Part shown: positions 1 to 64,000 of the stretch, piece after piece
How the letters are laid out: every line of letters begins with the position of its first letter
Numbering within the stretch: the stretch's first letter is position 1
Assembly (NCBI GenBank): GCA_964187785.1
Contig: OZ076409.1
Coordinates: 3,040,001-3,104,000, forward strand
Direction of reading: 5' to 3'
DNA: 64,000 nt
Source of the DNA: Amphiscolops sp. MND2022
Taxonomy: Eukaryota
The notes under the pieces: generated by a model
The model's input: only the letters and a program-made list of their open reading frames with translations
What the model was told of the DNA's origin: nothing
Database searches by the model: none
Made by a program: the position numbers and the translations under genes

Positions 1-642
1 TGAACGTGAAATACGTTTGAAAAAATTTCAGGTTGTGATTAACTTTGGCGGGTTTGTTATGTAACAAATGTTGAAAACTTTGAGAATTTGGGTCTGTCAT
101 TATTCAAATTTGATCTGAACAATGTGCTTGATCTGATTTTGAGTTGGTTTTGTTGAAATTTGAAAAGATTTGTTGATAATATTTGTGAATTTTTTGTATA
201 GGATAGCACCGAAAAATAATAATTATTACTAATTATTCTTTGAAAATAAAGCAAATAAATATCGGTATGGGTATGAATAAAAGATTTTTGGGCAAATAAA
301 TATGGGTGGGGATGAAATTTGAAATAGTAACTACATAATGAATAATTTCGGTAAAGTTTGAATTCTTTAAATATTAGATGAGTTTGAAACTTTTCGAAAT
401 GTTATCATGCACAGTGTTTTTTCTTTGAGTTTTCTTTATTATTAATTATCGATCATCTTCGGCTGAGCATGTGGGTGATGATGGACGATGGGAAGATGGA
501 AGAAGAAGGGTCAGCAGATGAATGAAGGTGGGCAACTGTTGGGCGGCGATGAAATTGAAGATGGGTGCTGATCTGTTGCTCGTAGAAGATGTAGAATTCG
601 AAGATGAGAGTTGACGGGTGCTGTTGGTGGCGTCTGTTGATG

Positions 643-1296
643 TTAGAAGGAAACGTAAGTATATGTTTTATGTGGATAGTTATCGTCTAAAAGTGCTTCT
701 GGGGGATCTTTTTGAAGTTCTTCGTCAGTGTCATCATTGTCATCTGAGGGCCAATATGAATTTAGACGTTGTTTTTCCATTTCGGAACGCATTCTATTGG
801 ATAGGGTTCGTAGTAAACGCTTGGGTTTGATTGTAGTATGTTCCGTTTGTGTAGTGGCATCCTTTTGAGTTGAATAAGTGTCAGGATGTTTATGAATATG
901 GAGATATTGGTCGAAATTTATTCTTGTTATTTGGAATATTTGGAACATATTAAGCAATATCATCCTTGTGAGATGTGGGTCAGCCTTTTTTTCTGTTCGA
1001 AGCTGCGCATTTAATGTCGTTAAATGCTTTTTCAGGATCAAGGATCGCAATCGAGCTGAAGAGATTGAAAGGAAAGGAGCTATCGGGCAGTCAATGTCGC
1101 CAGAGTGGATAGTTGTCATATTGATGAATGAGAAAATTTCGTTGAAAGCTGTAGAGGATACTTCGGAATTCTTCCTGAATGGGTGACCTGAGAGAAGGAA
1201 GGAATGCGGAAGAAGCAGTTGTGACGATATTCTCCTAAAATAGATTAGTTTGTTTACAATAAAGTTCCTTTGAAAATAGAATTTCGTAGTTGACAT
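643..1296 (-). CDS. Element A 3' accessory ORF (217 aa), unknown function, acidic C-terminus
   Basis: Open 217-aa ATG ORF in AT-rich DNA, same strand as gag; no recognisable motif. Confidence 0.5.
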   Translation of the reverse strand: MSTTKFYFQRNFIVNKLIYFRRISSQLLLPHSFLLSGHPFRKNSEVSSTAFNEIFSFINMTTIHSGDIDCPIAPFLSISSARLRSLILKKHLTTLNAQLRTEKKADPHLTRMILLNMFQIFQITRINFDQYLHIHKHPDTYSTQKDATTQTEHTTIKPKRLLRTLSNRMRSEMEKQRLNSYWPSDDNDDTDEELQKDPPEALLDDNYPHKTYTYVSF

Positions 1297-1640
1297 TTTT
1301 TTATTGAATTTTGTGATGTTATAACTTTTTAATTTTAAGTATTAAGTTGTTGTATTTTGGAAATATTTTGAAGGGTATTTAAATATCTTTCATATAAGTA
1401 CTTATTTGTTGAAATCGGTCTATTAAAAGGAGGAGCAATTGAAGAATTTCATTGAAAATTTTTATGTCGTGATTGAAATTTTTATGTTATTTCATTTTAA
1501 AAATGTATTTTAACATCAAGTAAGTATTAAATTCATGCATAGCAGGCATATGCGTGTAGATTCAACTATTTTTGACATGTTGTTAAAAGATTAAGTGATA
1601 AGTGTTAATAACTTTAAAGCTATTATCCCATAATTACCAG

Positions 1641-2933
1641 TTAAGATCGATGCATTTTTTCAATAGTGTAGTTGAATTCGTCTAAAGATGTGCGAATGCA
1701 CAAAGCTGATTGGCTAATTCTTGTCGTATCAAATACGATATTTTGTATTATGCTTCGAGCTTGTTCAAGGGTATTTACGATTTCAGCGATTGTTATAAGA
1801 ATATCTCGGTTTGGATGATGATACGGTTTTATGATATTCAGAATTTCTGTATATTTCTGTAATTCATCTGTTGGGCGAAAGCTTTGTGGTTGAGGAATAT
1901 CATTTTTGGTTTTCTTAGGCGATTCTTGTTTTGCCTTTTTATATTCTTTGTGATTTCCATTTGTAAGAAGTGAAAGCAAGTGGGAAATAATGAAAATTAA
2001 TTCATTGTTTGAATATCCCTTTTTGATCATTTCGTGAAAATAAGACTTTTCACAGTCTCCCAATGGTTGAGAGGCTATTTGTTGAAGTGGAGGAAGAGGA
2101 TCAGATATATGTTGAGGTATATCTTCTTGTAGTAACGAACCGTCGTTTAGAATGAGGTATTCTTGTGGAACAATGATTGGTCTTTTTGGGTTATCATTTG
2201 GAAGGAAGAGAAAACTTTGTTTCAGTGGGTCATAATTTCTAAGTTTTCCTTTTGTTTTGGTATGATCTATTAAATATTCTGAGTTGAAAGTGAATGGCGA
2301 TGTATATTTTGAGTTGAAGAATATATAATTATCGGGCTCTTTATATTGAAGGAACTTTTGATAAGTCATATGGTGGGCCTTTTTGATTTGATATGGCAAA
2401 AAATTTGCATCATTTTCTTCTGTTCGGAGATCATATGGAGATGGTCTGAGGAATTTGTATTGAAGTGAGAAAATTTTCACTTTATTGTTTAACCACCAAT
2501 CATATGGGGTAATCAGTTTTGAAGCAATTGATGTATGATAATCATTTTTAAATTCTCTGATGATGAATTTGTATTTTGTTGGGATCATGTATAACGAAGT
2601 TAACTGAGATTGAAATGTGAATTGTTTTGACGAGAGAATAGGAACTAATTCACAATCTCTATCTTCATCTTGTTTAATTGGTTTTATGAAAGGAGGGCAA
2701 GCGCCAGATTCCATAAAAGGTTTATCTGCAGTTATATCTGGGTACTTTCTTTTTTGAGATCTTGTGTTGACATGATCTACTTGTTCAATAGGGATATTTT
2801 CTATAGGATCTTGAGAGTTGGAGGAAGAGTTATTATCTTCGTTAACATTTTGTTGAATAGTTATATTCAAAGGGGTTGCAAGCAATTCAGAGGGATTAGA
2901 ATTAACTACATCAATTTCGGGCAAGGATTCCAT
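1641..2933 (-). CDS. Element A 3' accessory ORF (430 aa), unknown function
   Basis: Uninterrupted 430-aa ATG ORF directly downstream of gag; no signal peptide or transmembrane run, so not env-like. Confidence 0.65.
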   Translation of the reverse strand: MESLPEIDVVNSNPSELLATPLNITIQQNVNEDNNSSSNSQDPIENIPIEQVDHVNTRSQKRKYPDITADKPFMESGACPPFIKPIKQDEDRDCELVPILSSKQFTFQSQLTSLYMIPTKYKFIIREFKNDYHTSIASKLITPYDWWLNNKVKIFSLQYKFLRPSPYDLRTEENDANFLPYQIKKAHHMTYQKFLQYKEPDNYIFFNSKYTSPFTFNSEYLIDHTKTKGKLRNYDPLKQSFLFLPNDNPKRPIIVPQEYLILNDGSLLQEDIPQHISDPLPPLQQIASQPLGDCEKSYFHEMIKKGYSNNELIFIISHLLSLLTNGNHKEYKKAKQESPKKTKNDIPQPQSFRPTDELQKYTEILNIIKPYHHPNRDILITIAEIVNTLEQARSIIQNIVFDTTRISQSALCIRTSLDEFNYTIEKMHRS

Positions 2934-3132
2934 TATTTAAACTTGCGTGTTTTTGTAGAGCTAAAATAATAATTATAACATTTGGTTACATTTTTTCTAA
3001 TACTAAGGAAAATTTTTGTTATGTCTTTTCTATCCATTAAATTGTTTGTTAAAATTAAAGTTTAAATTGTACTTACAATATGGGAATACTGGGTCAATGA
3101 TGGGTTGAACACATCAACAATCACAGTGGCAT

Positions 3133-5805
3133 CTATTCCAGGAATAGAAACTTCTGTGATTTCGGTCGTTTAGATGGACTGAAAATCCATCGTGATCTTT
3201 GGTTATTGTATTTCTGGTATTCGTCATCACGTTGTTTTTGATAACAATTTGAAATACTATGATTATTTTTATGACAAAAGGAACAATATTTTCTATACGC
3301 TGGTTTGCTTTTGTTATTTGGGTCTCCAGTTTGAGTAACCATTAGCTGATCTTCGTATTCAAATTCTTTTTTGTTAGTATCTTCTTCAAGCGATACTTTG
3401 TTTATTTCTAAGGCTAAGTCGTTGGTTCTGATTTTTTCATTAGCAATATCTTCTGAATCGACATGTCTAACAAGTGTATGAAATGGTATTGAAGGTTCAA
3501 GTAATGTTGATACATGTTTAACTTGTCGTTTATGGGCAAAATCTTTTAATTTCTTTGGTAACCCTTTTGTAAAGATTTCGTTATTTTTGAGATTTATGGT
3601 AGCTGCATTTTCATTACACCATCCCTTTTTAACTAATTGTTGTACTCTAAGGGCGAAGTGGCGAACTGTTTCATTATCCTTTTTCATGAGTGACATAGCT
3701 TCTACTTGAGCGTAGTAAGCAGTTTTTTGAGATGAGAATTGTTTTTTAAAAAGTTGTACAAAGGAATTCCATTGTTGTTTATATGATATATGGAGGTTAG
3801 TGTACCAATCGAGAGCTGTTCCTATTAATGAACATTGTATGTAAGCCATGCGTCTATTATGCCAAGATTTGTATTTTATAGGATTATTTTGAGGTTCTTC
3901 ACCTATGGCGAAGGTTAATCTTGCTTCGACTTGTTGTAGATATTCTTCAGGGGTGTAAGAATGGTCCAAACCATCAAAAGGTTTCATAGGTTCTGGTATT
4001 GAAGCGGACATGTTTATAAAAGTATCTTGCGGCATTGGGAAATATTGGGGTGGCGGAGCTAATTGTTGTGTGAGTGGTGGAGGTATATGTTGGATTGTAT
4101 TTGATGGTAATGGGTTAGGATTAGGGTTAAGATTTGGATTTGAATGCGTTTGATACAGAGGATCAGTTGGTATATGTGTGAGTGGAGGATTATGAAGTCT
4201 TCTTTGAGAATTCTGTGTAATATTAGAATAAGAAATGGAAGTACACGAGGTTCCTCGATTTTGAGAATGTATATTCTGGGACGTTTTGGTATTTGATAAT
4301 TGTATGAAGGGATTTTGTGTTGTTGAAATTGTATTAATTTGAGAGTGGTTTTGGCTTATATTCGTATTGGTAGTTGTGTTTGATGGAGGATAAAAGTTAT
4401 AATTAAATGAATCGTAATATCGGTTGGAAGTTTGAGGATTATCATTAAAATTGTTGCTAGAAGTGGTCGATCTGTTTGAGCGAAAGGCGGAGGGAATTGA
4501 TGGAGGATCATATCTAGGTCGAGTAATGTATCTTGTAGAATCAGAGGTAGTTCTTGTTGGGGATGCAACATTAACAGAAGTATTGTGAGCACTAGATGTA
4601 GTCATATTATCATATTGTAATGTATCATGGGTTTCATCGTTTATGTCATCTGTATGTGGAAGGTTAAAAGTTATATTACGGTTTGGAGATGTATCTAAAT
4701 GAGATTGAGGACTATGTATATTTTTTCCTTGATTTATAACTCTAGTTGGAACTCTAAAGGAGTAAGTATGTACTGATGTTGATGTCCCTGTTTGTGATGG
4801 ATTATGTGTTGAAATTGTAGATTCTTGGGTAGTAAACTCATTATCGTTATAGTTTTCAGGTTGATTTTGTTGTTGGGTTGTATTTTCTTGATCGGTGTTA
4901 TCATCTTCAGTAGAATTGTTAGTGTTAAAATGTAAATTTTGTTGATCTTGAGAATTTTGTTGATAGTGGTAAGGTCTATTATCTGGGAATAGATCATTTT
5001 CTGTAATTAATAGAGGATCGAAACGTATGTAATCTAAGGTTTGTTTTGTAATTAATTGTGGTTTATGAAAATAAGGGTGTTCATTTTGTTCGCTGATAAT
5101 GAATGGTAAACATTCTTCTGATGTAAATTGATCTGGGAATTCTGTAAAAGCAGGTTGATCTTGTTGAGACCATAATAATTGGTAATTAAATCTGAAATAT
5201 TTTCTAAGAAATAAAGATATTACTTTGATCTGAGGAATTGTTTGGTTATTTAATGTTAGGTCTTTGAAGTAGTGGTAGATGAAATTTTGAATTTGTAATA
5301 TATCAGTTTGTAACCAATGATGAGGATTGTCTTCAGGATTAACCAATGTTTCAATACTTTCTACGTCGAAATTGTCTATGTATCTTTGAAGATCGTCGAG
5401 TGCATTTGGACTATATTTTGGAATTTCGTGTGCTAAATTGTGGTCTTTTACATTATTTAGAAAAGCATGAAAGACTTGTTTAATAGGAACTTGAAGGTTT
5501 TTTGGGTTTATTGTTCTTCTGTATATATGAGATGAGTTAAATTTTTGTTGAGGAAAGGATATTTGAAAAGTTGGGTATTCTTCGGTGATTGTTAAAACTT
5601 TATATCTAATATAGAAAAGGTATGTGTCCAAATGTTCTCTAATAAGAGGGATTGTTTCAATTGTGTGTGGTTCATTTTCAAATGGGAGTGGTTGTGTATA
5701 ATGTGAAAGAATGTTTTGTAGAAATGGGTTTAGTTCTAATTTTACAACTTTTGCATTTTTAATGGTGGGAGTTTGGAAAGGTAGAGGGGTTGTCGTTGAG
5801 GACAT
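3133..5805 (-). CDS. gag: Gag of element A (890 aa): N-terminal extension, low-complexity linker, capsid-like domain, CCHC knuckle
   Basis: PFDGLD..YL...WY..L..W..F...FKKQF capsid pattern; CSFCHKNNHSISNC knuckle; ends abruptly in an unrelated tail (WIFSPSKRPK...). Confidence 0.85.
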   Translation of the reverse strand: MSSTTTPLPFQTPTIKNAKVVKLELNPFLQNILSHYTQPLPFENEPHTIETIPLIREHLDTYLFYIRYKVLTITEEYPTFQISFPQQKFNSSHIYRRTINPKNLQVPIKQVFHAFLNNVKDHNLAHEIPKYSPNALDDLQRYIDNFDVESIETLVNPEDNPHHWLQTDILQIQNFIYHYFKDLTLNNQTIPQIKVISLFLRKYFRFNYQLLWSQQDQPAFTEFPDQFTSEECLPFIISEQNEHPYFHKPQLITKQTLDYIRFDPLLITENDLFPDNRPYHYQQNSQDQQNLHFNTNNSTEDDNTDQENTTQQQNQPENYNDNEFTTQESTISTHNPSQTGTSTSVHTYSFRVPTRVINQGKNIHSPQSHLDTSPNRNITFNLPHTDDINDETHDTLQYDNMTTSSAHNTSVNVASPTRTTSDSTRYITRPRYDPPSIPSAFRSNRSTTSSNNFNDNPQTSNRYYDSFNYNFYPPSNTTTNTNISQNHSQINTISTTQNPFIQLSNTKTSQNIHSQNRGTSCTSISYSNITQNSQRRLHNPPLTHIPTDPLYQTHSNPNLNPNPNPLPSNTIQHIPPPLTQQLAPPPQYFPMPQDTFINMSASIPEPMKPFDGLDHSYTPEEYLQQVEARLTFAIGEEPQNNPIKYKSWHNRRMAYIQCSLIGTALDWYTNLHISYKQQWNSFVQLFKKQFSSQKTAYYAQVEAMSLMKKDNETVRHFALRVQQLVKKGWCNENAATINLKNNEIFTKGLPKKLKDFAHKRQVKHVSTLLEPSIPFHTLVRHVDSEDIANEKIRTNDLALEINKVSLEEDTNKKEFEYEDQLMVTQTGDPNNKSKPAYRKYCSFCHKNNHSISNCYQKQRDDEYQKYNNQRSRWIFSPSKRPKSQKFLFLE

Positions 5806-7167
5806 TTTTAAAGTTTATCTCCTATCACTGTAAGTATTTTTTCAAGAAGAACACAAACTATAAATAAGACACAAAACGTGTATGTTGTAATGAGTACTAC
5901 TGTGGTAACCTTTTCCCACATGTTGTAATGTGAATGTTATAACGTTAGAATGTTTTATATAAAGATTTTCTAAGTTCGAGCTCTTGGGTAATTTCTTTGT
6001 TGATTTATGATATAGACGAAATATCGTTGATATCGTTCAATTAATCTTTCAAAATCGTTTGGTGTAGGGTTTTGAAGTGAACTAATTGGTGGAATGTAAA
6101 AGTTGAAAGGATAAATTTCTTGGTTTGGGTTCATAAAAGTTGTATTGTAATTTGAAGTTATTTGAGAAGTTAATATTTTGGGATAGAGAAGAAATAAGCG
6201 GTTGCAATAGGATCTGTATTCAACCTCAAAGGATTGCTAACAGAAACTAAATGTTATTTTAAGTCTGGATCTCTTTAAGGTGTCTAACATAAGGTTACTG
6301 ACACGTCCAGAAAAACTAAGATTGTTTTAATTTTAAGTGGGTTGTGTGTTTTAAGACTAAAGGAGTGGAACTCTGAACAATCAACGTCCACTATCTAAAG
6401 TCTGATCAATACTGATCAAGATCAGAATTTGATCTTTGTTTCTTTTACTTTTACTTTTACTTCTTGAGAATTTTGAAGATTCGAACGTAGTTCGGTGTCC
6501 TCTCGATTCTCCTTAAAGACGTTTACACTTAACTAAGGTTTTTAGTCAGTCTTAGAATCAGAGTACGCTGGTGAGGCTATCTGATTGGCTAAGTCTTACG
6601 GGAGGGAATAGGAATTGTGGGTGCCTGAAAGTAGAAAACTAACTTTACTTTCTTTGTTTTATTTACATGCCTTATTTTAAGTTTTAAAGCAAAAGAGTTG
6701 TGAAAATTGTATGTTGTATTTTGTTAAAATAATGGTTTTATAGGTTTATGTTAAAATTATTATTATTATTATTAGAAGTACTTAAGGGAAGTTTGAGTTT
6801 ATTTGTTATTGTTATTTTTGTTGATTGGTGAAAACATTTTTTTGGAGTTATGTGTATTATTTAGGTTTTGTGAATTTATTTGTATTGTTTGTCGACAATA
6901 GGGAAAGAAAGGGAATAGTGCGTGGTTGTTTTCGGTAGTTAGTCTTGGTTGCCTTTTTTTTGTTTTCAGAGTCTATTTCTGAATTTTTTTTATAGGAAAT
7001 TTTGTAGAAAGGGGATCCGAAACGTAAAAATAGAAAATCCAGGTTTTCTGCCAACACGAAGTTGATCTTGAGACGTATGTGCTTATAGGTGAACGGAGTT
7101 GGACATGCACTCAGTCAACTATTACACCAGGAGTCCACCTGACGTTCAAGATAGCAGGATTGAAGAA

Positions 7168-7502
7168 AGTTGCTGTGTCAAAGGTGTTAGAAAACCTTGA
7201 TAAACCAGACAAATGTTGCTGTGTCAAAGGTGTTAGAAAACCTTGATAAACCAGACAAACATCAAGGAACTGTTTCAACAAGCTTCCGGATTAGCTGTGA
7301 TAAATCAGTATGGAGAACAGAACTGTGTCACATTGGATAAATCAGTCTGGAAAAAGAAGAAAAACAGAACTGTGTCACAATGGATAAATCAGTCTGAAAT
7401 GAAACCGTTTCAACGTATTAGAAAACGTGATAAACCGGTATGGCTAGAAGAACAGGAAAAAGAACCGTGTCAACGTGTTAGAAAACGTGATAAACCGGTA
7501 TT
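7168..7502. repeat. Degenerate tandem repeats in the 5' UTR of element A
   Basis: Near-exact duplicate tgctgtgtcaaaggtgttagaaaaccttgataaaccagacaaa plus diverged copies (ctgtgtcaca..tggataaatcagtctg; caacgt.ttagaaaacgtgataaaccggta). Confidence 0.8.
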
Positions 7503-7741
7503 GAAGAAATTTTGTTATATTAAAATTGAATGTTGTAGTGGAGAAATTGTCTTTCGAACGATGATGTATTTGTTAATGAAATGTAGAAAGTCACAGACCA
7601 AACTTTCAAGAAATTCTAGAAAGATTTTACTGCAATTCCAGAGAATTTCAAATATGGAGAGTGGTATTTGTATGATTGTTGAGAGAAGAGAAATCATCCA
7701 GGAGAAAAAACAAGAGAAAAATTTTACAAGTCGCACCAATT

Positions 7742-8009
7742 TGTGCTGCTTTTAATGGTTGGTTATTGTTTTTATGGTCTTATACGCAACTCTTAAAAGC
7801 GGCTGAGAGACAGGCTGGCTAGCTTACTTTATTACAACTATTCCGAGGTGTTAGGAGTAGAACAAAAAGGAAGTCAACTGAATACTGATTATTAGTTTTC
7901 TCTCTCTGAAGGAGTAGAGATTTACAATCATTCAATAACAAATAAATGTACATTCTAGAACATTCTATAAACATCTAAATACTATTGGTTATTAATGTAG
8001 ATCAGTACA
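7742..8009 (-). repeat. 5' LTR of element A
   Basis: Minus strand starts TGTACTG and ends GCACA; ATTAAA near the end; TGGTGCGAC PBS-like sequence starts at 7738. Second LTR not in window. Confidence 0.65.
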
Positions 8010-9744
8010 CTACGCCATTGTGCGTGCAATTGAACCAAAATTAGTCAATTGAGCAGCTCAACCAGAACGTAGAAACGCAACATTCGCGCCATTGAACAGC
8101 CTCGAATCATCTGATTGGTCAAAATTGTGTTCACTGAATTTTTCAATGCACTGTAATTAAAGCACTTTTAAAATAAAGATAACGTACTGGGTATGTTTTG
8201 AATGAGATTGCCGGCTTCATATCCCGAAAATATCCCCGAGCGGAGTTAAGTAAGTGATTTCAACATTTTTTTGTTTTTCATTTTCTCAACCCCGTTTGAG
8301 TAGAGTTGTCCTATTTGCTATGACTCTGTTTTGCTAAAAACCTCTGTTTCTCTGTTTAGATTCAATAGTTGACACTGCTGGAACTTCTACTTTCTTCATA
8401 AATGCTCCTGCAGGCCATGAATGCGGAGATATTTTTAAAAAGCCTAAAAAATAGTGAGCATTTCGATGATAAACCTTGTACCATTACGCTATACTTTCCA
8501 AATCGAAAACACTTCCCACTTCGATACCAACTTGATAACGTTGTATTCACAATTTGTTTAATCAACTACTTTTCTGATGTAAACACCACTTCTTAGATGG
8601 CACGCTGAAGATGACGCTTAATTACAATTTACAACCACGTGACTGAAGATTTTCGGCATTAAAATGTCTGTCAACCCTGATTAAAACTTCTTGAACTTTT
8701 TGCATGTACTTTAATGTTGCCAGCCCCTTTCATTTGGATTTTCTGAAACTCTTACGGAAACTTTCATGCGTAAGTATATACCTGTTGTATTCGAAATTTA
8801 TCAAGATGCTTGAAAGATTCATCAAAGGTTTGACAGCTACTTTTTTCCCTCAATTTTTGCAGGTTTCATCAAGAAGCAGTTCTAAGTTCAAAAGCAAATA
8901 AATCGCTCTCAGATCAACAGCCATTTTTATGCAAAATAACTTCAATCACGTAATAGACTACAAAATAGCGCCATGTTCAGCGTCCTATTTGAGAAGCGGT
9001 GATCACATCAGATCAGTTGTTGAGAAAACACAGTGTTAGTACAAAATGATCGTGTCGGTGATGATGTCTTTATTTTAAAAATTTAATTGCAGTAATAGAA
9101 AATGATGTGTAAGTCTACAAGATTTACTACCTGAATTATCACTGAATTTTTTAGATTTTATTTAAAAAATTACCCAGCATGCAGGCCTACAGCATGTAAA
9201 AAGTTCCTGCAGTCTCAACTAGGAAAGCAGATGATGAAATCTTTGTTGCTTTTAAAATAGACCTGATTCTCAGTAAAACCTGCAAAACTTCAAGGCTTGA
9301 CATTGCAATCAAATGTAGGATTCTTTTTCTAAGCAGCTCAATAAAAGTCGAATACAACGCAAATATTTTCCCATGAAAATTTTCCGTAAGAGTTTTAGAA
9401 ATCAAATAGAAGTTGGTGGAAACTTTAACGAACATGCAAAATGTTGAAGCAATTTCAACAAAGGTGTCATTTAAGTCTGTTGATTAGTTACATTAGCTGA
9501 ACGTTCTAGGACAATGTTGAATAGTTTCCGATTTTCCATAGTTTCTGATTTTAGCTCAATGTTCACTGAGTTTCTCAAAACAAACTGTTTTCTTTTCACT
9601 TTCTCTGTTTCATCTCACACATAACTCGGAACTGAATTTATTTCACAAATGGTCTAAAAATTGAAAATTTTTGCTATGGAATTGACTGATTAAGCGATCA
9701 AAAGGTTTTTCCCTGGTGAACTGAAGCGGCGGATGATGACTCAC

Positions 9745-9903
9745 AGATCCGACAGTGGCTGGTGGCTGGGTGTTTTCCAGCACCTGGAAGGTGTAGCTGG
9801 TCTCCAGGAAGAGGGGAGAGTTGTCGTTCTGGTCAGAGATGGTCACTTCCACTGTGGCCGAACTACTGGAGACCTCAGGCATGTTTGCTGATTTGACCAC
9901 CAC
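9745..9903 (-). CDS. Cadherin-related gene, internal exon f (VVVKS...DQNDNSPLF...VLEN...VGS)
   Basis: tttttAG acceptor, GTGAGT donor, 159 bp phase 0/0, DxNDNxP and xEN cadherin motifs. Confidence 0.92.
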
Positions 9904-12900
9904 CTAAAAAGAAGTCTGCCTTACCTAGAAGAAGATTCAATTTAATTTATTTGTACACCGTCATCCTTCATGATAATTCTCAAGTCACCAAAACTACTGT
10001 GATGGGACAAATTTTCGTTCTCGAGAATTTGGAGTGATCGAGAGTATCAACTGACTAAGCCTTGGTCAGCTAAAATAATTGATGAAGTAGTTAAAGGAGT
10101 CCAAAAATGCAGTATATTGGTTCCGTAGAAGCTGCGGGAAAATATATTTCTGCAAAAATCTCTAGAGAAAATCTGCACACTCTGTAAAGATCTTGCAGAT
10201 CTGTATGGATCTTCAAGATTCAGTGCAACGATCTTTGCAGGACTCTGCAGATCTGCACAGATTCGCAAAGATCGAAAACCCGGGAAGTTTCATCATAAAT
10301 TATGGAATTCAGCGTTCTTTTTCTTTCTAAAGAGGATACGACCCAAACAGTGTAAGTACTTTGGTTTGAGAAAAATCTTTGATGCACTAGCCGGAAAAAA
10401 TGCTTCGATCAAGAAGCTGACGTAAGATCAACACTTTCGGTTCAGCGCGAGTAGTGAAAATCATAGTTTTATTTTGGAAATCTCTTGAAGACGAAATTCT
10501 TTTGCATTTCATCGAGAGACCTGTTGCTTTAACAATTGATTGTTTGACAAAACAAATCAATCCTAGATAAAGGCACCATTTTGAATTTTCGCTATTATGT
10601 TCAAAAAAGAGTTCATATCACAAAAACGTCATGGTTTGAATAAAGCGACTTGAATGAAGAGTAGTAATAAGAAAGAATTAAAAATGTAGAAGATGGTAGA
10701 AGTAGTAATGAAAAGAAGCTTGAGTTTCAGAGTGTGGAGTTTTTACTATCAACCGGAACCCTTGAACGGGTTCATCATCTTGGTGGAGGTCCTGCAAAGA
10801 TACAGGGTACAAAGTAGTATTTGAGTGACTTAGTGAAAAAAGGCACTTTCGAAAAATTTTTTCCTAAGCTTTGATAAAGTTGAATAGTTGACAAGACAGG
10901 TATCCCGACCAAGTTCAAGTCCAAAAGCAGTAGGGGCAAAAACAATATCCAGTACTCATGATAAAGCACAAATATGAAATGAACAAAAACGAAACAGAGT
11001 AACAAAGAAGGACGAAGCTGGGCTTGAACTTTTTCTGGAAGAACCAAAGAAGAAGCTCATATAAATGATGAAATAATGTTTTACAGGAATTTTATACAAT
11101 CATTTTGTTTGTTGAAAATTTGTTAAAGATGCAGTTGATTGGTTTAGATGGGATAGCGAGGTGAATGAATTTTGATTGTAATTTTGCTATGTTGCTTTAT
11201 CCTCAGTTATTTACCTTAATCTAGTCTCTTCGGGTCTTTGCTGTTGAAATCTTTGATACTCATTATCCAATGCTGCTCTTTTTTTGTTGACTTTGTTGCC
11301 CGATCTCAACAACTCAGGCATTCTTGTCATACCCATGAAAACGTTGATGAACTAAGCCCTCGGCCACATCATTGGTTACGTGTTGCCGTACTTCAAGAAA
11401 ACGTTGTCTGCAATTTGCAGATTTTTTTTGTTCCGCTGTCCACTTAGTTCGCTGTTGAAGAGTTGTGAGATATTCTGGGGACCATCGTTTCCAGACGAAA
11501 CTCTTTGTTTGTTGACGTTGTTGGATATTTCTGATAAGTGTGAGGTCTGCTCTCTCGGGTCGGCCAGAGTTTGGAAATTTGAAATGTTAGTAGTGGTCGT
11601 CTAAACGAGAGATGTGAAGGAGTTAGTGTTGAAAAATTGTTTGGGTCATTGGCTGATGAAGTTAATGGACAAAACTTATTTCTCAAAAAATGGTGTCGAT
11701 TTGAGAGAGTTATGTCGTTAATTTTTCTATAGGAAGAGTTGTTTTTTGTGGTCCTCAAAAATTGTTGTTCGGAAGACTTAACCGCTTCCCAAAGACCACG
11801 GAAGTGGGGGAACAAGGAGGAATTGTGAGACTTTGAATCGTGTCGTAGGCAGTGAATGGTTGAAGTAAAACGTTAATTTTTTGCTAACGTTAATAGCTAA
11901 CATTCGTTGTATTTCAAGTTCAGATATAAACGTGCGAGAATTGTCACCGTAGATGGCAATTTGTAGTCCGCGGCGAGCGAAAAATTGTTGTAGGGTAGAA
12001 ATACAAACTTCTTTGGGGAATGACTTGACGGGTTCTATATGAACTCCATTCTTTGAAAATTGCGACGTAGATCGTTACTGTTTTTGTTGCTGTTGGGCCG
12101 CAATAGTCACGCCCGGTGTAGCTGAAGGGTGTTGAAGGAGAAATACGTTCTTGCGGTAAGTCTCCCATTTGAGGTTGACGTTGACGAATGTTGAAACGAG
12201 GGCATTGGGGCGTTTTCGAATGATGGATTGGGTAAGCCGAGTCAAATTCGGTATCCAAAATGTTCATCGTAGTGTTGACAATGTTAATTGCCAGCCTTCG
12301 TGAAGTCATTGAAGGTGCGTTTCAGGGATTAAGGGTGCGTTGAAGATAGACCGCCGGAGAACATTGGTTGGGAATTAGAAATCCAGGTGTTGCTGTTGGC
12401 GAGAAGTCCACTAACTCGAAAGATTTGTTTTTCTTCGTCGAAAAAGAGAGCATGGGCCTTAAGTGTTCTCTTGCGGGGCAACTTTGTGTATTGTTTGAGG
12501 GGTTCAAATTCTGGGAGTTGGTGCTGTTGGAATGTTAGGACAATTAGTAGTCTTGCTTCGTCAATTTCGTTGAAGGAAGGGTTGGCTGTTTTTTGTATAT
12601 TGTGTGTTGGGTTGTTTCTTGTTCTTCCTTTTTTCTGTTGATTGCTTTTTTTGTTTCACATTTGGAACAAACTTGAGGACGAAAGCGAAAAATTTGACGA
12701 TTTTCTTGAACCTCGAAAGATTGTTGGCTGCAACAAACTTCGAATTGTAGGTACAATTCGGATCAATGTGATCTCGGGGGTCCCATTCGACTGATGTGGT
12801 GAGTGATGAGTTCTTCAGATGAGGTCGTGGTTCCTTCTCGCCATCTTGATTGTCTTCTTCTTCTGCTACTTCTTCATTTTCTTTTTCTCCTTCTTCTTCT

Positions 12901-13233
12901 TCTTGATCGTCTTCTTGTTTTTCTTCTGCTGTTTTTGTTGTTGCTGTTGCTGCTGTTTCTTATTGATTGTGGTTCATGGTTGCTTGTTTACGGGCTGACA
13001 GGTAAGCAAGACTTCGGTGTTTTTGAGTGGTGTCGCCGTGAATGTTAATACTCACAATTGTTGTATGGTCAAGCTGAACAGAGCTGCTCAATGGCTTCTT
13101 TTAGATTTTCTTCTGGCAAAGCAATGTCGATTTGAGGCCCACGCTGGAGCTCGCATGCGCAGCCAGTCAGGTCCTCGTCACAACATGTGGTGATTTTGAA
13201 GTTTTCGAGGCGACGTTCCTCTGCTGGCGCATT

Positions 13234-14999
13234 CAGTGATGCCAGTTTAATGTGAAATCCTATTTACTTTAAACTAAATACTAGCTACTTCAAAACCTTG
13301 AATTATTATAAATTAAACAATTTTAGTTTAAACTAAAAATGAACTGAGCGCCTTGCAGTTTAAACTACACATCTGACAGGAGTATCAGCCTCTCCTTGAT
13401 TGATCGCATTGATTGCTTGTTCCGGCGTTTGTCTGAGAGAATCTGCGCCCGAGAAAAATATCGTTCGCAGTTGGCCGGAGACGGAAGAATAGCCAGTTTC
13501 AAAGAACACCTGAATCTCCTGATCAAGGCTCTTTGCCATTTCAGAGTTTTCTGGGATTACTTTATTTGTGGACGCGAGTCCAGTGAATGCATCCTCGATG
13601 GGATCGTTAGGATTGTTTAAATCTGCCGTCGGAACAGCTATGATGGCTTCACAAGGCAGAGGGCTGAACTCTTCGAACTGTTTCAAAAGGCCAGCTGCCA
13701 CCAGCATTTCCTCAGCTGATAAAACAGCTCGGCAGTCCTTATCCGGATTCAATAGCGCGGATGCTATTTGCACATTGGAGAAATTCTTGAACCTTTTTTC
13801 CTTCTCCATAAATGAACCAAGTCGACTCATGATTACCCTAACAGTATCGTGTACGTCAGGACGATTAGAAATCGTCATATATGCTTTTTGTAGCTGTCGC
13901 ACTACTTAAAAAACGTCTTCAATTATTGGTCTTTCGTTCTCAAAAATCGCCCTACTTGCAAAATTTTTTCGTGGCATTTCAGCATTTGATTTACTGCTAA
14001 CGGTTCCAGACTTCCAGAATTTCTGGGTTCCTGTCCATTTTGTAGTACAATTTCCAATTTAGAATTTGCAAACTTCATTTGGTAGAAATGACCATGCTCA
14101 ATCTTGGCCCACCCAGATCTTTCAGCAAGCAAAATGTATTAAGCTCTTGGAAAAATTTCATTTCTTTGACAGCGATTTGTATGCAGTTATTCAGTTTATG
14201 AGCACTGCAACCAACAATTTCGGCTCGCTCCAAAAAGGGCCCTTCTATTTCTATATCCACACTCTGCTGCACCACAAAACCTCCTCCTCTTCATCTTCAG
14301 AATAATCGGCAACAAGAGATAGGAAGTGCCTGCCACTGGCAATCATCGAATTACAATGGTCCGATTGATAACCCAGACATTTTTTCTCGTCCAAGCCACA
14401 TGCTCTCAGTGATGCTCACACTTCACAGGCTGTAACTGTTGCTGTTTGTCTGGGAACAGCGTTAAAATCTATGACTTGCACTGTTGAGATTCATTTCGAA
14501 GTGATCCAGGGTGCGGCCACATCCAATACGGTTTTGCCTTGTTGGTTTGTCCAGTGGTCTAGCTGAGTTCCGTAAAACTGTGCACTTTGTACCACCTTTA
14601 ACTTCTCAGGTGCTAACTTCGTCATGTGCCTTTGGATAGTGTCGTAGCTTTAGTTAAGAAGTTATCAGGTATTATTGTCTGATTTCTAATTTTTTGTGGA
14701 CGCTTTCTGAATAAGTTTGGCAAATAGAATTATGAGTTCACAATTTGAACAATACGTGTATGTATACAATATGTAAATCTGTGATATAGCTCAGCTTTCT
14801 AGCGTTGCCGGTATAAAATCGGTATTTCTGAGAAATGCCACTCAATTCTCCACGCGACTTGTCATTTATGCTTTCTAGTATAAATTTGGTGTGGCTGGTT
14901 TAAACTATAGTTTAAACTGTAGTTTAAACGGATTTTTTATGGAAGTTAAACTCTAATTTAAACCCCAGTTTAAACTTCTAAATTAAACTGGCATCACTG
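13234..14999 (-). mobile_element. Degenerate hAT DNA transposon inserted in the BEL remnant
   Basis: TIR cagtgatgccagtttaa at both ends; 8-bp TSD ggcgcatt/ggcgcagt; transposase fragments with DHWT and CSAHKLN motifs. Confidence 0.88.
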
Positions 15000-17274
15000 G
15001 GCGCAGTCGACTGGATTGGATTCAGAGGGGACGCTTTTCCAGTTTTCTGCCGCAACTGATTTTTGAATCTTCGCCACGCGATAGGCAACAAACGTTATCC
15101 AACAACTCGGATGATTCTTTTTCCAAGCCAGTCTGATTGTAGAATTGGTCCAAAAAAAATTTTGAGGTCAAGAAATCGTTCGTCTTTCAAGGCAATTCTG
15201 ATTGATTGAACGAGTTGCGCTCCAATAGAGCTGCACAGAGCTCTAATCGAGGAACATATAGAGTTTTGATAAGTGCCACTCGTGTTTTAGCTGGTTTCGA
15301 AGGTGTCCTTGACTGATGGGTTGATGAATGTAGACAGCTGCGGCGTAAGCGTTTGTAGAGGCGTGACAAAAGCAGTGGAATTGATGTGCGTTCTTGGAAG
15401 GCACACTCTTATCAAGAATGAATCTCTAGGTGTCGATATCTTCTATTGATTTGAGACCGGCACTGCAATGGTTATATTGTTGTGAGAGGTTGTGAATCAA
15501 TGGTTGATCCCAAGACAACTTATCCGGATTCAATAGCGCGGATGCTATTTGCACATTGGAGAAATTCTTGAACCTTTTTTCCTTCTCCATAAATGAACCA
15601 AGTCGACTCATGATTACCCTAACAGTATCGTGTACGTCAGGACGATTAGAGATCGTCATATATGCTTTTTGTAGCTGTCGCACTACTTAAAAAACGTCTT
15701 CAATTATTGGTCTTTCGTTCTCAAAAATCGCCCTACTTGCAAAATTTTTTTGTGGCATTTCAGCATTTGATTTACTGCTAACGGTTCCAGACTTCCAGAA
15801 TTTCTGGGTTCCTGTCCATTTTGTAGTAGAATTTCCAATTTAGAATTTGCGAACTTCATTTGGCCCACCCAGATCTTTCAGCAAGCAAAATGTATTAGGC
15901 TCTTGGAAAAATTTCATTTCTTTGACAGCGATTTGTATGCAGTTATTCAGTTTATGAGCACTGCAACCAACAATTTCGGCTCGCTCCAAAAAAGGCGCTT
16001 CTATTTCTATATCCACACTCTGCTGCACCACAAAACGTCCTCCTCTTCATCTTCAGAATATTCGGCAACAAGAGATAGGAAGTGCCTGCCACTGGCAATC
16101 ATCGAATTACAATGGTCCGATTGATAACCCAGACATTTTTTCTCGTCCAAGCCACATGCTCTCAGTGATGCTCACACTTCACAGGCTGTAACTGTTGCTG
16201 TTTGTCTGGGAACAGCGTTAAAATCTATGACTTGCACTGTTGAGATTCATTTCGAAGTGATCCAGGGTGCGGCCACATCCAATACGGTTTTGCCTTGTTG
16301 GTTTGTCCAGTGGTCTAGCTGAGTTCCGTAAAACTGTGCACTTTGTACCACCTTTAACTTCTCAGGTGCTAACTTCGTCATGTGCCTTTGGATAGTGTCG
16401 TAGCTTTAGTTAAGAAGTTATCAGGTATTATTGTCTGATTTCTAATTTTTTGTGGACGCTTTCTGAATAAGTTTGGCAAATAGAATTATGAGTTCACAAT
16501 TTGAACAATACGTGTATGTATACAATATGTAAATCTGTGATATAGCTCAGCTTTCTAGCGTTGCCGGTATAAAATCGGTATTTCTGAGAAATGCCACTCA
16601 ATTCTCCACGCGACTTGTCATTTATGCTTTCTAGTATAAATTTGGTGTGGCTGGTTTAAACTATAGTTTAAACTGTGGTTTAAACGGATTTTTTATGGAA
16701 GTTAAACTCTAATTTAAACCCCAGTTTAAACTTCTAAATTAAACTGGCATCACTGGGCGCAGTCGACTGGATTGGATTCAGAGGGGACGCTTTTCCAGTT
16801 TTCTGCCGCAACTGATTTTTGAATCTTCGCCACGCGATAGGCAACAAACGTTATCCAACAATTCGGATGATTCTTTTTCCAAGCCAGTCTGATTGTAGAA
16901 TTGGTCCAAAAAAATTTTTGAGGTCAAGAAATCGTTCGTCTTTCAAGGCAATTCTGATTGATTGAACGAGTTGCGCTCCAATAGAGCTGCACAGAGCTCT
17001 AATCGAGGAACATATAGAGTTTTGATAAGTGCCACTCGTGTTTTAGCTGGTTTCGAAGGTGTCCTTGACTGATGGGTTGATGAATGTAGACAGCTGCGGC
17101 GTAAGCGTTTGTAGAGGCGTGACAAAAGCAGTGGAATTGATGTGCGTTCTTGGAAGGCACACTCTTATCAAGAATGAATCTCTAGGTGTCGATATCTTCT
17201 ATTGATTTGAGACCGGCACTGCAATGGTTATATTGTTATGACAGGTTGTGAATCAATGGTTGATCCCAAGACAA
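13738..17274. repeat. Tandem duplication, units 13738-15518 and 15519-17274
   Basis: Near-identical ~1.77-kb copies (duplicate ORFs in the track); cttatcc at 13738, 15519 and 17275; 25-bp indel between copies. Confidence 0.93.
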
Positions 17275-18333
17275 CTTATCCAACCAAAGTGCTTGAATGA
17301 ACGACTTCAATTGGATGACATTTGGTGAGAGGAGACCCAACATATCAGAGATGCGGGTAACTTCCGAGAATTCTTGTCGTTTCGTTTGTGCGGCTTCATC
17401 GGTCGAATCCACGTTGAAGGTGAAGATGTCCTGTTTCGGTTTCCACACTATACAAAGTGTTTTGATGAAGTATTCTTTGGACTCGATGTGTCTGGTGTCG
17501 CCTGATTCTCGATAGGTATCGGAAAGGCGTTCAACGAGTGAAAGATCGCTCATCACTCGATGACCACTTACGTAGATGGAAACCAGCGTTAGCTAGATGT
17601 TTGATGAGGGCGTCTTGCACTACTTTAGCTTCTTTTTTGGAGGAGGTTGCTGTTAATAGATCGTCGGTGTACAAGTTGAGTTTGAGTTGCAGAGTATGGA
17701 GTTTTGGAGTTGTTACTATCAACACTTCAAATGAACTGCTTTTGAAAGAAATTGAGTTGAATTTTTTTGAGGAATCTCTGGCATCGCATACGAGTGACAA
17801 TCCGAGTTACACTCTATCAAACAGAACCTCAAAATTGGCTCCTCTCTGATCAAATTGAAGACGGGGAAACTTTGCAATCTGGGGAATATTGAAAAATCTA
17901 GTGAAAAACTACCTGCAAAAAATATCTGCAATTTCTCGACTGATAGAGTCGACTTTATAACAAAATAAAGATTTGTGCTAGTTTGGTGAACGTGAAAAAA
18001 CCTTAAAATCACAAAATTTTTTTGTAAGTCCTATAAAAAGGAAATCAATGAAAATAATTTTGAGGAAAATCCATCTCAGAAAGAGTTAAACCGTAACATT
18101 ATTCTTATCTTCTATCATGCTATTTTCCTTCAAAGATTTCCTTTGTACACATTTAGATACAGAGCTAAAGTTTGAAAAGGTGAAATATTCACAGTGCAAG
18201 CTATGAGTTCGCATGGTCTGGAGAAAAAACGTGTCATTGTAATAGTCGAGCACACTTTATTAACAAAGAGGGCCGACTGAAAACATGGACACAAAAATTG
18301 ATAGACATGAAACATGAAATGAGTTAAACTTAC

Positions 18334-18480
18334 CGTGAATTCGACTCTAGACTGAATCTCTCTGTCCAAGGTCAACGGGTCACTCACGGTCAGTTGACCC
18401 GAGGTCGAGAGGTCAAAGGGGAAGAAGTCGGGGTCAGATGTCATGAAGCCGATCTCGAAAAAGAACTCCGCATTCTCGCC
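18334..18480 (-). CDS. Cadherin-related gene, internal exon e (GENAEF...LDREIQSRVEFT)
   Basis: cacAG acceptor, GTAAGT donor, 147 bp phase 0/0, LDRE motif. Confidence 0.92.
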
Positions 18481-18671
18481 CTGTGTGCAAAAACATTCTG
18501 GTTCTCTGTTCAGACCAGACATTTTAGAACATGGGAAGTTGTTCTTTCCTGTTTTTTCCATATTTTCAGGGCTTTCGGAGTCCACAAGTTAATTTGTGGA
18601 AATGTGAAAATGTAATGAATCCGAAATTGTATTGAATATTCAGAGACTGATTTTTTTAAGGAAATGATTTA

Positions 18672-19260
18672 CTGGGTGTTCACTTTAAAGTGACACCTTT
18701 GAGAGCTCTTTTAAAGGAAGCAAGGCGTCTATTGTAGAACCTCCAAACATATTCAATCATGACATCGGAGGGACATTTAGCATGAAACTCTTTTCACAAA
18801 AGAAAGTTCAACATCCGTTGAAATTTCTGTGTTGAACGGCCACTTTTCAGCCGCAAACTTTGAACGTCATGAGTTTCCGCGACAATGAAGAAAAGCAAAT
18901 TATTCTACTTTTTAGGAAGTTGGAATCCGAAAACAGTTTCTGAGAAAAGATTTTCTGAGAAGACATTTCCTAAGAAGACATTTTCCTCGAAAACAATTTC
19001 TGAGAGTCTTCCGCAAATTCGAACGTAAATCAAAACAATTCAAATGTCAAGATTTTGTTAAAATCAAAAAACAAAACGTTTCTGGAAAATGGGGTAATGG
19101 AGAAAAACATGAACATTTTCTCCATCAATACACTGTTGATGTGTAAATCATCTGAATTATTCCTCTTGTATTAGTAACTCTGCAAACCTCCAGAACATTC
19201 CGTTTGACACAAAAAAAATTAGCGCCTTTCTTTTTGCCATCTTATTCTCTGAACACCCTG
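18672..19260. mobile_element. Tc1/mariner-type MITE
   Basis: Imperfect TIR ctgggtgttca / tgaacaccctg flanked by TA on both sides; no coding capacity. Confidence 0.5.
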
Positions 19261-19282
19261 TATATCAAATTATTACAATGAT

Positions 19283-20499
19283 TGTAACATTCACCCCTAT
19301 CAACCGATGAGTTACAGACCCGAAAGTTCTGGGGTTCTCAAAAATCCTCTTGGTGGTAAGAGGTTGCTCACTAGAGTAATTGTACTGTAAAAATGCTCTT
19401 GCGGTATTTCGGTATGCTGCATAGGTTCGAGGATGGCCACGGGTCTCACGGTGTTCAAACAGCCTTCGAAAAGACCTGAACGGGCTTCTACTTGACGCGT
19501 CCGATCGGACTAGAGTGAGTTTTCAACCTTAGTTTTACTACAATGTTGAATCAACTCTCGACCCCACTACAGAAGGTCTGAGTCCTCTGCAAATGGACCA
19601 AGTAATCCGCCTCAGAAAAAATGTCAGGCAAAACGTTCACTCGAAGAGGTGAACATCCCCTACTATTAAACAAGAAAACTTACACCAATAGAACAATTCT
19701 ACGTCGTTCTGCTGAGAGAGAGGAGAGAGATCAGGGTGAAAGATAGCAAGAGAACGATTGAAAGCGAAAGTCAATGTGAGAGTAAGCGTTGTGTTGGGTG
19801 TCTCCGGGATAAGTCCACCCTTCGTCTCGTCAGGTCCCTTTCACTTTTCGTGAGATTTTAAGCTCAAAAACGCCGGTATTCATACTCCGTTTGCCGTGTT
19901 TTTAGATCGGTTATCAGTCGCGTATGACGTGTCCTCAACCCCGACGGGCCTCGGCCCCTTTTACTATTTTTGTCCCCAACGTTTTAGGAATAGACATCAA
20001 AGTGCCATAAATGTCCGTATCTAGACATTTTTCGAAACAATTGTCAATTGGGAAGGTTTTGCTTCCCCGCTTGCGCTGACACCTATGCTTCAAAGTGTCC
20101 GCCTAGTCGGACAGTATTCATCCCGTATCTTTCAACTGTGAACTGCATGCTCTACTTTTGGGCATCACATCTTATACGTATCATGTTTGTAATTTTCATT
20201 AGGCAGAAAAGACGCTTCGATTGAACTCATACAGCTGTTGAGAAAATTGGTAATTTGATTTAAATTTTTGTTAGTTTTCATGGTTTCAATTTGCTATTCC
20301 AACACATTCGGAATATTTTGTCAAATATTTGCACTACATGAGCAATTACTATATCGCGACCTTCCTTCTTGATAAAGGTTTTAGTTATAGTCTAAACAGA
20401 TATTCACTTTGCCGTTATTGAGAACTCCTCCTTCGAATTCTAGTTAGTTGTAGTTTCATCATGTATTTTTATTGCAATTAGGTAATTTTACCTCTCACA
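19283..20499. mobile_element. Probable solo LTR (1217 bp)
   Basis: TGT...ACA termini flanked by a 5-bp direct repeat ATGAT (19278-19282, 20500-20504). Confidence 0.6.
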
Positions 20500-20569
20500 A
20501 TGATTTGGTATGTATACTTTTACATGCAATATACTACAAGGAGTATGTGTGAAAGTAAGACAGACTCAC

Positions 20570-20734
20570 GGAATCGAGATCGGTGGCTTGAACTGTGAGC
20601 ACTATAGTCCCCTCTGGCGAGTTCTCCCTCACCTCTGCCGAATACTGGGACTGGGAGATGACCGGGGCATTGTCATCCACGTCTTGTACCAACACCTGAA
20701 CTGGCACTCTGGCTTTTCTCTGGGTGTTTTCCGT
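20570..20734 (-). CDS. Cadherin-related gene, internal exon d (TENTQRK...DVDDNAP...VREN...ATDLDS)
   Basis: ttatccAG acceptor, GTGAGT donor, 165 bp phase 0/0; DxDDNxP, xEN and AxDxD motifs (not in ORF track). Confidence 0.92.
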
Positions 20735-21270
20735 CTGGATAAAAGGAAATCATAATCAAAAACGACTGGGAGTTTCAAAAGAAAAAGTTCAAGTGATTGT
20801 TTTTCAGAATGGATGAATTTTTAATTATTTGTTGCCCTAGGAATATTAAATAGCTGCTAGAGTTACTCAAGTCCAGACGTACTAGAATTATAGATACCAT
20901 AGTTTAAATACCGCTACTCACACAGTGTGAAAAATTCTAGTCTTTTTCCTTGCAAAAATTGAATAAAGTTATCATTGAATTATGAAACACACTTGTTATT
21001 AAATTAATACTTGATATTTAATAGTTTGAAGAATAAGTTTCTTAGCGAAATAGCGATTTTGAAATCAGTGGCTTAGCGAGAAAAAAATAGCGATCCGAGA
21101 TTCAGGTACAAACAGAAAACAGAATGTTTTTTCTATTTTACCGAGCTCAACATTTAGGGAGTTGATAGAATTTCACCATATTTGGGTCAGTGAAACAATT
21201 AATCCCAATTTCTGGGTCAGAATTGTTTGGTTGTAAGAAAAAAATTCATGCATTTTTATGACGTCATTAC

Positions 21271-21389
21271 CTGAAATGCCTCAACTTGTAGCATGAGTGA
21301 CGTCACACCATCAGGACCGTCTCTATCCAGGGGCACATCGACTGTGAGATCTCCCGTTATAGAATCAATGGAAAATCCAGTCACTTCTT
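21271..21389 (-). CDS. Cadherin-related gene, internal exon c (EVTGFSIDSITGDL...LDRD...EAFQ)
   Basis: ttgcAG acceptor, GTAATG donor, 119 bp phase 1/0; FxIDxxTG and LDRD motifs. Confidence 0.9.
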
Positions 21390-21608
21390 CTGCAACAACT
21401 ACTATAACTCATGGATGACCTCCAAAATTTCCAAGTTTTTTATTTGAAACAAGAAGCAATAATGGATCTTTGCGGACTGTTTCGAACGCTTTTTATTTTC
21501 CGCCCCCGCACTTTATTGTGTAGGGGAGGAAAATTATAATTTCTGTTGCGTTTTGTTTCCAAATTCTGCCAAATCGCCATAATCTCCATATTATATATGT
21601 AACTCTCT

Positions 21609-21691
21609 GAGCTACGATAGCTCAGTTGGTAGTGCATCGCCTATCAATCAGTAGGTAGCGAGTTCGAAACTCGCCTCCGCCTGATTTTTTT
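21609..21691 (+). mobile_element. tRNA-derived SINE head or tRNA pseudogene
   Basis: A-box TAGCTCAGTTGG, T-arm gcgag-TTCGAAA-ctcgc with B-box, followed by a T run; acceptor stem does not pair. Confidence 0.6.
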
Positions 21692-22203
21692 GACAAGGCC
21701 GAAAATATCCCGGTGTTTAGTTGGAACAAGTGACACTGTGAACAAGAAGATCAATGATACTGCTGTGTTTTCTGTTTTTGAAGCGAATAACAGTGGAGAC
21801 TAGTAGTGGGAACATCTCTACTGCCGTGTGGGAGTCAAAAACTTACACCTAAAAACCAATCTTTCCCGTTGAGTCCCTCCTATGAATCAATTTTCCAAAC
21901 CTGTATCGAAACATCCAAATCTCTCTAACAATGTTTTAGATATTTCCCAAGTAATTTTAGATCTTATTTAAGTGATGTTTAAATATTTTATTGATTTTGA
22001 CTTTTTCTTCAGTAACTTTTGGATGTTATTTCAGTAGTTTTAGATTATATTTTGGGTGTGCGTTCATTTTACCCCAAAATCATTTTACCCCATGTCATTT
22101 CACCACATATCATTTCACCCCACATTCATTTCACCCCACGTTCGTTTAACCCCATATTCATTTCACGCCATATTGTAATTATATAAAAGCGTCTAGTCTT
22201 AAT

Positions 22204-24326
22204 CAGGGGCTTTCAAAAATTAATTGCACGTAAACCAATCAATTTTTCTCTTTTCAATTAACTAATTGAATTTTCTCAAACTGACCAATCAATTAATTGA
22301 ATAATTGCAATTAATTGCTTCAAGAAAGAAAACTAGGAGTTAACAATTTTATTAACGTCATCAATATTCCAGAACGAATGATTCACTTTTTAAAAAGTTG
22401 CATTTCAAGGTTTATGGGCAACAAGTTTTTCCGATAATCATTGTACGCATATCCGGCGGAACTGAAAACCCTCTCTAAAACATCAGATGTTGGCGAAATA
22501 AAATTTGGAAAAATGTACTTCGACATTTTTTCTTTTGCCTTTTCTAGACGTCGGCGTTTCAAATAGGAAGTTGCAAAGTCATCATCTTCGGAGCTGCGTC
22601 TTCTCGTTGTGGAAACTCCGTTAGTTTCGATTGGCAGTAGCGAGTTTTGTTCTTCGTTTGATATTTCCGAAAACTTTTTGCTGAGAATTTTTCGCAATCC
22701 ACTCTCAAATTCAAGTTTTTGGACTATAGGCGAATGCGGTTGTGAATAATCTCGAAATTCAACCCCTTCGAACTTTCCAAGTACTGCGTCAAAAAGATTT
22801 CGCACATCACTCAAATCTTGGTCTTCCCGTTGGAGGGCATTTGTTACAGAATACAAAATCTTCGCTTTTTCCCGAAGATCCATCAACTCTTTCGTTTCCT
22901 TTGCATTTGGAGTTAAATCGGTCAAGCGATAAAAACTTGGAAGAAATGGACGCAGCTCAAAATATCTTTCAATCATTTTCATAGTACTCGTCCATCTTGT
23001 TTTATTTCTCATTGCTCCAGCAAGTTCCGTAAATTGTCGCAGTTCTCCAGCAAATTTTATTGTTTTCAATTTCATCATTAAATTGTTCAGTTTTGATAAC
23101 AGGCCACTTGAACGTTCAAAATAAGATAGATGACACAGCAAGGTTGAATTTGTGTGAAGCACATCCTATCAGAGGCAATTGGCATTTGTTGCCGAAGCTT
23201 TTGTTTACCTCGGCATTATCTCCGGTTATGGTGACAATGTTCGATAGATCTTTTTTGAAGACAGAAAGTGTAAATACAAGAAAATCGTAATGCTCCTGTG
23301 TCCCAAAGCATGACTCATTTGCTAATGGGATGAATGCTAGTAAATTTTTGCCAACTGACAGATATTCTTTCGAATAGGACGCGAAATTTCCCACAAAGTG
23401 CGTTGAGCCAGATGTCCAGCCGTCTATTACATCAGCAAACTTGTTTGGAAGCGAACTCGATTTTTTTTCATCGACAACCTCTGTTAATTTGTCAATGTGT
23501 ATTATCAAAGTATTTCGACTTATCTTTTCAAGTTTTGAATATTCTCTCGTCAACGGCTCTTTGACAAAACTGAATGGTTTGAGGCCTGATATCACCCAGT
23601 GGAGCCAGCCAAAATAATTTTTAACTTTGTTGGGTTTCAAGTTTTCTCCTTTAGAAAAGTATTCCGAGATAACTGTATCATTTGAATTACCTTCCTTATA
23701 TTCTGGTTGTTGACTTCGTAAATGATTCATCTGGATTGTCCACCCTGTACCCTCTTTTCGGGTTAAAATTTTGCAGCAGATGCATTTCCAACTATCGGGT
23801 TTAGTTAAATCCCTGGTAAAATAACGTTCAACAATATGAGATTTCTTTGAAGTATAACCTGGCATATTTCAAGCTACCATTAAAATGAATTTACTGCACA
23901 CAAAGAAGCAATTATGCATGTAAAGAAATATACATGCAAGAAAATACAATAATTTCTTTGCTAAGGTAGATTCTTTTTGGTTTGAAATTCAAACGAGCAT
24001 TGTATAGCGGGACGACTGCTAAATAATATTGTATAGATTGCAGGATTGCATTGTGTGTTATTGGTTACCGCTGATTGGTTAAACAACTTTGATTAGAGTT
24101 CCATAGCGGCGCCGCAATGCTGATAATTGATTGTAGTTCCTCTTATACGAACAACTAATCCATATATTTTCTTCTTAAATACTTAGTGTTTAAAAATGAT
24201 TCCAATTAATTGCAATTAATTGCATTCAAATCAATCAATTTTTTAATTGCTTAAATTTTTGCAATTAAATTTTTAACCAATTTAATTGCAATTAATTGGA
24301 AATCAATTAATTTTTGAAAGCCCCTG
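22204..24326 (-). mobile_element. hAT DNA transposon, near full length
   Basis: Perfect 23-bp TIR caggggctttcaaaaattaattg; 8-bp TSD gtcttaat/gtctcatt; internal caattaattg subterminal repeats. Confidence 0.92.
22383..23865 (-). pseudogene. hAT transposase, frameshifted near 23116-23162
   Basis: BED-like finger, IDGWT, TGDNA, CASHKFNLAV, TRWTS and LERVFS motifs split over two overlapping ORFs. Confidence 0.9.
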
Positions 24327-25083
24327 GTCTCATTTAACCACTTAACGACTAAACTTTGATGCCTACTGTCTAATTTGAGTCAGCTTTGATTTGATTGTCA
24401 GGTTCTGGCCATACGTCACTAATAAACCGGAATAGGAACTTTTTTGCTGAAAATTCGCAGCATCCAATAATTGAAGATTTTGATTGACAGAACAAAATGA
24501 TTTTTTTCAGCACTTTGTTCAGAAGTATTACAATTCCAATAAGTGAAACGTTTCGGTTCCGATTTTTCGGTTCACATAGCAAGCATATTTTGCTTATCTA
24601 ATTGGTAATTAGATTCAAAACGCGTTTCTTTTGATTCAAGCGCTAAGATTGAAATCGTGCGGCTGTAGTCATTATTCTGAGACGCATTTGATAATTTAAA
24701 TGTGGGGTGAAATGAATTTTGGTTGTTGAAATGAACGTGGGGTGAAATGAATATGGGGCGAAATGAATGTGGGGTGAAATGATACTAAACCATATTTTAG
24801 TGATCGTGAAGATTATCTGATTCCAGTAATTTCAAAGATCTGAGTACCTTTCAGATTAAGTATCAGTTTTATAATAAATTATTCATCATTTTCTGCTGCT
24901 CTATTTCTCGCTGGAATGCAGCTTTTGCTAGGATTTTTTGTCATCTTGGCCTTCTATGTAAAATGTTTCTTGGGAACGTGCCTGTTTTCAAAAGGTCTTA
25001 CTATGACAACAGATTAAAGGGGGGATCAATATGAGGAAAAGTCAAACTTCATATTTTTTGAAGGAACGGATCAATTCACTAAC

Positions 25084-25159
25084 CTGCGAATTTGTATGCA
25101 ATTGGCTTTTGAAAAGCGTCCCCATCCGAAGCTGATAGTTTAGGTATCGTTTGAATTTC
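25084..25159 (-). CDS. Cadherin-related gene, internal exon b (EIQTIPKLSASDGDAFQKPIAYKFA)
   Basis: caccAG acceptor, GTTAGT donor, 76 bp phase 0/1; AxDGD..IxY motif; phases match both neighbouring exons. Confidence 0.88.
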
Positions 25160-25207
25160 CTGGTGAACACAGCAACAAACAATGCAGAGCTTGAGAACAA
25201 AATTGTA

Positions 25208-25414
25208 CAGTAAACCCTCGATTATCCGCCACCATCGGTCCAGCGCGAATTATGGCGGATAAGTGAGAGTGGCGGTTAATCAAGGGAGCTTAGACACGGG
25301 TGGTATAGCAACATGTCCTCGTAGATTTGTGGCGGCTGACCAAAGGTGGCGGATAATCGTGTGGCGGATAATCGAGTGGCGGATAATCGAGTGCGGATAA
25401 TCGAGGGTTTACTG
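25208..25414. mobile_element. pogo/Tigger-like MITE
   Basis: TIR cagtaaaccctcgattatccgc / gcggataatcgagggtttactg, TA TSD, internal gtggcggataatcg repeats. Confidence 0.85.
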
Positions 25415-26911
25415 TACAAGTTAACTCGACCAAATCTTTACCCAAACCCTGATTAGGCTAGGAAATGAATTGAATTGATGTCATCTTTCTCCAATTTAGA
25501 GAATGAAGGGAATCTGAGAATCAATAGAAATCTCAAAAGCAAGTTTTGAATGGTTATTCATTGTTGTAAAATCATTGTCAGTTGATTTCAAATCTCAAAT
25601 CGCAATAAATTTGTACCTGATTAATAGGCACAAAAGTCAATGTAGAAAAAAGTTGTCAAATTTCAATCAGAAAAACAGGGTATTTTTTGTTTTGAACTCA
25701 CAAATAAAGTGAAGTTAGTAGACTTGTTTTTGACTTTAATTTTTTTCGAAAGTTATCATGCAATAATATCTCGAGAACCGCTGTTCTTTACAAAACGTTA
25801 TTCGATGTACACATTGTATTTTTGATCCTGATCTCTAGTTTTTGAATAAAACTTTTTCTGAAACGCCCTCCTTAAGAATTCACACCGCAAAATGATCACA
25901 AAAGGCGAAATCTTCAATTTTTACTCAAACAAAAATAGTTTCGACAAAATTACACGTGTTTTTGGCTTCAAAATAACTGTTAAATATTAAAATTAAAGAA
26001 CGTTGTCACAGCTAAAAAAATGACTGAAGGTTTTTCTTCTGAACAGTTGTTTTTGAGCTTCAAAAATTTCCAAAATTCCTCAAAGTAAAATGTGATATAA
26101 TTATATCACAGTAAACGTTTTGAATTTTGATGCGATTTCAAAACAAAAATTACCTTTCTGTTGCTTATCAAACTTTGAGTGAAATTTGAGCCTGAGACTT
26201 TTTTGTAAAATGAAAATATCAAAAGATTTCGCGCACCATGAAAATCTTCTTAAGGCGAGTCGACTGTTTTAAGTTTTTGGTACCATAGTGCATTTGTGTG
26301 TCACTAACGTGATTGATAATTTTTAACCACTTAGTTTAACAAGCCTATATTAGTGCATTGCCAAAAATTGATTTCATGCATAATCAACCATCCATGTCCC
26401 ATGCATTCCCATTCATGGTACGTGTCATGCCTTATGGCATATGCTCCAGTGAATTAGGTTTTCCCAAAAAAAACGCGCTTATCGCTTGTTGCCCTTATGA
26501 CTGGCACGTTTTTTGGAAGAAAACGCTAGCTCAGCGAATTTTGGTTCTCAAAAGCTGCAGTTTTTGAAAAACATTACGAACTTTTGAAAATTTCGATCGG
26601 TTACTTTCTCATCTCAACAAACTACCACCACCAGAGACAAATTTTATATTGTACTAGTGTCGGGTGAAATTCTCAGTACAAAAAATTTGCCACTGTTAGA
26701 GTTGGGCACTTTTTGTAACCAAAATAGCTATAATTTCTGACCAATTAGATAAGCGCAAATTTCAGTCGTCGCTTTCGCTGTCGGCGCTTATCCGGATATC
26801 ACGTCGCTTTCGCATTTTTTTGCGCTTTCGCTACAAGCGACCTAATTCACTGATATGCTCCATGGGTTGCCTGGGATGAACCTGGGCAGTGCCTCTTTGG
26901 TGTATCCTTAC

Positions 26912-27049
26912 CCCCACGTAATTCTCAGACACTTGGGCGTAGTAGATGAGCTCTGTGAACTTCGGGTCAAGGTCATCCGTGTCCAGCACAACGACCTCCA
27001 CTGGCACAGAGCTAGACAGACTCTCATCGTCCGGCCCAGGAGCCGTGTT
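26912..27049 (-). CDS. Cadherin-related gene, internal exon a (NTAPG...DTDDLDPKF...VSENYVG)
   Basis: ttacAG acceptor, GTAAGG donor, 138 bp phase 0/0; cadherin linker motif. Confidence 0.9.
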
Positions 27050-27639
27050 CTGTAAGAAAAAAAACAAAACCCGCTCATTTTTGTGGTAATTTCGAAGGCA
27101 TTTTTAACATCAAATTTGTCTGAATCTTATATAATGATAGATATCAATTAACATGAAATTTGTGGAGTTCGAAGCATTTACTAAAAAACGCAAAAAATTT
27201 GAATTTCCTGAAAATTGTGCTGAATCTCATCATGTTCAGTTTTCAAATATTACTAAAATTTATCGAAACCTTCAAAAGCTCTCCTAATAATTCTTCAGTT
27301 CACTTTCACAAATATTGGCTCTGCACACAACCTTTAAGGGTCAACTGATGTTGCTTTCATTGATGTCAAAAAATACATTCGGTGATAAATTTCAGCAGTG
27401 AAAAATCGATCAGTGTTGTTCCAAAAGGTGTGGAAACTTTTTTGGGCCACTCTAAAAGCTGTGCTCCGAACCTGTCTGCGGAAAGCACGTCAAACCTTTC
27501 TGGACCATCTTACACACTGCAATATACGAACTGATTGCTTGTTTCTAGATCCCATACAGAAAAATTTTATGTTAAACGTTCCGAAAATGCACGCCAAATG
27601 AGATGAAAAACCTTGAGCCATGAGATGAGTAACTCAGCT

Positions 27640-28400
27640 GTTGCCTTAATGACAAAACGATGACTTCAAAGGCAACCTAAAGTCATGACCAAAGTGCATG
27701 ATTTGCGGATGAGGCGAGAAATTGCGCGTTTTGAAAAACATCAAGAAAAGGTCAACTTCAGAAATTTTCAAAGACCCTCAAGAGGAAGCTGTTAGAAGAA
27801 CAATACAGGAGGCAATGAAGTGACTAGGATTTTCCTACAAAAACGAGAAGGAGACAATAATAATAATAACGGAAAAACAGAAACGATCTCGCGAAAAAAT
27901 GCATTGATTGAATTCGACAGAGGCTCGATTGGAAAAAAAAGTTGTTTATACTTACTAAAAAAATTTAACCTAGACGAGCTGGATAATGGGAGCAAGAACA
28001 ATTTAGGAAATCTCCCAAAATTTTCGAAATAAAAGACATGCTAGAGGTAATAGTTTGATGTTTTGTGTCATGCTCCTTCCCAATAGCATGCTTCCGGTTA
28101 AAAAAAGTTTCGAACAGAGTGAATTCCAGGGAATATTACTCAATTTTATCTGGATTTGCTATGCCCACGATACCGTGGATAGTGAATATATTCTCCAATA
28201 AGAAGTATTCACATTGTTCAGTCTACTATGAAATTTTTCGAAAATCGTGGAATTGATGTCCTCAATTGGCCCAGTAGAAGCCCTGATTTGAACATCATAG
28301 AGAATGCCTAGAGTATGCAGAGAAAATTTATGTATGATGACCCACAACCCCGAACTAAGAAACAACTAGCAATCGTATCGAGTTTGAACTGTTCTGATCA
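27640..28400 (+). pseudogene. Highly decayed Tc1/Tc3-like transposase remnant
   Basis: KKFNLD(E)LD near 27960 and SPDLNIIEN near 28280; boundaries uncertain. Confidence 0.55.
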
Positions 28401-29050
28401 ATTGGATAAGTTATTTGACTCAATTCTGGCTGGTATTGATTGACAAACAAACTTTAACAACCTAACGTCTGAACTATAATTAGTTCATCCCAGATTGTTG
28501 AAGTTAGGTTCCAATTATTATGTTGGTAGTGAAAAGATTGTATAGCTAATAGGTACGTTTAGGAGGAATAGAACAAGTGTAAATAATTTTTATTCCAGTA
28601 AATCAAAATTTTAAAACTTACAAAAACGTCCATGCGTTGAATACTATAAGTGAAAAATATCCTAACAGTGGGAGGCCATAAAAACTGTAAACGTTTATTT
28701 ATGGCCCCATTCAAAAAAACAAACATCAATGAATAAAACATCTGAGAACCGAGAATGAGACTGAACTGAGCTGTCACTCAAACTGCGTCAAACACGTTTT
28801 CAAACTGTCTCTGATTTATAAAAGAGAAGAACGGAATGTGAATATCTATTTTTTATATGGTTTCAAATTATCAGTCAAATCTGCCGGATGTGTTCTTCGA
28901 AACTGATGTTGATCTGATTGACAAGCGACAAATTTAAACTTAGAAAAATTCTCACAGCTTGTAACGGGAACCTCTGGTATAACGATTTTGCAACTTTGAC
29001 ATGTTCAGAAATTTTCTCAAAAATTCTAATTCGATGTGTGGAGTGATGAC

Positions 29051-29428
29051 TGTCATGCCAGCATGATGGAAATGTAATCTACTTAATATCTGTAATGTAA
29101 ATATTATGTCTTATGTACTTAGATATGGGCAATATGATGTCATATAATAAGGGCCATGGTTGTGAGCAACCCTACGTTACTTGTACTTTAATCCCTTCCC
29201 CTTTTGAGTGTGAGTTATATATATTTATTTAATACTGAGCGCTCTAGTTCCGGTGTCCGCATAAATGATCTTGCCAGAATCTAGCCTTGAAAGTGCTATA
29301 TTTCATAAATATTGGTTTGTCACGACAAGGGAGAGAAGTTTTCCGGTCAGACTGGACCGAGGAATATTGGAAGTAATGGAAAATATAACTTCTACTAACT
29401 CCCCGCCTCAGAGTATGTAGTTGTGACA
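29051..29428. repeat. LTR-like segment (TGTCA...TGACA)
   Basis: Perfect 5-bp inverted termini, TATA/AATAAA-like AT core; no TSD or PBS recognised. Confidence 0.4.
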
Positions 29429-29540
29429 AATTCTATTAAATTCATCACAAATTAATCGTCGAATTTGATGACGATTTTGATCTGATCAGAAATTTCACTT
29501 GGATCCATCAGCGGGTTCAACGGTGCTTTTAACCAAAGTT

Positions 29541-30325
29541 CATCGCAATCCCATCCTTAAAGTTTGCGAGTGAACAAAACATGGGACTTTAAACTGACTT
29601 TCATCAGAAATCCATCAGCGGATTTTATGGGACTTATTCTAGTAAAACTCATCTTTAATTCATCGTGATAATTTCATTTAGTAATTCCTGAATGTGCTTC
29701 TCATTTCTAAAGAACAGTAGTCCATCCTTTATTCATCGCGTTCACTAGTACAGAAGAGAAATGAGAAAGTACATCCTTAATTCATCCTAAAAAGAGTGAA
29801 AGTGCTGGTTATCTGATTTGTTTAGTAAACCCATCCTCAATTCATCTTGATTTCGTTTGTGCTGAAAAGTAACCATTTTAGTGGGTGAGTTCATCCTAAA
29901 ATCATCGCTAAATCGAACTGCTTTAGTATTCGGTGTTTTAACCGGTGAGTTCATCCCAAACTCATCGTCAATTTGTATTGCTCTGGTATTTGCTGTTTTA
30001 AGTGACAAGTTCATCCTAAACCCATCGCCAAAAATCTCCTGTATTAGAATTAGCGTTTATCGACTGAATTCATCCCTAATTCATCGTCATTTGAATCTGT
30101 GCTGGAAATTGACAAATTGTACATGGAGTTCATCCTTTTGTCATCGTCAGTTTGAATTGTGTTGATTTCCGAGCGAGAAAGACTACCATTCATCGCATTT
30201 TCATCCAGAGCTAAACTATACTTGGAAATCAGCAAATATTCTTACAAGTTCATCGCATTTCCATCTTCAAGTTTTAAATCATTGATTTTGGTGCTAGAAT
30301 CAGCGGAAAACATCGTTTTCCCATC
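29541..30325 (-). promoter_or_regulatory. Phased array of 14 CATC-N7-CATC motifs, ~60-bp period, upstream of gag
   Basis: First CATC at 29541, 29602, 29650, 29723, 29772, 29832, 29892, 29952, 30012, 30071, 30131, 30191, 30251, 30311; spacers diverged; regulatory role inferred. Confidence 0.7.
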
Positions 30326-30984
30326 CCAAATTGTGCTTTACCTTAAATTTGCTTGAAATTAGTGCGTTATTGAATAATTTGTGTCCATTTTAGTTACTAT
30401 AGAAACCATGATGTTATGTGCAGGCAATTGCGACACTGTAAATTGATGACTAAACACCATTAACACATGTAGATGTACCATGGTGCGTGGCCACTTTGCG
30501 GCAGTTCACAACACCGGTCACGTGACTTACCATTTTAACACCAGCTGGTAACAGCCAATGAGAGAAGGTTGGTAAGAGATTTAGCGTCTTACCAACCGAA
30601 AAGACACGTGAACTGCTGTAATTTGTACCGCCAATAAATATTACTCAGCCCGAATTGCGACAAGCTACCGACCAGTTGGATATTTTAACACGCAAAAGTC
30701 AGAAAACACATCTCTATTTCATCTTCAGAAATTGAGAAATTTAAACTGAGTAATTTCTTGGTACAACTACGACTGCGATGAACATTGGATGAACTTCTTC
30801 TGAATAACTTGCTAGTTTTCTTTTCCTTATATAACTGCTTACTTATTTGTACGACTACTTTCTAAAACATCTCAGTTCAAATTAGTGAATTTTGGGATCG
30901 AACATTCAGTTAAATCAGCAAGATACATCGAAAACACTTCTCAGATAATTCAGTCTTCACTCATAATTCTTTTCTCTCGAATAC

Positions 30985-32490
30985 ATGAATCCGGACCACG
31001 GCACTGAACTTAGAAGCGGTAGAGTTATACATTCCTCGTCAGGAACATCTTCTCCAATAGATCCAGACATGGCTCAATCGTCCGCCAATGACTCTGACAA
31101 TAACGAACCTTCAGATATCTCGTCCCAATTGTCTGAAATAAAAGAGAACTATGAGAAGAAGATAAATGAGTTACAAAGCGAATTTAGTCAACTGAAGAAC
31201 TTATTGATGGCAGTTATTAGTAAAAATGATGAAAATAACTTACCTTCAACATCGCAAAGTTCTTCAAAGCCGACCCACAGGGTAGGGCTCGACATGGTGA
31301 CAGGAGTTACAGAAACCCGCTCCACCCGCCCGACATCCAGCTTCACAAACTTCAGGCGATACCAGGAAGACGACTCGGACGAAGAAGGTGAATCAACTCC
31401 TAGAAGCAATGAGGAACGACTACTCAATGCAATCGAGACGATCCCCCAACGAATCAAAAGCACCACCACCAACACGAAATTACTACAGACACACGTCCCA
31501 AATTTCAGAGGCCAAAAAGACAAATTCGTGGAATTCGAGCACCTTCTCCTCAACCACCTTAGCCCGCTCGCCAACAAAATCACCGAAGAGAACAAACTCC
31601 ACTTCTTTCAAAGCCTTTTGAGAGATGATGCAATAGAGTACTGGCAATCCATCCAGATAACGCCACTAACAACACTGAAAGATGTGCTCGACCTCTTCAG
31701 GAAAGAATTCGCGAAAGAGGACCTTAAAGAAGTAGCTCGCTACAAATGGGATCAAGCCCGTTACGATCCCACCACAGAAACATTCAGCGACTTCCTCAAA
31801 AACTTGAAAAAGACTGCGAAACAAGCATTTGGGGAAGAAGCGGATAAAATCATCAAAATGTTCTTGTTCGGTAAACTCCCAGTCGAAATACAACAAGAAC
31901 TTACGATGGCCAATAAGGAGGAGAGCTCACCAGAAGAAATCAAGACATACTTGATGAGAAAGTACCAGTACCAACAGTACGTTGCGCCACCTACGACAAT
32001 TCAACCATTTAACGCGGTCACCTCCTCGGTCCCAACGACCAACACAACGATTAAACCAGCAACAACGACGACAACACAACCGACAGAACGAAAACGATTT
32101 GAGGGACAATGCTTCTACTGCGGAAAGACAGGTCACCGCAAAACAGAATGCCGCGCCCGACAACGTGACGAAGCAAACGGCATTAAGAAAGAAGATGCAA
32201 TTCCGATGAAGAAAGCAACCGACACAGACAAACCGAAGTACAATCCCAAGCTGGTTTGCCAGATTTGTGGATACACCGGCCACTCTGCAAGAGACTGCAG
32301 GCGACGCATTCCCAAGGAAAGCAGCTCTGCATATGGAAAGATTCCGTACACAACAAATTCACAGGACGACAACAAGGCTAGACGACAAGATTTAAAACGA
32401 CAGCAAAAGCCGATGAATCCAATGCAAGCAATTACTGAGGACGACGAACAACTAAGCTACTCTGATGAAGACATTAACCAGGGTTTTTGA
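30985..32490 (+). CDS. gag: Gag of element B (501 aa), two CCHC knuckles
   Basis: CFYCGKTGHRKTEC and CQICGYTGHSARDC; capsid-like region; intact ORF. Confidence 0.93.
   Translation: MNPDHGTELRSGRVIHSSSGTSSPIDPDMAQSSANDSDNNEPSDISSQLSEIKENYEKKINELQSEFSQLKNLLMAVISKNDENNLPSTSQSSSKPTHRVGLDMVTGVTETRSTRPTSSFTNFRRYQEDDSDEEGESTPRSNEERLLNAIETIPQRIKSTTTNTKLLQTHVPNFRGQKDKFVEFEHLLLNHLSPLANKITEENKLHFFQSLLRDDAIEYWQSIQITPLTTLKDVLDLFRKEFAKEDLKEVARYKWDQARYDPTTETFSDFLKNLKKTAKQAFGEEADKIIKMFLFGKLPVEIQQELTMANKEESSPEEIKTYLMRKYQYQQYVAPPTTIQPFNAVTSSVPTTNTTIKPATTTTTQPTERKRFEGQCFYCGKTGHRKTECRARQRDEANGIKKEDAIPMKKATDTDKPKYNPKLVCQICGYTGHSARDCRRRIPKESSSAYGKIPYTTNSQDDNKARRQDLKRQQKPMNPMQAITEDDEQLSYSDEDINQGF
32481..32487 (+). 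other. -1 ribosomal frameshift heptamer G GGU UUU at gag-pol junction
   Basis: CAG GGT TTT TGA; the pol ORF is in the -1 frame and overlaps here. Confidence 0.75.
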
Positions 32491-35400
32491 TTCAGCCACG
32501 ATTTCCGCCCGCTAGAAATACAACGCGCGACAAACGACTTTCGACTCAACCGACTACACACAACCGTCCAATGAAGAAATGGCAGCCTTCACTGGACAAA
32601 CGACCAAAAGCTGACGACGTCTATCAGCGAAGACTTTCCAACGATGAAAAAGCGATGGGAATTGCACGTCAAGGCAACGGCAGCCGCTTTTCTCCACTCG
32701 CTGAAATCAACGATGAACAAACGATGAACTGGCAACAAAACACCATGAGGCAGGTGGAAGATGCCAAAGAGATGGAAACCAACCATCTTGACGACGACTC
32801 GACTTCACACTCAACAATCGACAAACGGCTTAGTATTAAAAAACATGCAAAACAGAGTAGTTTTAACGTTTCAAAAGCTAAAAAACATGCAACTAAAACA
32901 GAAATTCACGTTCTCAGTCCCACTTTACACTTAAACAAGAAAGATAAAATGCTTTACGTCCCTCTTCAGTTTGACAAATATGAAAACAGCGCACTTTTAG
33001 ATACAGGCGCAATTCAAAGTGCAATGTCTGAAGCAGAATTGCGAAAAATAACAACGGCTCATCCAGAAGCCATCCTTCAAGAACTCCCCCCTCCGAATTT
33101 CAAAATTCAAATAGCAAACGGGAACTTAGTCCCAGTACGTAAGCAAGTCTTACTTAGATTTTACGTTGCTGGAAAAGTCTTTGAAGAAACGTTCCTAATC
33201 CTTCCAACAATGGGCACAATTTTAATTGGAATGTCATTCTTTGAAAAGTACTCAGTCAATTTAGACATAAAAAACCACCTTGTCCACTTCCCTAATCACA
33301 TGATGTCCATGCAAGTTAGACAGCAAAAGAACAACAGATTCAAAACTGGTTTAATTGATTTGTGTTCCAGTACCAGAACAGTGATCCCTCCTCTCCATCA
33401 AGTGATGATACAGGTCCACAGTGACGCGGACATCTCACTTACAACTGGTACAGTTGAGGGCTCACCTGGATTCATGCGAAAGACGTGTTTGCTTGTTTCT
33501 CCAGCTTTGGTTGACCTAGATGAGGGCAAGACGACAATCCAGGTCACCAACCCGAACAACCACACGTTCACACTTGATGCCAACACCACTCTGGCACACT
33601 TTCGCATACCGACACCACATCAGGCGGCAAACATCACACCCATGCCAGTCGAACACTTGAACCTGATCACCAAGTACCCAGATGAGGCGGAAGCAGTGGT
33701 CAACCAACTGTTCGTGAACCCTGAAATGAAGTCAACTAAGTGGTACCCAACTCCCGAGACGTGCAGTGAGCCAGACAAACTCAACGCAATTGAGCGACGA
33801 ATCTATGATGAGATTCTGGCACTACGAGAGCTCGAGAAGCTTGACCCGTCCCAATCCGATGAACAACGGATGAACTTCCTGAAGAACTTCAACTGGGACG
33901 ACTCGCTTCTTACTCCGTCTCAACGGTTACAGGTAGAGGAGTTGCTGGTAAAGTACAACTCCATTTTTGCTAGACATCGTTTTGATATTGGCGTGAACAC
34001 TGATTTTAAAGTTAAGCTAACACCCCAACATGAAGAACCTGTTTATTCACAAAGTCTCCCTACTCCGACAAATTTGAAGGACGATTTGCTCGTGGAGTTA
34101 GCTTTAATGCAAGAGTACGGGATCATAACTACTTTGCCTCATAGCAAATACTGATCTCCGATATTTGCTCAACGTAAACCAAATGGTAAATTGAGGATTT
34201 TAGTTGACTTGAGAAGAATAAACCACTTGATCAAAAACGATTACGGTGAACACAACCATCCCGTAACAACAATTGCTGACGCTGCCCAACACATGGCCGG
34301 GAAAAAGTATTTCTGTAAACTTGATTGTTCCCAGGCCTACCATTGCATTCCAATGGCCGATGAGCAGTCTGTCCAACTGTTATCGTTTAATTTTGGTTCT
34401 AGAACTTTTGCCTTTTTACGTCTAGCCCAAGGTCTTAACCGTTCTTTGTCAGCATTCACAAGTGTAGTCCGTGAGTATTTGGACCCCTTGGTCAAAGCGG
34501 ACCGATGTGCTCAATATGTTGATGACTTCGGAATTGCAGCACACACCCCTGACGAACTGATTAATAACCTTGAACTTGTTTTTCAGCAGCTGAACAAAGC
34601 CGGTCTTAAACTTAGCATGAGTAAATGTGAATTTGGACAAAAACAAAGTGAGTACTTGGGAAAAACCATTTCTAGCACCGATATTGCTCCCATTGAGAAA
34701 CGAGTAACTGACTATCTGACCAAATTGAAACCCCCCAACTCAGTGAAAGCATTGCAACGTTATCTTGGTTTTGTAAACTTTTACAGGTCTTATATTCCCC
34801 GACTAGCTGATAAAACTTGTTGTTTACAGGAATTGATCAAGAAGGACGTCCCTTTCAAACTGAATCAACAACATAAAGATGCTATTTTTGAAATCAATGA
34901 AAGTTTGTTAAAAGCAACAAAAGTGTCTCTGAAATTGCCATTACCTGATAAACAATTGGTAATCATGTGTGACGCCAGCGAACACGCTGCCGGCTATGTT
35001 TTGTTAATTGAGGATTATGCTGACCCGTCAGTCAAACAAACATACGCCCCTGTTGCATTTGGCTCTAAGAAATTTCAGGGCGGCCAGATGTCTCTAACAA
35101 TGTATGCCAAAGAGTTTTTAGCTACGCACTTTGCCTTCGATGAATTTGGCCACATTCTGTGGGGTGCGAAAAAACCCATCATTGTTATGACTGACAATAA
35201 GGCCTTGACTAGATTTTTTCAGGCGAAGCATATCCCGCCTTCACTTTGGAATTTTTGCGATCAAACCCTTCAGTTCAATTTTTTATTAGCAAGGAGTTGA
35301 AAATCCCGCAGCGGACTACTTATCTCGGCTTGAGATTAGACCTGAAGACCGTGTACATTTAAAATTGACTGATACTATTCCAATTCACAGGATCGAGATC

Positions 35401-37572
35401 GACATCGCCTCCCGTACACCAAAACAGGAGGAAGACGAGCCTGATTACTTTCCCACGAGCGAACCACTCAGATGCAAACGCCAGAAGGATGTCAAAGAGA
35501 TGAAATTGGCAACTGGCACTCACGTGGCTCATGACGATGGGAAAGGGATGAAGTTCACCAACTGTGAGAGAACAGCGGCCTCAGATGACTTCGCGACTGA
35601 CAACCATCTGACGTACCGCCTCACAGACGTGGACGAGCCAATTCAACTCTCGCAATTCATCCGTAAAGTATCATTATCACACCCGGTAATGAGTCAGGTT
35701 AGCCCCGCTGAGGGGATCGATCTAATTCAGGTCCAGAAAAATAACTGGGTTATTCAAAAAATGATTAGATTTTTAGAAGGTACTGAAATTTTGCAACACC
35801 CAGTTAATATGCAAGATCAGTTTTTTCAAAAGTTGCACAAAAATCGAAAACGCCTACAAGTTGTAAACGGTGTCTTGTACAGACAGTTTTTTGATCACAC
35901 GGGACTGGAGTCTCACAAGCAGTTAGTTGTTCCTGAAGACTGTATTTTGAAAATAATTAGGACTCTACATAACAGCCCGGTACAAGGACACCCTGGTTTA
36001 AAGAAAATGTTCTACGAACTTCGTAAAAGATATTACTCTCCTAACTTAGCCTGTAAAGTTCAAAAAGTCCTTGACGGATGTGAAAACTGCATGAAATCTA
36101 AAAGTGTAAAAGAAACGCAACTACGTCCACCGTTACAAAAAATCTACGACCCGTGCGACGGACCAGAAGACCTGTTGGAAATAGACATCGTTGGTCCACT
36201 CCCGGCGTCGAACGGTTTTACACACATTCTGACGGCTGTTGACGTTTTTTCACGCTACCTGTTCGCCGTTCCGCTGAAGAGACCTGATACACATTCCGTA
36301 GTCAGAGGATTACTGTCGATCTTCACGAAACACGCGTATGTGCCCAAGCACATTCTGACGGACAAGGGCACGGCGTTCACGGCTGAACTTCTGTCTGAAA
36401 TCGCGAAAGCGGCTGATATTCACATCTCCCATGCCACGATAAAGCACGCACAGACAATAGGCATGGTGGAGAGAACGCACGCGAAACTGAAAAAGATCCT
36501 TAAAATTAGTGTAAACGCAGACCGACCACAATGGGACCGCTATGTCGACATAGCAATCATGGCCCATAACACAACGTATCATGATTCACTGAAATGTTCA
36601 CCAACTGAAATTTTCCACGGAAGAACACCATACAACCCACTAGATCTGCAATTCCGAAACGCAAACAAACCGGCTGAAACAAAGTGCAAGGACGTGAACG
36701 AAATTCTAGACAAAATGAACTTCATCTTCAGAGACAATCTAGATAACATCATTTCCGCCTATCATAAGTACAAAACGTACTATGATAGAAAAGCACGAGC
36801 ACAGCCACTGAAGGTGAATGAATTTGTGTTCCTACTAGATCCTAAGTACGACTCTCAGAGAAGCAAAGAAGAGTTTAAAACGTTCCATTTGAAAGGACCG
36901 TACAAGGTGATCAAAGTGCTATCCGATAGCAACTACATCATCCGCAAAGTAGGCACACACCAAACTCAGTGCGTACACAGAATGCGACTGAGGTTGTTCA
37001 AACCGGAATTTCCGATTGATGACATCAACGTGTCCAAACATCTCTACCCAGACACTGAAAGGGTTGAAGACACGGACATTTTCGACTCGAATATTCCGAC
37101 AACCGACGAAGTAGATCAGAATGAGAATGACAATCTAGATCAAAACTTAGTCGAAGAAGAGCCTTCAGAAGAAATAATTCCACAGGTACAAGAACGACAC
37201 AGTCCACAAGTAATTCCTCCAGAAATAACCACGAGAATAGATTATCAGCAAGTAGAAACTGACCACAACAACTTTAGACCACCTACAGTTAGATTTGGAA
37301 CGCAAGAGGAAATTATTCTACCGCCCCCCCGCGATGAAAGTAGGATAAGAGTACCTCTGAGAGACGAACAACACGAAAATCAGTCACAACAGACAAACAC
37401 GCAAAGTGAAGATGAGGAAAGGATGAGTTCTAGACCTTCTAGAAACAATCAAAGTAGGTACAGGTTACGCGAAAACCCTACACCGAAAAAATATCCTGAC
37501 TTCCTTATTCATGAGATTACATCAGCCAGAAACTCTCTGAGAAAGACCAACAAAGTAAACGTAACGAGTTAG
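32487..37572 (+). pseudogene. pol: Pol of element B (protease, RT, RNase H, integrase), disrupted
   Basis: LDTGA, YVDD, CDAS, HHCC/DDE integrase, GPY; in-frame TGA at 34152-34154 and a small deletion/frameshift near 35290. Confidence 0.93.
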
Positions 37573-37600
37573 CCAAGAAAAACAACATTTCAAAACACAC

Positions 37601-39447
37601 GATGTGTTAAAGATGAACAATTCACAAAAACGAGTCAATTACATGCAATTTCAATTTAAAATGAACATGAAGATGTAAAATGGATGAAAAGTTACTAAAA
37701 ATCACATGAAAAACGCATAAAAACAAAACACGATGTAAAACGGATGAAAAACGACCAAAAAACCAGAAAAAACAACACACAAAAATTTGAGATGAAAAAA
37801 GGATGAAATCACATGAAAATTTAGCTCAGACACACGAGAGATGAAAAAGTGATGAACTCAGTCAAAAATTCGACCAATCAACATGCAATATTTACTAGCG
37901 ATGCATTTGAGATGGAAAATACCATCAGAATGCGAACGCACTCACGTTCATGCTATCATAAGACTCTAGCTCGGCTAGAGGATGAAATAGCGATGAACTC
38001 GATCCAATTATTCATAAATTACATGAAATCAATTAACGAGATGAATTTGTGATGGACACTACCATCAAATCGTGACCGAATTTATCGTTAACCTGACACA
38101 ATACTCTAGCTTCGCTGGAGGATGTCAAAACGATGAATTTAGTCTAAATGGAAGTTCGAAAATATTAAATGACTTACCAAAAACTCCTTGCGGTGGGAAA
38201 CACCATCAACATAACATCACAATAAATCAGCTAACTCTCAAACAACATGTAACTCCACGAAACGATAAAAAACAACCGACTTTATTTCGAATCATGCAAA
38301 CAGAATTATGCGACACAAAAAAGAAATGATCAATACATGTAAAGTTCAAAGACCTGCCAAATCAATGACGTCACGAAAGAAATTGAAAATTCCAAACTAC
38401 ATGCAATACAAATGAGTAACACACGGAAATATACATGAACCGTTTAAAAACGAACAAGATAATATATGCAATTCACACCAAAGCCATCCAAACCTAGACG
38501 AATAAAAATGAAACAAACAATCGAAAATACATGAAGCCTAATAACTTACATGCAAAATATAAGAACTGACGAAACACCTACAAAACGAATAAAGGAGTGA
38601 GCACCCCCCAGCAAACATCAGTTCATAACAAGCAAAACACCCCTATCGAGAAGCCAAAAACATTCCTTCGTGCTGGCTGGCATTTCTCTGAAAAGAGTGC
38701 TGGTTAGTTGAGGCGGGGAGCTCACAACCATATTCGGATGAAGCTTGCTGCGTTGGTTATCCAGCGGCTAGTGGATTCTCAGTTAGTTTTGTAGGGGCTT
38801 TGAGACGACAAAGCCCTGTCCAAATTGACGAACAAAATCAAGAAATAACCAACATGCAAATAATGGGGTAACCCATTAAAAGATTACATTATGAAAATAC
38901 CACGAACACCAAAACGACATGTAAAATTAAAAAGAGAATGAAAATCATACTGAGACAGTATAAAATGAGTAAAACATGCACATACCATATGAAAAGTACA
39001 TTCCCGAAAACGTCAGAGTCACATAGCCACGAAAACGCACAAAATTACAAAATTGCAAAATTACGATGAAAAGAAGATGAACTATACCGCAAAACGAGCA
39101 AAAAACTTGCCAAGTCAAACTTGCGATGCAAAAACGATGAATTACACCAAAAAACTAGCAAAAATGCAAAAATTAAAAGGCAAGATGAAAAAACGATGAA
39201 CTATGTAGAAAAATCACATGTAACAAACATGCAATGAATCGCATATAACAAACGATGTAAAAAAGATGAGAAATCAGTTTTCGCAACGTCGCTCGGCCGA
39301 CCGAGGAAAACGTGATGAAAATGAGATGAGAAATCAAAAATGAAACGCTACCGAATCACCTACACTCCCACGAGATGTAATAACGATGATTACCGCAAAA
39401 AGACTAGCTGAGAATTGTGACAACGCAAAAACGATGTGAAAACGATG
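37601..39447 (+). promoter_or_regulatory. Two phased GATG-N7-GATG arrays (9 + 7 copies) between pol and the accessory gene
   Basis: 37601, 37672, 37732, 37791, 37840, 37900, 37981, 38040, 38121; 39065, 39125, 39184, 39254, 39314, 39374, 39433. Confidence 0.7.
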
Positions 39448-39754
39448 CTAATTGAAATTTGGAACTCTGAATGACGTGACCTAACAGCAGAAACTAATGA
39501 TCCGCAAACCTAACCTGCCTACGACCTCAAAAACTAACTAGTATCTCAAGAGAAAAACAATTCGGGTGCCACATCATTTAACTTGTAAATACAAGCTACC
39601 GAACTTTCCGACGTAGCCTTTTAATTTTCCCCCTCCCAGTATTCTCATTTCTCTTGGCAACACATTATGATAACAAAATACTAACTATAATATAAAATCA
39701 AGCAAAGCAATACAAAAGTTTCAAACAACGGAGTTTACAGTTGGATCTCAAACA

Positions 39755-42700
39755 TTAATTGCCGATCTCCGGACTGGCAGCTCGTTCCCCACTAAGCGTG
39801 TATCCTAGCTTCGCATACAATTGGAGACGATAATCTTCTCCGGCCACAATTCCGATGTCGTCCCACAACATACCCTCGTCCAGCTCCGCCAAATTGACCA
39901 ATCGTCGATGTGACTCAGTCACTTCCTCTAACAAACGGCCGCTCACACTGTCATAACTTTGGATATGATTAGCAGACAAATAGGCCAAAATCACAGCACA
40001 AACACAACTCGCGACATCGCTACTTAACTGCCCAAATCCATCGCAGCAAAGACTGCTTCTGCTCTGAACTCCTCCATCTAGGCATAAAACACTGCGAAGC
40101 AGATTCTGAGCGCCACCACTAGAACAATGGCGAAGAAGATCGATGACAGAACAACCCTCTGTACGTCCTGCTAGTCCCGGGTCACGTCGGATATTGACAA
40201 GGAAATCCAGAAAGCCACGTTCCATCCGACCCTGCTCCGCACGGGTGATCCGACCCAGATCCACAAGCACATCAGTGAAAATCCTGATCTCGTCTAATAG
40301 GACGTCCTCTGCAACAAAACTCAGACAGGGCATACTGAAAACACTGCGCACAAACGACAGATCGTCTCGCACACCTGGCAGATTGATAACAGTCTTCACA
40401 ACGGTTAGAATGAAAACCGGAACAAGTGACAAATCCTCTTCATATAGAGCGGCATTCGAGCCTTGATCGTCCACACAACGAAATCCGTCCAGCAACACCT
40501 GATGTTTCACTTCTGAGATTTCATAGCTTTCCACATTCAGAAAGAGCCATCCACGAATGTCCAATTCCGATGGTAGCTTTTCTTCCTCTACTAGCATCAT
40601 CATCAGTGACTTCACAAAGGCAGCACTCTCAATTGCCCAGTAGCACGCGCGCAACGTCGAAGACCCAAAACTCTTCTCGTAGGAGCTGATCACTGAAAAA
40701 CACGAATCACAATTATCACAAGAAACAACCAGGTTTAACATTACACCCACAACCGTATAGCTTCCAACTCGATCTCAACAAAAAAACCAAAACCCCCCGT
40801 AACTTACAGAACTAAAGTATTACTAACAAGCACAGTACACAAGACCAAGAACACGGAGTCTAATCGGAATGCCGACCTCAGCACGTAGTGTCAAGTCTAA
40901 GGCATCCAAAGGCCCTTCACCACTAGCGAAGCGTAGCAAGCATAAGATGTCAGACCAGTTCGTCCGTAACTCCTCGCACACATCGGCCAGGGTCCAAATG
41001 TACACCTCGCCGGTAACAATCGCCTAAAATGTAAATAATACCATCCCAATCAATTCGATAAAATCAAACAATTACATCACGCCTACACACCTGCACAACA
41101 CTAAAATTATTACATCAACCAATTCTCTAATATACTACGTACTTGCAGAAGTTGAGGGCATCCTAGCAACAGAGGATCTTTCACGTATCCTTTGAGACGT
41201 TTCTGTAAATGGTTCAGTACCACGTGAATGTCTGTACCCCCCAGCACTGATCCGGCCACATCCACAATTGCCCGACTGACATCTGACAGACCCAGAGACT
41301 TCACGTCCAATGATCCGACTCCTGTGCTGCTTCGAAAGAGCCCACCCAGCTGCGGCAACTCATCGCAACACAGTCCAAGTGGGACTGGCTCACCGAGCAT
41401 ACAGCACCACATGTTCACTAGCCATGTGATTACCCTGCTTTCCCAGTCTCGAGCCACACTGAAGCTATACACACAGTAGTGCTTGACCCCGTCTAACACA
41501 CACACTGTAACAGTCCCTGTCACGCGCCCTCCCACAACTGACAAATGGAAGCTACTGTAAGTGCTATCGGTCCAGACAGTGATCAGTCGCCGCATCACGT
41601 ACGGCCACAGCCCTAATACGATCACGCTCTAAAACAAAAACGCTGTGAATAAAACATAAAAATAGCATCCACCCTACCCCCCACCCACTACTAAAACTAG
41701 AAGAACACATAATGGCCAAAAGTATGACTAAAAAACATACGAGTAGACGCTTACCATGACATCGTTCAATCCGCATTGCGCCCCAAACAAAACCGCATGT
41801 TGGGGATCGGAAGCCACCAACACTTCCCACAGGTTCGTGACACTGGCAAACTGACAATCACGATATAGGGCGTCCACAACAAAGCAAATAAACAGACGAA
41901 CAGTTCGCTCTGGCCAGTCTTCCCCTTCCTCTTCGTCGCCCCACACAGGTCGTCCAGCACCCTCCAACTCGAAAACTTCCACCACATTAAGTGATGGACA
42001 GGTCTCTATGAAAGGCACGGACACCCCCTCCAGGTTCACACGGCATTCTGCACTTTCGTCACTTGTCATGAGAGTTCCATCACGTCGCCGCAACGGTAGC
42101 CCTCGGTGCAGCCGTACCACACAATCCAGCCGATGATGGCCTAGGCCTCGGCAGTGCTCCATAAAGGTGGTAATCCCTCGGCTGCCCACCTTAACATCTC
42201 TCTTGCACATTAGACATCGCACATACGACATGCGCGACTCGTGATTGCGTGAATATCCTAGCGCCAGCCCGCAGTATGGATGATCAAACCATCCAGACTT
42301 GATCACTTTCTTTCCTGATAATCACAACCACACAATATAGCAAAAGTAATACCATTACAAACCATCATAGACAACGACTAAAATCATCTGTTACACATCA
42401 GAAAAATCGAAAAATGCAAAAGTCACAAGTAAAAACCAAAAAAGTTCACCCGGAGTGATGAAAACATGATGTAAAATAATATTTTCATTGGAAATATAAG
42501 CGAAAAACGAAGAAAAAACGAAAAGATGAAAAAGAGATGTGTTTGCACACCACCAGAATGAAAAATGGAAACTTTAAAGAATGAAAAACTCGAACGATGG
42601 AAAAGAGATGAATAGAACGACTTTAAACCAAAATTGAGATATTTTAGAGCGAAAACAACTTAACGATGAAAACGAGATGTAAACTGAAAAGAAAACACTG

Positions 42701-44422
42701 AAAAATAGCGAAAACCGAAACGAGGAATTTTAAAGATGTAAAAGAGATGGAAAGTTCTAAAAAAGGACCAGAGAGCGAAAAGACTATTGTTCAAAACTTT
42801 TGACGATGAGAAAGTGATGGAAAATGGAAAACTGCAGAAAACCATATAGTCAAAACAGAAAAACAATGGAAAATGGATAGAAAAGAAGAAAAACGTGAAA
42901 AATGCTAGTGAAAGTAAAAACGAAGAAGGAAATGAATGAAAATCTACTGATCAGATACTTCACCGGTTTAAAGCTGTTTAGTTAACCTGGCAGACGAGAT
43001 GCAATGGGCTCGTCATCGGAGTCCAACAGGCTGGGTCCCATTGGAGACGTCTCGATGTCAGCAGTAGCCACATTGGACGCAACACTCCCTGGAGCAGACA
43101 CGCCAGACGGAGGACTACGAAATGAGAAATCGTCAGGGATTTCCAGTAGGGTCTCGGTGGTGCCAGCTGAGGGAACTTCGGACGGGGCAACGTCAACGTC
43201 AACTGCCCCAGGAACATCAGCAATCGGTGGAGGAGGAGAAGACGGTGGAGTAATCGCTGGAGGATCATAGCAGGTAGCAGCAACTCCAGTTTCAGTGACA
43301 GCTTGGACAGTTTGATCTGCAACGCCCACACAGGCATTGATGGCCATGTCTCTACAATCGACAACAGCATTTACAGCAGCGTCGAGAGTAATACGAGCAG
43401 GAGGAGGACTAGCAACGGTGAAAGATCGCCTCAACACTGGCGACAGTACAGACACTGGCGCCTGCCTGACAGGAGAACTCACTCCAGTTAGCGACAGTTC
43501 ATTGAGGAACGAGGAGAGGTTGAGTTGAGGAGGCCCTCCTTGTGTGCTGACGTCAACGCTGCCATCACCGAAGTCACTGGTCCCGATCCCGATAGAATAG
43601 GTGATGGGACGCGGTCTCGGGGCATGGATAGGCGTTGGACCTGAAAGAAGGAAACAGAAATCAGACGACGACGAATGAAGAAGAAAGTGCGCGTACGCCG
43701 CGCGAAGAAAGAAGACAGGAGAAGAATTCATCTCAAATCCATCCTCAAAATGGAATTCGCAACGAATCAGCCATGAAAACTGTGGATATTCATGATACAT
43801 CCTAAATTCATCCTAAAAATGATTTTTATGAGGTAACCGACCGCGAAGGGCACTACATGCAGATGAGATGTTTACATCGGAATTACATCGGAGTGTCCGG
43901 ACGATGCCTTAGTACAGGAGGAAAGTAAAATGGAGTCAACTCACTAAATTGCTGGATGCTATCTCGTAGCATGTCCCGCATGTGGCGATCATACCACCCG
44001 AAGGTGATGCTACCGAGGGAGGCATACCAGGGATAGTGATCTAAACAGTAACGGAAAGAGTCAGCGTCTGAATGGATCGGGGATGAGAAAAGAAGAGATT
44101 GTAGACTGAGATGATGATCTGAAAGGAAAGAACTTACACTGCGGAAGATACGGGACGTTAGGGGCCTGTTCAATTTGCTGCTCAGGTTGATACTGAGGTG
44201 CGGGAGATGCTGCATGGATTGGAGCCTCTTGAGGCGGAACTGTCTGCAATGTAGTCAGCTCGGAAATGATGCCGACAGAGTGAACGGAGTCCGCTAAAAC
44301 CAAGACACGCCTTCAGTTCCTAATTATTCCCTAACCCGTTTATGAAGAAGAGAAAAAATAGTGCACTTACTTTCTGTGGCCTCGGTCTCCGGTAACGAAT
44401 AGACGGAGTGGATATCCGACAT
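39755..44422 (-). CDS. Antisense 7-exon accessory gene of element B, predicted 1013 aa (S/T/P-rich N-terminus, CxxC..H..H Zn finger, hAT-like helical body)
   Basis: Exons 44422-44371, 44293-44138, 43640-42987, 42314-41755, 41628-41143, 41023-40828, 40692-39755; all GT-AG with compatible phases, 3042 nt with no internal stop; the exon-3 donor (CAG/GTTAAC) is weak. Confidence 0.78.
42457..42819 (+). promoter_or_regulatory. Six GATG-N7-GATG motifs, ~70-bp period, in intron 3 of the accessory gene
   Basis: 42457, 42525, 42596, 42665, 42735, 42805. Confidence 0.7.
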
Positions 44423-45190
44423 CGTGAAGAATTGCAAAACAATCTGAAAAGGAACGGAAGAGAGTGAAGAAAGGAACGAAATCGAAGAATCTGAGGACAA
44501 GAATTTGATCAGTAATTAAATGGCCTGATCAACCATGATTGCGAGATTACAAATTCACGAAAAACTTTAAAGAGCGCGAATGCTGCTTGAGCGACAGGAC
44601 AAACCAAATACTTGAAATTCAGAAGATGAAAAATCGATGAAAACTCTCCGATTTCAATGACTCTCTACACTTTTCTTCCCAGTTTCAACCAACTTAGCAA
44701 TTTTCTCTGAAAATGAATCGCCCCCCAGAATTTGACTACAAAAGCTTCAAGTATTTGATTTTGATGACAGTTGCCAGTCTCAGATCAATGCCGACGAAGT
44801 TGAGCGGAAACGCGCAAAGGAAATCGTGGCGATTTTCAAAACCGACTTGACGGAAGATGATTCACGGATGAGAATGTTTGTTAACAACCGGTTGAGTTTC
44901 CTCCAGTTCTGAAAATTCAGTTTTCCGCCAATCAGAATTTAGCAGCAGTTGCTATGGCGACGATTTCATCTCTTTCTCATCGCTGAGAAAATCAGACAGC
45001 GGAAGCGACAGTGACGGTTGCTATGACAACAAAATCATCTCTTTCCTATCGCGGAGATTGACAGAGCGGCGGCGCCAGCCGTCTGTTATGTCAACATCGA
45101 TGTCTCGCTGAGTAAACAATTCATCGTTCATTCATCCCGGGAAACTTCGGCAGACAAGAAATGGCGCCGATTTACTGCCAAATTGTCAAC

Positions 45191-45390
45191 NNNNNNNNNN
45201 NNNNNNNNNNNNNNNNNNNNNNNNNNNNNNNNNNNNNNNNNNNNNNNNNNNNNNNNNNNNNNNNNNNNNNNNNNNNNNNNNNNNNNNNNNNNNNNNNNNN
45301 NNNNNNNNNNNNNNNNNNNNNNNNNNNNNNNNNNNNNNNNNNNNNNNNNNNNNNNNNNNNNNNNNNNNNNNNNNNNNNNNNNNNNNNNNN
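45191..45390. other. Assembly gap (200 N)
   Basis: N run. Confidence 1.
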
Positions 45391-45403
45391 GTCCCGCGTC
45401 ATA

Positions 45404-48400
45404 AAATCAGGTATTGAAACTCCTAGTTGCGTCGCTACTCCGTATTATTTGTTGAAACCGTTTTTGTTCGGGCAATTCCATTTCCTAATTGAGTCTCAAA
45501 ATTCCTGTAAAATAAAATTCTAGCTGAAATTTTCATCGACGAAAGCACGCCGGCGTGATCAATTAGTCACTTCCCAAGTTAGGAAATTAATGTTCGAAGT
45601 AAAAGTATGACACTCAAAAATATCGACGGAAATGAAGCAGAGTAAAGGAATTCGGAAAATGGGAAATACCTAAATACTGGAAAGGAACAAACGATGCTGA
45701 AACGAGAATATCGAAATTATCAATACAGAGAAATATTCATCATACTTTTAACAATAGTATGGGCTAAACACAAACATTAACAATTACAACGAGGACAACC
45801 CGTTGTATAAAACATAATCACCGTCAAAATTAGAAAATAGTGTAAAACTCCCAGTTATCAAAATAAGCAACAAACTAGCATAGAATTAGTAGCATCTCAT
45901 GATTGCAGTAGTGACACAATCTCAGAAAATTGCAAGAGGACATTTGGAAAATGAATTGATCTTACGTTGCATCTTCGGTCTTTTTGTCAAAAATAAATCT
46001 TGCATAAGATGGAATTATTCAATTGGAACTCTTCTGCCAATGAAATAATTCCAACGTAAGTCAAACGTGGTTTTTGTCATCAGTGAAATGTGCACTTTGC
46101 CTTATTTCAATCATTGTATTCAGTGAGGAATGGGCAGAACTAAGTATATTGAGAGTAGCATCATGAGGCTGCTTTGATATCATTGGGGAAATTGACACCA
46201 TTATGGGGTTTTGAATTACAAAATAGAATTGCACGTAACGTAAAACAAACGTAAAATCAAAATCACGTTGTGTTTGTTTCATCACTAACTTATTACCAAG
46301 TTACCTTTTTAATCTTCCTTACAGTACAGCTTTTCTTATATGAAATCCTGTTCCAAAATTCTCTTAAATGCGTCGGTTCAAAAAGGAACTGCGTCAGAAT
46401 CTCGTTTGTACCAATACTTCATATCTGCAGTTGTACAATGTGCTCCGTAAATGCTCCGTACGTATTAGGATTAGTTATAGCTGAGCGGCGGTGGCTGGCG
46501 GAGCGGAAGCGGAGGGCGTAGGTGAATTCTTTCTTTTTCTCTCAGCTAATTGGCGTTGCTAGGGGTAACCAAGCGTGATTTCTATTAGCTCTAGCTCAAA
46601 TAGATCATTTAGGGAACAGCACTATTGGTCCGCAAAAATAGAAACACCCATTACTAGCTTAGTTGAGTGACGCTGTCATAACGTTGTAAACATTGGTTTA
46701 AAACCACTTGACTGAGGTTTCAAGCGGATATTTGACAACTACTTTAACACTGGAAAAACAACTCCTCTATATTTTGTATGTTTTCCATTTTAGATCGTAT
46801 GAAGTCCGTTGGGATCTCGGAGTTAAACCTTGTTGCTAATGTTTTCATTTCAGTGTGGAAAAGAAGAGAAAAATGATCCCATTTTAGAAAATGTCTCTCT
46901 GTTATTATTTAGATTTGTATGGAAAAATCAGATAAAGAAACCGAAAAAAAAAGAAATAGCGTTGCGCGTGAGAATATTTGACCGGAAGTTTTAGTTAGTC
47001 CAAAATCAATTCTAAAAAGATTCCGTGACGCTTACGGCGTGTTTCGTAACTGAAAATTACCTACAAATAGTTTAGCTGAACTGTAAGTAAAATTAGGTTC
47101 TCTTACTCATTATTGTTAGTTCTGTAGTTTGATAGTTCGGTTCTAATGGTACTTGCAGTACCCTCGGCCGCGTCTTCTTCCTATCGCGTAGCACCAGTCG
47201 CAACCACGTCCGGGAGCGGGCTAGAAACGCGGGCAGTCCGTGGCAATGGGGATTTTTTTGATCTGCACTCGGGGGCGGCTGGTGTACCTTCTAATTTGAT
47301 GGGGGCCACGACCACGGCCGACGGACATGTAGACGTCTTTTTTTCTTCTCTCTCGAGCTCTAGCGGCAACTTTGCGAAATACTCTTTGGCTTCAGGGGTG
47401 CACCAAGCATTCTTATAATCTTCGGCAAATTCAAATCTCGTGCGGAGCTCGTTTAGGTCATTTAGGCTGTTTGTCACTGGGGCGTCTGAATCACGGGAAG
47501 GCCACACAGGGGATGGTCTTAGAGGAGCGTCAGGTTCTTCATAGTAGTCCATCTCTGAGTCTGATCCCTTTGTTGTTGGCAAGTTTGGCAAGTTAAATTT
47601 CACCTTTTTTGTTTTTTATCTTCTAGATAGGGCTGATTTTCAATTTCTTCGGCGAACAGCCGAAATCAAAAGTCGTCTCGTACTCAGGATCGCTCCCGCG
47701 GAAGACTTCCGTAGATGAGTCGCTTGGGTTAGCTTTCTCCACCATATTTACTAGAGAGTTTTTATTGGTGTACTTCTCCTTACATTCTCTTAATCCGAGG
47801 AGTTGTCGATAACAAGCGAATATCCGTTCATTGTTTTTTGATTATTTTTCAGGAATTTCTTGTTTGAGAGGGTGAAGGATTTCGAAAAAAATGAGACAAA
47901 TATTGCAAGCTCGTCAGGCAGGAAATTGGACGACAAATGACCGTTTTAATTTCCTTTCAGTCGTAGCTTTCTTCGAGTTTTGTTGGTCCGTTTTTCCGCT
48001 TTCGTGTCGGTCCGTCCTGACCTTTTAGGGCGACGAACTTCTATCCTCGTTGTGATTGGTCAATAAGATGGATTAAAATAGGAAATTTTCATCTTAATTC
48101 CGTTTTCCTTCATCAGCGTCGTTATGACGTCATCAATTTTCTCGAGAAGGTTACTTTCACGGAACGTAACTTCTAAAATGGTTTTTAAGAAGGCTTTCTT
48201 CAGAGCTTCTTGATGAACTTTTATTCACTAGTAGGATTTTTTGGAAACGTTTTGTTCCCAACAATGCCGTAATAGCCTTTTCAGTGAAGTTGAAGAATAT
48301 GCATCTTTCCTGAATACGTAGGGATGACGTTGCTAATTTCTTTTGGTTGGTTACGTTCACACAACGCGATTTTCTTTCCTTGATTTTCCTTTTCTTTTTA

Positions 48401-51400
48401 GATTGTCTTGAAGATGGTCCCGCTGTTCTTGGTTTTGTGGAGATGGGAGACGAAAAATTTTTTCCTCCTACAGTTCCTCCAAATCAGGTATTGAAACTCC
48501 TAGTTGCGTCGCTACTCCGTATTATTTGTTGAAATCGTTTTTGTTCAGGCAATTCCATTTCCTAATTGAGTCTCAAAATTCCTGTAAAATAAAATTCTAG
48601 CTGAAGTTTTCATCGACGAAAGCACGCCGGCGTGATCAATTAGTCACTTCCCAAGTTAGGAAATTAATGTTCGAAGTAAAAGTATGACACTCAAAAATAT
48701 CGACGGAAATGAAGCAGAGTAAAGGAATTCGGAAAATGGGAAATACCTAAATACTGGAAAGGAACAAACGATGCTGAAACGAGAATATCGAAATTATCAA
48801 TGCAAACAAATATTCATCATACTTTTAACAATAGTATGGGTTAAACACAAACATTAACAATTACAACGAGGACAACCCGTTGTATAAAACATAATCACCG
48901 TCAAAATTAGAAAATAGTGTAAAACTCCCAGTTATCAAAATAAGCAACAAACTAGCATCGAATTAGTAGCATCTCATGATTGCAGTAGTGACACAAACTC
49001 AGAAAATGGCAAGAGGACATTTGGAAAATGAATTGATCTTACGTTGCATCTTCGGTCTTATTGTCAAAAATAAATCTTGCATAAGATGGAATTATTCAAT
49101 TGGAACTCTTCTGCCAATGAATTAGTTGCAACGTAAGTCAAACGTGACTTTTGTCATCAGTGAAATGTGCACTTTGCCTTATTACAATCATTGTATTCAG
49201 TGAGGAATGGGCAGAACTAAGTATATTGAGAGTAGCATCATGAGGCTGCTTTGATATCATTGGGGAAATTGACACCATTATGGGGTTTTCAATTACAAAA
49301 TAGAATTGCATGTAACGTAAAACAAACGTAAAATTAAAATCACGTTATGTTTGTTTCATCACTAACTGATTACCAAGTTACCTTTTTAATCTTCCTTACA
49401 GTACAGCTTTTCTTATATGAAATCCTGTTCCAAAAATCTTTTAAATGCGTCGGTTCAAAAAGGAACTGCGTCAGAATCTCGTTTGTACGAATACTTCATA
49501 TCTGCAGTTGTACAATGTGCTCCGTAAATGCTCCGTACGTATTAGGATTAGTTATAGCTGAGCGGCGGTGGCTGGCGGAGCGGAAGCGGAGGGCGTAGGT
49601 GAATTCTTTCTTTTTCTCTCAGCTAATTGGCGTTGCTAGGGGTAACCAAGCGTGATTTCTATTAGCTCTAGCTCAAATAGATCATTTAGGGAACAGCGCT
49701 ATTGGTCCGCAAAAATAGAAACACCCATTACTAGCTTAGTTGAGTGACGCTGTCATAACGTTGTAAACATTGGTTTAAAACCACTTGACTGAGGTTTTAA
49801 GCGGATATTTGACAACTACGTTAACACTGGAAAAACAACTCCTCTATATTTTGTATGTTTTCCATTTTAGATCGTATGAAGTCCGTTGGGATCTCGGAGT
49901 TAAACCTTGTTGCTAATGTTTTCATTTCAGTGTGGAAAAGAAGAGAAAAACGATCCCATTTTAGAAAATGTCTCTCTGTTATTATTTAGATTTGTATGGA
50001 AAAATCAGAATATGAAACCGAAAAAAGGAAATAGCGTTGCGCGTGAGAATATTTGACCGGAAGTTTTAGTTAGTCCAAAATCAATTCTAAAAAGATTCCG
50101 TGACGCTTACGGCGTGTTTTGTAACTGAAAATTACCTACAAATAGTTTAGCTGAACTGTAAGTAAAATTAGGTTCTCTTACTCATTATTGTTAGTTCTGT
50201 AGTTTGATAGTTCGGTTCTAATGGTACTTGCAGTACCCTCGGCCGCGTCCTCTTCCTATCGCGTAGCACCAGTCGCAACCACAACCGGGAGCGGGCTAGA
50301 AACGCGGGCAGTCCGTGGCAATGGGGGTTTTTTTTGATCTGCACTCGGGGGCGGCTGGTGTACTTTCTAATTTGATGGGGGCCACGACCACGGCCGACGG
50401 ACAAGTAGACGTCTTTTTTTCTTCTCTCTCGAGCTCTAGCGTCAACTTTGCGGAATACTCTTTGGCTTCAGGGGTGCACCAAGCATTCTTATAATCTTCG
50501 GCAATTTCCAATCTCGTGCGGAGCTCGTTTAGGTCATTTAGGCTGTTTGTCACTGGGGCGTCTGAATCACGGGAAGGCCACACAGGGGATGGTCTTAGAG
50601 GAGAGTCAGGTTCTTCATAGTAGTCCATCTCTGAGTCTGATCCCTTTGTTGTTGGCAAGTTTGGCAAATTAAATTTCACCTTTTTTTTTCTTTTTTATCT
50701 TCTAGATAGGGCTGATTTTCAATTTCTTCGGCGAACAGCCGAAATCAAAAGTCGTCTCGTACTCAGGATCGCTCCCGCGGAAGACTTCCGTAGATGAGTC
50801 GCTTGGGTTAGCTTTCTCCACCATATTTACTAGAGAGTTTTTATTGGTGTACTTCTCCTTACATTCTCTTCATCCGAGGAGATGTCGATAACAAGCGAAT
50901 ATCCGTTCATTGTTTTTTGATTATTTTTCAGGAATTTCTTGTTTGAGAGGGTGAATGATTTCGAAAAAAATGAGACAAATATTGCAAGCTCGTCAGGCAG
51001 GAAATTGGACGACAAATGACCGTTTTAATTTCCTTTCAGTCGTAGCTTTCTTCGAGTTTTGTTGGTCCGTTTTTCCGCTTTCGTGTCGGTCCGTCCTGAC
51101 CTTTTAGGGCGACGAACTTCTATCCTCGTTGTGATTGGTCAATAAGATGGATTAAAATAGGAAATTTTCATCTTAATTCCGTTTTCCTTCATCAGCGTCG
51201 TTATGACGTCATCAATTTTCTCGAGAAGGTTACTTTCACGGAACGTAATTTCTAAAATGGTTTTTAAGAAGGCTTTCTTCAGAGCTTCTTGATGAACTTT
51301 CATTCACCAGTAGGATTTTTTGGAAACGTTTTGTTCCCAACAATGCCGTAATAGGCTTTTCAGTGAAGTTGAAGAAGATGTATCTTTCCTGAATACGTAG

Positions 51401-51553
51401 GGATGACGTTGCTAATTTCTTTTGGATGGTTACGTTCACACAACGCGATTTTCTTTCCTTGATTTTCCTTTTCTTTTTAGATTGTCTTGAAGATTGTCCC
51501 GCTATTCTTGGTTTTGTGGAGATGGGAGACGAAAAATTGTTTCCCCCTACAGT
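45404..51553. repeat. ~3.07-kb tandem duplication, units 45404-48474 and 48481-51553
   Basis: Colinear near-identical copies with scattered SNPs; 6-nt filler tcctcc at the junction. Confidence 0.93.
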
Positions 51554-54500
51554 CGCTGCCACTGGATTTGTCAGTGGGAATGAGACCATTTTTGGGTACA
51601 GTGACGACGATGTGATTCCGTCTGGTTCTGATATTGGACACTGTCCCATGTTTGCAAAATCTTTCTGACTTCCAAGGGTGTTTAGACTTTGTTTTTGGTG
51701 ATCAGCCTTTGTAGTCTTACCCGAAATCCTGACGCGTCTGACCAGATCTTGATTTTCAGTAACTCAACCTGTCGCTTGTTCAACTAACCTCGAAGTCAAT
51801 GCGGGGGAGTCCCAGACGGCCACTGTGGAATTGTTTAAATCTTCCACTACTGCCTTGCCTTCTATCTCTGAAATTTTGCCAGCAGTCCGGTCTACTTCCG
51901 TTAATGAGGCATTAATCTCCACTTTGGTTGTTCCTGAGCTTGAAACTTCGTATCTTGTTATACCTAGCAGTTCTGCCGTATTTCCTTCGTCGGCTTCTGT
52001 GATATCTGGATCTCGGGCTCTTACGAGGGGTGTTGATGTCAGCCCTGATCTGTCTACCGATAGTGAGTCTCAAGGAGGTGAGACTGATCCCCCCGCCGAG
52101 AAAAAAATCAGGCTAGTTGCTGAAAGCGTTGTTGTCAAATATCGCTTGAGGGCGAGGTGTAGCTGATAAAATTTGTCTTGAACTTGCTTTATTAGGGTTG
52201 AAAGGGTATTCCGATGCGATGCCGTCTGTGAATTTTGCTACGTCCCCCATGCGCGCTAAGAAAACTGTTCCTCCTCCTCCGAGCCCTCCACCTTTGACGC
52301 GAGCACCTGGTGGTTGGAATAGTCAAAATGAGGACCAGACTGCTTCCGTTGGTGATATGCTGGTCACTTCTGGTGACCTGATGCGATTGAGTCAGCCTTA
52401 TTGGATGAGGTGAGGAATCGGACTTCACAGACTATCCGCACTGGTATGTTGCCATTTTATTGCTTATTGATGGGCCTCTGGCTTGTGCTTGTTGTTTGTT
52501 TGTTGAGTTGGTCCCTATTGGTTTGTGTTCGGTTGCGAGTTCCCCTTTCTCTCTCTCTCTCTTTTGTTTTTTTTGTTAATGGCATATCTGTATGTTGCAG
52601 GATTCCGTGAACTCAATGAAAAGGTTGGGAGCCAGAAATTGCCCAAGACATACAGCAGTCGCAAGTTGTTGCATCGTCGCATATTGGACCTCCATCCTGC
52701 CTACAAGAGTTTCGTGAGTGGTGCAAAGAACGGACAGGCGACGTACTTCCATTGCCGAGTGTGTCGTCGTGATGTGGCCATGAAAACACAAGGCTCTGGC
52801 GAGTTTAGGCGCCATTTTGAATGCGACAAACATTGGATCAAGGACGTAATTTATATGGTGCATATGGGCTTGTCAGTCCTTAATCGTTTGATGGAGCCTA
52901 TGGATTTGACAATGATCCAGATGGCTCAATATCGAGCTAAACCTTTCGAAAACCTTGGTGAAGAGGACCCTTTCCCTGATGACTTTGTGCCAAAACATTC
53001 CCGAGTGGATTTTAAAGTTCCGTTCATGACGTTCGTGGGCTATCTGGGAGAACTTCTTCGCAATGGTGGAGACTTTACTTTCTTGCGACGGCTTTGGGGG
53101 CATTTTCGGTCATCTCTGGGCGATTGGAAGCCTGAATTTGCTTTGAATTGGAGCCGTTCGGAAACCGTGGTAAGATATTTCCCTTCTGTTTCCGCCTGTC
53201 TTGCGTTGTAATTTTGTTTTCCTTGGTTAATCTACTGATAATACGTGTGCTGTATATCGTGGTGGCAATGGCGTCTATGTTTTTAGTCAATTCTGTGCCA
53301 AGCTCTGGCCCCTCGTGTGTTGTGGTTGATGGTCAAGCATATTACATTCTTCAGAGGGTACAGTTTGCAGTTCGAGAAGTCATCGTTTAAGGAGTAATGC
53401 TATGTGCTTTGTTGGGAGGAGAACCATCTAAAAAAGGTGTGTATTGGAAAAGACTCTTCGGAATAGCCCGTGCCCAATGCGGAATTGATGCATTTATCGC
53501 GCGTTGCATATAGCCTTTCCACCAAACAGCTGCCAGTTTCTATTTCTGGTGCGATTCCGTCTTTGGTTCGTGTTTTGGGAAATGTTCGTGAAGAAGGTCG
53601 CCGTTTCGCTGTGTATCAAGCCTTCAGCGAAGAAGTTTTCATACAATGCTTCCGATAGGCTCTACCAGGATGTCTTTGGTTTGGTGAAAGCGGTGACGAT
53701 TGTCGACTATGTTGTGCAGCGTCTAAAGAGTGCCTTGTACGAGGAGTGGACGGAAGATGAACCAGTGTTGCGTAAGTGTGTTCGGCAAGGTTTCGTCAAT
53801 TTTGGTGATTATCGAGCTCTGTTGACTGATTTGATCGATCTGTGGCCATCGATTCGACCTTACATCCGTTGCACTGGAAATCCCGAATCAAAAGAGAAAG
53901 CCGATAGTGTTAGTATGGTGTGCTTGATTGTTGTAAGTTGGGGTTGACTTAGGTTGTAAGTAGGTTTGGTTTGTTTCTAGATGCGAGGTCCAGACTGGCG
54001 ATTAGATTAATTGCCGACGATATTATTACATATCAAATCGAGTTGTTGCGTTTTGTGCTCGATACCTGTAAGTATGGTGTTACGACTGATTGATTGTGTT
54101 ATGAATCTTTGATTGTGTCTGCGATTCTATCCGTTGTTCCGACTGTTGTTCGTTATCTGGATTTCGGTTTTGTGTTCTGATGGTGGATTTGTAATTTCTC
54201 TGTTTTAGTCTTTATCAACTTCGAGAAGCTACAACAGTGTCGGGCGGATTACGGATTTCACGGGTACGGTGAGCTATGTCACTTCAACTACTGTCTGTTG
54301 ATGAAGACTCGGGACATTTCTAGTTTGCCTTCTATTCATAAATGGGAGGAGTATATGGATCCCGAAAAACTTGTCGAATTCCCTATTGCTCCGATTGAGT
54401 CGTTTCTTGAGAATTGTGCTTTTGGACGGTCACTGTCTGCTGGTAAGACGACTGGGGTCTTGGAATTTCGTGGGCGCTGCAGAGAGTTCCTTGATTGTTT

Positions 54501-55480
54501 GGTGTTCGTCATCTTGAGTATTTCTGCAGTTTCATCGAGAGTGACACGGAGCCTTAGCTGTGTTGGTCCCGAGATTTTGCTCGAAGGCGATGATCATGTA
54601 GTGTTTCGTCTTTTTGCCGATTTGACTGATGTGCTGGGGGCATGTGGGCTATTGGTTGCTGATGAGGCAAAAGCAGCAGTTGAGCAGTTTAACAGCTACA
54701 TCGTTGTTAAACGGAGACAGCACGATCGCTCCAAAACCACTGCTAGCGACATTCCTAATGTGGTGCACTATTTGCTACGTGATTTTAGTTTCCAGGCCTG
54801 TCATCATGTTTGCCGTGTATTGAAGCTATGCTGTTTGATTATGGGGAGTCCTTGCGGGGTTCATCCGCAAGTGCTCTTTGATTTGGGATGTGGTAAAATC
54901 AGCAAAGACGTGTTTCAAGACTGTCTCCGACTCGTCCAAAGTTATGTGTTGAATCCTGGGTATTGTCCTCAGTTCTTTTTTACAGAGTCAACAGGGTGCA
55001 GTTCGTGATGCTATTGCCAGTGCTGGTATATTTTTCGTTACTCCAGGTTATGATGTTTGGAAAGATGTTTGTGATCCCGGAGTGGCTTCGTTTGTCTCGC
55101 CGAGTAAGAAGGCTTATGATGCATATTTGTTGGAGCGCCGGAAATCTTATGAGCATCATTATGTGGATTGCAATAAAGCAAACCGTCTTTCTCGCGTTAA
55201 TGCCGTAGTTCCTGCTGTCGATACGGATAGTACAAGCACCTTATGTTCAAAGAGTTCCAGGTGCGATGCCCAATGGTCGGATTCTGGGAAAAAGACTGCG
55301 TCGTCTTCCAACAAGTCAGCCAGGGCTGGTACTGGTAATCAAAAGGGGAAGGAGAAGAAGCCTCCAAAAATTGTTGATCCGGACGTCTTCCATCGGATAA
55401 AGTTAAGGTTTGCACTTTTAAATAACTCCATTCGATGTTTTGAGTGGTGCTTATGTGTTCGTATCTTTGTTGAATTTTGA
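51480..55480 (+). pseudogene. Antisense spliced accessory gene of element C, homolog of the B gene, degenerate
   Basis: Exons 52601-53169, 53287-~53908, 53981-54067, 54209-~55480; CRVCRRDV...H.....H finger; stop at 53395 and frameshifts; 5' exons uncertain. Confidence 0.72.
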
Positions 55481-55649
55481 GGTTCTGTTTTTATAATGGC
55501 ACCGTTGTTAGAGGTAGTTTTGTAGTATAGTAGCAGAAATTAAACGTTACCACTCCGGTTCTGTTTGGTTTGTTGATTGTTTTCTTCTAGTCTTGAGTAG
55601 AACGTAAGTGTTCCGTAGTAACTGAGTCGAGCATTCTGAGGTCAAGGTT

Positions 55650-58600
55650 TGCACTAGGTCTCGGGTTAGGTCGTAAGTTGTATCTCCCCACATTTCTAGG
55701 ATTATATCCGTACACTATGGGCGACATTTGGGAGGTTTGGGGGGACTTGCTATAGGTGGTGGAGTCAAAATGTAAGGATTGTCACTGACATCCAGACTAA
55801 ATGACGTAACGTTATCGGAGGATGTTTTATCCCCGTCAGAATTTTCAACTGTGGCTGTTTTAGCCACTTCATTTTCCGTTGTAGTTGCGTCCTGTCTTGT
55901 CTTTGTTTTCGGTGATTGTAGCTTCTTCTGTTAAATTTTCCGTAGGAGCTCCGAACAGAACTTCTCCCAATTCGGTTTCCCAAGCTTGCGCGTACCAATC
56001 CTTGTGGGTTGTTTTAACCTCTGGATCTGGAAGGTAATTTTTCCTTCTTACTGCTACGTCAGGTACTCGCTGATTGAGCGCATATAGCCCTAGGCGAATT
56101 CTATGGAGGGTTTGCGTATATCGTGTGCCCGTGCGACGTACGATGTAGTTGTTGTTCGATAGGACTTTGACTACCACATAAGGGCCAGTCCAGATGCAAT
56201 CTTTGAAGGCAAATTTCATCGACTGGTTATCAGCTTTCGGATTAAGATCGTAGCAGTAGTCGTTGACTTTGAGTGGTGTGGCAGTCGCTTTCTTGTCGTA
56301 GTACTGTTTGTACTTGAGGTAGGATTGCATCAGGTTGTATTTGGCAGCTTGATGTATTTCAGCTATTTGTTTTTGTAGTTCGTCCGTCAATTCTTCGTTT
56401 TTGACATTTTTTCCATTCAGGCTTTAATCCAAGTTTGATGTCCAAGATATTGTACGGGATGCGTCCGTGGAACACTGTTGTAGGTTCACAGCCTAAGCTC
56501 TCATGATATCCTGTGTTGTAGTTCATGACTGCGATTTGGACATATTTGTGCCACATTGATCGTCTCTCTCCCGTTCATGTTTTGAGCGAAGTTTTTAGGG
56601 AGGCGTGAGTCCTTTCTAGTATGCCATATGTTTGGGCATGTTTTGTCGATGCGTGGTTTATCCGTATATCGAGTGTTTGGGCTATTTGATTGACTATCTC
56701 TGATCTGAATTGTGAACCTTTGTCCGTTAAGATGACGGTTGGTAGGTAACAGTGTCGTGTCATTATATGAATTATACATCGTGCCACTGTTTTTGCTGTC
56801 ATGTCTTGTGTTGGGTAGGCAGAAAGGTAACGTGAGAAAACGTCCATCATCGTGACAATATGTTGATAGCCGTTTGATAAAGGCAGATTCGGTAGTATGT
56901 CCACTTCCAAACAGTCTTCTGGTCCCATAGTAAATTCGGTGTTGCTCAGCATTTTGGGACGTATTTGCCTCGTGTCGATTCTTTTGTTGGCAATGCAATC
57001 TGTGCAGCTAGTTACCCAGGCTCTGATTTTTAGTGCTAGTCCCGGGAATTAAGATTTCGCTCTGCATTCTTGTATCATTTTGGTGATCCCTGGATGTTTG
57101 TTTGTTTTCCCGTGTAGTGTGGACAAGAGTTCTGGGACAAGGTGTTCGGGACTATGACTTGGTTATGCGTGACCGATCCGTCTTCTCCGTAGTACTTTCG
57201 CATTAGGACTCCATCTTTCATTATGATTCTTTCTTCATGTCGTACAAGATTTCGTCCTCTTGGTTCAGTTTTAAGGAAGTGCTTGTCATATTCTTCGTGT
57301 GATATCGGTAGTTTCAACGCTTTAAGGAGGGGATCCGCATCGTGTTCGTTTCTGATCCGTGCGTGTTCCTTGATTGCGCGGAACGAGTAGATTGCGGAGT
57401 TGAGGGGTATCTTGATGTCTTCAGTTTCCTTGGTTGATAGGTCTTTTTCGTGTTCTTCCTGGGCACGTTGTTTGCTTAGAGCTTTCGTGGCGAAAATTTC
57501 TTTTTCAGATTCTTCTTCCCCATCTGGCAGGAAGAAACGTTGTTCCTCGTCGGCGACGTCTGATGATTGTAGGTTGACCTCTATTGGTGACGTTAGGGTG
57601 TCGTCCTTTAGTTTCAGTTGCACATTTCCTTTTGGAGTGAGTTCGAGTCTCGAAAGGAAATATGTTGCCGTGTTCTGGGAGCCTGCTACGTGCATGATTC
57701 AGAATTTTAACCAAAGGACGTAGTCGCAGGGGGCTATCCAGAGTGGGGATGGTGTAGTTTTTGTCTGGAAAAATCTTGTTACTTAACGGTTGTCTGTCAA
57801 GACCAACGTCGGTATCGTCGTTTCCCATAGGATGTGACTATATTCAAGGAATGCATGGTATATAGCCAAAAACTCTTCGCAGTAGATTGACATCTTTAGC
57901 TGTGCTGGTGAGAACACGCGTGATCCGAACGCTACAGGCGTGAAGGTTTTCTTTTTGGAGAGAAGTTTTCGTTCATCATTTTCTTCAATCAATAGGGCAT
58001 AGCCTGATGCACGGAAACTTCCGTCCGTCATTAGGACGTATTGTTTTCCTGCTATTTGCTGTCTGAGTGCAAGTCCACAGGCTTCCGCTAGGCTGGCGTT
58101 GATTTCTTTGAAATTCTCGATGAGTTCTTGCGAGATTCTAATTTGGAGTCGGCTTTTAGGAGTTCATACATACCAATGAGTTTTTCTGACAGACGTGGTA
58201 TGTAGTTTCGGTAGTAGTTGACAATGCCGATATATTTTTGAACTTGTTTTTTGGAATTTGGGAATCGAACTTTGGGGAGGAAATTCTTGAAATTTTGATC
58301 TTGCGGGGCTACTCCGTCGGGATGATGGTCCTCCACAGAATTCGACTTGTGTTACAACAAAGTGACATTTTTCGGTGGTCAATTTTAGTCCCGCTTTCCT
58401 TATGCACTTGAAGACTGCTCTGATGTTTTCGATGAGCTGTTCCGTTGTATTCGCAGCTATACCAACATCGTCAACATTTTGTGCGCACTGGTCTGCTTTG
58501 ATGACTGAGTCGAGGTATTCCCGCATTTAGCTTGAGAATGCTGACAGGGCTCTGCTTAGTCCTTGGGCTAGACGACGGTAGGCACACGTCCTACTAGCAA

Positions 58601-60682
58601 AGTTAAAAGCAAGTAATTCTACTGACCTTTGATCTGCCATTTGGAGGCAGTGGTACGCCTGGGAGCAGTCGAGTTTGCAGAACAGTTTTTTCCCTGCTAG
58701 ATGTTGTGCCGCATCTGAGAGGGTGCTGACGGGGTGGTTGTTGTTGATGTAGTCATCTGCGATGAGGGCGTTGACTTTTCGCAGATCCACCAATAGTCTC
58801 AGCTTGCCGTTGGGTTTCCGTTGTGCCAATATAGGACTGGCATACTTGGAGAATGGGAGTGTCGTGATTATGCCATATCTGTGCATGGAGGCCAATTCCA
58901 CCGTTAGGTCTTCTTTGAGAATGATTGGGACTGTTAGGATCTGTGTGTATACCGGTTTGTCATCTTGTGGGGTTAGACTGACTTTAAGTTGCGTATTCAT
59001 TCCGATATCTAGCCTCTGGCGGGCGAAGATGTCGTGGAATTCGACAATTGTATTTTCTAGACTATCACGATCTTTTCCTGTAATTAGTGAGTCTGTCCAT
59101 TCGAACATTGCGAGGAACTTGTTTCGGGAATCTTCACTTTCGGTTGCGTCGAGCTTTTCTAGTTCGGCGAGTTCCCGTAAATCTTTCAAATACCGCTTTT
59201 GTACGGGCGAATGTTCTTGTTCCTTGCCAGGGTTTTCTGGAGTTGGGAACCAGAATTTTGCTTCAATATCCTCGGGTCGTTCTACTTGCATTAGTGCATT
59301 GATGTACGTTACGACGTCGTCATGTTCTGTGAAGAGGTTGGGGGTTTCTTCTGGTTTTAAAATTTGTAATTCAGCTATTTTGGTGTCTGTAGCTATTGTA
59401 TAGGGAAAATCCGTTGTATTGGCGATCTTTATATCTCTAGCAGTTGTTACTGCCGGAGCTACTATTAATTTCGAACATTCATCAAATCGTGGTGGGGGTT
59501 GGATTGTTCTACTTATTGGATGTTCGGTACTCACTGGTTTTGATGCGTAGATGATACAGGTGCATGTATCGTATGCTTTGATTCTGTTTTGGTCGTGATG
59601 GGCTTGGGGTTGCATTCTTGCATTTCGTCGGTGAGCGCCATCGTGATTTGGATCTTCGGGAAGTCGATTGTTCCTTGTGCAGTGTCTAGGATTGCAGCAT
59701 GTTTGCGGAGGAACGCTAGTCCTATTATGGGGAATGACGTGTGGTTCATGACAATGAACGTTTCTTCAAAGGTGTAGTCCTCAATTTTGAAACGTTGGGT
59801 GTACGTGGCGAGTGGTTGTTCGAGTTTGGCGTTAGTGTACTGTACTTTGAAAGGGAGTGGGGGTGCTTTGTTGACGATGCATTGACTAGCATTCAGTCGA
59901 AGTTTTTCAGCGTCCCTTTCACTTATAGCATTAATGTACGCACCTGAGTCGACTAAGGCAGATTTTGACAGTGTTGAAGTCGACTGGTAGAAAGATCATT
60001 CTCTTTTTCTCCTTGAGTGTGATTGCAGACAATAACGGGATGTAGTCGTTATCTTTGTCGTGTTGGATGAATTCTTTGATTACATATAGATCTTCGGGTA
60101 GTGTTGAAGGGCATTCCGTTATTTCTTCGTCTTCATCTGTCATTGCCGTGGCTGGTGCAGTTTTTGGTGGTGATGAAGGAGAACTGGTTTTTCTTCGCTG
60201 CTCTTTTTCTTGTTGCGCCCATATTGTTTTGTCTTCGATGCAGATAATGTTCTCTGCGTCTATCGGCGTGGACGTAAAGGTGACGGGAACTGTCGGAGAC
60301 GGTGTTGTTCTTTTCAGTATGGGTGACGGTGGCGATGGGAAGTTTGGTGTTTCTTTGGGTTGAGCTTGGGGGTTTCGTCCCAAGGATCACATGTATAGTC
60401 TCTGTCTTATATATAGATACGTTCAGTTTTGGATTCTGGCGGAGGTCTTTTGAGTGTCGCAGAGTTGTCTGGCGACTCTGTTATCCATTGTGGTAGCGGC
60501 GTTGGGTCTTCTGGATGTCTGGCATTATGTGTAAATATCATGCCTACGTTCCAGCGACGTTACCAGTCTTGGCTTGGTTCTTCATTGCATTCTGTGAAAA
60601 ATCCTCTTCGTACCTATTTGGGGGTCTTCGATGGTGTACGCCCTCGCGTCTACTTTTTTCCCAAAGCGTAGGCGCGGCGATT
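55650..60682 (-). pseudogene. pol: Pol of element C, fragmented
   Basis: Protease region, RT (NVDD for YVDD), RNase H TDGS, integrase DVFSRY/TDKG/ERTH, WTGPY. Confidence 0.92.
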
Positions 60683-61870
60683 TTAGTTTTTTTTTGCCTG
60701 GGATGACGTGGTAGGTACGGGTTGTTCGCTGATCTTATCTGTGGGTATGGCGAATTCTCGCTTTTTTCCCGGGGTCATTTGCCGCATTAGCTCCGTCTCA
60801 GCAGTTCTCGGTTTTGTGCATTTTGCCACATGTACTGCATTTGGGTTTTGGTGCTTCGTTTTGGTTTGAATCTTCGGTGTTCGTTTTTGTTTTGGCATAG
60901 TATCGCTCTTTCCGAAGTCGGCGACTCTGTGCTTTGTAGGGGCCATATTTGCCACAGTGGAAATAATAACCCCTTTGCTGTTGTTCTTTCTTGTCGTTCG
61001 TCACTACAGCGTCCACTGTGTTAAGTCGGACTAGGGTCGTCTCATCAGGCGCGCCTAGTTCGTTTAGTCGCATCTCTCGTTCAAGATGCAGAACGATGTC
61101 ATTGTAGGGTTTGACTTCTAAGTATGCCCTGTTGAGGATCTTTTTGACGTGATACGGCATTTTGGCGTAATTGCTTTATCAATGAATTTTTGTTCCTCTG
61201 ATCCAAACGTTTCTTTTGCAGTCTTTTGCAAATATCGAGGAATTCATGAAGCTTTTGCTTGGTGGGGTCGAAATGCAGCGCATCCCACTCGCATCTTGGT
61301 TTAGCAGAGGATTGAAAATCCCAAAACGACGTTTGAAAGCCGTTATGATTTCTTCCAGGTTAACTTTTTTAGTGTCGTCGAGGTTACAGTACGCTTAGAG
61401 TGCGTTTTCTCGTAGCAATGAATGGAAGTAGTTTATTTTTTGAATCTCCGTGAAATGAGGGTACATTTTGACGTTATTTCGAAATAGGTCCTCAGTTCAA
61501 ATTTTTTGGACTTACCATCGAAACCTGGAAGCGCAGCGGTGAGTGCTTTCCGAACTGGAAGTGGGTTGGCAGATGGGGTGCTGTTGGGGTGCGAACAGAA
61601 TCTTCGATGTAGAAGGACGGTCTTTTTGTTGTTCGTTATGCATACGTTGTTGTTTTGGTCGTTTGGTGGGTTGATTTGTGGCGTCATTGAGGACTCCTGT
61701 CACCATATTACGACTACTGTTCGGTGTTGTTTTGGGGTTAGTCGCAGTTAATGTTTTAACAGGTGTTGACGTCCTGGCAACGGAGATGTTTCCAGACTCA
61801 GAATCAGTATCCTGGTCATTTGTGCAAACAGGGCGCATTCTTCTCAAGGGTGCTATCAATTCAAGCATTT
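60683..61870 (-). pseudogene. gag: Gag of element C, fragmented
   Basis: LPGFDGK capsid start, degenerate knuckles (HCGKYGP, CSTCGKMHKTENC); ends in A AAA AAC TAA slippery site. Confidence 0.85.
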
Positions 61871-61904
61871 CCTTTTGATTCGAGTTCTCGAGTCTCTACC
61901 CCAT

Positions 61905-64000
61905 AGAATCAATCATTTTCAAAGTATAATGAAAACATAAACGAGAGGATATTTTACAGTCCAATTTTTGAAGACCGTAGCGAATAATTTAAATGGTGTT
62001 TTGATATTTGATCTTAACACTAACATTTTGCCTAATTTTTCCACATCAGGTGATTGGCTTCTTGGAACAAGCCCTCACATTTTGTGGTTATTAAGGTAAG
62101 TTTGTTCCGACGAAAACAATGGCCGACTCTTTCGAGTTCAATATTCATATCTGTTGCATCTCGTTTCCCTATTTTGATTAGACTTGTAACACCGGCAAAT
62201 AGCGCTGTATCAGGTTCTTTTCACATTTCTGGGAGATCATTTTTATACAAAAGGAATAAAATGGTCAAAGTACGGAGCCTTGGGGAACACTTGTTTTTAT
62301 TCCTCGAAGATTAGAATTTCATCCATCCTTTTCGACTTCCTGGCATTGGCTTCTTAAAAAACTTTCCAGCAGTTCAAAGATTGGTCACCTTAACCATAAA
62401 TTTTAGGTTTTTTCCATAACATTTGAATGGTCTAATTAATCAAATGTTTTTTTTCCAAATCGAAGAAACATGCTTGACTTGTTGATTTTTTTATCAATTG
62501 CTTGCTGCATAAGTTCAGCGTTATGCTCAATGGCGTTTGTACAAGAGTGTTTCTGACGAAATCCGTTTTGAATTTACGACAAAATTTACAAAATTTTGCA
62601 AAATTTGTTCATTACTCTCCGAAGGACTTTTTCAAACATTTCAATGAATGATGGCAAGAGACTAATCGGTCGGTAGTTTTTAGGATTCTTTTTTGAATAG
62701 ATGAGCCTAATAAAACTTCAATACATAAAGCATAATAACAGGTGAGCAACATTCAAAAATTCCATTATAATTCAATCATATCCGTTGCTTTTCTTGTTTT
62801 TTTTTTATCGATTTGATGCATTAAGATCTTTCATTAAGTGCAAATGGTTCTAGAACAAAAGTGTTCTCAAAGTACGTGTTCTGTATTTTTTATTAGATTC
62901 GGTAATTCTAGATGATAGGATAGATTCCACTGATGTGAAAGGTTCATTCAGCAATTCTGGATCAAGTGCGACTAATCAAGGATGTCCTTCTTGTACGTGT
63001 CCTTTAAGTGTTCTGAAAAGTGTGTCGGGTCGACGGATTGTCCCAACGTTTTTCGAAGTTAAGATCTCTTTTCGCCTTCCTAATTAGAGATTTTACACTG
63101 TTTCGTGCCAATGTGTATGCCGATCAGTTTTCATCCGTGGGATTGTTGATTCATTGTTGTAATTTTTTGTTACGTTGCGCAATTGCGTTCTTGATGTTAT
63201 TTGTGATCCACTCAGTACCATGAGATTTATCATTACCAACTGTTTCCGGTGCAAATTTGCCAACGCGTTCCATAATGGTAATTGCAATTTTTTTCAAGAC
63301 TAATACACCCTCGTTCTTGATATTTTTGAGGTTCTGGTCTAAAAGAACCAAAATGTTCAAAACTTTTTCTTCTCTGATAATTCTCGCAGGATGGTTCTTT
63401 CCTATGTTTTTTTGAAAATTTATTGTTATGTCATCTAGCACTGTGTAGTGGTCACTAAATGAGGTATTGCCCGTCTCTATTGAAACCGAAAAACTGGTTA
63501 TAACGTGATCTAAACAAGTTGCAGAAGTTGGCGTCACTCTAGTTGATAGAATGTTCTGCTTTCTGTAAACAAAGGCAGTCGGACGCTTTTCATAGTCTTT
63601 CATTTCTTTACTCTCAACTATTCTAATGACATTAAAGTCTCCAAAAATCATCGAGTCATCCTTTAGACACCTTAGAAAATTAGGAAGTTTTTCCAAGTCA
63701 GGTAGGAAGTGTTTCATTATGACTTTGAGGGCGGTATATTACGCAGAATGTCCTGTTTTTACCAAATAAGTTTACTCGTCGAAACTTTGCTCGTATTCTT
63801 TTTTCAATTTCAGTTTCGAACTCTGTGGGCTCAAATTCAACTTTAACTCAATATGGAACGCAACACCAATTCTCCCCTATTTTGTTTTGCGTGCTTTCGA
63901 TAGAACCGGTTGTTTCTCTGGTAGTACTAATACTTTGAAAGCGTTTTTCGAAAGCCATGTTTCAGTTGTAGCAGTTACCGTCGGTTTGTTTTTGTAAGAC
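61905..64000 (-). mobile_element. Degenerate LINE (CR1/L2-type) ORF2 remnant
   Basis: APE endonuclease motifs GDFN, TRVTPTSATCLDH, SDH; RT motifs YRPISLL, GFR, PQGSVL; many disruptions. Confidence 0.85.

Follow-up and report, generated by a model that had tools for sequence, protein, structure and literature searches.

Among described elements, the closest architecture to the one reported here is that of the plant Retand lineage, which associates an antisense ORF with tandem repeats. As described in the passages cited, Gypsy elements of this lineage (also Grande and RIRE2) carry, within a long region between pol and the 3' LTR, an antisense ORF, conserved throughout the lineage and presumed to encode a DNA-binding protein, along with family-specific tandem-repeat arrays in the same region (PMC11963269, PMC7264820). 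A regulatory role has been proposed for the ORF by analogy with retroviral accessory genes, and the same passages claim no link between motif and protein (PMC11963269, PMC7264820); one of the two sources also mentions the HTLV antisense promoter (PMC7264820). A different type of system is found in the Arabidopsis VANDALs, Mutator-like DNA transposons featuring an accessory protein, VANC, and motif repeats within their own non-coding DNA: in the cited passages, motif binding and loss of methylation are demonstrated for VANC, and motif divergence is family-specific (PMC5735166, PMC10398659).

Element B and its repeated motif

The window, i.e. the whole 64-kb stretch of DNA that was analysed, contains one copy of a young, abundant and recently active Ty3/Gypsy (Metaviridae) LTR retrotransposon of 18.8 kb, here called element B. 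The host carries many rhodopsin-type GPCRs (75 matches above cut-off out of 147 scored), and is therefore an animal. Full copies of B are bounded by a pair of direct LTRs of 2,244 bp each, with TG...CA ends; target-site duplications, in the two copies checked for flanks, are 5 bp long (TTCCT and TATAT), and in one copy GGGGAG, a candidate polypurine tract, precedes the 3' LTR. The main features of the window copy are the following.

29051-31294, plus strand: 5' LTR of B, 2,244 bp, TG...CA, ending in ...CGACA; limits from the LTR pair and from homology in three full copies
30985-32490, plus strand: gag, with two CCHC zinc knuckles (Pfam zf-CCHC, E 1.8e-07)
31295-31306, plus strand: putative primer-binding site TGGTGACAGGAG, immediately 3' of the LTR; no matching tRNA assigned
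32478-37572, plus strand: pol (protease, RT, RNase H, integrase; Pfam), with 9 motif sites inside
45191-45390, no strand: run of N (assembly gap), removing the final ~400 bp of the internal region together with the 3' LTR

Because of the assembly gap at 45191, the window copy features a 5' LTR only. The gag ORF starts within this LTR, at 30985, and Pfam matches follow each other on the plus strand in the order protease, RT, RNase H, integrase (30967-37572; RVT_1, E 2.5e-23; RT_RNaseH, E 1.3e-16; rve, E 7.4e-14; Integrase_H2C2, E 1.9e-13). In this copy pol consists of three ORFs, with one in-frame TGA (34152-34154) and a frame change near 35290-35300. The sequence TGGTGACAGGAG is also found after the LTR remnant of a second element, C, near 61700.

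An earlier note on this DNA had described one bipartite motif, strongly accumulated in B, and this was borne out: the window contains 57 exact copies of GATG-N7-GATG, a number reached by none of 100 shuffled windows, for which the expectation is 1.99 (standard deviation 1.53, maximum 6). All but one of the sites (56 of 57) lie within B, between 29541 and 45136: 16 in the 5' LTR, 17 in the spacer between pol and the accessory gene described below, 10 in the introns of this gene and 4 upstream of its ATG, 9 in gag-pol coding sequence and none in accessory exons. The figure of about 40 copies, placed by the note only in non-coding segments, proved too low, as this copy, truncated as it is, has 47 sites outside gag-pol, and a full-length copy contains 72; nor is the restriction to non-coding segments exact, since 9 of the 56 sites fall inside gag-pol ORFs, where GATGAA also reads Asp-Glu.

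The fuller conserved core of the sites is GATGAA-N5-GATGAA, whose half-sites are direct repeats one helical turn (11 bp) apart; in the complete element, such sites are present in U3 of both LTRs. Sites follow each other with a period of about 60 bp (49+11) or 70 bp; a single array was called by TRF (29884-30032, 2.5 copies, 76% matches), because the units are near random outside a core of about 17 bp. The individual arrays are located as follows.

29541-30325, minus strand: U3 array, 14 sites at ~60-bp spacing (identity at lag 60 of 0.42 against a mean of 0.27)
37601-38218, plus strand: pol-proximal spacer array, 10 sites (motif scan)
39065-39447, plus strand: distal spacer array with 7 sites, shortly past the stop codon of the accessory gene
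42385-42819, plus strand: intron array, 7 sites, within the 672-nt intron before the finger exon
43729-43889, minus strand: three sites, within the 304-nt intron that precedes the Ser/Pro-rich exon
44625-45136, both strands: four sites, two on each strand, 5' of the accessory ATG

Sites occur in both polarities, those in the LTR being opposite to the internal arrays: on the gag-pol sense strand the U3 sites read TTCATC-N5-TTCATC. Recognition of duplex DNA therefore fits better than recognition of one RNA.

The cores of the B arrays are under more conservation than the spacers, both within the element and between subfamilies. Within one element, cores are invariant and spacers near random. Over 7 other loci, identity to the window copy in the distal spacer array is 0.883 for core against 0.673 for non-core positions; the corresponding values for the intron array, again in 7 other loci, are 0.958 and 0.803, and this array forms a conserved island, with 71-88% nucleotide identity against 49-70% for the surrounding gene body. 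In the pol-proximal array, the spacing series 81-59-81-60 is retained in all 6 aligned subfamily loci.

Genome-wide, 12,647 matches were counted for GATGAANNNNNGATGAA and 317 for its reversed control, an enrichment of about 40-fold. Matches cluster in B-family elements, 86 of the first 100 listed places being in groups of at least 2 within 20 kb (manual tally). The motif is restricted to the B-type element family.

The accessory gene and its zinc finger

In the region from pol to the 3' LTR, B carries an accessory unit, which runs convergently to gag-pol. The extra zinc-finger protein which had been noticed antisense to pol was found again as an ORF on the minus strand (42321-41728), and belongs to a longer, spliced gene model.

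39755-44422, minus strand: accessory gene, 8-exon model, 1,065 codons plus stop, 7 GT-AG introns, open across all junctions
44422-44371, 44293-44138, 44118-43945 and 43640-42987, minus strand: exons 1-4 of the model
42314-41755, 41628-41143, 41023-40846 and 40692-39755, minus strand: exons 5-8 of the model
42136-42216, minus strand: zinc finger C-x2-C-x16-H-x5-H, BED-like C2H2 (ligand pattern)

In the predicted protein, of about 1,065 aa, the N-terminus is rich in Ser and Pro and the C-terminal region is large and helical; there is a single BED-like C2H2 finger. The 5' part of the model is tentative, because the second intron, of 19 nt, is implausibly short. The last four exons are conserved, and the last three introns retain their position and GT/AG ends, in each of 13 related loci from 7 subfamilies, a non-random sample for which one or two loci per identity tier were chosen by hand among the 150 best matches; upstream exons share 48-68% amino acid identity among relatives. 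Between subfamilies, the finger exon shows pN of 0.07-0.25 against pS of 0.56-0.81, dN/dS is 0.05-0.19 where computable, and 133 of the best 150 genomic matches listed are stop-free (manual tally). Judged from these comparisons, the gene, predicted to be spliced, is conserved and under purifying selection. Among B subfamilies, accessory genes are saturated at synonymous sites (pS 0.56-0.83), and the adjoining pol differs little (pS 0.02-0.21).

hAT transposases and the DREF/BEAF/ZBED proteins bind DNA through BED fingers. The ligands C36, C39, H56 and H62 follow the BED pattern and are invariant in 10 of 10 sequences, C included; within the protein, it is the finger segment (residues 11-85) that varies least between subfamilies, all of which share the same motif. 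Pfam zf-BED (PF02892) is matched by 6 of 10 members at relaxed E only, below the gathering score (best E 0.0017), and the window protein has no zf-BED match in the Pfam search. Beyond such sub-threshold finger matches, Pfam searches of the accessory protein found no families, and neither a catalytic nor a hAT dimerisation domain. The sole match of a PDB profile search was ZBED2, at E 1.4; in the ESM Atlas, 22 of 30 matches are zf-BED clusters, at 0.93, and 6 are Spin-doc/GT2D2 finger clusters. No fold match of the accessory protein was significant in either Foldseek or VIA-align: the top Foldseek row is the Hermes transposase, non-significant at E 0.71, and for the finger region VIA-align ranks first the RNA-binding fingers of TUT1/TUT4, with Z of 4.6-4.8, values below 5 being the chance range according to the tool.

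A diverged homologue of the accessory protein, as the earlier note had it, is indeed present in element C.

52507-55480, plus strand: element C, degenerate accessory homologue (finger exon 52507-53211, further ORFs to 55480)
55869-61736, minus strand: element C, gag-pol remnants (tblastn, 23-48% amino acid identity to B; many frame breaks)

The finger regions of B and C match by BLASTP with E 5e-06 (21/80 identities), and a profile of the B-type last exon, run against no more than the ORFs of 51501-55900, matches the C ORF at 54181-55005 with E 8.1e-06. The further claim, that C has another half-site, again spaced by 11 bp, is unconfirmed, because the window copy of C, the only deep relative examined, is truncated on both sides, with its 5' LTR cut down to about 250 bp, and contains no site array. 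The best half-site candidate, AACGT-N6-AACGT, is found twice per 3,077-bp unit, and this unit has no similarity to the 5' end of C.

Possible roles of the arrays

The arrays are most likely double-stranded DNA sites of a sequence-specific protein, for which, as far as sequence can tell, the element's own finger is the leading candidate. The reading which we tentatively prefer is that B is a retrotransposon with its own finger protein, which would bind its about 70 sites for self-regulation; binding of the finger to DNA, its recognition of the B motif and the direction of its effect are points that we infer. On the U3 sites, the protein would raise or protect gag-pol transcription; on those within and near its own gene, it would exert a feedback on itself. 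Such a scheme would resemble a VANC-like anti-silencing factor, or a retroviral transactivator whose response elements lie in the LTR and at an internal promoter.

The data fit a self-encoded DNA-binding regulator, and equally, or about as well, a host factor: the arrays might be clusters of enhancer or insulator type to which a host transcription factor binds, in the manner of the Su(Hw) sites of Drosophila gypsy, with the accessory protein doing an unrelated job. The same motif is found in 14 of 14 B-type stretches, from seven subfamilies, down to 62% finger-exon identity and despite accessory genes saturated at synonymous sites, an outcome which a host factor would produce as well, and the arrays lie upstream of the presumed LTR promoter. 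The missing co-variation is, however, uninformative, because the finger is near-invariant in those same subfamilies, and the motif is rare outside the B family, as indicated by the background of 317 matches against 12,647. To our knowledge, no well-known factor recognises GATGAA direct repeats at 11 bp, and we regard a host factor as rather unlikely.

It is improbable that the accessory protein binds the arrays for a non-transcriptional job, such as tethering or partitioning element DNA, directing integration or marking copies, along the lines of the BED domains of hAT transposases on subterminal repeats or of episomal viruses using repeat families. The finger is of the transposase type, as also suggested by the Spin-doc/GT2D2 clusters and by the non-significant Hermes row, and many sites are spread across the whole element, coding sequence included; yet Pfam found no catalytic or hAT dimerisation domain, and nothing points to any specific alternative function.

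An action of the motif in RNA, with repeated sites on the genomic RNA mediating export or packaging by the accessory protein, appears highly improbable; it may be likened to Rev/RRE or, from the passage cited, to the CERV protein of Cer1 (PMC10309623). The genomic RNA does carry the spacer arrays in its 3' part, and the RNA-binding fingers of TUT1 and TUT4 rank best among VIA-align finger-region rows, but their Z values (4.8 and 4.6) are within the range of chance, no Rfam family was matched, and the U3 and internal arrays are of opposite polarity, so that any single transcript holds both GAUGAA and UUCAUC forms. Ordinary tandem repeats without sequence-specific function, their core inherited from a founder unit, were already disfavoured and are barely credible, notwithstanding the regular period and the frequency of tandem repeats in Gypsy LTRs and between pol and the 3' LTR, as stated in the passage cited (PMC11963269), because all 8 core bases are fixed in dozens of units with spacers decayed to near background, cores are better conserved than flanks between subfamilies, the same core is found in three arrays with unrelated spacers, and mini-arrays are present even in coding sequence.

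Self-regulation of B by its own finger protein may be part of a broader picture, which we consider doubtful: an abundant animal Gypsy superfamily, made of B-type and C-type elements (thousands of candidate copies genome-wide), would use a self-contained module for its own transcription or escape from silencing, and swap it between elements by recombination. Swapping is suggested by the diverged accessory genes adjoining similar pol sequences. If true, the module would comprise a spliced antisense BED-finger gene and about 70 cognate bipartite sites at both promoters, its swapping would be comparable to that of the immunity regions of lambdoid phages, and this would be the first case in animals of a sequence-specific auto-regulator that is encoded by a retrotransposon and has its cis-sites mapped.

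Comparison with known systems

BED-finger proteins (hAT transposases, DREF, BEAF-32, ZBED) resemble the B protein in the C-x2-C-x16-H-x5-H spacing and through sub-threshold Pfam, PDB-profile and language-model similarity; hAT transposases recognise many short subterminal repeats. The B protein, in contrast, has no transposase catalytic or hAT dimerisation domain, and is encoded in a retrotransposon. In the 5'UTR of Drosophila gypsy, about a dozen copies of the Su(Hw) site form a cluster, bound by a host multi-finger protein: a spaced array of one short site within a Gypsy element is common to both, but the cluster is single there, whereas B features arrays in five places and encodes its own candidate binder.

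Among complex retroviruses, foamy virus Tas has sites in the LTR and in the internal promoter, and HTLV-1 combines Tax, with its 21-bp repeats, and the antisense spliced HBZ gene. B similarly shows repeated elements in U3 and near the promoter of the accessory gene, an element-encoded candidate regulator and, as modelled, an antisense spliced gene in its 3' part. However, these are vertebrate retroviruses with env, bearing no sequence relation to B, which has a BED-like finger and about 70 sites.

The idea of a VANDAL/VANC-like system stands as to anatomy, which proved stronger than the earlier note had described it, and B too has motif repeats in its own non-coding DNA, with 47 of 56 sites outside gag-pol; it falls as to the co-variation cited for C. 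Membership in the VANC/VANDAL family was rejected, the host element being an LTR retrotransposon and VANC homology being absent; the protein family is unrelated. The same motif is found in all seven B subfamilies, whose fingers are also nearly identical.

As in Retand, an antisense ORF lies in B between pol and the 3' LTR, with repeats in the same region. The Retand ORF, however, carries Transposase_28 (PF04195), not found by Pfam in the B accessory protein, and Retand hosts are plants, whereas B resides in an animal; the B gene features 7 modelled introns and a BED-like finger, and its repeats are reduced to one bipartite core, which also fills U3 and the introns of the gene itself.

Element B and its antisense accessory gene

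Element B, a Ty3/Gypsy LTR retrotransposon copy, lacks its 3' LTR in the window, because this is removed by a run of N, and no LTR pair was visible in a window-wide check. The limits of the B family were defined by comparing the window with three other copies in the same genome. The main features of the window copy are the following.

29051-31294, 5' LTR of element B
30967-37572, plus strand, gag-pol of element B (Pfam): gag with two CCHC knuckles, protease, reverse transcriptase, RNase H and integrase
45191-45390, run of N which ends the window copy of element B

The order of the domains, as assigned by Pfam, is that of Ty3/Gypsy elements. In the three copies compared, LTRs are about 2,244 bp long and the full length is 18.4-18.8 kb; LTR ends are TG...CA, and 5-bp target duplications, TTCCT and TATAT, were read in the two copies with flanks. 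A primer-binding-site-like word, TGGTGACAGGAG, directly follows the 5' LTR. The gag ORF opens at 30985, about 310 bp inside the LTR (30985-31294), and its frame crosses the boundary between LTR and primer-binding site. The pol gene of the window copy is broken by a single in-frame stop and a single frame change. The B family has been active recently, since the LTRs of one full copy share 99.4% identity. A similarity search with the reverse transcriptase segment returned 662 ENA proteins.

Some copies depart from this scheme. In copy c1, the gag-side LTR measures 1,835 bp instead of 2,244 bp, owing to an internal deletion of about 410 bp. The stretch G000:C1:7627713-7640189, about 12.5 kb long versus 18 kb, contains motif sites of the LTR and gag-pol types, and none of the accessory-region or spacer types; it may be an internally deleted copy devoid of the accessory gene.

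The zinc-finger ORF (42321-41728, minus strand), located between pol and the 3' LTR, belongs as a single exon to a larger gene. The strand was read and the junctions were tested by script: the resulting model features eight exons, beginning with an ATG at 44422 and ending in a stop at 39755, joined across seven GT-AG introns into 1,065 uninterrupted codons. The first three exons are tentative, since the second modelled intron, of 19 nt, is not credible at face value; at the first donor, copy c1 has AT in place of GT. The last four exons are secure. They were found, with GT/AG at the same positions, in all 13 loci analyzed, which were hand-picked so that each identity tier among the 150 best genomic matches was represented by one or two loci; a single stop was present in 5 of the 52 exon instances. 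By manual tally, 133 of 150 genomic matches to the finger exon, scored out of 3,143 first-look candidates, contain no stop. No RNA sequencing runs covering 39700-42900 were found in a run search. Being antisense to the genomic RNA, the accessory introns would survive retrotransposition, as expected from the replication mechanism.

The substitution pattern shows strong purifying selection on the accessory gene. In the finger exon, pN ranges from 0.07 to 0.25 versus a pS of 0.56-0.81, with dN/dS of 0.05-0.07 where dS is computable, and dN/dS is 0.12-0.19 in the last exon. Farther upstream, the Ser/Pro-rich exon keeps its reading frame at 48-68% identity, with no such conservation in the alternative frame.

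The only recognizable feature of the protein is the finger, C-x2-C-x16-H-x5-H, whose ligands are invariant in all ten aligned sequences, including the related element C. Three weak lines, each below the curated threshold, agree on a possible BED-type finger. Pfam zf-BED was found at relaxed E in 6 of 10 members (best 0.0017), the window protein not being among them; a family profile matched a single PDB sequence, ZBED2 (E 1.4); and in the ESM Atlas 22 of 30 feature matches fall in zf-BED clusters at 0.93, with six more in Spin-doc/GT2D2 fingers, the nearest cluster being mostly molluscan. AlphaFold models, whose confidence was intermediate to low, reached a pLDDT of 68.2 for the finger exon and of 58.5 for the entirely helical last exon. 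Foldseek found nothing in the PDB at E <= 0.001 for either model, and the best hit of a wide VIA-align search, a helical hairpin (Z 5.3), lies within the chance range. For the last exon, the best ESM Atlas match, bacterial DUF6179 (score 0.81), is not credible. A hAT transposase might be the source of the whole protein; no hAT dimerisation or catalytic domain was detected even at E <= 10 in any of nine last-exon sequences.

A profile search of 1.84 billion representatives selected 206 relatives at E <= 0.001, and most of 150 among them are exon-sized. In 10 of the longer representatives, Pfam gave nothing but sub-threshold finger matches, and a protein search for longer homologues of the finger ORF found none. 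Ten representatives, all from ENA assemblies, were looked up in their clusters: one is annotated as 'hypothetical protein', and one cluster also includes a JGI member. In metagenome contigs, the finger-exon alignment gave 179 pattern matches, none of them confirmed.

Motif arrays and the mosaic structure of the family

The bipartite motif GATG-N7-GATG occurs 57 times in the window, versus 1.99 expected; none of 100 shuffles reached 57, and 56 of the matches lie within element B.

Table. Motif sites in the window copy of element B
5' LTR: 16
Pol-accessory spacer: 17
Accessory-gene introns: 10
Upstream of the accessory start codon: 4
Gag-pol coding sequence: 9
Accessory exons: 0

Sites number 72 in a full-length copy, with 17 in each LTR. 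The extended core consists of two GATGAA half-sites separated by an A/T-rich 5-bp spacer; these are direct repeats whose offset of 11 bp corresponds to roughly one turn of the helix. Sites mostly follow each other at 59-60 bp, with variants at 49, 70 and 81. Beyond the core of about 17 bp the repeat units carry near-zero information, which explains why all that TRF detects is part of a single array, 2.5 copies long. Read on the gag-pol sense strand, the sites are TTCATC in the U3 array and GATGAA in the internal arrays. Genome-wide, GATGAANNNNNGATGAA has 12,647 matches versus 317 for the reversed control; among the first 100 matches listed, 86 are grouped, with at least 2 within 20 kb, and 14 are single (manual tally).

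The motif is shared by all subfamilies compared. In each of 14 B-type stretches (the window and the 13 loci, down to 62% finger-exon identity) the top bipartite word is CATC or GATG at offset 11, and site counts and spacing series are similar. Cores and non-core positions were compared between seven loci and the window copy in two arrays lying in diverged DNA.

Table. Identity of core and non-core positions to the window copy
Intron array: core 0.958 (322/336), non-core 0.803 (2,220/2,765)
Distal spacer array: core 0.883 (346/392), non-core 0.673 (1,918/2,849)

The pol-proximal array (core 0.995 versus non-core 0.875) is conserved throughout and carries little weight alone. Further conserved non-core blocks are present in the array alignments. 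One of them, an CACGTTTTCCTCGGTCGGCCGAGCGACGTCGCGAAAA-like block with an internal palindrome in the distal spacer array (window 39600-39460 region), is conserved in all eight aligned sequences and more so than its surroundings.

Identity to the window copy changes along the element, as seen in a sliding profile of seven other subfamily loci and in the comparison of loci L031-L043 with window positions 36321-45189.

Table. Nucleotide identity along the 3' part of element B
Pol 3' end and adjoining array: mostly 90-100%
Accessory gene body: 49-70%
Intron array inside the accessory gene: 71-88%
Non-coding DNA upstream of the accessory gene: mostly 74-92%

Synonymous differences follow the same trend, pS being 0.02-0.21 at the integrase C-terminus versus 0.56-0.83, i.e. 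saturated, in the accessory exons; one locus combines 0.021 in pol with 0.81 in the finger exon. Backbones which differ little thus carry accessory genes separated by deep divergence. The simplest reading suggests recombination among co-existing lineages, by which old accessory genes would have been shuffled onto a young backbone. Such a mosaic bears on the role of recombination in shaping retroelement families.

Element C, the 3,077-bp unit and other features of the window

Downstream of the gap lie a tandem duplication and element C, a Gypsy copy related to B.

45404-48480 and 48481-51553, 3,077-bp tandem unit, two copies, 97.8% identical, directly after the assembly gap
52507-55480, accessory homologue of element C
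55869-61736, gag-pol remnants of element C

The pol of C is 45-48% identical to that of B in the reverse transcriptase and integrase segments and 38% in the protease segment; as in B, pol and the accessory gene converge. Homology of the accessory proteins can be detected at the finger (E 5e-06) and, in a search confined to the ORFs of 51501-55900, in the C-terminal region (B-type last-exon profile, E 8.1e-06). Judged from its sequence, the window copy is old and broken: its best other genomic match is 76% identical, and its 5' LTR is reduced to about 250 bp. The earlier note had tentatively credited C with a second half-site of its own; this is not supported, as no arrays of any bipartite word were found in the window copy of C, and the candidate word, AACGT-N6-AACGT, occurs twice in each 3,077-bp unit of an unrelated duplication located upstream of the accessory gene of C. 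Genes of the C type abound, with 6,506 first-look candidates. The total of strict motif matches in the genome is about what several hundred B-type elements would yield, and most C-type elements may therefore be devoid of the GATGAA motif.

The unit (45404-51553) was also considered as an LTR of C and discarded, having no similarity to the 5' end of C; none was found to the LTR of B either. On the minus strand, each copy contains an ORF of 132-144 aa that matched nothing in Pfam.

Other repeats are found in the first part of the window. A 16-nt repeat forms two arrays in reverse-complementary orientation, at 22064-22173 (7 copies) and 24699-24782 (5 copies), which enclose about 2.5 kb. The two ORFs in between, on the minus strand and of 260 and 250 aa, have no Pfam matches; the 22064-24782 unit may represent a DNA transposon carrying arrays of subterminal repeats. 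A retroelement-like unit at 643-5814, minus strand, features ORFs of 232, 431 and 893 aa, low GC (0.32-0.33) and a strong GC skew (0.23-0.49); its sole Pfam match is Retrotrans_gag (E 5.4e-07), in the 893-aa ORF. The direct repeats 13738-14403 and 15519-16159 are 98-99% identical, about 1.76-1.78 kb apart, with 12-nt tandem repeats near each. Scans of the window with Rfam and for tRNAs gave no matches. In the genome, 75 of 147 scored candidates for rhodopsin-type GPCRs are above the Pfam cut-off, which identifies the host as an animal.

A possible self-regulatory loop and its known counterparts

The observation itself, an antisense gene accompanied by motif arrays, is solid. The cores are likely to be sites for a sequence-specific protein on duplex DNA, since they are fixed within decayed spacers, their spacing is kept, the arrays have opposite polarities and the half-sites face one side of the helix. 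The leading candidate for the binder would be the BED-like protein of the element itself, because the finger is its least variable part across the subfamilies which share the motif, and because the sites lie in U3 and in and around its own gene. The alternative, that a host factor binds the arrays, would equally yield an identical motif in all subfamilies; we consider it somewhat less likely. By analogy with foamy-virus Tas, the HTLV regulators and VANC, binding by the element's own protein might close a loop of self-activation or anti-silencing. Taken as a whole, this self-targeting system, proposed in the earlier note, is a tentative reading, which we would place somewhat short of an even chance.

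Transcription of LTR retrotransposons is usually thought to depend on host factors, element-encoded regulators being known in complex retroviruses and, as VANC, in a DNA transposon of plants. Element B offers a clean and testable animal pairing of a single finger with a single 17-bp bipartite site, in hundreds of young copies. Should this pairing be real, retrotransposons can evolve their own trans-acting control or counter-silencing, and B would provide both an orthogonal, naturally occurring DNA-binding module and a handle on the high copy number of giant Gypsy families. With a host factor as the binder instead, the arrays would still be an example, clearer than most, of selection acting on cis-elements inside a transposon.

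The accessible parts of the VANC/VANDAL reports (PMC5735166, PMC10398659) provide the functional model for element-encoded anti-silencing. As described in the accessible parts of PMC11963269 and PMC7264820, the plant elements Retand, Grande and RIRE2 carry an antisense accessory ORF and tandem repeats between pol and the 3' LTR, and DNA binding is suspected for the accessory product. No animal Gypsy element with an antisense spliced zinc-finger gene and site arrays was found in the accessible parts of the open-access literature. The architecture of antisense ORF and repeats is thus already known in plants, and five differences set B apart: its host is an animal; its accessory gene is multi-exon; its finger is BED-like, whereas the plant products have a TRP28 domain; its repeats are reduced to one bipartite core; and this core also occupies U3 and the introns of the accessory gene itself.

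Follow-up and report, generated by a model that had tools for sequence, protein, structure and literature searches.

What keeps a short split motif, GATG-N7-GATG, recurring at regular distances through DNA that otherwise shares little sequence? We searched the window, that is, the whole 64-kb stretch of DNA analysed, for exact copies on both strands, taking the expectation from 100 dinucleotide shuffles. We found 57 copies in the window, where 1.99 ± 1.53 were expected and no shuffle gave more than 6. All but one of these (56/57) lie within 28900-45200, inside one Ty3/gypsy element, and the motif is absent from the left 28.9 kb of the window, which comprises flanking host DNA and other elements. 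GATG pairs with any other gap from 0 to 15 gave only 0-2 dyads each in 28900-45200.

Sixteen copies with gaps of 49, 59-60, 70-71 and 81 bp had been reported for 37601-39447 in a preliminary description of this DNA, and the exact search reproduced both the count and the gaps. These plus-strand copies form two arrays. Nine (array A1, 37601-38135) directly follow the pol stop, with gaps of 71, 60, 59, 49, 60, 81, 59 and 81 bp that include a 141-bp higher-order duplication, and seven (array A2, 39065-39447) have gaps of 60, 59, 70, 60, 60 and 59 bp. A single orientation throughout this region, as first described, holds for the sixteen but not for one minus-strand copy at 38204-38218, 83 bp past the last A1 copy. 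The opposite orientation of the 5′ array was borne out: all 14 copies, spaced mainly at a 60-bp period between the putative LTR and gag (29541-30325), are on the minus strand. The suggestion that two inverted clusters bracket gag-pol was correct as to their orientations but incomplete, as further copies lie on both strands in the gag and pol linkers, in two introns of a predicted antisense gene, and upstream. Among these are two copies in inverted orientation 68 bp apart upstream of gag (30709-30791); array A3 (42385-42819), wholly within antisense intron 4, with six copies spaced at 68-71 bp on the plus strand and one on the minus strand; three minus-strand copies in antisense intron 3 (43729-43889; gaps of 69 and 77 bp); and four copies, two per strand, 5′ of the predicted antisense start codon (44625-45136).

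The motif itself extends only weakly into its flanks, as an A/T-rich middle and an AA following the second half. One-mismatch dyads numbered 21 against 56 perfect ones in the element, or 1.29 per kb compared with 0.69 and 0.81 per kb outside it. The array spacers are mostly unrelated, as had been claimed, with z > 3 in only 14 of 496 spacer pairs, but the two 81-bp gaps of A1 derive from one 141-bp duplication event (37840-37997 versus 37981-38137, 72%; self-BLAST). A second local duplication lies in the 5′ array (29876-30031, 76%; self-BLAST). Perfect dyads in excess of one-mismatch dyads, set in unrelated spacers, are the pattern expected from selection on the motif and on spacer length. Two other origins for the motif were considered and rejected. 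The focal element showed no enrichment of GACG dyads or of mixed dyads, so GATG does not appear to be a decayed GACG. Slippage in steps of the 11-bp period of the motif was judged to predict triple GATG copies, none of which occurs among the copies listed.

A second motif, ACATG, is enriched in and between A1 and A2, with 17 copies in 37573-39500 where 5.3 were expected (maximum 12 in 500 simulations). The cluster spans 37641-39231 on the plus strand, and its distance to the dyads varies. Between the two arrays, the GC-richer stretch at 38590-38840 folded no better than its shuffles (z = −1.4 and −1.0).

The step between sites is helical. Thirty-seven same-strand gaps are shorter than 130 bp, and their classes have means of 48.4, 59.8, 70.0 and 79.7 bp (the last is 81 without an outlier of 77), with 19 of the 37 in the class of 59-61 bp. 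A linear fit gave gap = 10.42 n − 2.97. The resultant length for the 14 gaps of A1 and A2 was 0.965 (the best over periods of 9.8-10.7 bp), which was matched by none of 20,000 uniform sets, and when runs of equal gaps were collapsed to 18 events the phasing was matched by none of 50,000. In the strictest version of the test, the 59-61 bp class was dropped as the possible product of a single tandem ancestor and the other classes were counted once per array. Even so, 11 of 13 gaps were ≤2 bp from 60 bp plus k turns (12 of 13 at a period of 11 bp; P = 0.0002-0.002).

Such quantisation points to a protein acting on double-stranded DNA. The gaps had initially been described as near multiples of 10 bp that keep the sites on about the same face of the helix. 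They are indeed quantised, in steps of about 10.4 bp, but a shared face requires a helical repeat of about 10.0 bp. With a repeat of 10.5 bp, neighbouring sites in the four gap classes are rotated by −141, −110, −120 and −103 degrees, a fixed nonzero offset.

By its domain order, the motif-bearing stretch is a Ty3/gypsy element, with gag, protease, reverse transcriptase (RT), RNase H and integrase in sequence. Pfam matches ran zf-CCHC, gag-asp_proteas (E = 4.5e-4, below the cut-off), RVT_1, RT_RNaseH, Integrase_H2C2 and rve. Gag (30967-32490, plus strand) carries zinc knuckles and one motif copy, at 32194. Pol is on the same strand in three parts. The first (32478-34154) spans a linker, the aspartic protease and the start of RT, ends at a stop inside RT (34152-34154), and contains exact motif copies at 32643, 32712, 32760, 33060 and 33858. 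The second (34155-35300) covers RT and RNase H. The third (35290-37572), in a different frame, comprises the linker between RNase H and integrase (RH-IN linker), the integrase and a C-terminal tail, with motif copies at 35488 and 35536 in the linker, 48 bp apart, and at 37411 in the tail. This copy's pol is thus interrupted by both the stop inside RT and the frame change near 35290-35300.

The 5′ LTR (28961-29428, plus strand) is putative and identified only from its TGT...ACA ends: self-BLAST found no second LTR copy within the window, and the 3′ end of the element reaches an N gap (45191-45390). After the putative LTR we saw no canonical tRNA primer site. By eye, the reverse complement of 38701-38732 matches two separate 11-12-nt pieces of this LTR (about 29156-29167 and about 29398-29409), which are contiguous at 38701-38732; since no canonical primer site follows the LTR, the match could relate to priming or strand transfer.

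Relatives of the RT are numerous (2,464 matches), and the best 120 of the 2,464 are all ENA proteins. A search of metagenome contigs with the RT returned only three distant loci (27-32% identity), which lack the motif, and a search of viral contigs returned none. Eight viral-contig loci from a scan for a three-dyad pattern were rejected as unrelated, the matched stretches appearing to be ordinary near-identical tandem repeats.

All nine motif copies in gag and pol are in the frame that reads D-x-x-x-M (or H-x-x-x-I for the other strand), and the gaps between copies in coding linkers are 48, 48 and 69 bp, the in-frame values adjoining 49 and 70. At the two RH-IN linker sites, which are 16 codons apart, the D and M were kept in 14 of 18 close relatives at one site and 13 of 15 at the other; none of 5 distant relatives kept the D-x-x-x-M footprint at either site. 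Across residues 62-94, 15 distinct relatives had almost only the motif codons in common, and most flanking residues differed. The relatives that keep this footprint belong mostly to one subfamily and are therefore not independent. Two sites in the protease linker were kept in both relatives that cover them (2/2), those at 33060 and 33858 were not conserved (0/2 and 1/7 close relatives), and three of the nine sites had no covering relative. Protein-level constraint is a possible cause of the linker conservation. A count of D-x-x-x-M in the pol of relatives is not a clean test, because a neighbouring control pattern rises too (51 and 55).

Downstream of pol, on the minus strand, we predict an accessory gene at 39755-44422 with eight GT-AG exons in compatible phases and 1,036 codons plus a stop. 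Its predicted exons 1-4 are at 44422-44371, 44293-44138, 44040-43945 and 43640-42987, and exons 5-8 at 42314-41755, 41628-41143, 41023-40855 and 40692-39755. The predicted spliced frame has no internal stops; of its boundaries, we are least sure of the exon 7 donor. None of the motif copies falls in these exons; seven are in intron 4, three in intron 3 and four upstream. Antisense placement would let the introns survive reverse transcription of the sense RNA.

Exon 5 (41755-42314) encodes a Cx2C-x16-H-x5-H zinc finger followed by helices, to be read as BED/CGGBP1-like by a weak assignment. Its relatives comprise 41 clusters at 54-98% identity, and 91 representatives were recovered by profile search. 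The AlphaFold model of the finger is beta-beta-alpha with pLDDT >90. The zf-BED family (PF02892) matched 11 of 31 exon 5 family members (best E = 0.002), the top PDB profile match was the finger of ZBED2 (E = 0.043), and Atlas neighbours at 0.90-0.92 were CGGBP1-like, zf-C2H2_12 and zf-BED. A Pfam scan of the finger gave no match reaching a family cut-off, and Foldseek returned nothing at E ≤ 0.001, with the Hermes transposase second at E = 2.2. A wide structural search of the finger region was filled by helical hairpins. In structural alignment, U1/matrin-type splicing-factor fingers scored higher (Z = 3.8; rmsd 1.9 over 47 residues) than BED fingers (Z = 2.2). Four weak lines from sequence and model thus suggest a BED/CGGBP1-type finger, with the U1/matrin alignment against it.

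Exon 8 (39755-40692) encodes a helical C-terminal region with 20 related clusters at 37-99% identity; the clusters examined reach 84 members for exon 5 and 46 for exon 8. The exon 8 model had low confidence (pLDDT 50) and no clear fold match, and an Atlas search gave low scores only. Neither exon 6 nor exon 8 matched a hAT catalytic core (the RNase H-like DDE core or the C-terminal dimerisation domain), so a hAT origin of the whole antisense protein is unproven.

The opportunity to compare finger and motif comes from a second gypsy element in the window, which with its 3′ region occupies 48481-62200 on the minus strand. The two elements belong to sister clades (SH-aLRT of 99 for the split) in a quick tree of 103 rows and 100 columns, from which 18 of 120 relatives that do not cover the stretch were left out. 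When all 3-mers were examined at lags of 4-30 in the second element, the strongest signal was ACG at lag 11, with 46 occurrences against 6.5 expected. By comparison with these 46 ACG-N8-ACG dyads, the focal element has 8 and the left 28.9 kb has 1; ATG-N8-ATG occurs 72 times in the focal element, 7 times in the second and 17 times in the left 28.9 kb. Mixed ATG/ACG dyads were not enriched. The second element holds one GATG dyad, at 61281. Thus the 11-bp period is common to both elements and the core differs (GATG versus ACG). The ACG dyads are dispersed and do not form phased arrays, so that phasing is demonstrated only in the focal element.

The second element also has an antisense gene, whose zinc-finger exon (52600-53172, plus strand) is homologous to focal exon 5 (26% identity over 80 aa; pairwise E = 5e-6). 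The two fingers differ in the seven residues before the first His. According to the parts of the Hermes report covered, base contacts of the BED finger are made by these positions, and its site is 4 bp followed by A/T-rich DNA (PMC10368747). Among 161 proteins examined we found 79 fingers, of which 47 carry the focal version of the seven residues, and the 79 include 25 further loop sequences besides the commonest. Co-variation of finger and motif is seen here in two elements. The sister exon aligned with focal exon 8 over 203 columns at 23% identity (E = 0.095), which is a lead only, and exon 6 matched neither the sister ORF nor the transposase of a hAT-like element in the window.

That hAT-like DNA transposon lies at 22063-25422; its minus-strand ORFs are transposase-like, with a weak zf-BED match (E = 0.32), and its 16-bp subterminal repeats form inverted arrays. 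Several other features surround the two gypsy elements. Cadherin-like exons on the minus strand (9646-9903, 20537-20749 and 21259-21408; Pfam Cadherin E = 6.5e-5, below the cut-off) suggest an animal host, with the left part of the window occupying introns of one of its cadherin genes. A third gypsy-like fragment, AT-rich and with a Retrotrans_gag domain (643-5814, minus strand), has no 11-bp dyad signal. A 1.78-kb tandem duplication (97.8%) at 13738-17281 carries in each copy a 32-nt palindrome of GTTTAAAC units. A tRNA-like sequence at about 21605-21690 resembles a SINE head and was uncalled by ARAGORN or Rfam, both of which gave no matches across the whole window. To the right of the gap, 45404-51553 is a 3,077-bp tandem duplication (97.8% identical) with 15 ACG-N8-ACG dyads per unit against 1.5 expected; these dyads mark it as likely part of the 3′ region of the second element, or as an assembly duplicate beside the gap. 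What we take to be LINE-like endonuclease/RT remains, noted by eye from familiar motifs, adjoin the 5′ end of the second element at 62300-64000 on the minus strand.

On balance, the sequence inclines us to think that the GATG-N7-GATG arrays are probably family-specific binding sites for the element's own predicted antisense protein, in the manner of VANDAL/VANC. A zinc-finger protein encoded antisense on the Ty3/gypsy element would coat its own element and keep it open and transcribed. Each finger would recognise a single 4-bp GATG together with the A/T-rich bases that follow, and a dimer or oligomer would place two fingers on one face of the helix, 11 bp (one turn) from each other. Contact between neighbouring units 49, 60, 70 or 81 bp apart would be possible only when their distance changes by whole turns, and this would explain why the length of the spacers is fixed but their sequence free. 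Finger and motif would co-evolve, so that each family reads only its own copies. Self-binding of this kind would account for the confinement of the motif, for invariant cores set among free spacers at quantised distances, for the arrays in the leader and the introns, and for the core swap. Splicing, DNA binding and oligomerisation of the antisense product are inferred. Looping between the 5′ and 3′ arrays is compatible with self-binding and hypothetical.

The least certain step is the outcome, and an activating or anti-silencing effect is tentative, at rather less than an even chance. It is drawn by analogy with VANC and from a report, seen in part, that transposases and their catalytically dead derivatives act as sequence-specific activators (10.64898/2026.08.24.746577). 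CpG observed/expected ratios in these elements were 0.81-1.22, that is, without depletion, and a VANC-like action against DNA methylation is therefore unsupported. Any anti-silencing would more likely act against histone-level repression than against DNA methylation.

The best-surviving alternative, although an unlikely one, is that the motifs are sites of host transcription factors or of an insulator-like host protein, and that the antisense gene has some other role. Retroelements gather host sites in the 5′ leader and in the region after pol, and Drosophila gypsy, which carries su(Hw) sites, offers an insulator-like precedent. The array positions fit these usual locations, phasing would suit any cooperative DNA-binding protein, and the enrichment of ACATG shows that more than one factor may act. 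However, sister clades with different cores and an identical 11-bp period would need two host factors of the same geometry. The finger that differs between the clades is encoded by the element itself, and host DNA in the left 28.9 kb lacks the motif, as do the other elements there.

It is very unlikely that DNA shape alone is responsible, with phased A-tracts bending the DNA or positioning or excluding nucleosomes and GATG incidental. With the motifs masked, AAA/TTT runs peaked at a 9.9-bp period in A2 and A3 but at about 12 bp in A1 and the 5′ array, and the null for these periods, a base shuffle, was too lenient because shuffling breaks A-tracts. The 60- and 70-bp classes would be in register at 10.0 bp per turn, but shape leaves unexplained the eight invariant bases, the exact gap of seven, the copies in coding linkers and the ACG version.

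More improbable still is a role in RNA, in which the 5′ CAUC array would pair with the 3′ GAUG arrays, perhaps bound by a U1/matrin-type double-stranded RNA finger, in circularisation or packaging. Eleven nucleotides make one A-form turn, the 5′ and 3′ arrays have opposite orientations, single copies are 90-95% complementary over 20-22 nt, and the finger model aligns slightly better with U1/matrin-type than with BED fingers. Against this, spacers of the 5′ array compared with those of the 3′ arrays reached z > 3 in 0 of 104 pairs for A1, about 1% of 78 for A2 and about 3% of 65 for A3. The spacers are thus non-complementary and no long duplex forms, and unpaired RNA spacers would lack helical quantisation. 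Duplex energies were lower than for shuffled targets, but this follows from the motif itself, and the 3′ region holds both orientations. Least probable of all is that a 60-bp unit was duplicated in tandem and the arrays are what neutral decay has left of it, as the local duplications (29876-30031 and 37840-38137) and the predominance of 59-61 bp gaps might suggest, since decay would hit motif and spacer alike, yet there are 56 perfect dyads among mostly unrelated spacers, the gaps other than 60 bp sit on whole-turn steps, and the coding-linker copies persist across subfamilies. Duplication is likely the source of the arrays and not the reason for their retention.

If the arrays do bind the element's own antisense protein, an animal retrotransposon would be seen to regulate itself in a sequence-specific way, and the many diverged variants of the finger would allow its residues to be matched to motifs across clades. 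The window combines a candidate protein with a well-defined candidate site and a naturally occurring change of specificity, so the proposal could be tested with two fingers and two probes. A broader scenario remains doubtful: that an animal Ty3/gypsy lineage captured a transposase-derived finger gene, kept its introns by holding it antisense, and uses it as a private lock and key, with an oligomer forming a helically phased lattice that keeps its own element active against host silencing, and with finger and motif switching together (GATG versus ACG) on a fixed 11-bp scaffold. In that case, plant VANC anti-silencing would have its equivalent in an animal retrotransposon, and the pairs of finger and motif would amount to a natural code table for the specificity of BED-like fingers.

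We compared the proposed system with known ones. In the parts of PMC5735166 covered, VANC motifs are family-specific, dense, in one orientation, located in non-coding parts including introns of accessory genes, and built by tandem duplication, and VANC binds a contiguous 9-bp motif and removes DNA methylation. The focal element resembles VANDAL in pairing an element-encoded protein with a short motif dense in non-coding parts, here in two elements. VANDAL is a plant Mutator-like DNA transposon, whereas this is an LTR retrotransposon with a C2H2 finger in what is likely an animal host, and in place of a contiguous 9-bp site it has a split 4+4 motif with whole-turn gaps and undepleted CpG. VANC is related to MAIN, according to the part of PMC13547354 covered, and the VANC (MAIN-related) Pfam family was not found in the accessory exons scanned. 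The focal element would function like VANDAL/VANC under our proposal, by analogy, and is not a member of that group, being a retrotransposon with a different protein.

In the Retand, Grande and RIRE2 plant Ty3/gypsy elements, the stretch from pol to the 3′ LTR contains antisense ORFs (Transposase_28) as well as tandem arrays, both with a function stated as unknown in the parts of PMC11963269 and PMC7264820 covered, and fungal Boty with brtn has a comparable antisense gene (PMC7264820, in part). The focal element is like the Retand lineage, as described in those parts, in its long region from pol to the 3′ LTR, its conserved antisense gene predicted to be DNA-binding and its family-specific arrays. 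It differs in having eight predicted exons, a zinc finger and a likely animal rather than flowering-plant host, and its antisense ORFs had no Pfam match to Transposase_28 (PF04195). Retand repeats are homogeneous and tandem, unlike a fixed dyad with free spacers of quantised length. Unlike the Retand reports, as far as covered, the sister element here ties a change of finger to a change of motif.

With Hermes, a hAT element (PMC10368747, in part), the focal element shares a Cx2C...H finger with a recognition helix and a 4-bp site followed by A/T-rich DNA; its sites likewise face opposite ways at either end, and in our proposal many sites would be read cooperatively by an oligomer. Unlike those of hAT elements, the focal sites lie in the interior of a retrotransposon, in which we saw no terminal inverted repeats. 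We found no description of this element group in the literature covered, and the parts of PMC13547354 and PMC3597677 covered describe no such system. As far as the cited papers were covered, antisense accessory genes and arrays after pol are known from plant and fungal gypsy elements, and what is added here is a candidate protein, its candidate site and a natural swap of specificity.

Follow-up and report, generated by a model that had tools for sequence, protein, structure and literature searches.

The HBZ gene of HTLV-1 is a spliced coding gene that lies opposite gag-pol near the 3' LTR, where it has its promoter, and that encodes a small bZIP protein with a single intron. It is expressed independently of the 5' LTR (PMC9822710; this and the other papers are cited here from excerpts of their text). 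In plant Ty3/Gypsy elements, additional antisense ORFs have been described between pol and the 3' LTR (aORF-3R), as in gene23 of maize Grande, in rice RIRE2 and in the TRP28 gene of Silene Retand, and an internal promoter was reported for Grande (PMC7264820, PMC11963269). Transposase_28 (PF04195) is encoded by 97% of Retand clusters (PMC11963269). A non-plant example is Boty (PMC7264820), whose relatives, the Boty-like Gypsy elements of Botrytis and Sclerotinia, carry the antisense gene brtn; the function of the antisense extra genes in plant LTR retrotransposons and in one fungal family is described as unknown (PMC7264820). Among animals, LTR retrotransposons of bdelloid rotifers (Juno, Vesta and others) carry a conserved ORF3 after pol (PMC5408684).

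We analysed a 64,000-nucleotide stretch of DNA from Amphiscolops sp. MND2022 (the window) in which a Ty3/Gypsy LTR retrotransposon, element B, contains a seven-exon gene antisense to gag-pol, and we estimate at about 0.88 the probability that this is a real, spliced, element-borne gene under selection. Element B is young, is approximately 18.7 kb long, and resides in the genome of a metazoan, as indicated by a Wnt match (PF00110, E 3e-45) in the host genome. Its parts in the window are as follows.

29051..31294, plus strand: 5' LTR, 2,244 bp in the window, starting with TGTCA and ending with GACA, its end in the window being fixed by the primer-binding site
31295..31306, plus strand: primer-binding-site-like sequence TGGTGACAGGAG, adjoining the 5' LTR and the same in copies cA, dE and dF
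30967..32490, plus strand: gag frame from stop to stop, with the first in-frame ATG after the LTR at 31294 and two CCHC zinc knuckles
32478..37572, plus strand: pol (protease, RT, RNase H, integrase), in the Pfam order of Ty3/Gypsy
37573..39754, no strand assigned: spacer from the pol stop to the stop of the antisense gene, matching the d subfamily at 88-93% identity as far as about 38908, past which the two diverge
44423..45190, minus strand: upstream region of the antisense gene (candidate 5' UTR and promoter), ending at an assembly gap
45191..45390, no strand assigned: assembly gap of 200 N, which removes the last ~406 internal bp and the 3' LTR of the window copy

The gag frame has a Pfam zf-CCHC match (E 1.8e-7) and is uninterrupted over the same 507 codons in the window and in copies cA, cC and cD. 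Along the plus strand, pol matched RVT_1, RT_RNaseH, Integrase_H2C2, rve and Integrase_p58_C, preceded by a gag-asp_proteas match that scored under the cut-off. The window pol is interrupted twice, by an in-frame TGA at 34152-34154 and by a frame change near 35290-35300; pol in cA, cC and cD is open at both of these points, yet broken elsewhere. The interval from pol to the 3' LTR measures 7.6 kb, and within it the spacer contained no Pfam-bearing ORF by ORF list and Pfam scan. This spacer presumably holds the 3' UTR of the antisense gene, the first minus-strand AATAAA past the gene being at 38286-38281. Beyond the assembly gap, the DNA is unrelated to the element and consists of a 3.07-kb tandem duplication.

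The preliminary description had placed the gene inside this element, and other genomic copies bore this out even though the window copy lacks its 3' end because of the gap at 45191. All four other copies examined at 99% identity, and both of those from a 77% subfamily, were colinear from LTR to LTR, with the gene linked to the same pol, and the gene was present in each of the six complete copies fetched. A single-copy gene, or one bounded by its own terminal inverted repeats, had been named as the outcome that would speak against this placement; we found a multi-copy gene, and a search for inverted repeats around it returned short, imperfect matches (arms of 15-27 nt, 70-94% complementary), none of which bracketed it. 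The 3' LTRs of the four other copies (4/4) aligned to window positions 29048-30455 and beyond, and the LTR pairs of cA, dE and dF were 2,184-2,245 bp long and 98.6-99.7% identical (2,245 bp and 99.7% in cA), with the ends TGTCA...GACA. Five-bp target duplications (TCCAT, TTTGC and GAGAG) were seen in all three copies examined, and a short purine run, GGGGAG, lies just before the 3' LTR in cA, dE and dF. Scoring 40 of 283 candidates yielded, besides the window, 22 full-length copies at 97-99% identity, 11 at ~70% and one at 74%. The antisense gene belongs to the element and moves with it.

When we rebuilt the gene from the sequence, the proposed seven-exon, ~1013-aa model at 39755..44422 was reproduced exactly, as were all six GT-AG introns with phases 1, 1, 1, 0, 0 and 1. 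The exons sum to the predicted 3042 nt, corresponding to 1013 codons plus a stop, with no internal stops. The gene (44422-39755, minus strand) is antisense to gag-pol (30967-37572, plus strand) and converges on pol, as had been claimed. The transcription start, the polyadenylation site and the splice junctions used below are predictions made from the DNA sequence.

44422-44371, minus strand: exon 1, coding part, 52 nt from the ATG
44293-44138, minus strand: exon 2, 156 nt (159 nt in dE and dF, open in the expected frame)
43640-42987, minus strand: exon 3, 654 nt, a variable Pro/Ser/Ala/Val-rich region with conserved ends
42986-42315, minus strand: intron 3, 672 nt, T-rich on the gene strand, with five copies of a 17-nt motif
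42314-41755, minus strand: exon 4, 560 nt, a zinc-finger-like module (WF-x-H-x-YCG and C-x2-C ... H-C-x4-H-H), an acidic linker and the start of the core
41628-41143, minus strand: exon 5, 486 nt, a Trp/Cys-rich core with invariant DWE, WCC and D-x-H-x-V-x-N
41023-40828, minus strand: exon 6, 196 nt, the same length in dE, dF and dG
40692-39755, minus strand: exon 7, 938 nt including the TAA stop, an all-helical C-terminal domain

The introns, from first to sixth, measure 77, 497, 672, 126, 119 and 135 nt. Two donors are weak, GTTAAC after exon 3 and GTTAGT after exon 6. Intron 2 of the window copy also contains an optional in-frame piece, from 44118 or 44040 to 43945, that would extend the protein to 1045 or 1071 aa, respectively; because in the related subfamily none of the three frames through this piece is free of stops, we preferred the seven-exon model. 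As flexible GT-AG choice can assemble long frames from noise, and as the splicing here is predicted, we considered whether the gene might be no more than open frames strung together by chance, or a dead relic lacking present coding function. The model is more than chance, because diverged copies with decayed introns still share the exon lengths, the splice sites and the open frame, and because the intron positions are kept in families at 22-40% protein identity. With the same splice sites, exon lengths and frame recurring in independent diverged copies, we judge the chance or relic explanation to be already refuted by the comparative data and assign it a negligible probability.

Comparison of the window copy with dE and dF showed that exons 4-7 had equal lengths without a single gap, that every AG and GT site was kept, and that the 725-codon frame contained no stops and ended at the same stop codon, whereas introns 4-6 were 50-59% identical with gaps. 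Over these exons pN was 0.15 and pS was 0.72 (dN/dS 0.07), as compared with a dN/dS of 0.09-0.32 for gag-pol pieces between subfamilies; between dE and dF the dN/dS was 0.26. Exon 3 evolved faster, with 58% amino acid identity and a dN/dS of 0.26 between the window and dF. In exon 1 all 17 residues were identical between the window and dE and dF, although 11 of the 52 nucleotides differed, all of these differences being synonymous. Comparison of copies from 99% down to ~22% identity demonstrated, at the level of sequence, purifying selection on both the protein and the positions of its introns across element lineages. Of 19 further young copies, 7 had exons 4-7 and the associated splice sites intact; in the other 12 these exons were disrupted by a stop, a frameshift or an altered splice site, as is expected of decaying insertions; many copies therefore cannot make the protein. 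Because many element lineages have kept the gene under selection, the element probably needs it.

These values also bear on whether the antisense RNA, rather than a protein, is what matters, for instance by forming dsRNA with the genomic RNA and so leading to small-RNA silencing or self-regulation, with the reading frame being incidental. The antisense exons do span 3 kb of genomic RNA, and regulatory antisense transcripts of retroelements have been discussed (PMC7264820), but an incidental frame would not stay open over 725 codons at a pS of 0.72 against a pN of 0.15, and the dN/dS of 0.07 disfavours it as well. Exon lengths are exact while introns decay, and residues and intron positions are kept at 22-40% identity. 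We therefore regard an RNA-only role as very unlikely and retain the interpretation of a protein-coding gene under selection.

One feature of the comparison between subfamilies was the uneven distribution of synonymous differences. The subfamily backbone is ~10% diverged (pol pS 0.07-0.13; LTRs 88-90%, introns 1-3 86-89% and the upstream region 93-98% identical), as against a pS of 0.61 in exon 3, and intron 3 is 87-88% identical while the flanking exon 3 is only 65% identical. Third-position mismatches run from the ATG in exon 1, and from the acceptor in exon 3, to a short distance before the donors. The excess synonymous divergence of exons 1 and 3 would be explained if exons were exchanged between element lineages via the spliced antisense mRNA: this mRNA would have the polarity of minus-strand DNA, so that, while making the plus strand, reverse transcriptase could copy stretches of a co-packaged mRNA that derives from a different lineage. 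Conversion from an mRNA template that kept the introns would have to start and stop inside an exon. We consider such exchange improbable; if true, it would constitute a new recombination route peculiar to retroelements with spliced antisense genes.

More distant relatives of the gene preserve the same organization. Six loci of a distant family keep the exon order at identities of 22-25% in exon 7, 29-35% in exon 5, 32-37% in exon 6 and 40-43% in the C-terminal part of exon 4, and AG or GT stands at 33 of the 34 exon ends extrapolated in them; exon 6 has AG and GT at its two ends in 5/5 loci. In four of the six, the C-terminus of pol lies on the opposite strand, ~1.45 kb past the gene stop. A further homologue is located within the window, in a second Gypsy element.

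52507..55480, plus strand: remote homologue of the antisense gene in the second Gypsy element, whose pol is on the minus strand at about 56019-58838 and beyond

Profiles of exons 4 and 7 matched ORFs at 52507-53208 (E 1.2e-4) and 54181-55005 (E 1.5e-8), respectively, and this homologue, whose layout is the same as that of element B, was also recovered by tblastn; its ORFs had no Pfam match. The gene is thus carried by four or more element lineages separated by deep divergence, in every case tail-to-tail with pol. A first look at the genome gave 1,575 and 1,153 candidates for two exon-7 types, and 29 of the 42 exon-7-type candidate rows spanning the whole query had no stop. Database ORFs homologous to exons 4, 5 and 7 were exon-sized, with similarity ending at the splice sites (in those matching exon 5, it was lost right after the donor), and exon 7 alone had 66 exon-sized, unnamed homologues at 23-65% identity. 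The database homologues were all unnamed and came from a single source (ENA), at least two being 100% identical to this genome; the gene is therefore shown for this species only.

This distribution argues against a host gene or fragment having been recently transduced, with or without benefit to the host, by one element family that does not need it. Gene transduction by LTR elements is known (PMC7264820), and the protein has no transposon-typical Pfam domain; a recent event in one family, however, does not fit at least four deeply diverged lineages with a constant tail-to-tail arrangement, over a thousand first-look candidates, or selection acting between lineages and not just within one. The database search also returned no longer multi-exon protein containing exon 4. 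We consider host transduction extremely unlikely, and an element-borne gene remains our reading of the locus.

The protein of ~1,013 aa begins with a fast-evolving, proline- and serine-rich N-terminal third that is probably disordered, followed in order by the conserved Cys/His zinc-finger-like module, the Trp/Cys-rich core and the all-helical C-terminal domain. The Cys and His residues of the exon-4 module were invariant or nearly so among 17 sequences, and the exon-7 tail contains a conserved W-D/E-D/E-I/V-G ... Y-R ... L-G ... S-P-E-I series. An AlphaFold model of exon 7 was all helix (pLDDT 73), while that of exon 5 was poor (pLDDT 45). When the five main exons were scanned against Pfam at E<=10, the only rows were four weak, unrelated ones (Sgf11, LeuA_dimer, LTP_2 and Tryp_alpha_amyl); a PDB sequence search with profiles gave no match, and a wide structural search with the exon-7 model found no chain at Z 5. 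With no Pfam, PDB or fold match, this is a new, undescribed protein family. Two named candidates were rejected from the same Pfam scans: a Retand-type TRP28 protein, as PF04195 was absent from the five main exons at E<=10, and an HBZ-like protein, as there was no bZIP family.

We also considered as the ancestor of the gene a DNA-transposon transposase of MULE/Mutator or hAT type, with an RNase-H-like DDE domain, that an ancestral Gypsy element captured long ago and that is now catalytically dead or repurposed. An N-terminal Cys/His finger followed by ~660 aa resembles the general size of MULE/hAT-type transposases. A language-model feature search with exon 5 pointed to DDE_Tnp_ISL3, MULE, Mutator and Transposase_mut clusters, and the ten best family-bearing matches all shared a family or clan with the best one, but their weak scores (0.81-0.86) are, like all from this search, below 0.9, a level that the tool itself treats as no more than a lead. 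The exon-5 model starts with a helix, three strands and a helix, at a pLDDT of just 45, and the longest alignment of the exon-7 model was to residues 367-609 of the Hermes transposase (Z 4.6, 160 aligned, rmsd 5.3), a row that ties with unrelated helical proteins and falls short of Z 5. The failure to obtain a Pfam match even at E 10, or a PDB sequence match with profiles, does not favour this origin, nor does the lack of terminal inverted repeats around the gene. Furthermore, the two acidic residues of exon 5 whose spacing in the window copy would suit a DDE domain vary across the family alignment: close homologues have N, K or I in place of D19, and the distant family has V in place of D89. 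The acidic residues that are invariant, D61, E63 and D133, do not have a DDE arrangement. We consider a transposase origin unlikely. Such an origin would concern the ancestry and biochemical nature of the protein, and is compatible with its being an accessory gene of the element.

The 17-nt motif noted in intron 3, where its five copies are spaced 69-71 nt apart, was matched 14 times against 0.22 expected, all within the element. Four periodic copies lie in the downstream spacer (39064-39329), and two copies in inverted orientation lie upstream of the gene, at 44966 and 45035. It is pure conjecture that these copies might be binding sites of the protein encoded by the antisense gene. Given the zinc finger, the strong selection within a selfish element and the motif at 70-nt spacing, we tentatively suggest, at somewhat less than even odds, that the product may be an accessory factor encoded by the element, one acting in trans on nucleic acid so that the element's own expression or replication is promoted, comparable to retroviral accessory or antisense proteins.

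Expression of the gene would require a promoter on the minus strand, and one upstream of 44422 is reasonable, although the candidate interval is longer than the 44450-45190 that had been proposed. Intact copies have ~406 bp more beyond the equivalent of 45190 before the 3' LTR is reached, for ~1,174 bp from the ATG, so the promoter may be located in this ~1.2 kb or in the 3' LTR itself. The upstream region is 93-94% identical between subfamilies, and 98-100% identical over the 90 nt before the ATG. The antisense transcript would then be spliced by the host spliceosome. Its introns could outlive retrotransposition, since the genomic RNA that is packaged has the opposite polarity, in which the same stretches run CT...AC and do not constitute introns; this argument fits the data and follows from the known replication cycle.

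If this interpretation is correct, a retroelement can keep a complex, spliceosome-dependent gene over long times. Comparison of the copies demonstrates with unusual clarity that selection acts on an accessory gene of a transposon. Its many intact young copies make it a tractable system in which to study function, whether in element transcription, in RNA handling or in countering host silencing. Annotators should be aware that exon-sized ORFs of this family are transposon-borne and are not host genes.

The gene most closely resembles the plant aORF-3R in its location between pol and the 3' LTR, its antisense orientation, its presence in most copies of a family (here in 6/6 complete copies) and its conservation at a level similar to that of the element's own genes (here gag-pol), as well as in the long interval from pol to the 3' LTR (PMC7264820, PMC11963269). 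It differs from them in its animal host, in its seven exons and six conserved introns and in its size of ~1,013 aa; the word intron is absent from these two papers on plant aORFs. With brtn it shares the status of an antisense gene between pol and the 3' LTR. Like HBZ, it is a coding gene opposite gag-pol near the 3' LTR that is spliced (here, by prediction), but it has six introns and belongs to an intragenomic retrotransposon that lacks env. The rotifer elements are similar in being animal LTR elements with extra conserved ORFs after pol, but domains can be recognised in their ORF3s (env, DEDDy, GDSL and others) and not in this protein; by term search of PMC5408684, antisense is used there for small RNAs only and intron does not occur. 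The layout is thus known from plants and fungi, and what is new is the animal host, the number of exons and the protein family.

We rebuilt the antisense gene of element B by script from the minus-strand sequence, 44422 to 39755, and recovered the seven-exon structure proposed in the preliminary description. The joined exons came to 3042 nt, made up of 1013 codons and a final TAA and free of internal stops, and both the intron phases (1,1,1,0,0,1) and the GT-AG ends of all six introns were reproduced exactly.

Exons and introns of the antisense gene in the rebuilt model; every intron starts with GT and ends with AG
44422-44371, minus strand, exon 1
77 nt, minus strand, intron 1
44293-44138, minus strand, exon 2
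497 nt, minus strand, intron 2
43640-42987, minus strand, exon 3
672 nt, minus strand, intron 3
42314-41755, minus strand, exon 4
126 nt, minus strand, intron 4
41628-41143, minus strand, exon 5
119 nt, minus strand, intron 5
41023-40828, minus strand, exon 6
135 nt, minus strand, intron 6
40692-39755, minus strand, exon 7

The window copy also contains an optional in-frame piece within intron 2 (44118 or 44040 to 43945). We set this extra exon aside and preferred the seven-exon model, because the piece has stops in every frame in dE and dF, two copies of the related subfamily d. The plus-strand interval 30967-37572 codes for gag, identified by Pfam zf-CCHC, and for pol, identified by RVT_1, RT_RNaseH, Integrase_H2C2 and rve, in the domain order of Ty3/Gypsy elements, and the antisense gene converges on pol as had been described, with the two stops 2.2 kb apart.

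The placement of the gene inside element B was not demonstrable from the window copy alone, because self-BLAST within the window detected no pair of LTRs and the DNA after a 200-N gap (45191-45390) is unrelated to the element; this part of the preliminary description was instead borne out by other copies in the genome. The join at the gap may be a scaffolding artefact. Following it is a 3.07-kb tandem duplication (45404-48474 and 48481-51553, 97.8% identical), itself unrelated to element B, and elsewhere the window has another one, about 1.78 kb in size (13738-15525 and 15519-17281, 97.9% identical).

We used 39755-42314 as a query against the genome from which the window comes (1929 contigs, 1.07 Gb), which yielded 283 first-look candidates. 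Besides the window copy, the 40 of these that were scored included full-length copies in three identity classes: 22 at 97-99%, 11 at about 70% and a single one at 74%. Four 99% copies (about 20 kb each) were all colinear with window 29051-45190, and in all four the sequence realigned to window 29048 onward some 404-406 bp further on, marking the 3' LTR. The pairing of the gene with pol between LTRs, for which a BLAST check of other copies had been suggested, was thus present in each of these four. In copy cA, one of the 99% copies, the element is 18,734 bp long with LTRs of 2,245 bp that are 99.7% identical. The LTR termini are TGTCA...GACA. Downstream of the 5' LTR there is a primer-binding site that opens with TGG, and ahead of the 3' LTR a short stretch of purines; some 1,174 bp separate the antisense ATG from the 3' LTR, and 5-bp target duplications were seen at cA, dE and dF. 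These LTR-to-LTR colinear copies with target duplications show that the antisense gene belongs to the interior of a genuine LTR retrotransposon that has moved recently. A nested DNA transposon bounded by its own TIRs was rejected, as no inverted repeats bracketing the gene were found. The pol of the window copy carries an in-frame stop at 34152-34154 and a frame change at about 35290-35300, both absent from other 99% copies, and pol was broken in seven of seven other copies inspected, each at some different place. The antisense gene of the window copy is intact despite its broken pol.

Comparison with subfamily d supported the conclusion that the gene is real and spliced. The copies dE and dF are 88-90% identical to the window in the LTR and 92-93% in gag-pol, but only 77% in the antisense region. 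In an eight-sequence alignment, exons 4-7 of dE and dF had the window lengths (560, 486, 196 and 938 nt) with no gaps, and every AG and GT site was kept, whereas the introns between them were 50-59% identical with 8-23 gap positions. Joining the exons of dE and dF at the aligned splice sites produced in each a 725-codon frame with no stops that ended at the same stop codon as in the window. Over exons 4-7, window versus dE and dF, pN was 0.15 and pS 0.72 (a saturated value), with dN/dS of about 0.07 and amino acid identity of 74-75%; dE versus dF gave a dN/dS of 0.26 over the same exons. Exon 3 is more variable (58% amino acid identity, dN/dS 0.26), with conserved ends, and the seven-exon model as a whole is fully in frame in dF and one base off in exon 3 of dE. 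Of 19 additional young copies, seven were intact in exons 4-7 and at the splice sites of these exons; the other 12 showed either one or two stops, the loss of a single base or an altered splice site, a pattern of damage that would be expected of insertions decaying after transposition. Taken together, the rebuilt model and the comparative data confirmed the initial observation and supported its interpretation at the level of sequence.

Divergence between the window family and subfamily d was distributed as a mosaic. The backbone is young (pol pS 0.07-0.13; LTRs 88-90% identical), introns 1-3 are 86-89% identical, and the region upstream of the gene is 93-98% identical. The coding parts of the gene are much older than this backbone: 11 of the 52 nt of exon 1 differ, all synonymously, exon 3 has a pS of 0.61, and the stretch from beyond the first 100 nt or so of exon 4 through exon 7, introns included, is deeply diverged. 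In mismatch tracks, third-position differences set in with the ATG of exon 1 and with the acceptor of exon 3, and end a few bases before the exon-1 donor and about 55 bases before the exon-3 donor. In this mosaic (window 42987-44422 compared with the genomic loci L029-L034), the switches fall at or just inside exon ends. As gag is also patchy, with a pS of 0.25 in dE and 0.42 in its sister copy dF, these patterns indicate that recombination between element lineages is common. It is possible that the tracts that seem confined to exons arose from selection for co-adapted coding parts, or from copying of the spliced antisense mRNA.

The predicted protein begins with about 290 variable residues rich in Pro, Ser, Ala and Val (exons 1-3). 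Exon 4 encodes an almost invariant W-F-x-H-x-Y-C-G ... C-x2-C ... H-C-R-G-x2-H-H module, followed by an acidic linker; from its residue pattern we take this Cys/His module, which has no family match, to be a candidate zinc finger. The DWE, WCC and D-x-H-x-V-x-N motifs of exon 5 are invariant across families. Exon 7 was modelled with moderate confidence as an all-helical domain (pLDDT 73, and 80-95 over residues 10-200) and ends in a conserved tail, W-[DE]-[DE]-[IV]-G ... Y-R ... L-G ... S-P-E-I. Pfam gave no match to six antisense ORF pieces at E<=0.01, and only four weak, unrelated rows for five exons at E<=10. Profile searches of PDB sequences returned one row at E 1.3 for the exon-5 alignment and none for that of exon 7. 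The exon-7 model reached a best E of 0.5 against the PDB and 0.29 against BFVD viral models in Foldseek, and no Z>=5 against 48,161 chains in VIA-align, structural blanks that are no proof of a new fold; an Atlas feature search with exon 7 gave no lead, the best score being 0.81 (bacterial DUF6179 clusters). A relationship to DDE transposases is weakly suggested by Atlas feature matches of exon 5 at scores of 0.81-0.86, which however fall below the tool's 0.9 threshold, and by alignment of the exon-7 model with 160 residues of the Hermes transposase at Z 4.6, a value tied with noise; moreover, the acidic residues able to form a DDE triad are not conserved, and the structural model of exon 5 is poor. 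We give roughly one chance in three to the reading that the product binds nucleic acid and acts in trans as an accessory factor for the element.

We then asked how widely the family extends. With exon 7 as the query, a full HMMER search of 1.84 billion representative proteins returned 66 matches, none named, all exon-sized (<=367 aa) and 23-65% identical, apart from P0059, a TPR-repeat protein of 983 aa that we judged spurious. Word-index searches likewise gave 41 exon-sized ORFs for exon 4, with no longer, multi-exon proteins, and 22 for exon 5, with none longer; similarity in these ORFs ended exactly at the donor sites. All database homologues came from one source, ENA. Two of the unnamed homologues, P0031 and P0002, have loci in this genome that match them at 100% identity; the genome gave 1,575 and 1,153 first-look candidates for them, respectively, and 29 of the 42 rows spanning the whole query in one such search lacked a stop. 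The "metagenome" protein collection therefore includes exon-sized ORFs from this animal's transposons, called like bacterial genes.

Six P0031-type loci, representing about three subfamilies and hence not six independent tests, were compared with the window gene. Identity was highest at the end of exon 4 (40-43%), lower in exon 6 (32-37%) and exon 5 (29-35%), and lowest in exon 7 (21-25%), with exon order unchanged in all six. When the alignments were extended to the window exon ends, 33 of 34 boundaries were AG or GT. The extreme C-terminus of pol lay on the opposite strand about 1.45 kb past the antisense stop in four of the six, a figure for linkage that comes from sampled loci rather than a survey of the whole family. 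The window itself holds a further case:

52507-60386, minus strand, second Gypsy element, with pol at about 56019-58838 and beyond; RT and integrase 40-48% identical to those of element B

Downstream of this pol, plus-strand ORFs at 52507-53208 and 54181-55005 match the exon-4 profile (E 1.2e-4) and the exon-7 profile (E 1.5e-8), respectively. To judge from these matches, the second element carries its own, very remotely homologous version of the antisense gene, again arranged tail to tail with pol. The layout shared by this element and the P0031-type loci indicates that the pairing of the antisense gene with Gypsy pol is old and general in this genome. Elsewhere in the window, at 643-5814, long minus-strand ORFs of 893, 431 and 232 aa, the largest of which matches Retrotrans_gag (E 5.4e-7), showed no RT match and no similarity to the pol of element B; they are probably part of a different retroelement.

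Sequence comparison shows that the gene travels within the LTRs, with selection on its protein along element lineages. Under the replication cycle established for LTR elements, the plus strand would serve as genomic RNA. On this strand the six introns read CT...AC and would be unspliceable; because of this, they would be copied into each new insertion and persist there. The antisense mRNA would be made from the minus strand of integrated copies, with a transcription start either in the 3' LTR or in the roughly 1.2 kb between it and the ATG. The upstream stretch is 93-98% identical between subfamilies. A 17-nt motif, CGATGRRAAAGWGATGR, occurs 14 times with up to two mismatches (0.22 expected by chance), always within element B, spanning 39064-45051 and densest at 42524-42820. 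Five copies stand on the plus strand in intron 3, 69-71 nt apart, four lie in the spacer past the antisense stop (39064-39329), and two inverted copies, 69 nt apart, lie upstream of the antisense ATG (44966-45051). This array may represent candidate regulatory or binding sites.

Within the open-access library searched, we found no report of an animal LTR retrotransposon that carries an antisense gene with multiple exons. The HBZ gene of HTLV-1 is a retroviral analogue. PMC7264820 describes antisense ORFs located between pol and the 3' LTR in the plant elements Grande, RIRE2, Retand and PvRetro13 and in Boty of Botrytis; it gives their function as unknown and mentions a suggested regulatory role. 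Retand elements almost always carry a TRP28 domain at this place, according to PMC11963269. Like the genes of the plant elements and Boty, the antisense gene of element B lies between pol and the 3' LTR. Unlike them, it resides in an animal, as we conclude because Wnt genes are present in the genome, has six conserved introns, and encodes a protein of about 1,013 aa belonging to an undescribed family.

Follow-up and report, generated by a model that had tools for sequence, protein, structure and literature searches.

Antisense genes in two Ty3/Gypsy elements

The window analyzed here, a 64,000-nt stretch of contig OZ076409.1 from Amphiscolops sp. MND2022, contains two Ty3/Gypsy elements, B and C, each accompanied by a gene on the strand opposite to its integrase (Table 1). 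The gene in element C (copy C; positions 52601-55480, plus strand) comprises four exons separated by GT-AG introns and is arranged tail-to-tail with the integrase of the minus-strand element, its stop codon (55478-55480) lying 388 nt from the end of the opposite-strand integrase frame. We estimate a probability of roughly 80% that copy C derives, in decayed form, from an accessory gene of a very abundant group of Ty3/Gypsy elements in this animal genome.

Table 1. Coordinates of elements B and C and of their antisense genes, numbered from the first nucleotide of the window (a slash within letters marks a splice joint)
Feature	Position	Strand	Description
Element B, LTR-to-pol region	29051..37572	+	5' LTR, then gag-pol frames to 37572
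Element B, 5' LTR	29051-31295	+	TGT...ACA, then TGGTGACAGG primer-binding-like site
Element B, antisense gene	39755..42314	-	Frames open; homologous to the copy C gene
Element B, upstream exon E0	42987..43731	-	MNSSPVFF.. to ..DSDDEPIASRLP+G/GTTAAC, phase 1; Pro/Ser-rich
Element B, E1	42314-41755	-	Open frame; joint NDVM/GTAAGC
Element B, intron 1	41754-41629	-	GTAAGC...TTTTAG
Element B, E2	41628-41143	-	Begins SVIVLGLWP
Element B, intron 2	41142-41024	-	Between E2 and E3
Element B, E3	41023-40828	-	Ends LGLVYCA+T/GTTAGT
Element B, intron 3	40827-40693	-	GTTAGT...TTTCAG
Element B, E4	40692-39758	-	Begins (L)ISSYEK; stop 39757-39755
Tandem 3.07-kb units, two	45404..51553	.	98% identical to each other
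Copy C, candidate upstream coding exons	51393..52443	+	Inferred; peptides conserved in 8 related loci
Copy C, upstream candidate block 1	Met at 51522	+	MGDEKLFPPTV..SDDDVIPSGSDIG
Copy C, upstream candidate block 2	51753-52166	+	Acidic, Ser/Pro-rich
Copy C, upstream candidate block 3	Donor 52443/52444	+	Ends ..SQTIRT+G/GTATGT, phase 1
Copy C, E1	52601..53169	+	Conserved N-terminal block with C-x2-C-x16-H-x5-H zinc finger (CRVCRRDV...RH.....H)
Copy C, intron 1	53170..53286	+	117 nt, GTAAGA...TTTTTAG, phase 0
Copy C, E2	53287..53908	+	Begins SILCQALAP after TTTTTAG
Copy C, intron 2	53909..53980	+	72 nt, GTTAGT...TCTAG, phase 0
Copy C, E3	53981..54067	+	Ends LRFVLDT + 1 nt (T/GTAAGT), phase 1
Copy C, intron 3	54068..54208	+	141 nt, GTAAGT...TTTTAG, phase 1
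Copy C, E4	54209..55480	+	Predicted all-alpha domain and low-complexity basic tail; starts F-FINFEK after TTTTAG
Element C, Ty3/Gypsy pol remnants	55869..60386	-	Several frame breaks
Element C, integrase core	56575-57048	-	Pol remnant
Element C, RT	58527-59765	-	Pol remnant
Element C, protease region	59531-59995	-	Pol remnant

On its 5' side, E1 of copy C is bounded by a conserved acceptor (..GTTGCAG/GT, phase 1), and its 3' end reads SETV/GTAAGA in phase 0. Copy C is a pseudogene with stops or frameshifts in three exons. E2 contains three in-frame stops and one frameshift and measures 622 nt compared with 621 nt in five relatives; E3 is 5 nt longer than in its relatives, where the intact exon has 27 codons, and reads into a stop; and E4 carries one frameshift near positions 54953-55008. 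The antisense gene very probably starts before position 52601. Downstream, AATAAA or ATTAAA occurs within 700 nt after the stop in only three of eight copies of the antisense gene.

Pfam identified remnants of RVT_1 and rve in element C. The 3.07-kb unit that is repeated in tandem next to copy C also occurs elsewhere in same-orientation pairs with a spacing of 10.7-15 kb, and it is probably the LTR of C-type elements; clean TG..CA termini were not found at its ends, and the 5' LTR of element C was not found within the window. This probable LTR unit is located directly upstream of the copy C antisense gene, and the gene's putative start Met falls 32 nt within the right-hand end of the unit.

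The gag-pol region of element B includes a protease, and Pfam identified zf-CCHC, RVT_1, RT_RNaseH, Integrase_H2C2, and rve in it; the order gag, protease, RT, RNase H, integrase, together with LTRs that have TG..CA ends, is that of a Ty3/Gypsy element. The position of the 3' LTR coincides with an assembly gap (45191-45390). The other copies of element B (4 of 4) align at 98.9-99.1% over 14.9-15.3 kb, and in all four, the 2.25-kb LTR is present beyond the antisense gene, on its far side. The open frame of the upstream exon E0 is retained in the divergent copies B6 and B8.

Homology between the antisense genes of elements B and C

The sequence-only reading had proposed that element C carries a homolog of the antisense gene in element B, and profile alignment of the spliced products bears this out: full-length hhalign aligned the two proteins over 653 columns with 21% identity (E 9.6e-13, probability 98%). 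BLASTP of the first exons gave an E value of 5e-6, and exon-wise hhalign gave E values of 4.2e-6 for E1, 0.076 for E2, 0.017 for E3, and 2.5e-10 for E4. The matching blocks around CLMCKRDV in B and CRVCRRDV in C are present as described, albeit with slightly different residue counts, and the zinc finger has the same C-x2-C-x16-H-x5-H spacing, which we take to be BED-like, in both proteins.

Two shared introns had also been proposed, one of phase 0 at NDVM/SVIVLGLWP and SETV/SILCQALAP and one of phase 1 at LGLVYCA and LRFVLDT. We found GT-AG joints for both; in the full-length hhalign alignment, intron 1 falls between residues 189 and 190 in B and residues 231 and 232 in C, intron 3 falls at 416+1 in B and 465+1 in C, and position and phase coincide in both cases. 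Conservation of intron positions holds for introns 1 and 3, whereas intron 2, the third core intron, occupies different positions in the two genes. RT had been noted as far more similar between B and C than the accessory protein, and it is: identity is 73% for RT (103 aa), 46% for the integrase core, and 16-26% for the accessory protein.

Abundance and exon structure of the gene family

Within the genome, E1 of copy C had 150 scored matches among 6506 first-look candidates, and E1 of element B had 150 scored matches among 3143 candidates; 24 of the latter 150 were non-self copies with 97-99% aa identity. The antisense gene occupies the interval from the integrase to the 3' LTR and is encoded on the strand opposite to pol. 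Its tail-to-tail position after the integrase, which had been noted for B and C, recurs in 11 of 11 sampled loci from two deep clades (B-like and C-like); these loci are a non-random sample, taken from the best-scoring matches out of thousands of candidates.

GT-AG sites were present in all 10 modelled copies, except that intron 3 is missing from C7. Unbroken exons have fixed lengths: E2 has 207 codons and E3 has 27 codons in the C clade, and E2 has 162 codons and E3 has 65 codons in the B clade. Between B0 and B1, exons are 66-81% identical with no gaps, and introns are 48-51% identical with indels. In the C7 subfamily, intron 3 has been cut out exactly at the predicted joint, and the same precise fusion of E3 and E4 is seen in P0068 (a cluster with 95 member sequences) and P0069.

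The zinc finger is present in the copies from 10 of the 11 loci and in 24 of the 34 database ORFs that cover that part of the protein. Relatives in the database (66, 58, and 119 proteins) are single-exon ORF calls from ENA assemblies, each spanning one or two exons at most; they deepened the alignments but supplied no annotation, and a search for longer database proteins with E1 of element B found none.

Predicted structure and possible origin of the antisense protein

The core of the antisense protein would be about 730-850 aa long, or close to 1000 aa if the upstream Pro/Ser/acidic exons are included. The E2 model (pLDDT 74.5) has a beta-beta-beta-alpha-beta-alpha topology; in intact relatives, E2 is predicted to form an RNase H-like beta1-beta2-beta3-alpha-beta4-alpha core with helices added. 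The E3+E4 model (pLDDT 72.6) is an all-alpha domain. Structural matches of the E2 model include RNase H, integrase, and Hermes cores; as judged from the predicted fold, the antisense protein has an RNase H-like core.

In the Foldseek results for the E2 model, Hermes chains ranked 2, 4, and 5 (E about 4e-3, probability 0.96-0.99, 210-217 columns), a weak match with an rmsd of about 10 A in the long alignments. Hermes was the structural match with the widest coverage for both models, and it was top-ranked, also weakly, for E3+E4; a Foldseek search of the E3+E4 model against PDB returned no match, with Hermes absent from its list. The matched Hermes ranges, 152-353 for E2 and then 278-565 for E3+E4, are collinear. 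From N-terminal zinc finger through RNase H-like fold to large all-alpha domain, the predicted make-up would follow the hAT domain order.

Pfam detected nothing significant in eight exon translations (E up to 1) and no recurrent family in 56 + 58 family members (E up to 10), and no zf-BED match was listed for the first exon of either B or C. A DBD_Tnp_Hermes match (E 0.019) was limited to 1 of 56 members and was treated as noise. The hAT C-terminal dimerization domain (PF05699) had no Pfam match in 56 members, and a profile built from 15 C-terminal regions of hAT proteins in the same genome gave no significant hhalign alignment (E 0.14 and 0.57); we therefore dropped the B-clade C-terminus W..YR.L..LG...GER..S as a candidate hAT dimerization motif. 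Sequence profile searches of PDB gave a best E value of 0.21 for alignment A1 and no match for alignment A3, and ESM Atlas gave no usable match. With respect to the DDE triad, inspection of alignment A3 by eye revealed no acidic residue shared by the two clades where beta1 and beta4 end.

The predicted domain order of the antisense protein is that of hAT transposases (Hermes; PDB 2bw3, 4d1q, 8edg), and its models match them structurally, albeit weakly. It differs from them in that neither sequence similarity nor a dimerization domain was detected, no conserved DDE was evident by eye, and no inverted repeats of its own were seen around the gene, which contains introns and rides inside an LTR retrotransposon. 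Since neither a conserved DDE triad nor a hAT dimerization motif was found, the protein is probably a non-catalytic transposase derivative, and its predicted fold suggests that the accessory gene may descend from a DNA-transposon enzyme. The competing explanation, to which we give a substantial chance somewhat short of even, is that this is a real element-borne protein with no transposase ancestry, being either an orphan or a DNA-binding protein captured from the host, that resembles Hermes by common architecture only. The search tool itself rates every structural score obtained here as common among unrelated folds of helical or RNase H-like type, the hAT sequence signature is absent, and the DDE triad is not evident; however, two independently built models both pick Hermes, the matched ranges are collinear, and a C2H2-type finger precedes both parts at the N-terminus, as it does in hAT transposases.

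Discordant histories of pol and the accessory gene

Between B0 and B4, the integrase has a pS of 0.15 and 94% aa identity, whereas the accessory exons have a pS of 0.65-0.78 and 69-72% aa identity. In the C clade, dS is 0.19 for the integrase of C2 and C4, and it is saturated for the accessory gene of C2 and C3. Five B-clade copies are 87-97% identical in pol-side DNA; their accessory regions are about 72-77% identical where blastn aligns them and as low as 52% identical in global exon alignments, and the introns of their accessory genes show random-level identity. In B6, the upstream exon is B0-like (92-100%, tblastx), yet E1 is only 63% identical. C0 and C1 have a uniform nucleotide identity of 78.3% over 5.6 kb spanning the antisense gene and the integrase.

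Because synonymous and intronic divergence of the accessory gene greatly exceeds the divergence of the integrase in the same pairs of elements, these alignments show the accessory gene to be an old cassette that recombination has moved among elements, with a history that differs from, and is older than, that of pol. The sequence-only reading had described the gene as vertically inherited and fast-evolving and had held that incongruent trees would imply independent captures. Its view of the gene as an ancestral gene of the elements stands, but the excess divergence is also synonymous and intronic. Judging from the sequence comparisons, pol and the accessory gene follow discordant trees inside the clades, a pattern that we attribute to recombination among related elements whose alleles of this gene are old and divergent, with no independent capture.

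Strictly vertical inheritance combined with very rapid protein evolution, such that pol and the accessory gene have one history, is improbable. It would accommodate the gradient from RT through integrase to accessory protein between B and C and the uniform identity of C0 and C1, but the accessory gene has reached saturation at its synonymous sites and in its introns where integrase pS is only 0.15-0.22, the non-coding pol-side spacer is 87-97% identical while accessory introns are unalignable, and B6 has a divergent E1-E4 cassette with B0-like flanks on either side.

Selection and ancestry

Evaluation of dN/dS across copies, which had been suggested for this gene, yielded values of about 0.07-0.24 where measurable, and the antisense gene has evolved under purifying selection. 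The ratio was 0.07 for E1 and E2 of B0-B1, 0.14-0.24 for C1-C7 E2, C2-C7 E2, C0-C1 E1, and B0-B8 E3+E4; C3 and C4, which are nearly identical, gave 0.32-0.67. Of the 27 exon comparisons, 17 had a saturated dS, with dN of 0.23-0.54.

It is very unlikely that the antisense unit acts as RNA only, through antisense or dsRNA regulation of the element, with its open frames incidental. Antisense transcripts with a noncoding role are known for other retroelements (excerpt of PMC7264820), and the protein matches no known family; however, dN/dS lies well under 1, exons keep exactly the same lengths, free of indels, as the introns decay, open frames of 312-421 codons persist in copies whose accessory proteins are 40-67% identical, the spacing of zinc ligands is conserved, and the predicted folds are confident.

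Because it lies inside the LTRs in a constant layout, has a common exon structure with two introns at identical positions, and has been under purifying selection, we regard the accessory gene as an ancestral gene of these elements, in agreement with the earlier argument against chance insertion. Independent events, in which a DNA transposon or host gene was inserted or captured beside the integrase of two unrelated Gypsy elements, might fit the great divergence of the B and C proteins and the transposase-like predicted fold, but they are scarcely credible given the constant position and orientation in both clades (11/11 loci), the collinear alignment with two introns at identical residues and phases, the location inside LTRs in 4/4 near-identical 15-kb B copies, and general self-comparisons in which no terminal inverted repeats were seen around the gene.

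Proposed expression and function

We propose that the antisense gene is transcribed from a promoter of its own, situated at the 3' LTR or close to it, and that its transcript is spliced. Its introns would survive retrotransposition because they are reverse-oriented in the genomic RNA of the element and hence could not be spliced out there. For the loss of intron 3 in C7, the best explanation would be that the element recombined with a cDNA copy of a spliced antisense mRNA, and such a precise loss via spliced cDNA would imply that this intron is spliced in vivo.

Most likely, the antisense protein works in the nucleus as a sequence-specific DNA-binding factor. We suggest by analogy, tentatively and with less than even confidence, that it acts in trans on the DNA of the element, either by controlling LTR transcription or by tethering or targeting the integration complex; on this view, the diversity of alleles would stem from recognition specific to each subfamily or from an arms race against repression by the host. 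More speculative, and rather unlikely as a whole, is the scenario in which an animal LTR-retrotransposon lineage took over a hAT-type transposase as a non-catalytic zinc-finger DNA-binding accessory factor, with the cassette, whose deeply divergent alleles are swapped among elements of almost identical pol, serving as a specificity module that picks integration sites, recognizes its own LTR, or evades host repressors. If this scenario is true, one class of mobile element would have domesticated the enzyme of another, here a retrotransposon that of a DNA transposon.

A layout known from plants and fungi appears here in an animal, in thousands of candidate copies, some of them near-identical and apparently young. 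With a large multi-exonic gene, evidence of selection, and a predicted fold, the function of antisense accessory genes becomes testable, as do the persistence and loss of introns in a retroelement and the exchange of accessory modules as cassettes. For genome annotation, thousands of these exons may be mis-called as host genes.

Comparison with known antisense genes

Antisense accessory genes are already known from plant and fungal Gypsy elements. In word searches of the literature, we found plant, fungal, and rotifer cases; an intron-bearing antisense gene in an animal Gypsy element was not among them.

The aORF-3R genes of plant Ty3/Gypsy elements, a structural class as opposed to a homology family, include gene23 of maize Grande and those of rice RIRE2, Silene Retand, and other Tat/Retand elements, with TRP28 or PMD domains; the Grande antisense gene has its own promoter, and aORF-3R proteins are thought to be nuclear and DNA-binding, with function unknown (excerpts of PMC7264820, PMC11963269, and PMC4408406). 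The gene described here lies inside its element, beyond pol and before the 3' LTR, and is antisense to gag-pol in 11/11 loci of the non-random sample; with the plant class it shares this place and orientation, the presence in most copies of a family, and a long region between pol and the 3' LTR. It differs in its animal host, in its at least three to five introns (two of three core positions conserved between B and C), in its zinc finger and predicted RNase H-like core, and in its strong allele diversity with cassette exchange. Pfam identified no TRP28 or PMD match, including Transposase_28 (PF04195), in the eight exons (E<=1) or the 56 + 58 members (E<=10).

In fungi, Zhao et al. reportedly described brtn in 2011 as an antisense gene of Boty-like Ty3/Gypsy elements in Botrytis and Sclerotinia (cited in PMC7264820). 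Like the gene in elements B and C, brtn is an antisense, element-borne extra gene behind pol; unlike it, brtn is carried by fungal chromoviruses. Fungal proteins of the brtn type are small.

HBZ of HTLV-1 is an antisense, spliced retroviral gene that starts in the 3' LTR and encodes a nuclear regulator, a small bZIP protein. The resemblance is one of working principle only: both are antisense genes at the 3' end of a retroelement, are spliced (as predicted here for the gene of elements B and C), and probably encode nuclear regulators, whereas the bZIP protein is small and has no homology to the protein described here. The 3' LTR of HTLV contains an antisense promoter (excerpt of PMC7264820); in C-type elements, the putative first exon of the antisense gene likewise lies at the 3' LTR border, where we infer its promoter and first exon.

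Placement of the antisense gene within Gypsy elements

Two Ty3/Gypsy elements, B on the plus strand and C on the minus strand, are oriented face to face in the window; between their pol regions lie both antisense (accessory) genes, an assembly gap and two tandem 3.07-kb repeat units. Pfam searches identified zf-CCHC, aspartic protease, RVT_1, RT_RNaseH, Integrase_H2C2 and rve domains in element B. The host genome (1.07 Gb) is that of an animal, as shown by 47 cadherin-repeat matches scoring better than the Pfam cut-off, several of them in frames of ~1000 codons or longer. It contains four other copies of B, which align to the window at 98.9-99.1% identity along 14.9-15.3 kb and have the 2.25-kb LTR again on the far side of the antisense gene, giving a full element of ~18.8 kb. 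These copies indicate that the entire 3' LTR of B (2.25 kb) should fall in the gap, together with ~0.4 kb of internal sequence. The accessory gene belongs to the Gypsy element. Its tail-to-tail position after integrase, proposed in an earlier sequence-only reading, recurred in all 11 loci examined, with integrase downstream on the opposite strand; the separation is 150-700 nt where the C-type copy is intact and ~2.2 kb in B. Genome searches with the first core exon (E1) returned 6506 first-look candidates for C and 3143 for B; 150 were scored in each search, and all 150 were significant in both.

The 3.07-kb unit occurs elsewhere in the genome as same-orientation pairs spaced 10.7-15 kb apart, as LTRs do, and is therefore probably the LTR of C-type elements, doubled in the window. 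The unit lacks clean TG..CA ends, and on the minus strand a purine run, AGGGGGAAA, is found immediately inside its right-hand end.

Positions and boundary sequences of element and gene features (slash, splice joint)
Feature	Position	Strand	Sequence or remark
Element B 5' LTR	29051-31295	+	TGT...ACA ends, then TGG... primer-binding-like site
Element B gag-pol frames	end at 37572	+
Element B upstream frame	43731-42987	-	MNSSPVFF.. to ..DSDDEPIASRLP
Element B intron 1 joint			NDVM/GTAAGC ... TTTTAG/SVIVLGLWP
Element B intron 3 joint			LGLVYCA+T/GTTAGT ... TTTCAG/(L)ISSYEK
Assembly gap	45191-45390		200 N
Tandem 3.07-kb repeat units	45404-48474 and 48481-51553		98% identical, 6 bases apart
Copy C E1 3' end	53169	+	SETV/GTAAGA
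Copy C E2 start	53287	+	after TTTTTAG, reads SILCQALAP
Copy C E3 3' end	54067	+	LRFVLDT + one base, then GTAAGT
Copy C E4 start	54209	+	after TTTTAG, gives F-FINFEK
Element C pol remnants	55869-60386	-
C-type upstream block 1			MGDEKLFPP..SDDDV.PSGSDIG
C-type upstream block 2			acidic, Ser/Pro-rich
C-type upstream block 3			PPKRAKK..PPPPSPPP in relatives; ends ..SQTIRT+G/GTATGT

Gene structure

All of the exon joints quoted in the sequence-only reading were found in both B and C, and the start assigned to the C gene (52601) coincides with a conserved acceptor (..GCAG/GT) ahead of a conserved block. We sampled nine further genomic copies, five C-like and four B-like, whose E1 is 56-84% identical to the window copies. 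GT-AG boundaries occur at the same places in all 10 modelled copies, except that intron 3 is missing from one C-like copy, C7. Exon sizes are constant within clades: E2 and E3 comprise 207 and 27 codons in 5/5 intact C-type copies, and in the B clade E3 has 65 codons in 4/4, whereas E2 has 162 wherever it is unbroken (three copies). Between the window copy of B (B0) and the genomic copy B1, the exons are equal in length (567, 486, 196 and 935 nt) and align with 0 gaps at 66-81% identity, whereas introns 1-3 differ in length and show 48-51% identity, the random level.

In C7 (locus L031), E3 and E4 are joined in one frame (LQLMLDT-F-HIHLPKLRQ), exactly at the joint predicted for the other copies. 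The same junction occurs in two database clusters, one with 95 member sequences; other database members read through or stop within intron 3. Such precise loss is the outcome expected of recombination with a reverse-transcribed spliced mRNA, and it therefore provides indirect evidence that intron 3 is spliced. Intron 1 of the C7 subfamily is open in frame, creating a 559-codon read-through frame (L031 and database proteins P0067-P0069).

The accessory gene of copy C in the window is dead. Its E2 contains three in-frame stops and a frameshift, its E3 has 5 extra bases and a stop, and the E4 frame shifts near 54953-55008; pol is likewise fragmented. Its nearest relatives are no closer than 72-76% identical in E1.

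The gene is very probably longer than 52601-55480. Most copies lack a Met in the E1 frame ahead of the conserved block, and the frame is preceded by the conserved acceptor. The upstream frame in element B ends CCAG/GTTAAC in phase 1, fitting the phase-1 acceptor of E1, and copies B6 and B8, although divergent, keep an open frame there. Conservation across 8 related loci marks three upstream peptide blocks in C-type copies. The candidate first Met of C (51522) falls within the LTR-like 3.07-kb unit, 32 nt from its right end, a position that suggests, without proving, that antisense transcription begins in or at the 3' LTR.

Homology of the B and C genes

Pairwise BLASTP between the B and C proteins was significant only for the zinc-finger exon E1 (E 5e-6, 26% identity over 80 aa), not for the other exons. 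Using hhalign with small clade profiles, we obtained E-values of 4.2e-6 for E1, 0.076 for E2, 0.017 for E3 and 2.5e-10 for E4 (probability 96.8%, 252 columns). A full-length global alignment of the spliced products gave E 9.6e-13 (probability 98%, 653 columns, 21% identity), in agreement with the homology claimed from sequence inspection. The two introns then described as conserved fall in the same alignment columns: intron 1 is in phase 0 at B 189/190 and C 231/232, and intron 3 is in phase 1, splitting the codon that follows B 416 and C 465 behind its first base. Intron 2 is in phase 0 in both genes, but it follows B 351 (~C 393) in one and C 438 in the other, some 40-45 residues apart. Of the three core introns, this alignment therefore shows all but intron 2 to be shared. 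Both proteins contain C-x2-C-x16-H-x5-H with identical spacing.

Selection and discordant histories

We estimated dN/dS by the Nei-Gojobori method in 27 exon comparisons. Values were 0.07 for B0-B1 (E1 and E2) and 0.14-0.24 for C1-C7 E2, C2-C7 E2, C0-C1 E1 (C0 being the window copy) and B0-B8 E3+E4. The near-identical pair C3-C4 gave 0.32-0.67, as expected of decay after insertion. In 17 of the comparisons dS was saturated, with dN of 0.23-0.54.

Within clades, pol and the accessory gene have incongruent histories. B0 matches B1, B4, B6 and B8 at 87-97% identity on the pol side, non-coding spacer included, whereas the accessory region is ~72-77% identical in blastn-aligned parts and as low as 52% in global exon alignments. 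For B0 and B4, integrase pS is 0.151 (94% aa identity) versus 0.65-0.78 for accessory E1 and E2 (69-72% aa). Likewise, integrase dS is 0.19 for C2 and C4 (97% aa), whereas dS is saturated in the accessory exons of C2 and C3 (47-67% aa). Aligned to window positions 42321-45190, B6 (L034/L037) is almost identical to B0 in the upstream exon and flanks, and its E1, in the E1-E4 cassette, is 63% identical; B6 is a mosaic, with breakpoints flanking the accessory core. In contrast, C0 and C1 show an even 78% identity along 5.6 kb.

The sequence-only reading took the gene to be ancestral, vertically inherited and fast-evolving, and held that incongruent trees would mean independent capture by separate elements. 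The incongruence is present; however, independent capture is not implied, because gene structure, position and introns are common to both clades. The simplest reading of these comparisons is that recombination moves one gene's old, divergent alleles from element to element, pol having been homogenised more recently.

Predicted protein structure

The accessory protein matched nothing among Pfam families, PDB sequences or Atlas clusters, and its database relatives are unnamed ORF calls of a single exon each. We generated two AlphaFold models from alignments of natural sequences. The E3+E4 model (pLDDT 72.6) is all-alpha with a disordered basic tail, and Foldseek found no match to it. The E2 model (pLDDT 74.5) has a beta-beta-beta-alpha-beta-alpha core followed by helices. 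Three of its top five Foldseek matches were to the hAT transposase Hermes (E ~4e-3, probability 0.96-0.99, 210-217 columns), scores in the range that the tools warn about, and the RNase H domain of MLV RT appeared alongside them. The zinc finger, the predicted RNase H-like core and the predicted helical domain follow one another in this order, collinear with Hermes, which makes a hAT-like ancestry plausible, at slightly better than even odds. The hAT dimerisation motif is absent from the family, and no conserved DDE was seen by eye; if derived from a transposase, the protein is most likely non-catalytic.

Relation to known antisense genes and possible function

An antisense ORF located between pol and the 3' LTR has been reported in plant Grande, RIRE2, Retand/Tat and PvRetro13 and in fungal Boty (PMC7264820); this layout is already known. 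In Retand, an antisense TRP28 ORF, predicted to bind DNA, is nearly always present (PMC11963269), and Tat eORFs have PMD or Tr28 domains (PMC4408406). Bdelloid rotifer LTR elements carry extra ORFs, and "antisense" in the relevant text concerns small RNAs (PMC5408684); a survey of annelids goes no further than citing the plant review (PMC8220671). Literature word searches found no animal case of such a gene. New here are the protein and its multi-intron gene with shared intron positions, as are the animal host, the copy number and exchange in the manner of a cassette.

Sequence comparison establishes an element-borne, selected, spliced-looking antisense gene. It may have its own promoter at the element's 3' end, and its introns would be protected, being reversed in the element's genomic RNA. 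The product could be a nuclear protein that binds DNA and acts either on the DNA of its own element or on integration, in which case allele diversity might reflect specificity or conflict.

Other features of the window

Two short sense frames (~75 and 94 aa, e.g., ..ICDGHYHQIVTEFIVNLTQYSSFAGGCQNDEF..) at 37825-38326 (+), 3' of B integrase, fall in the block that is 87-97% identical across B-clade copies; they are possibly a small sense ORF3 or a conserved cis sequence. A 195-aa frame at 63151-63738 (-), without a significant Pfam family, resembles by eye part of a non-LTR (LINE) endonuclease; because it occupies the expected site of the C 5' end, element C may be truncated there. At 22383-23868 (-), two overlapping frames of 250 and 260 aa contain a C..C...H finger and the motif ..SDVLERVFSSAG..; they gave nothing in Pfam at E up to 0.001 and resemble a hAT-type transposase by motif only. 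A third retroelement at 643-5814 (-), presumably element A of the sequence-only reading, has long frames that include a Retrotrans_gag match, and its sequence is very AT-rich and of low complexity. A 1.79-kb unit is tandemly duplicated at 13738-15525 and 15519-17281 (97.9% identical).
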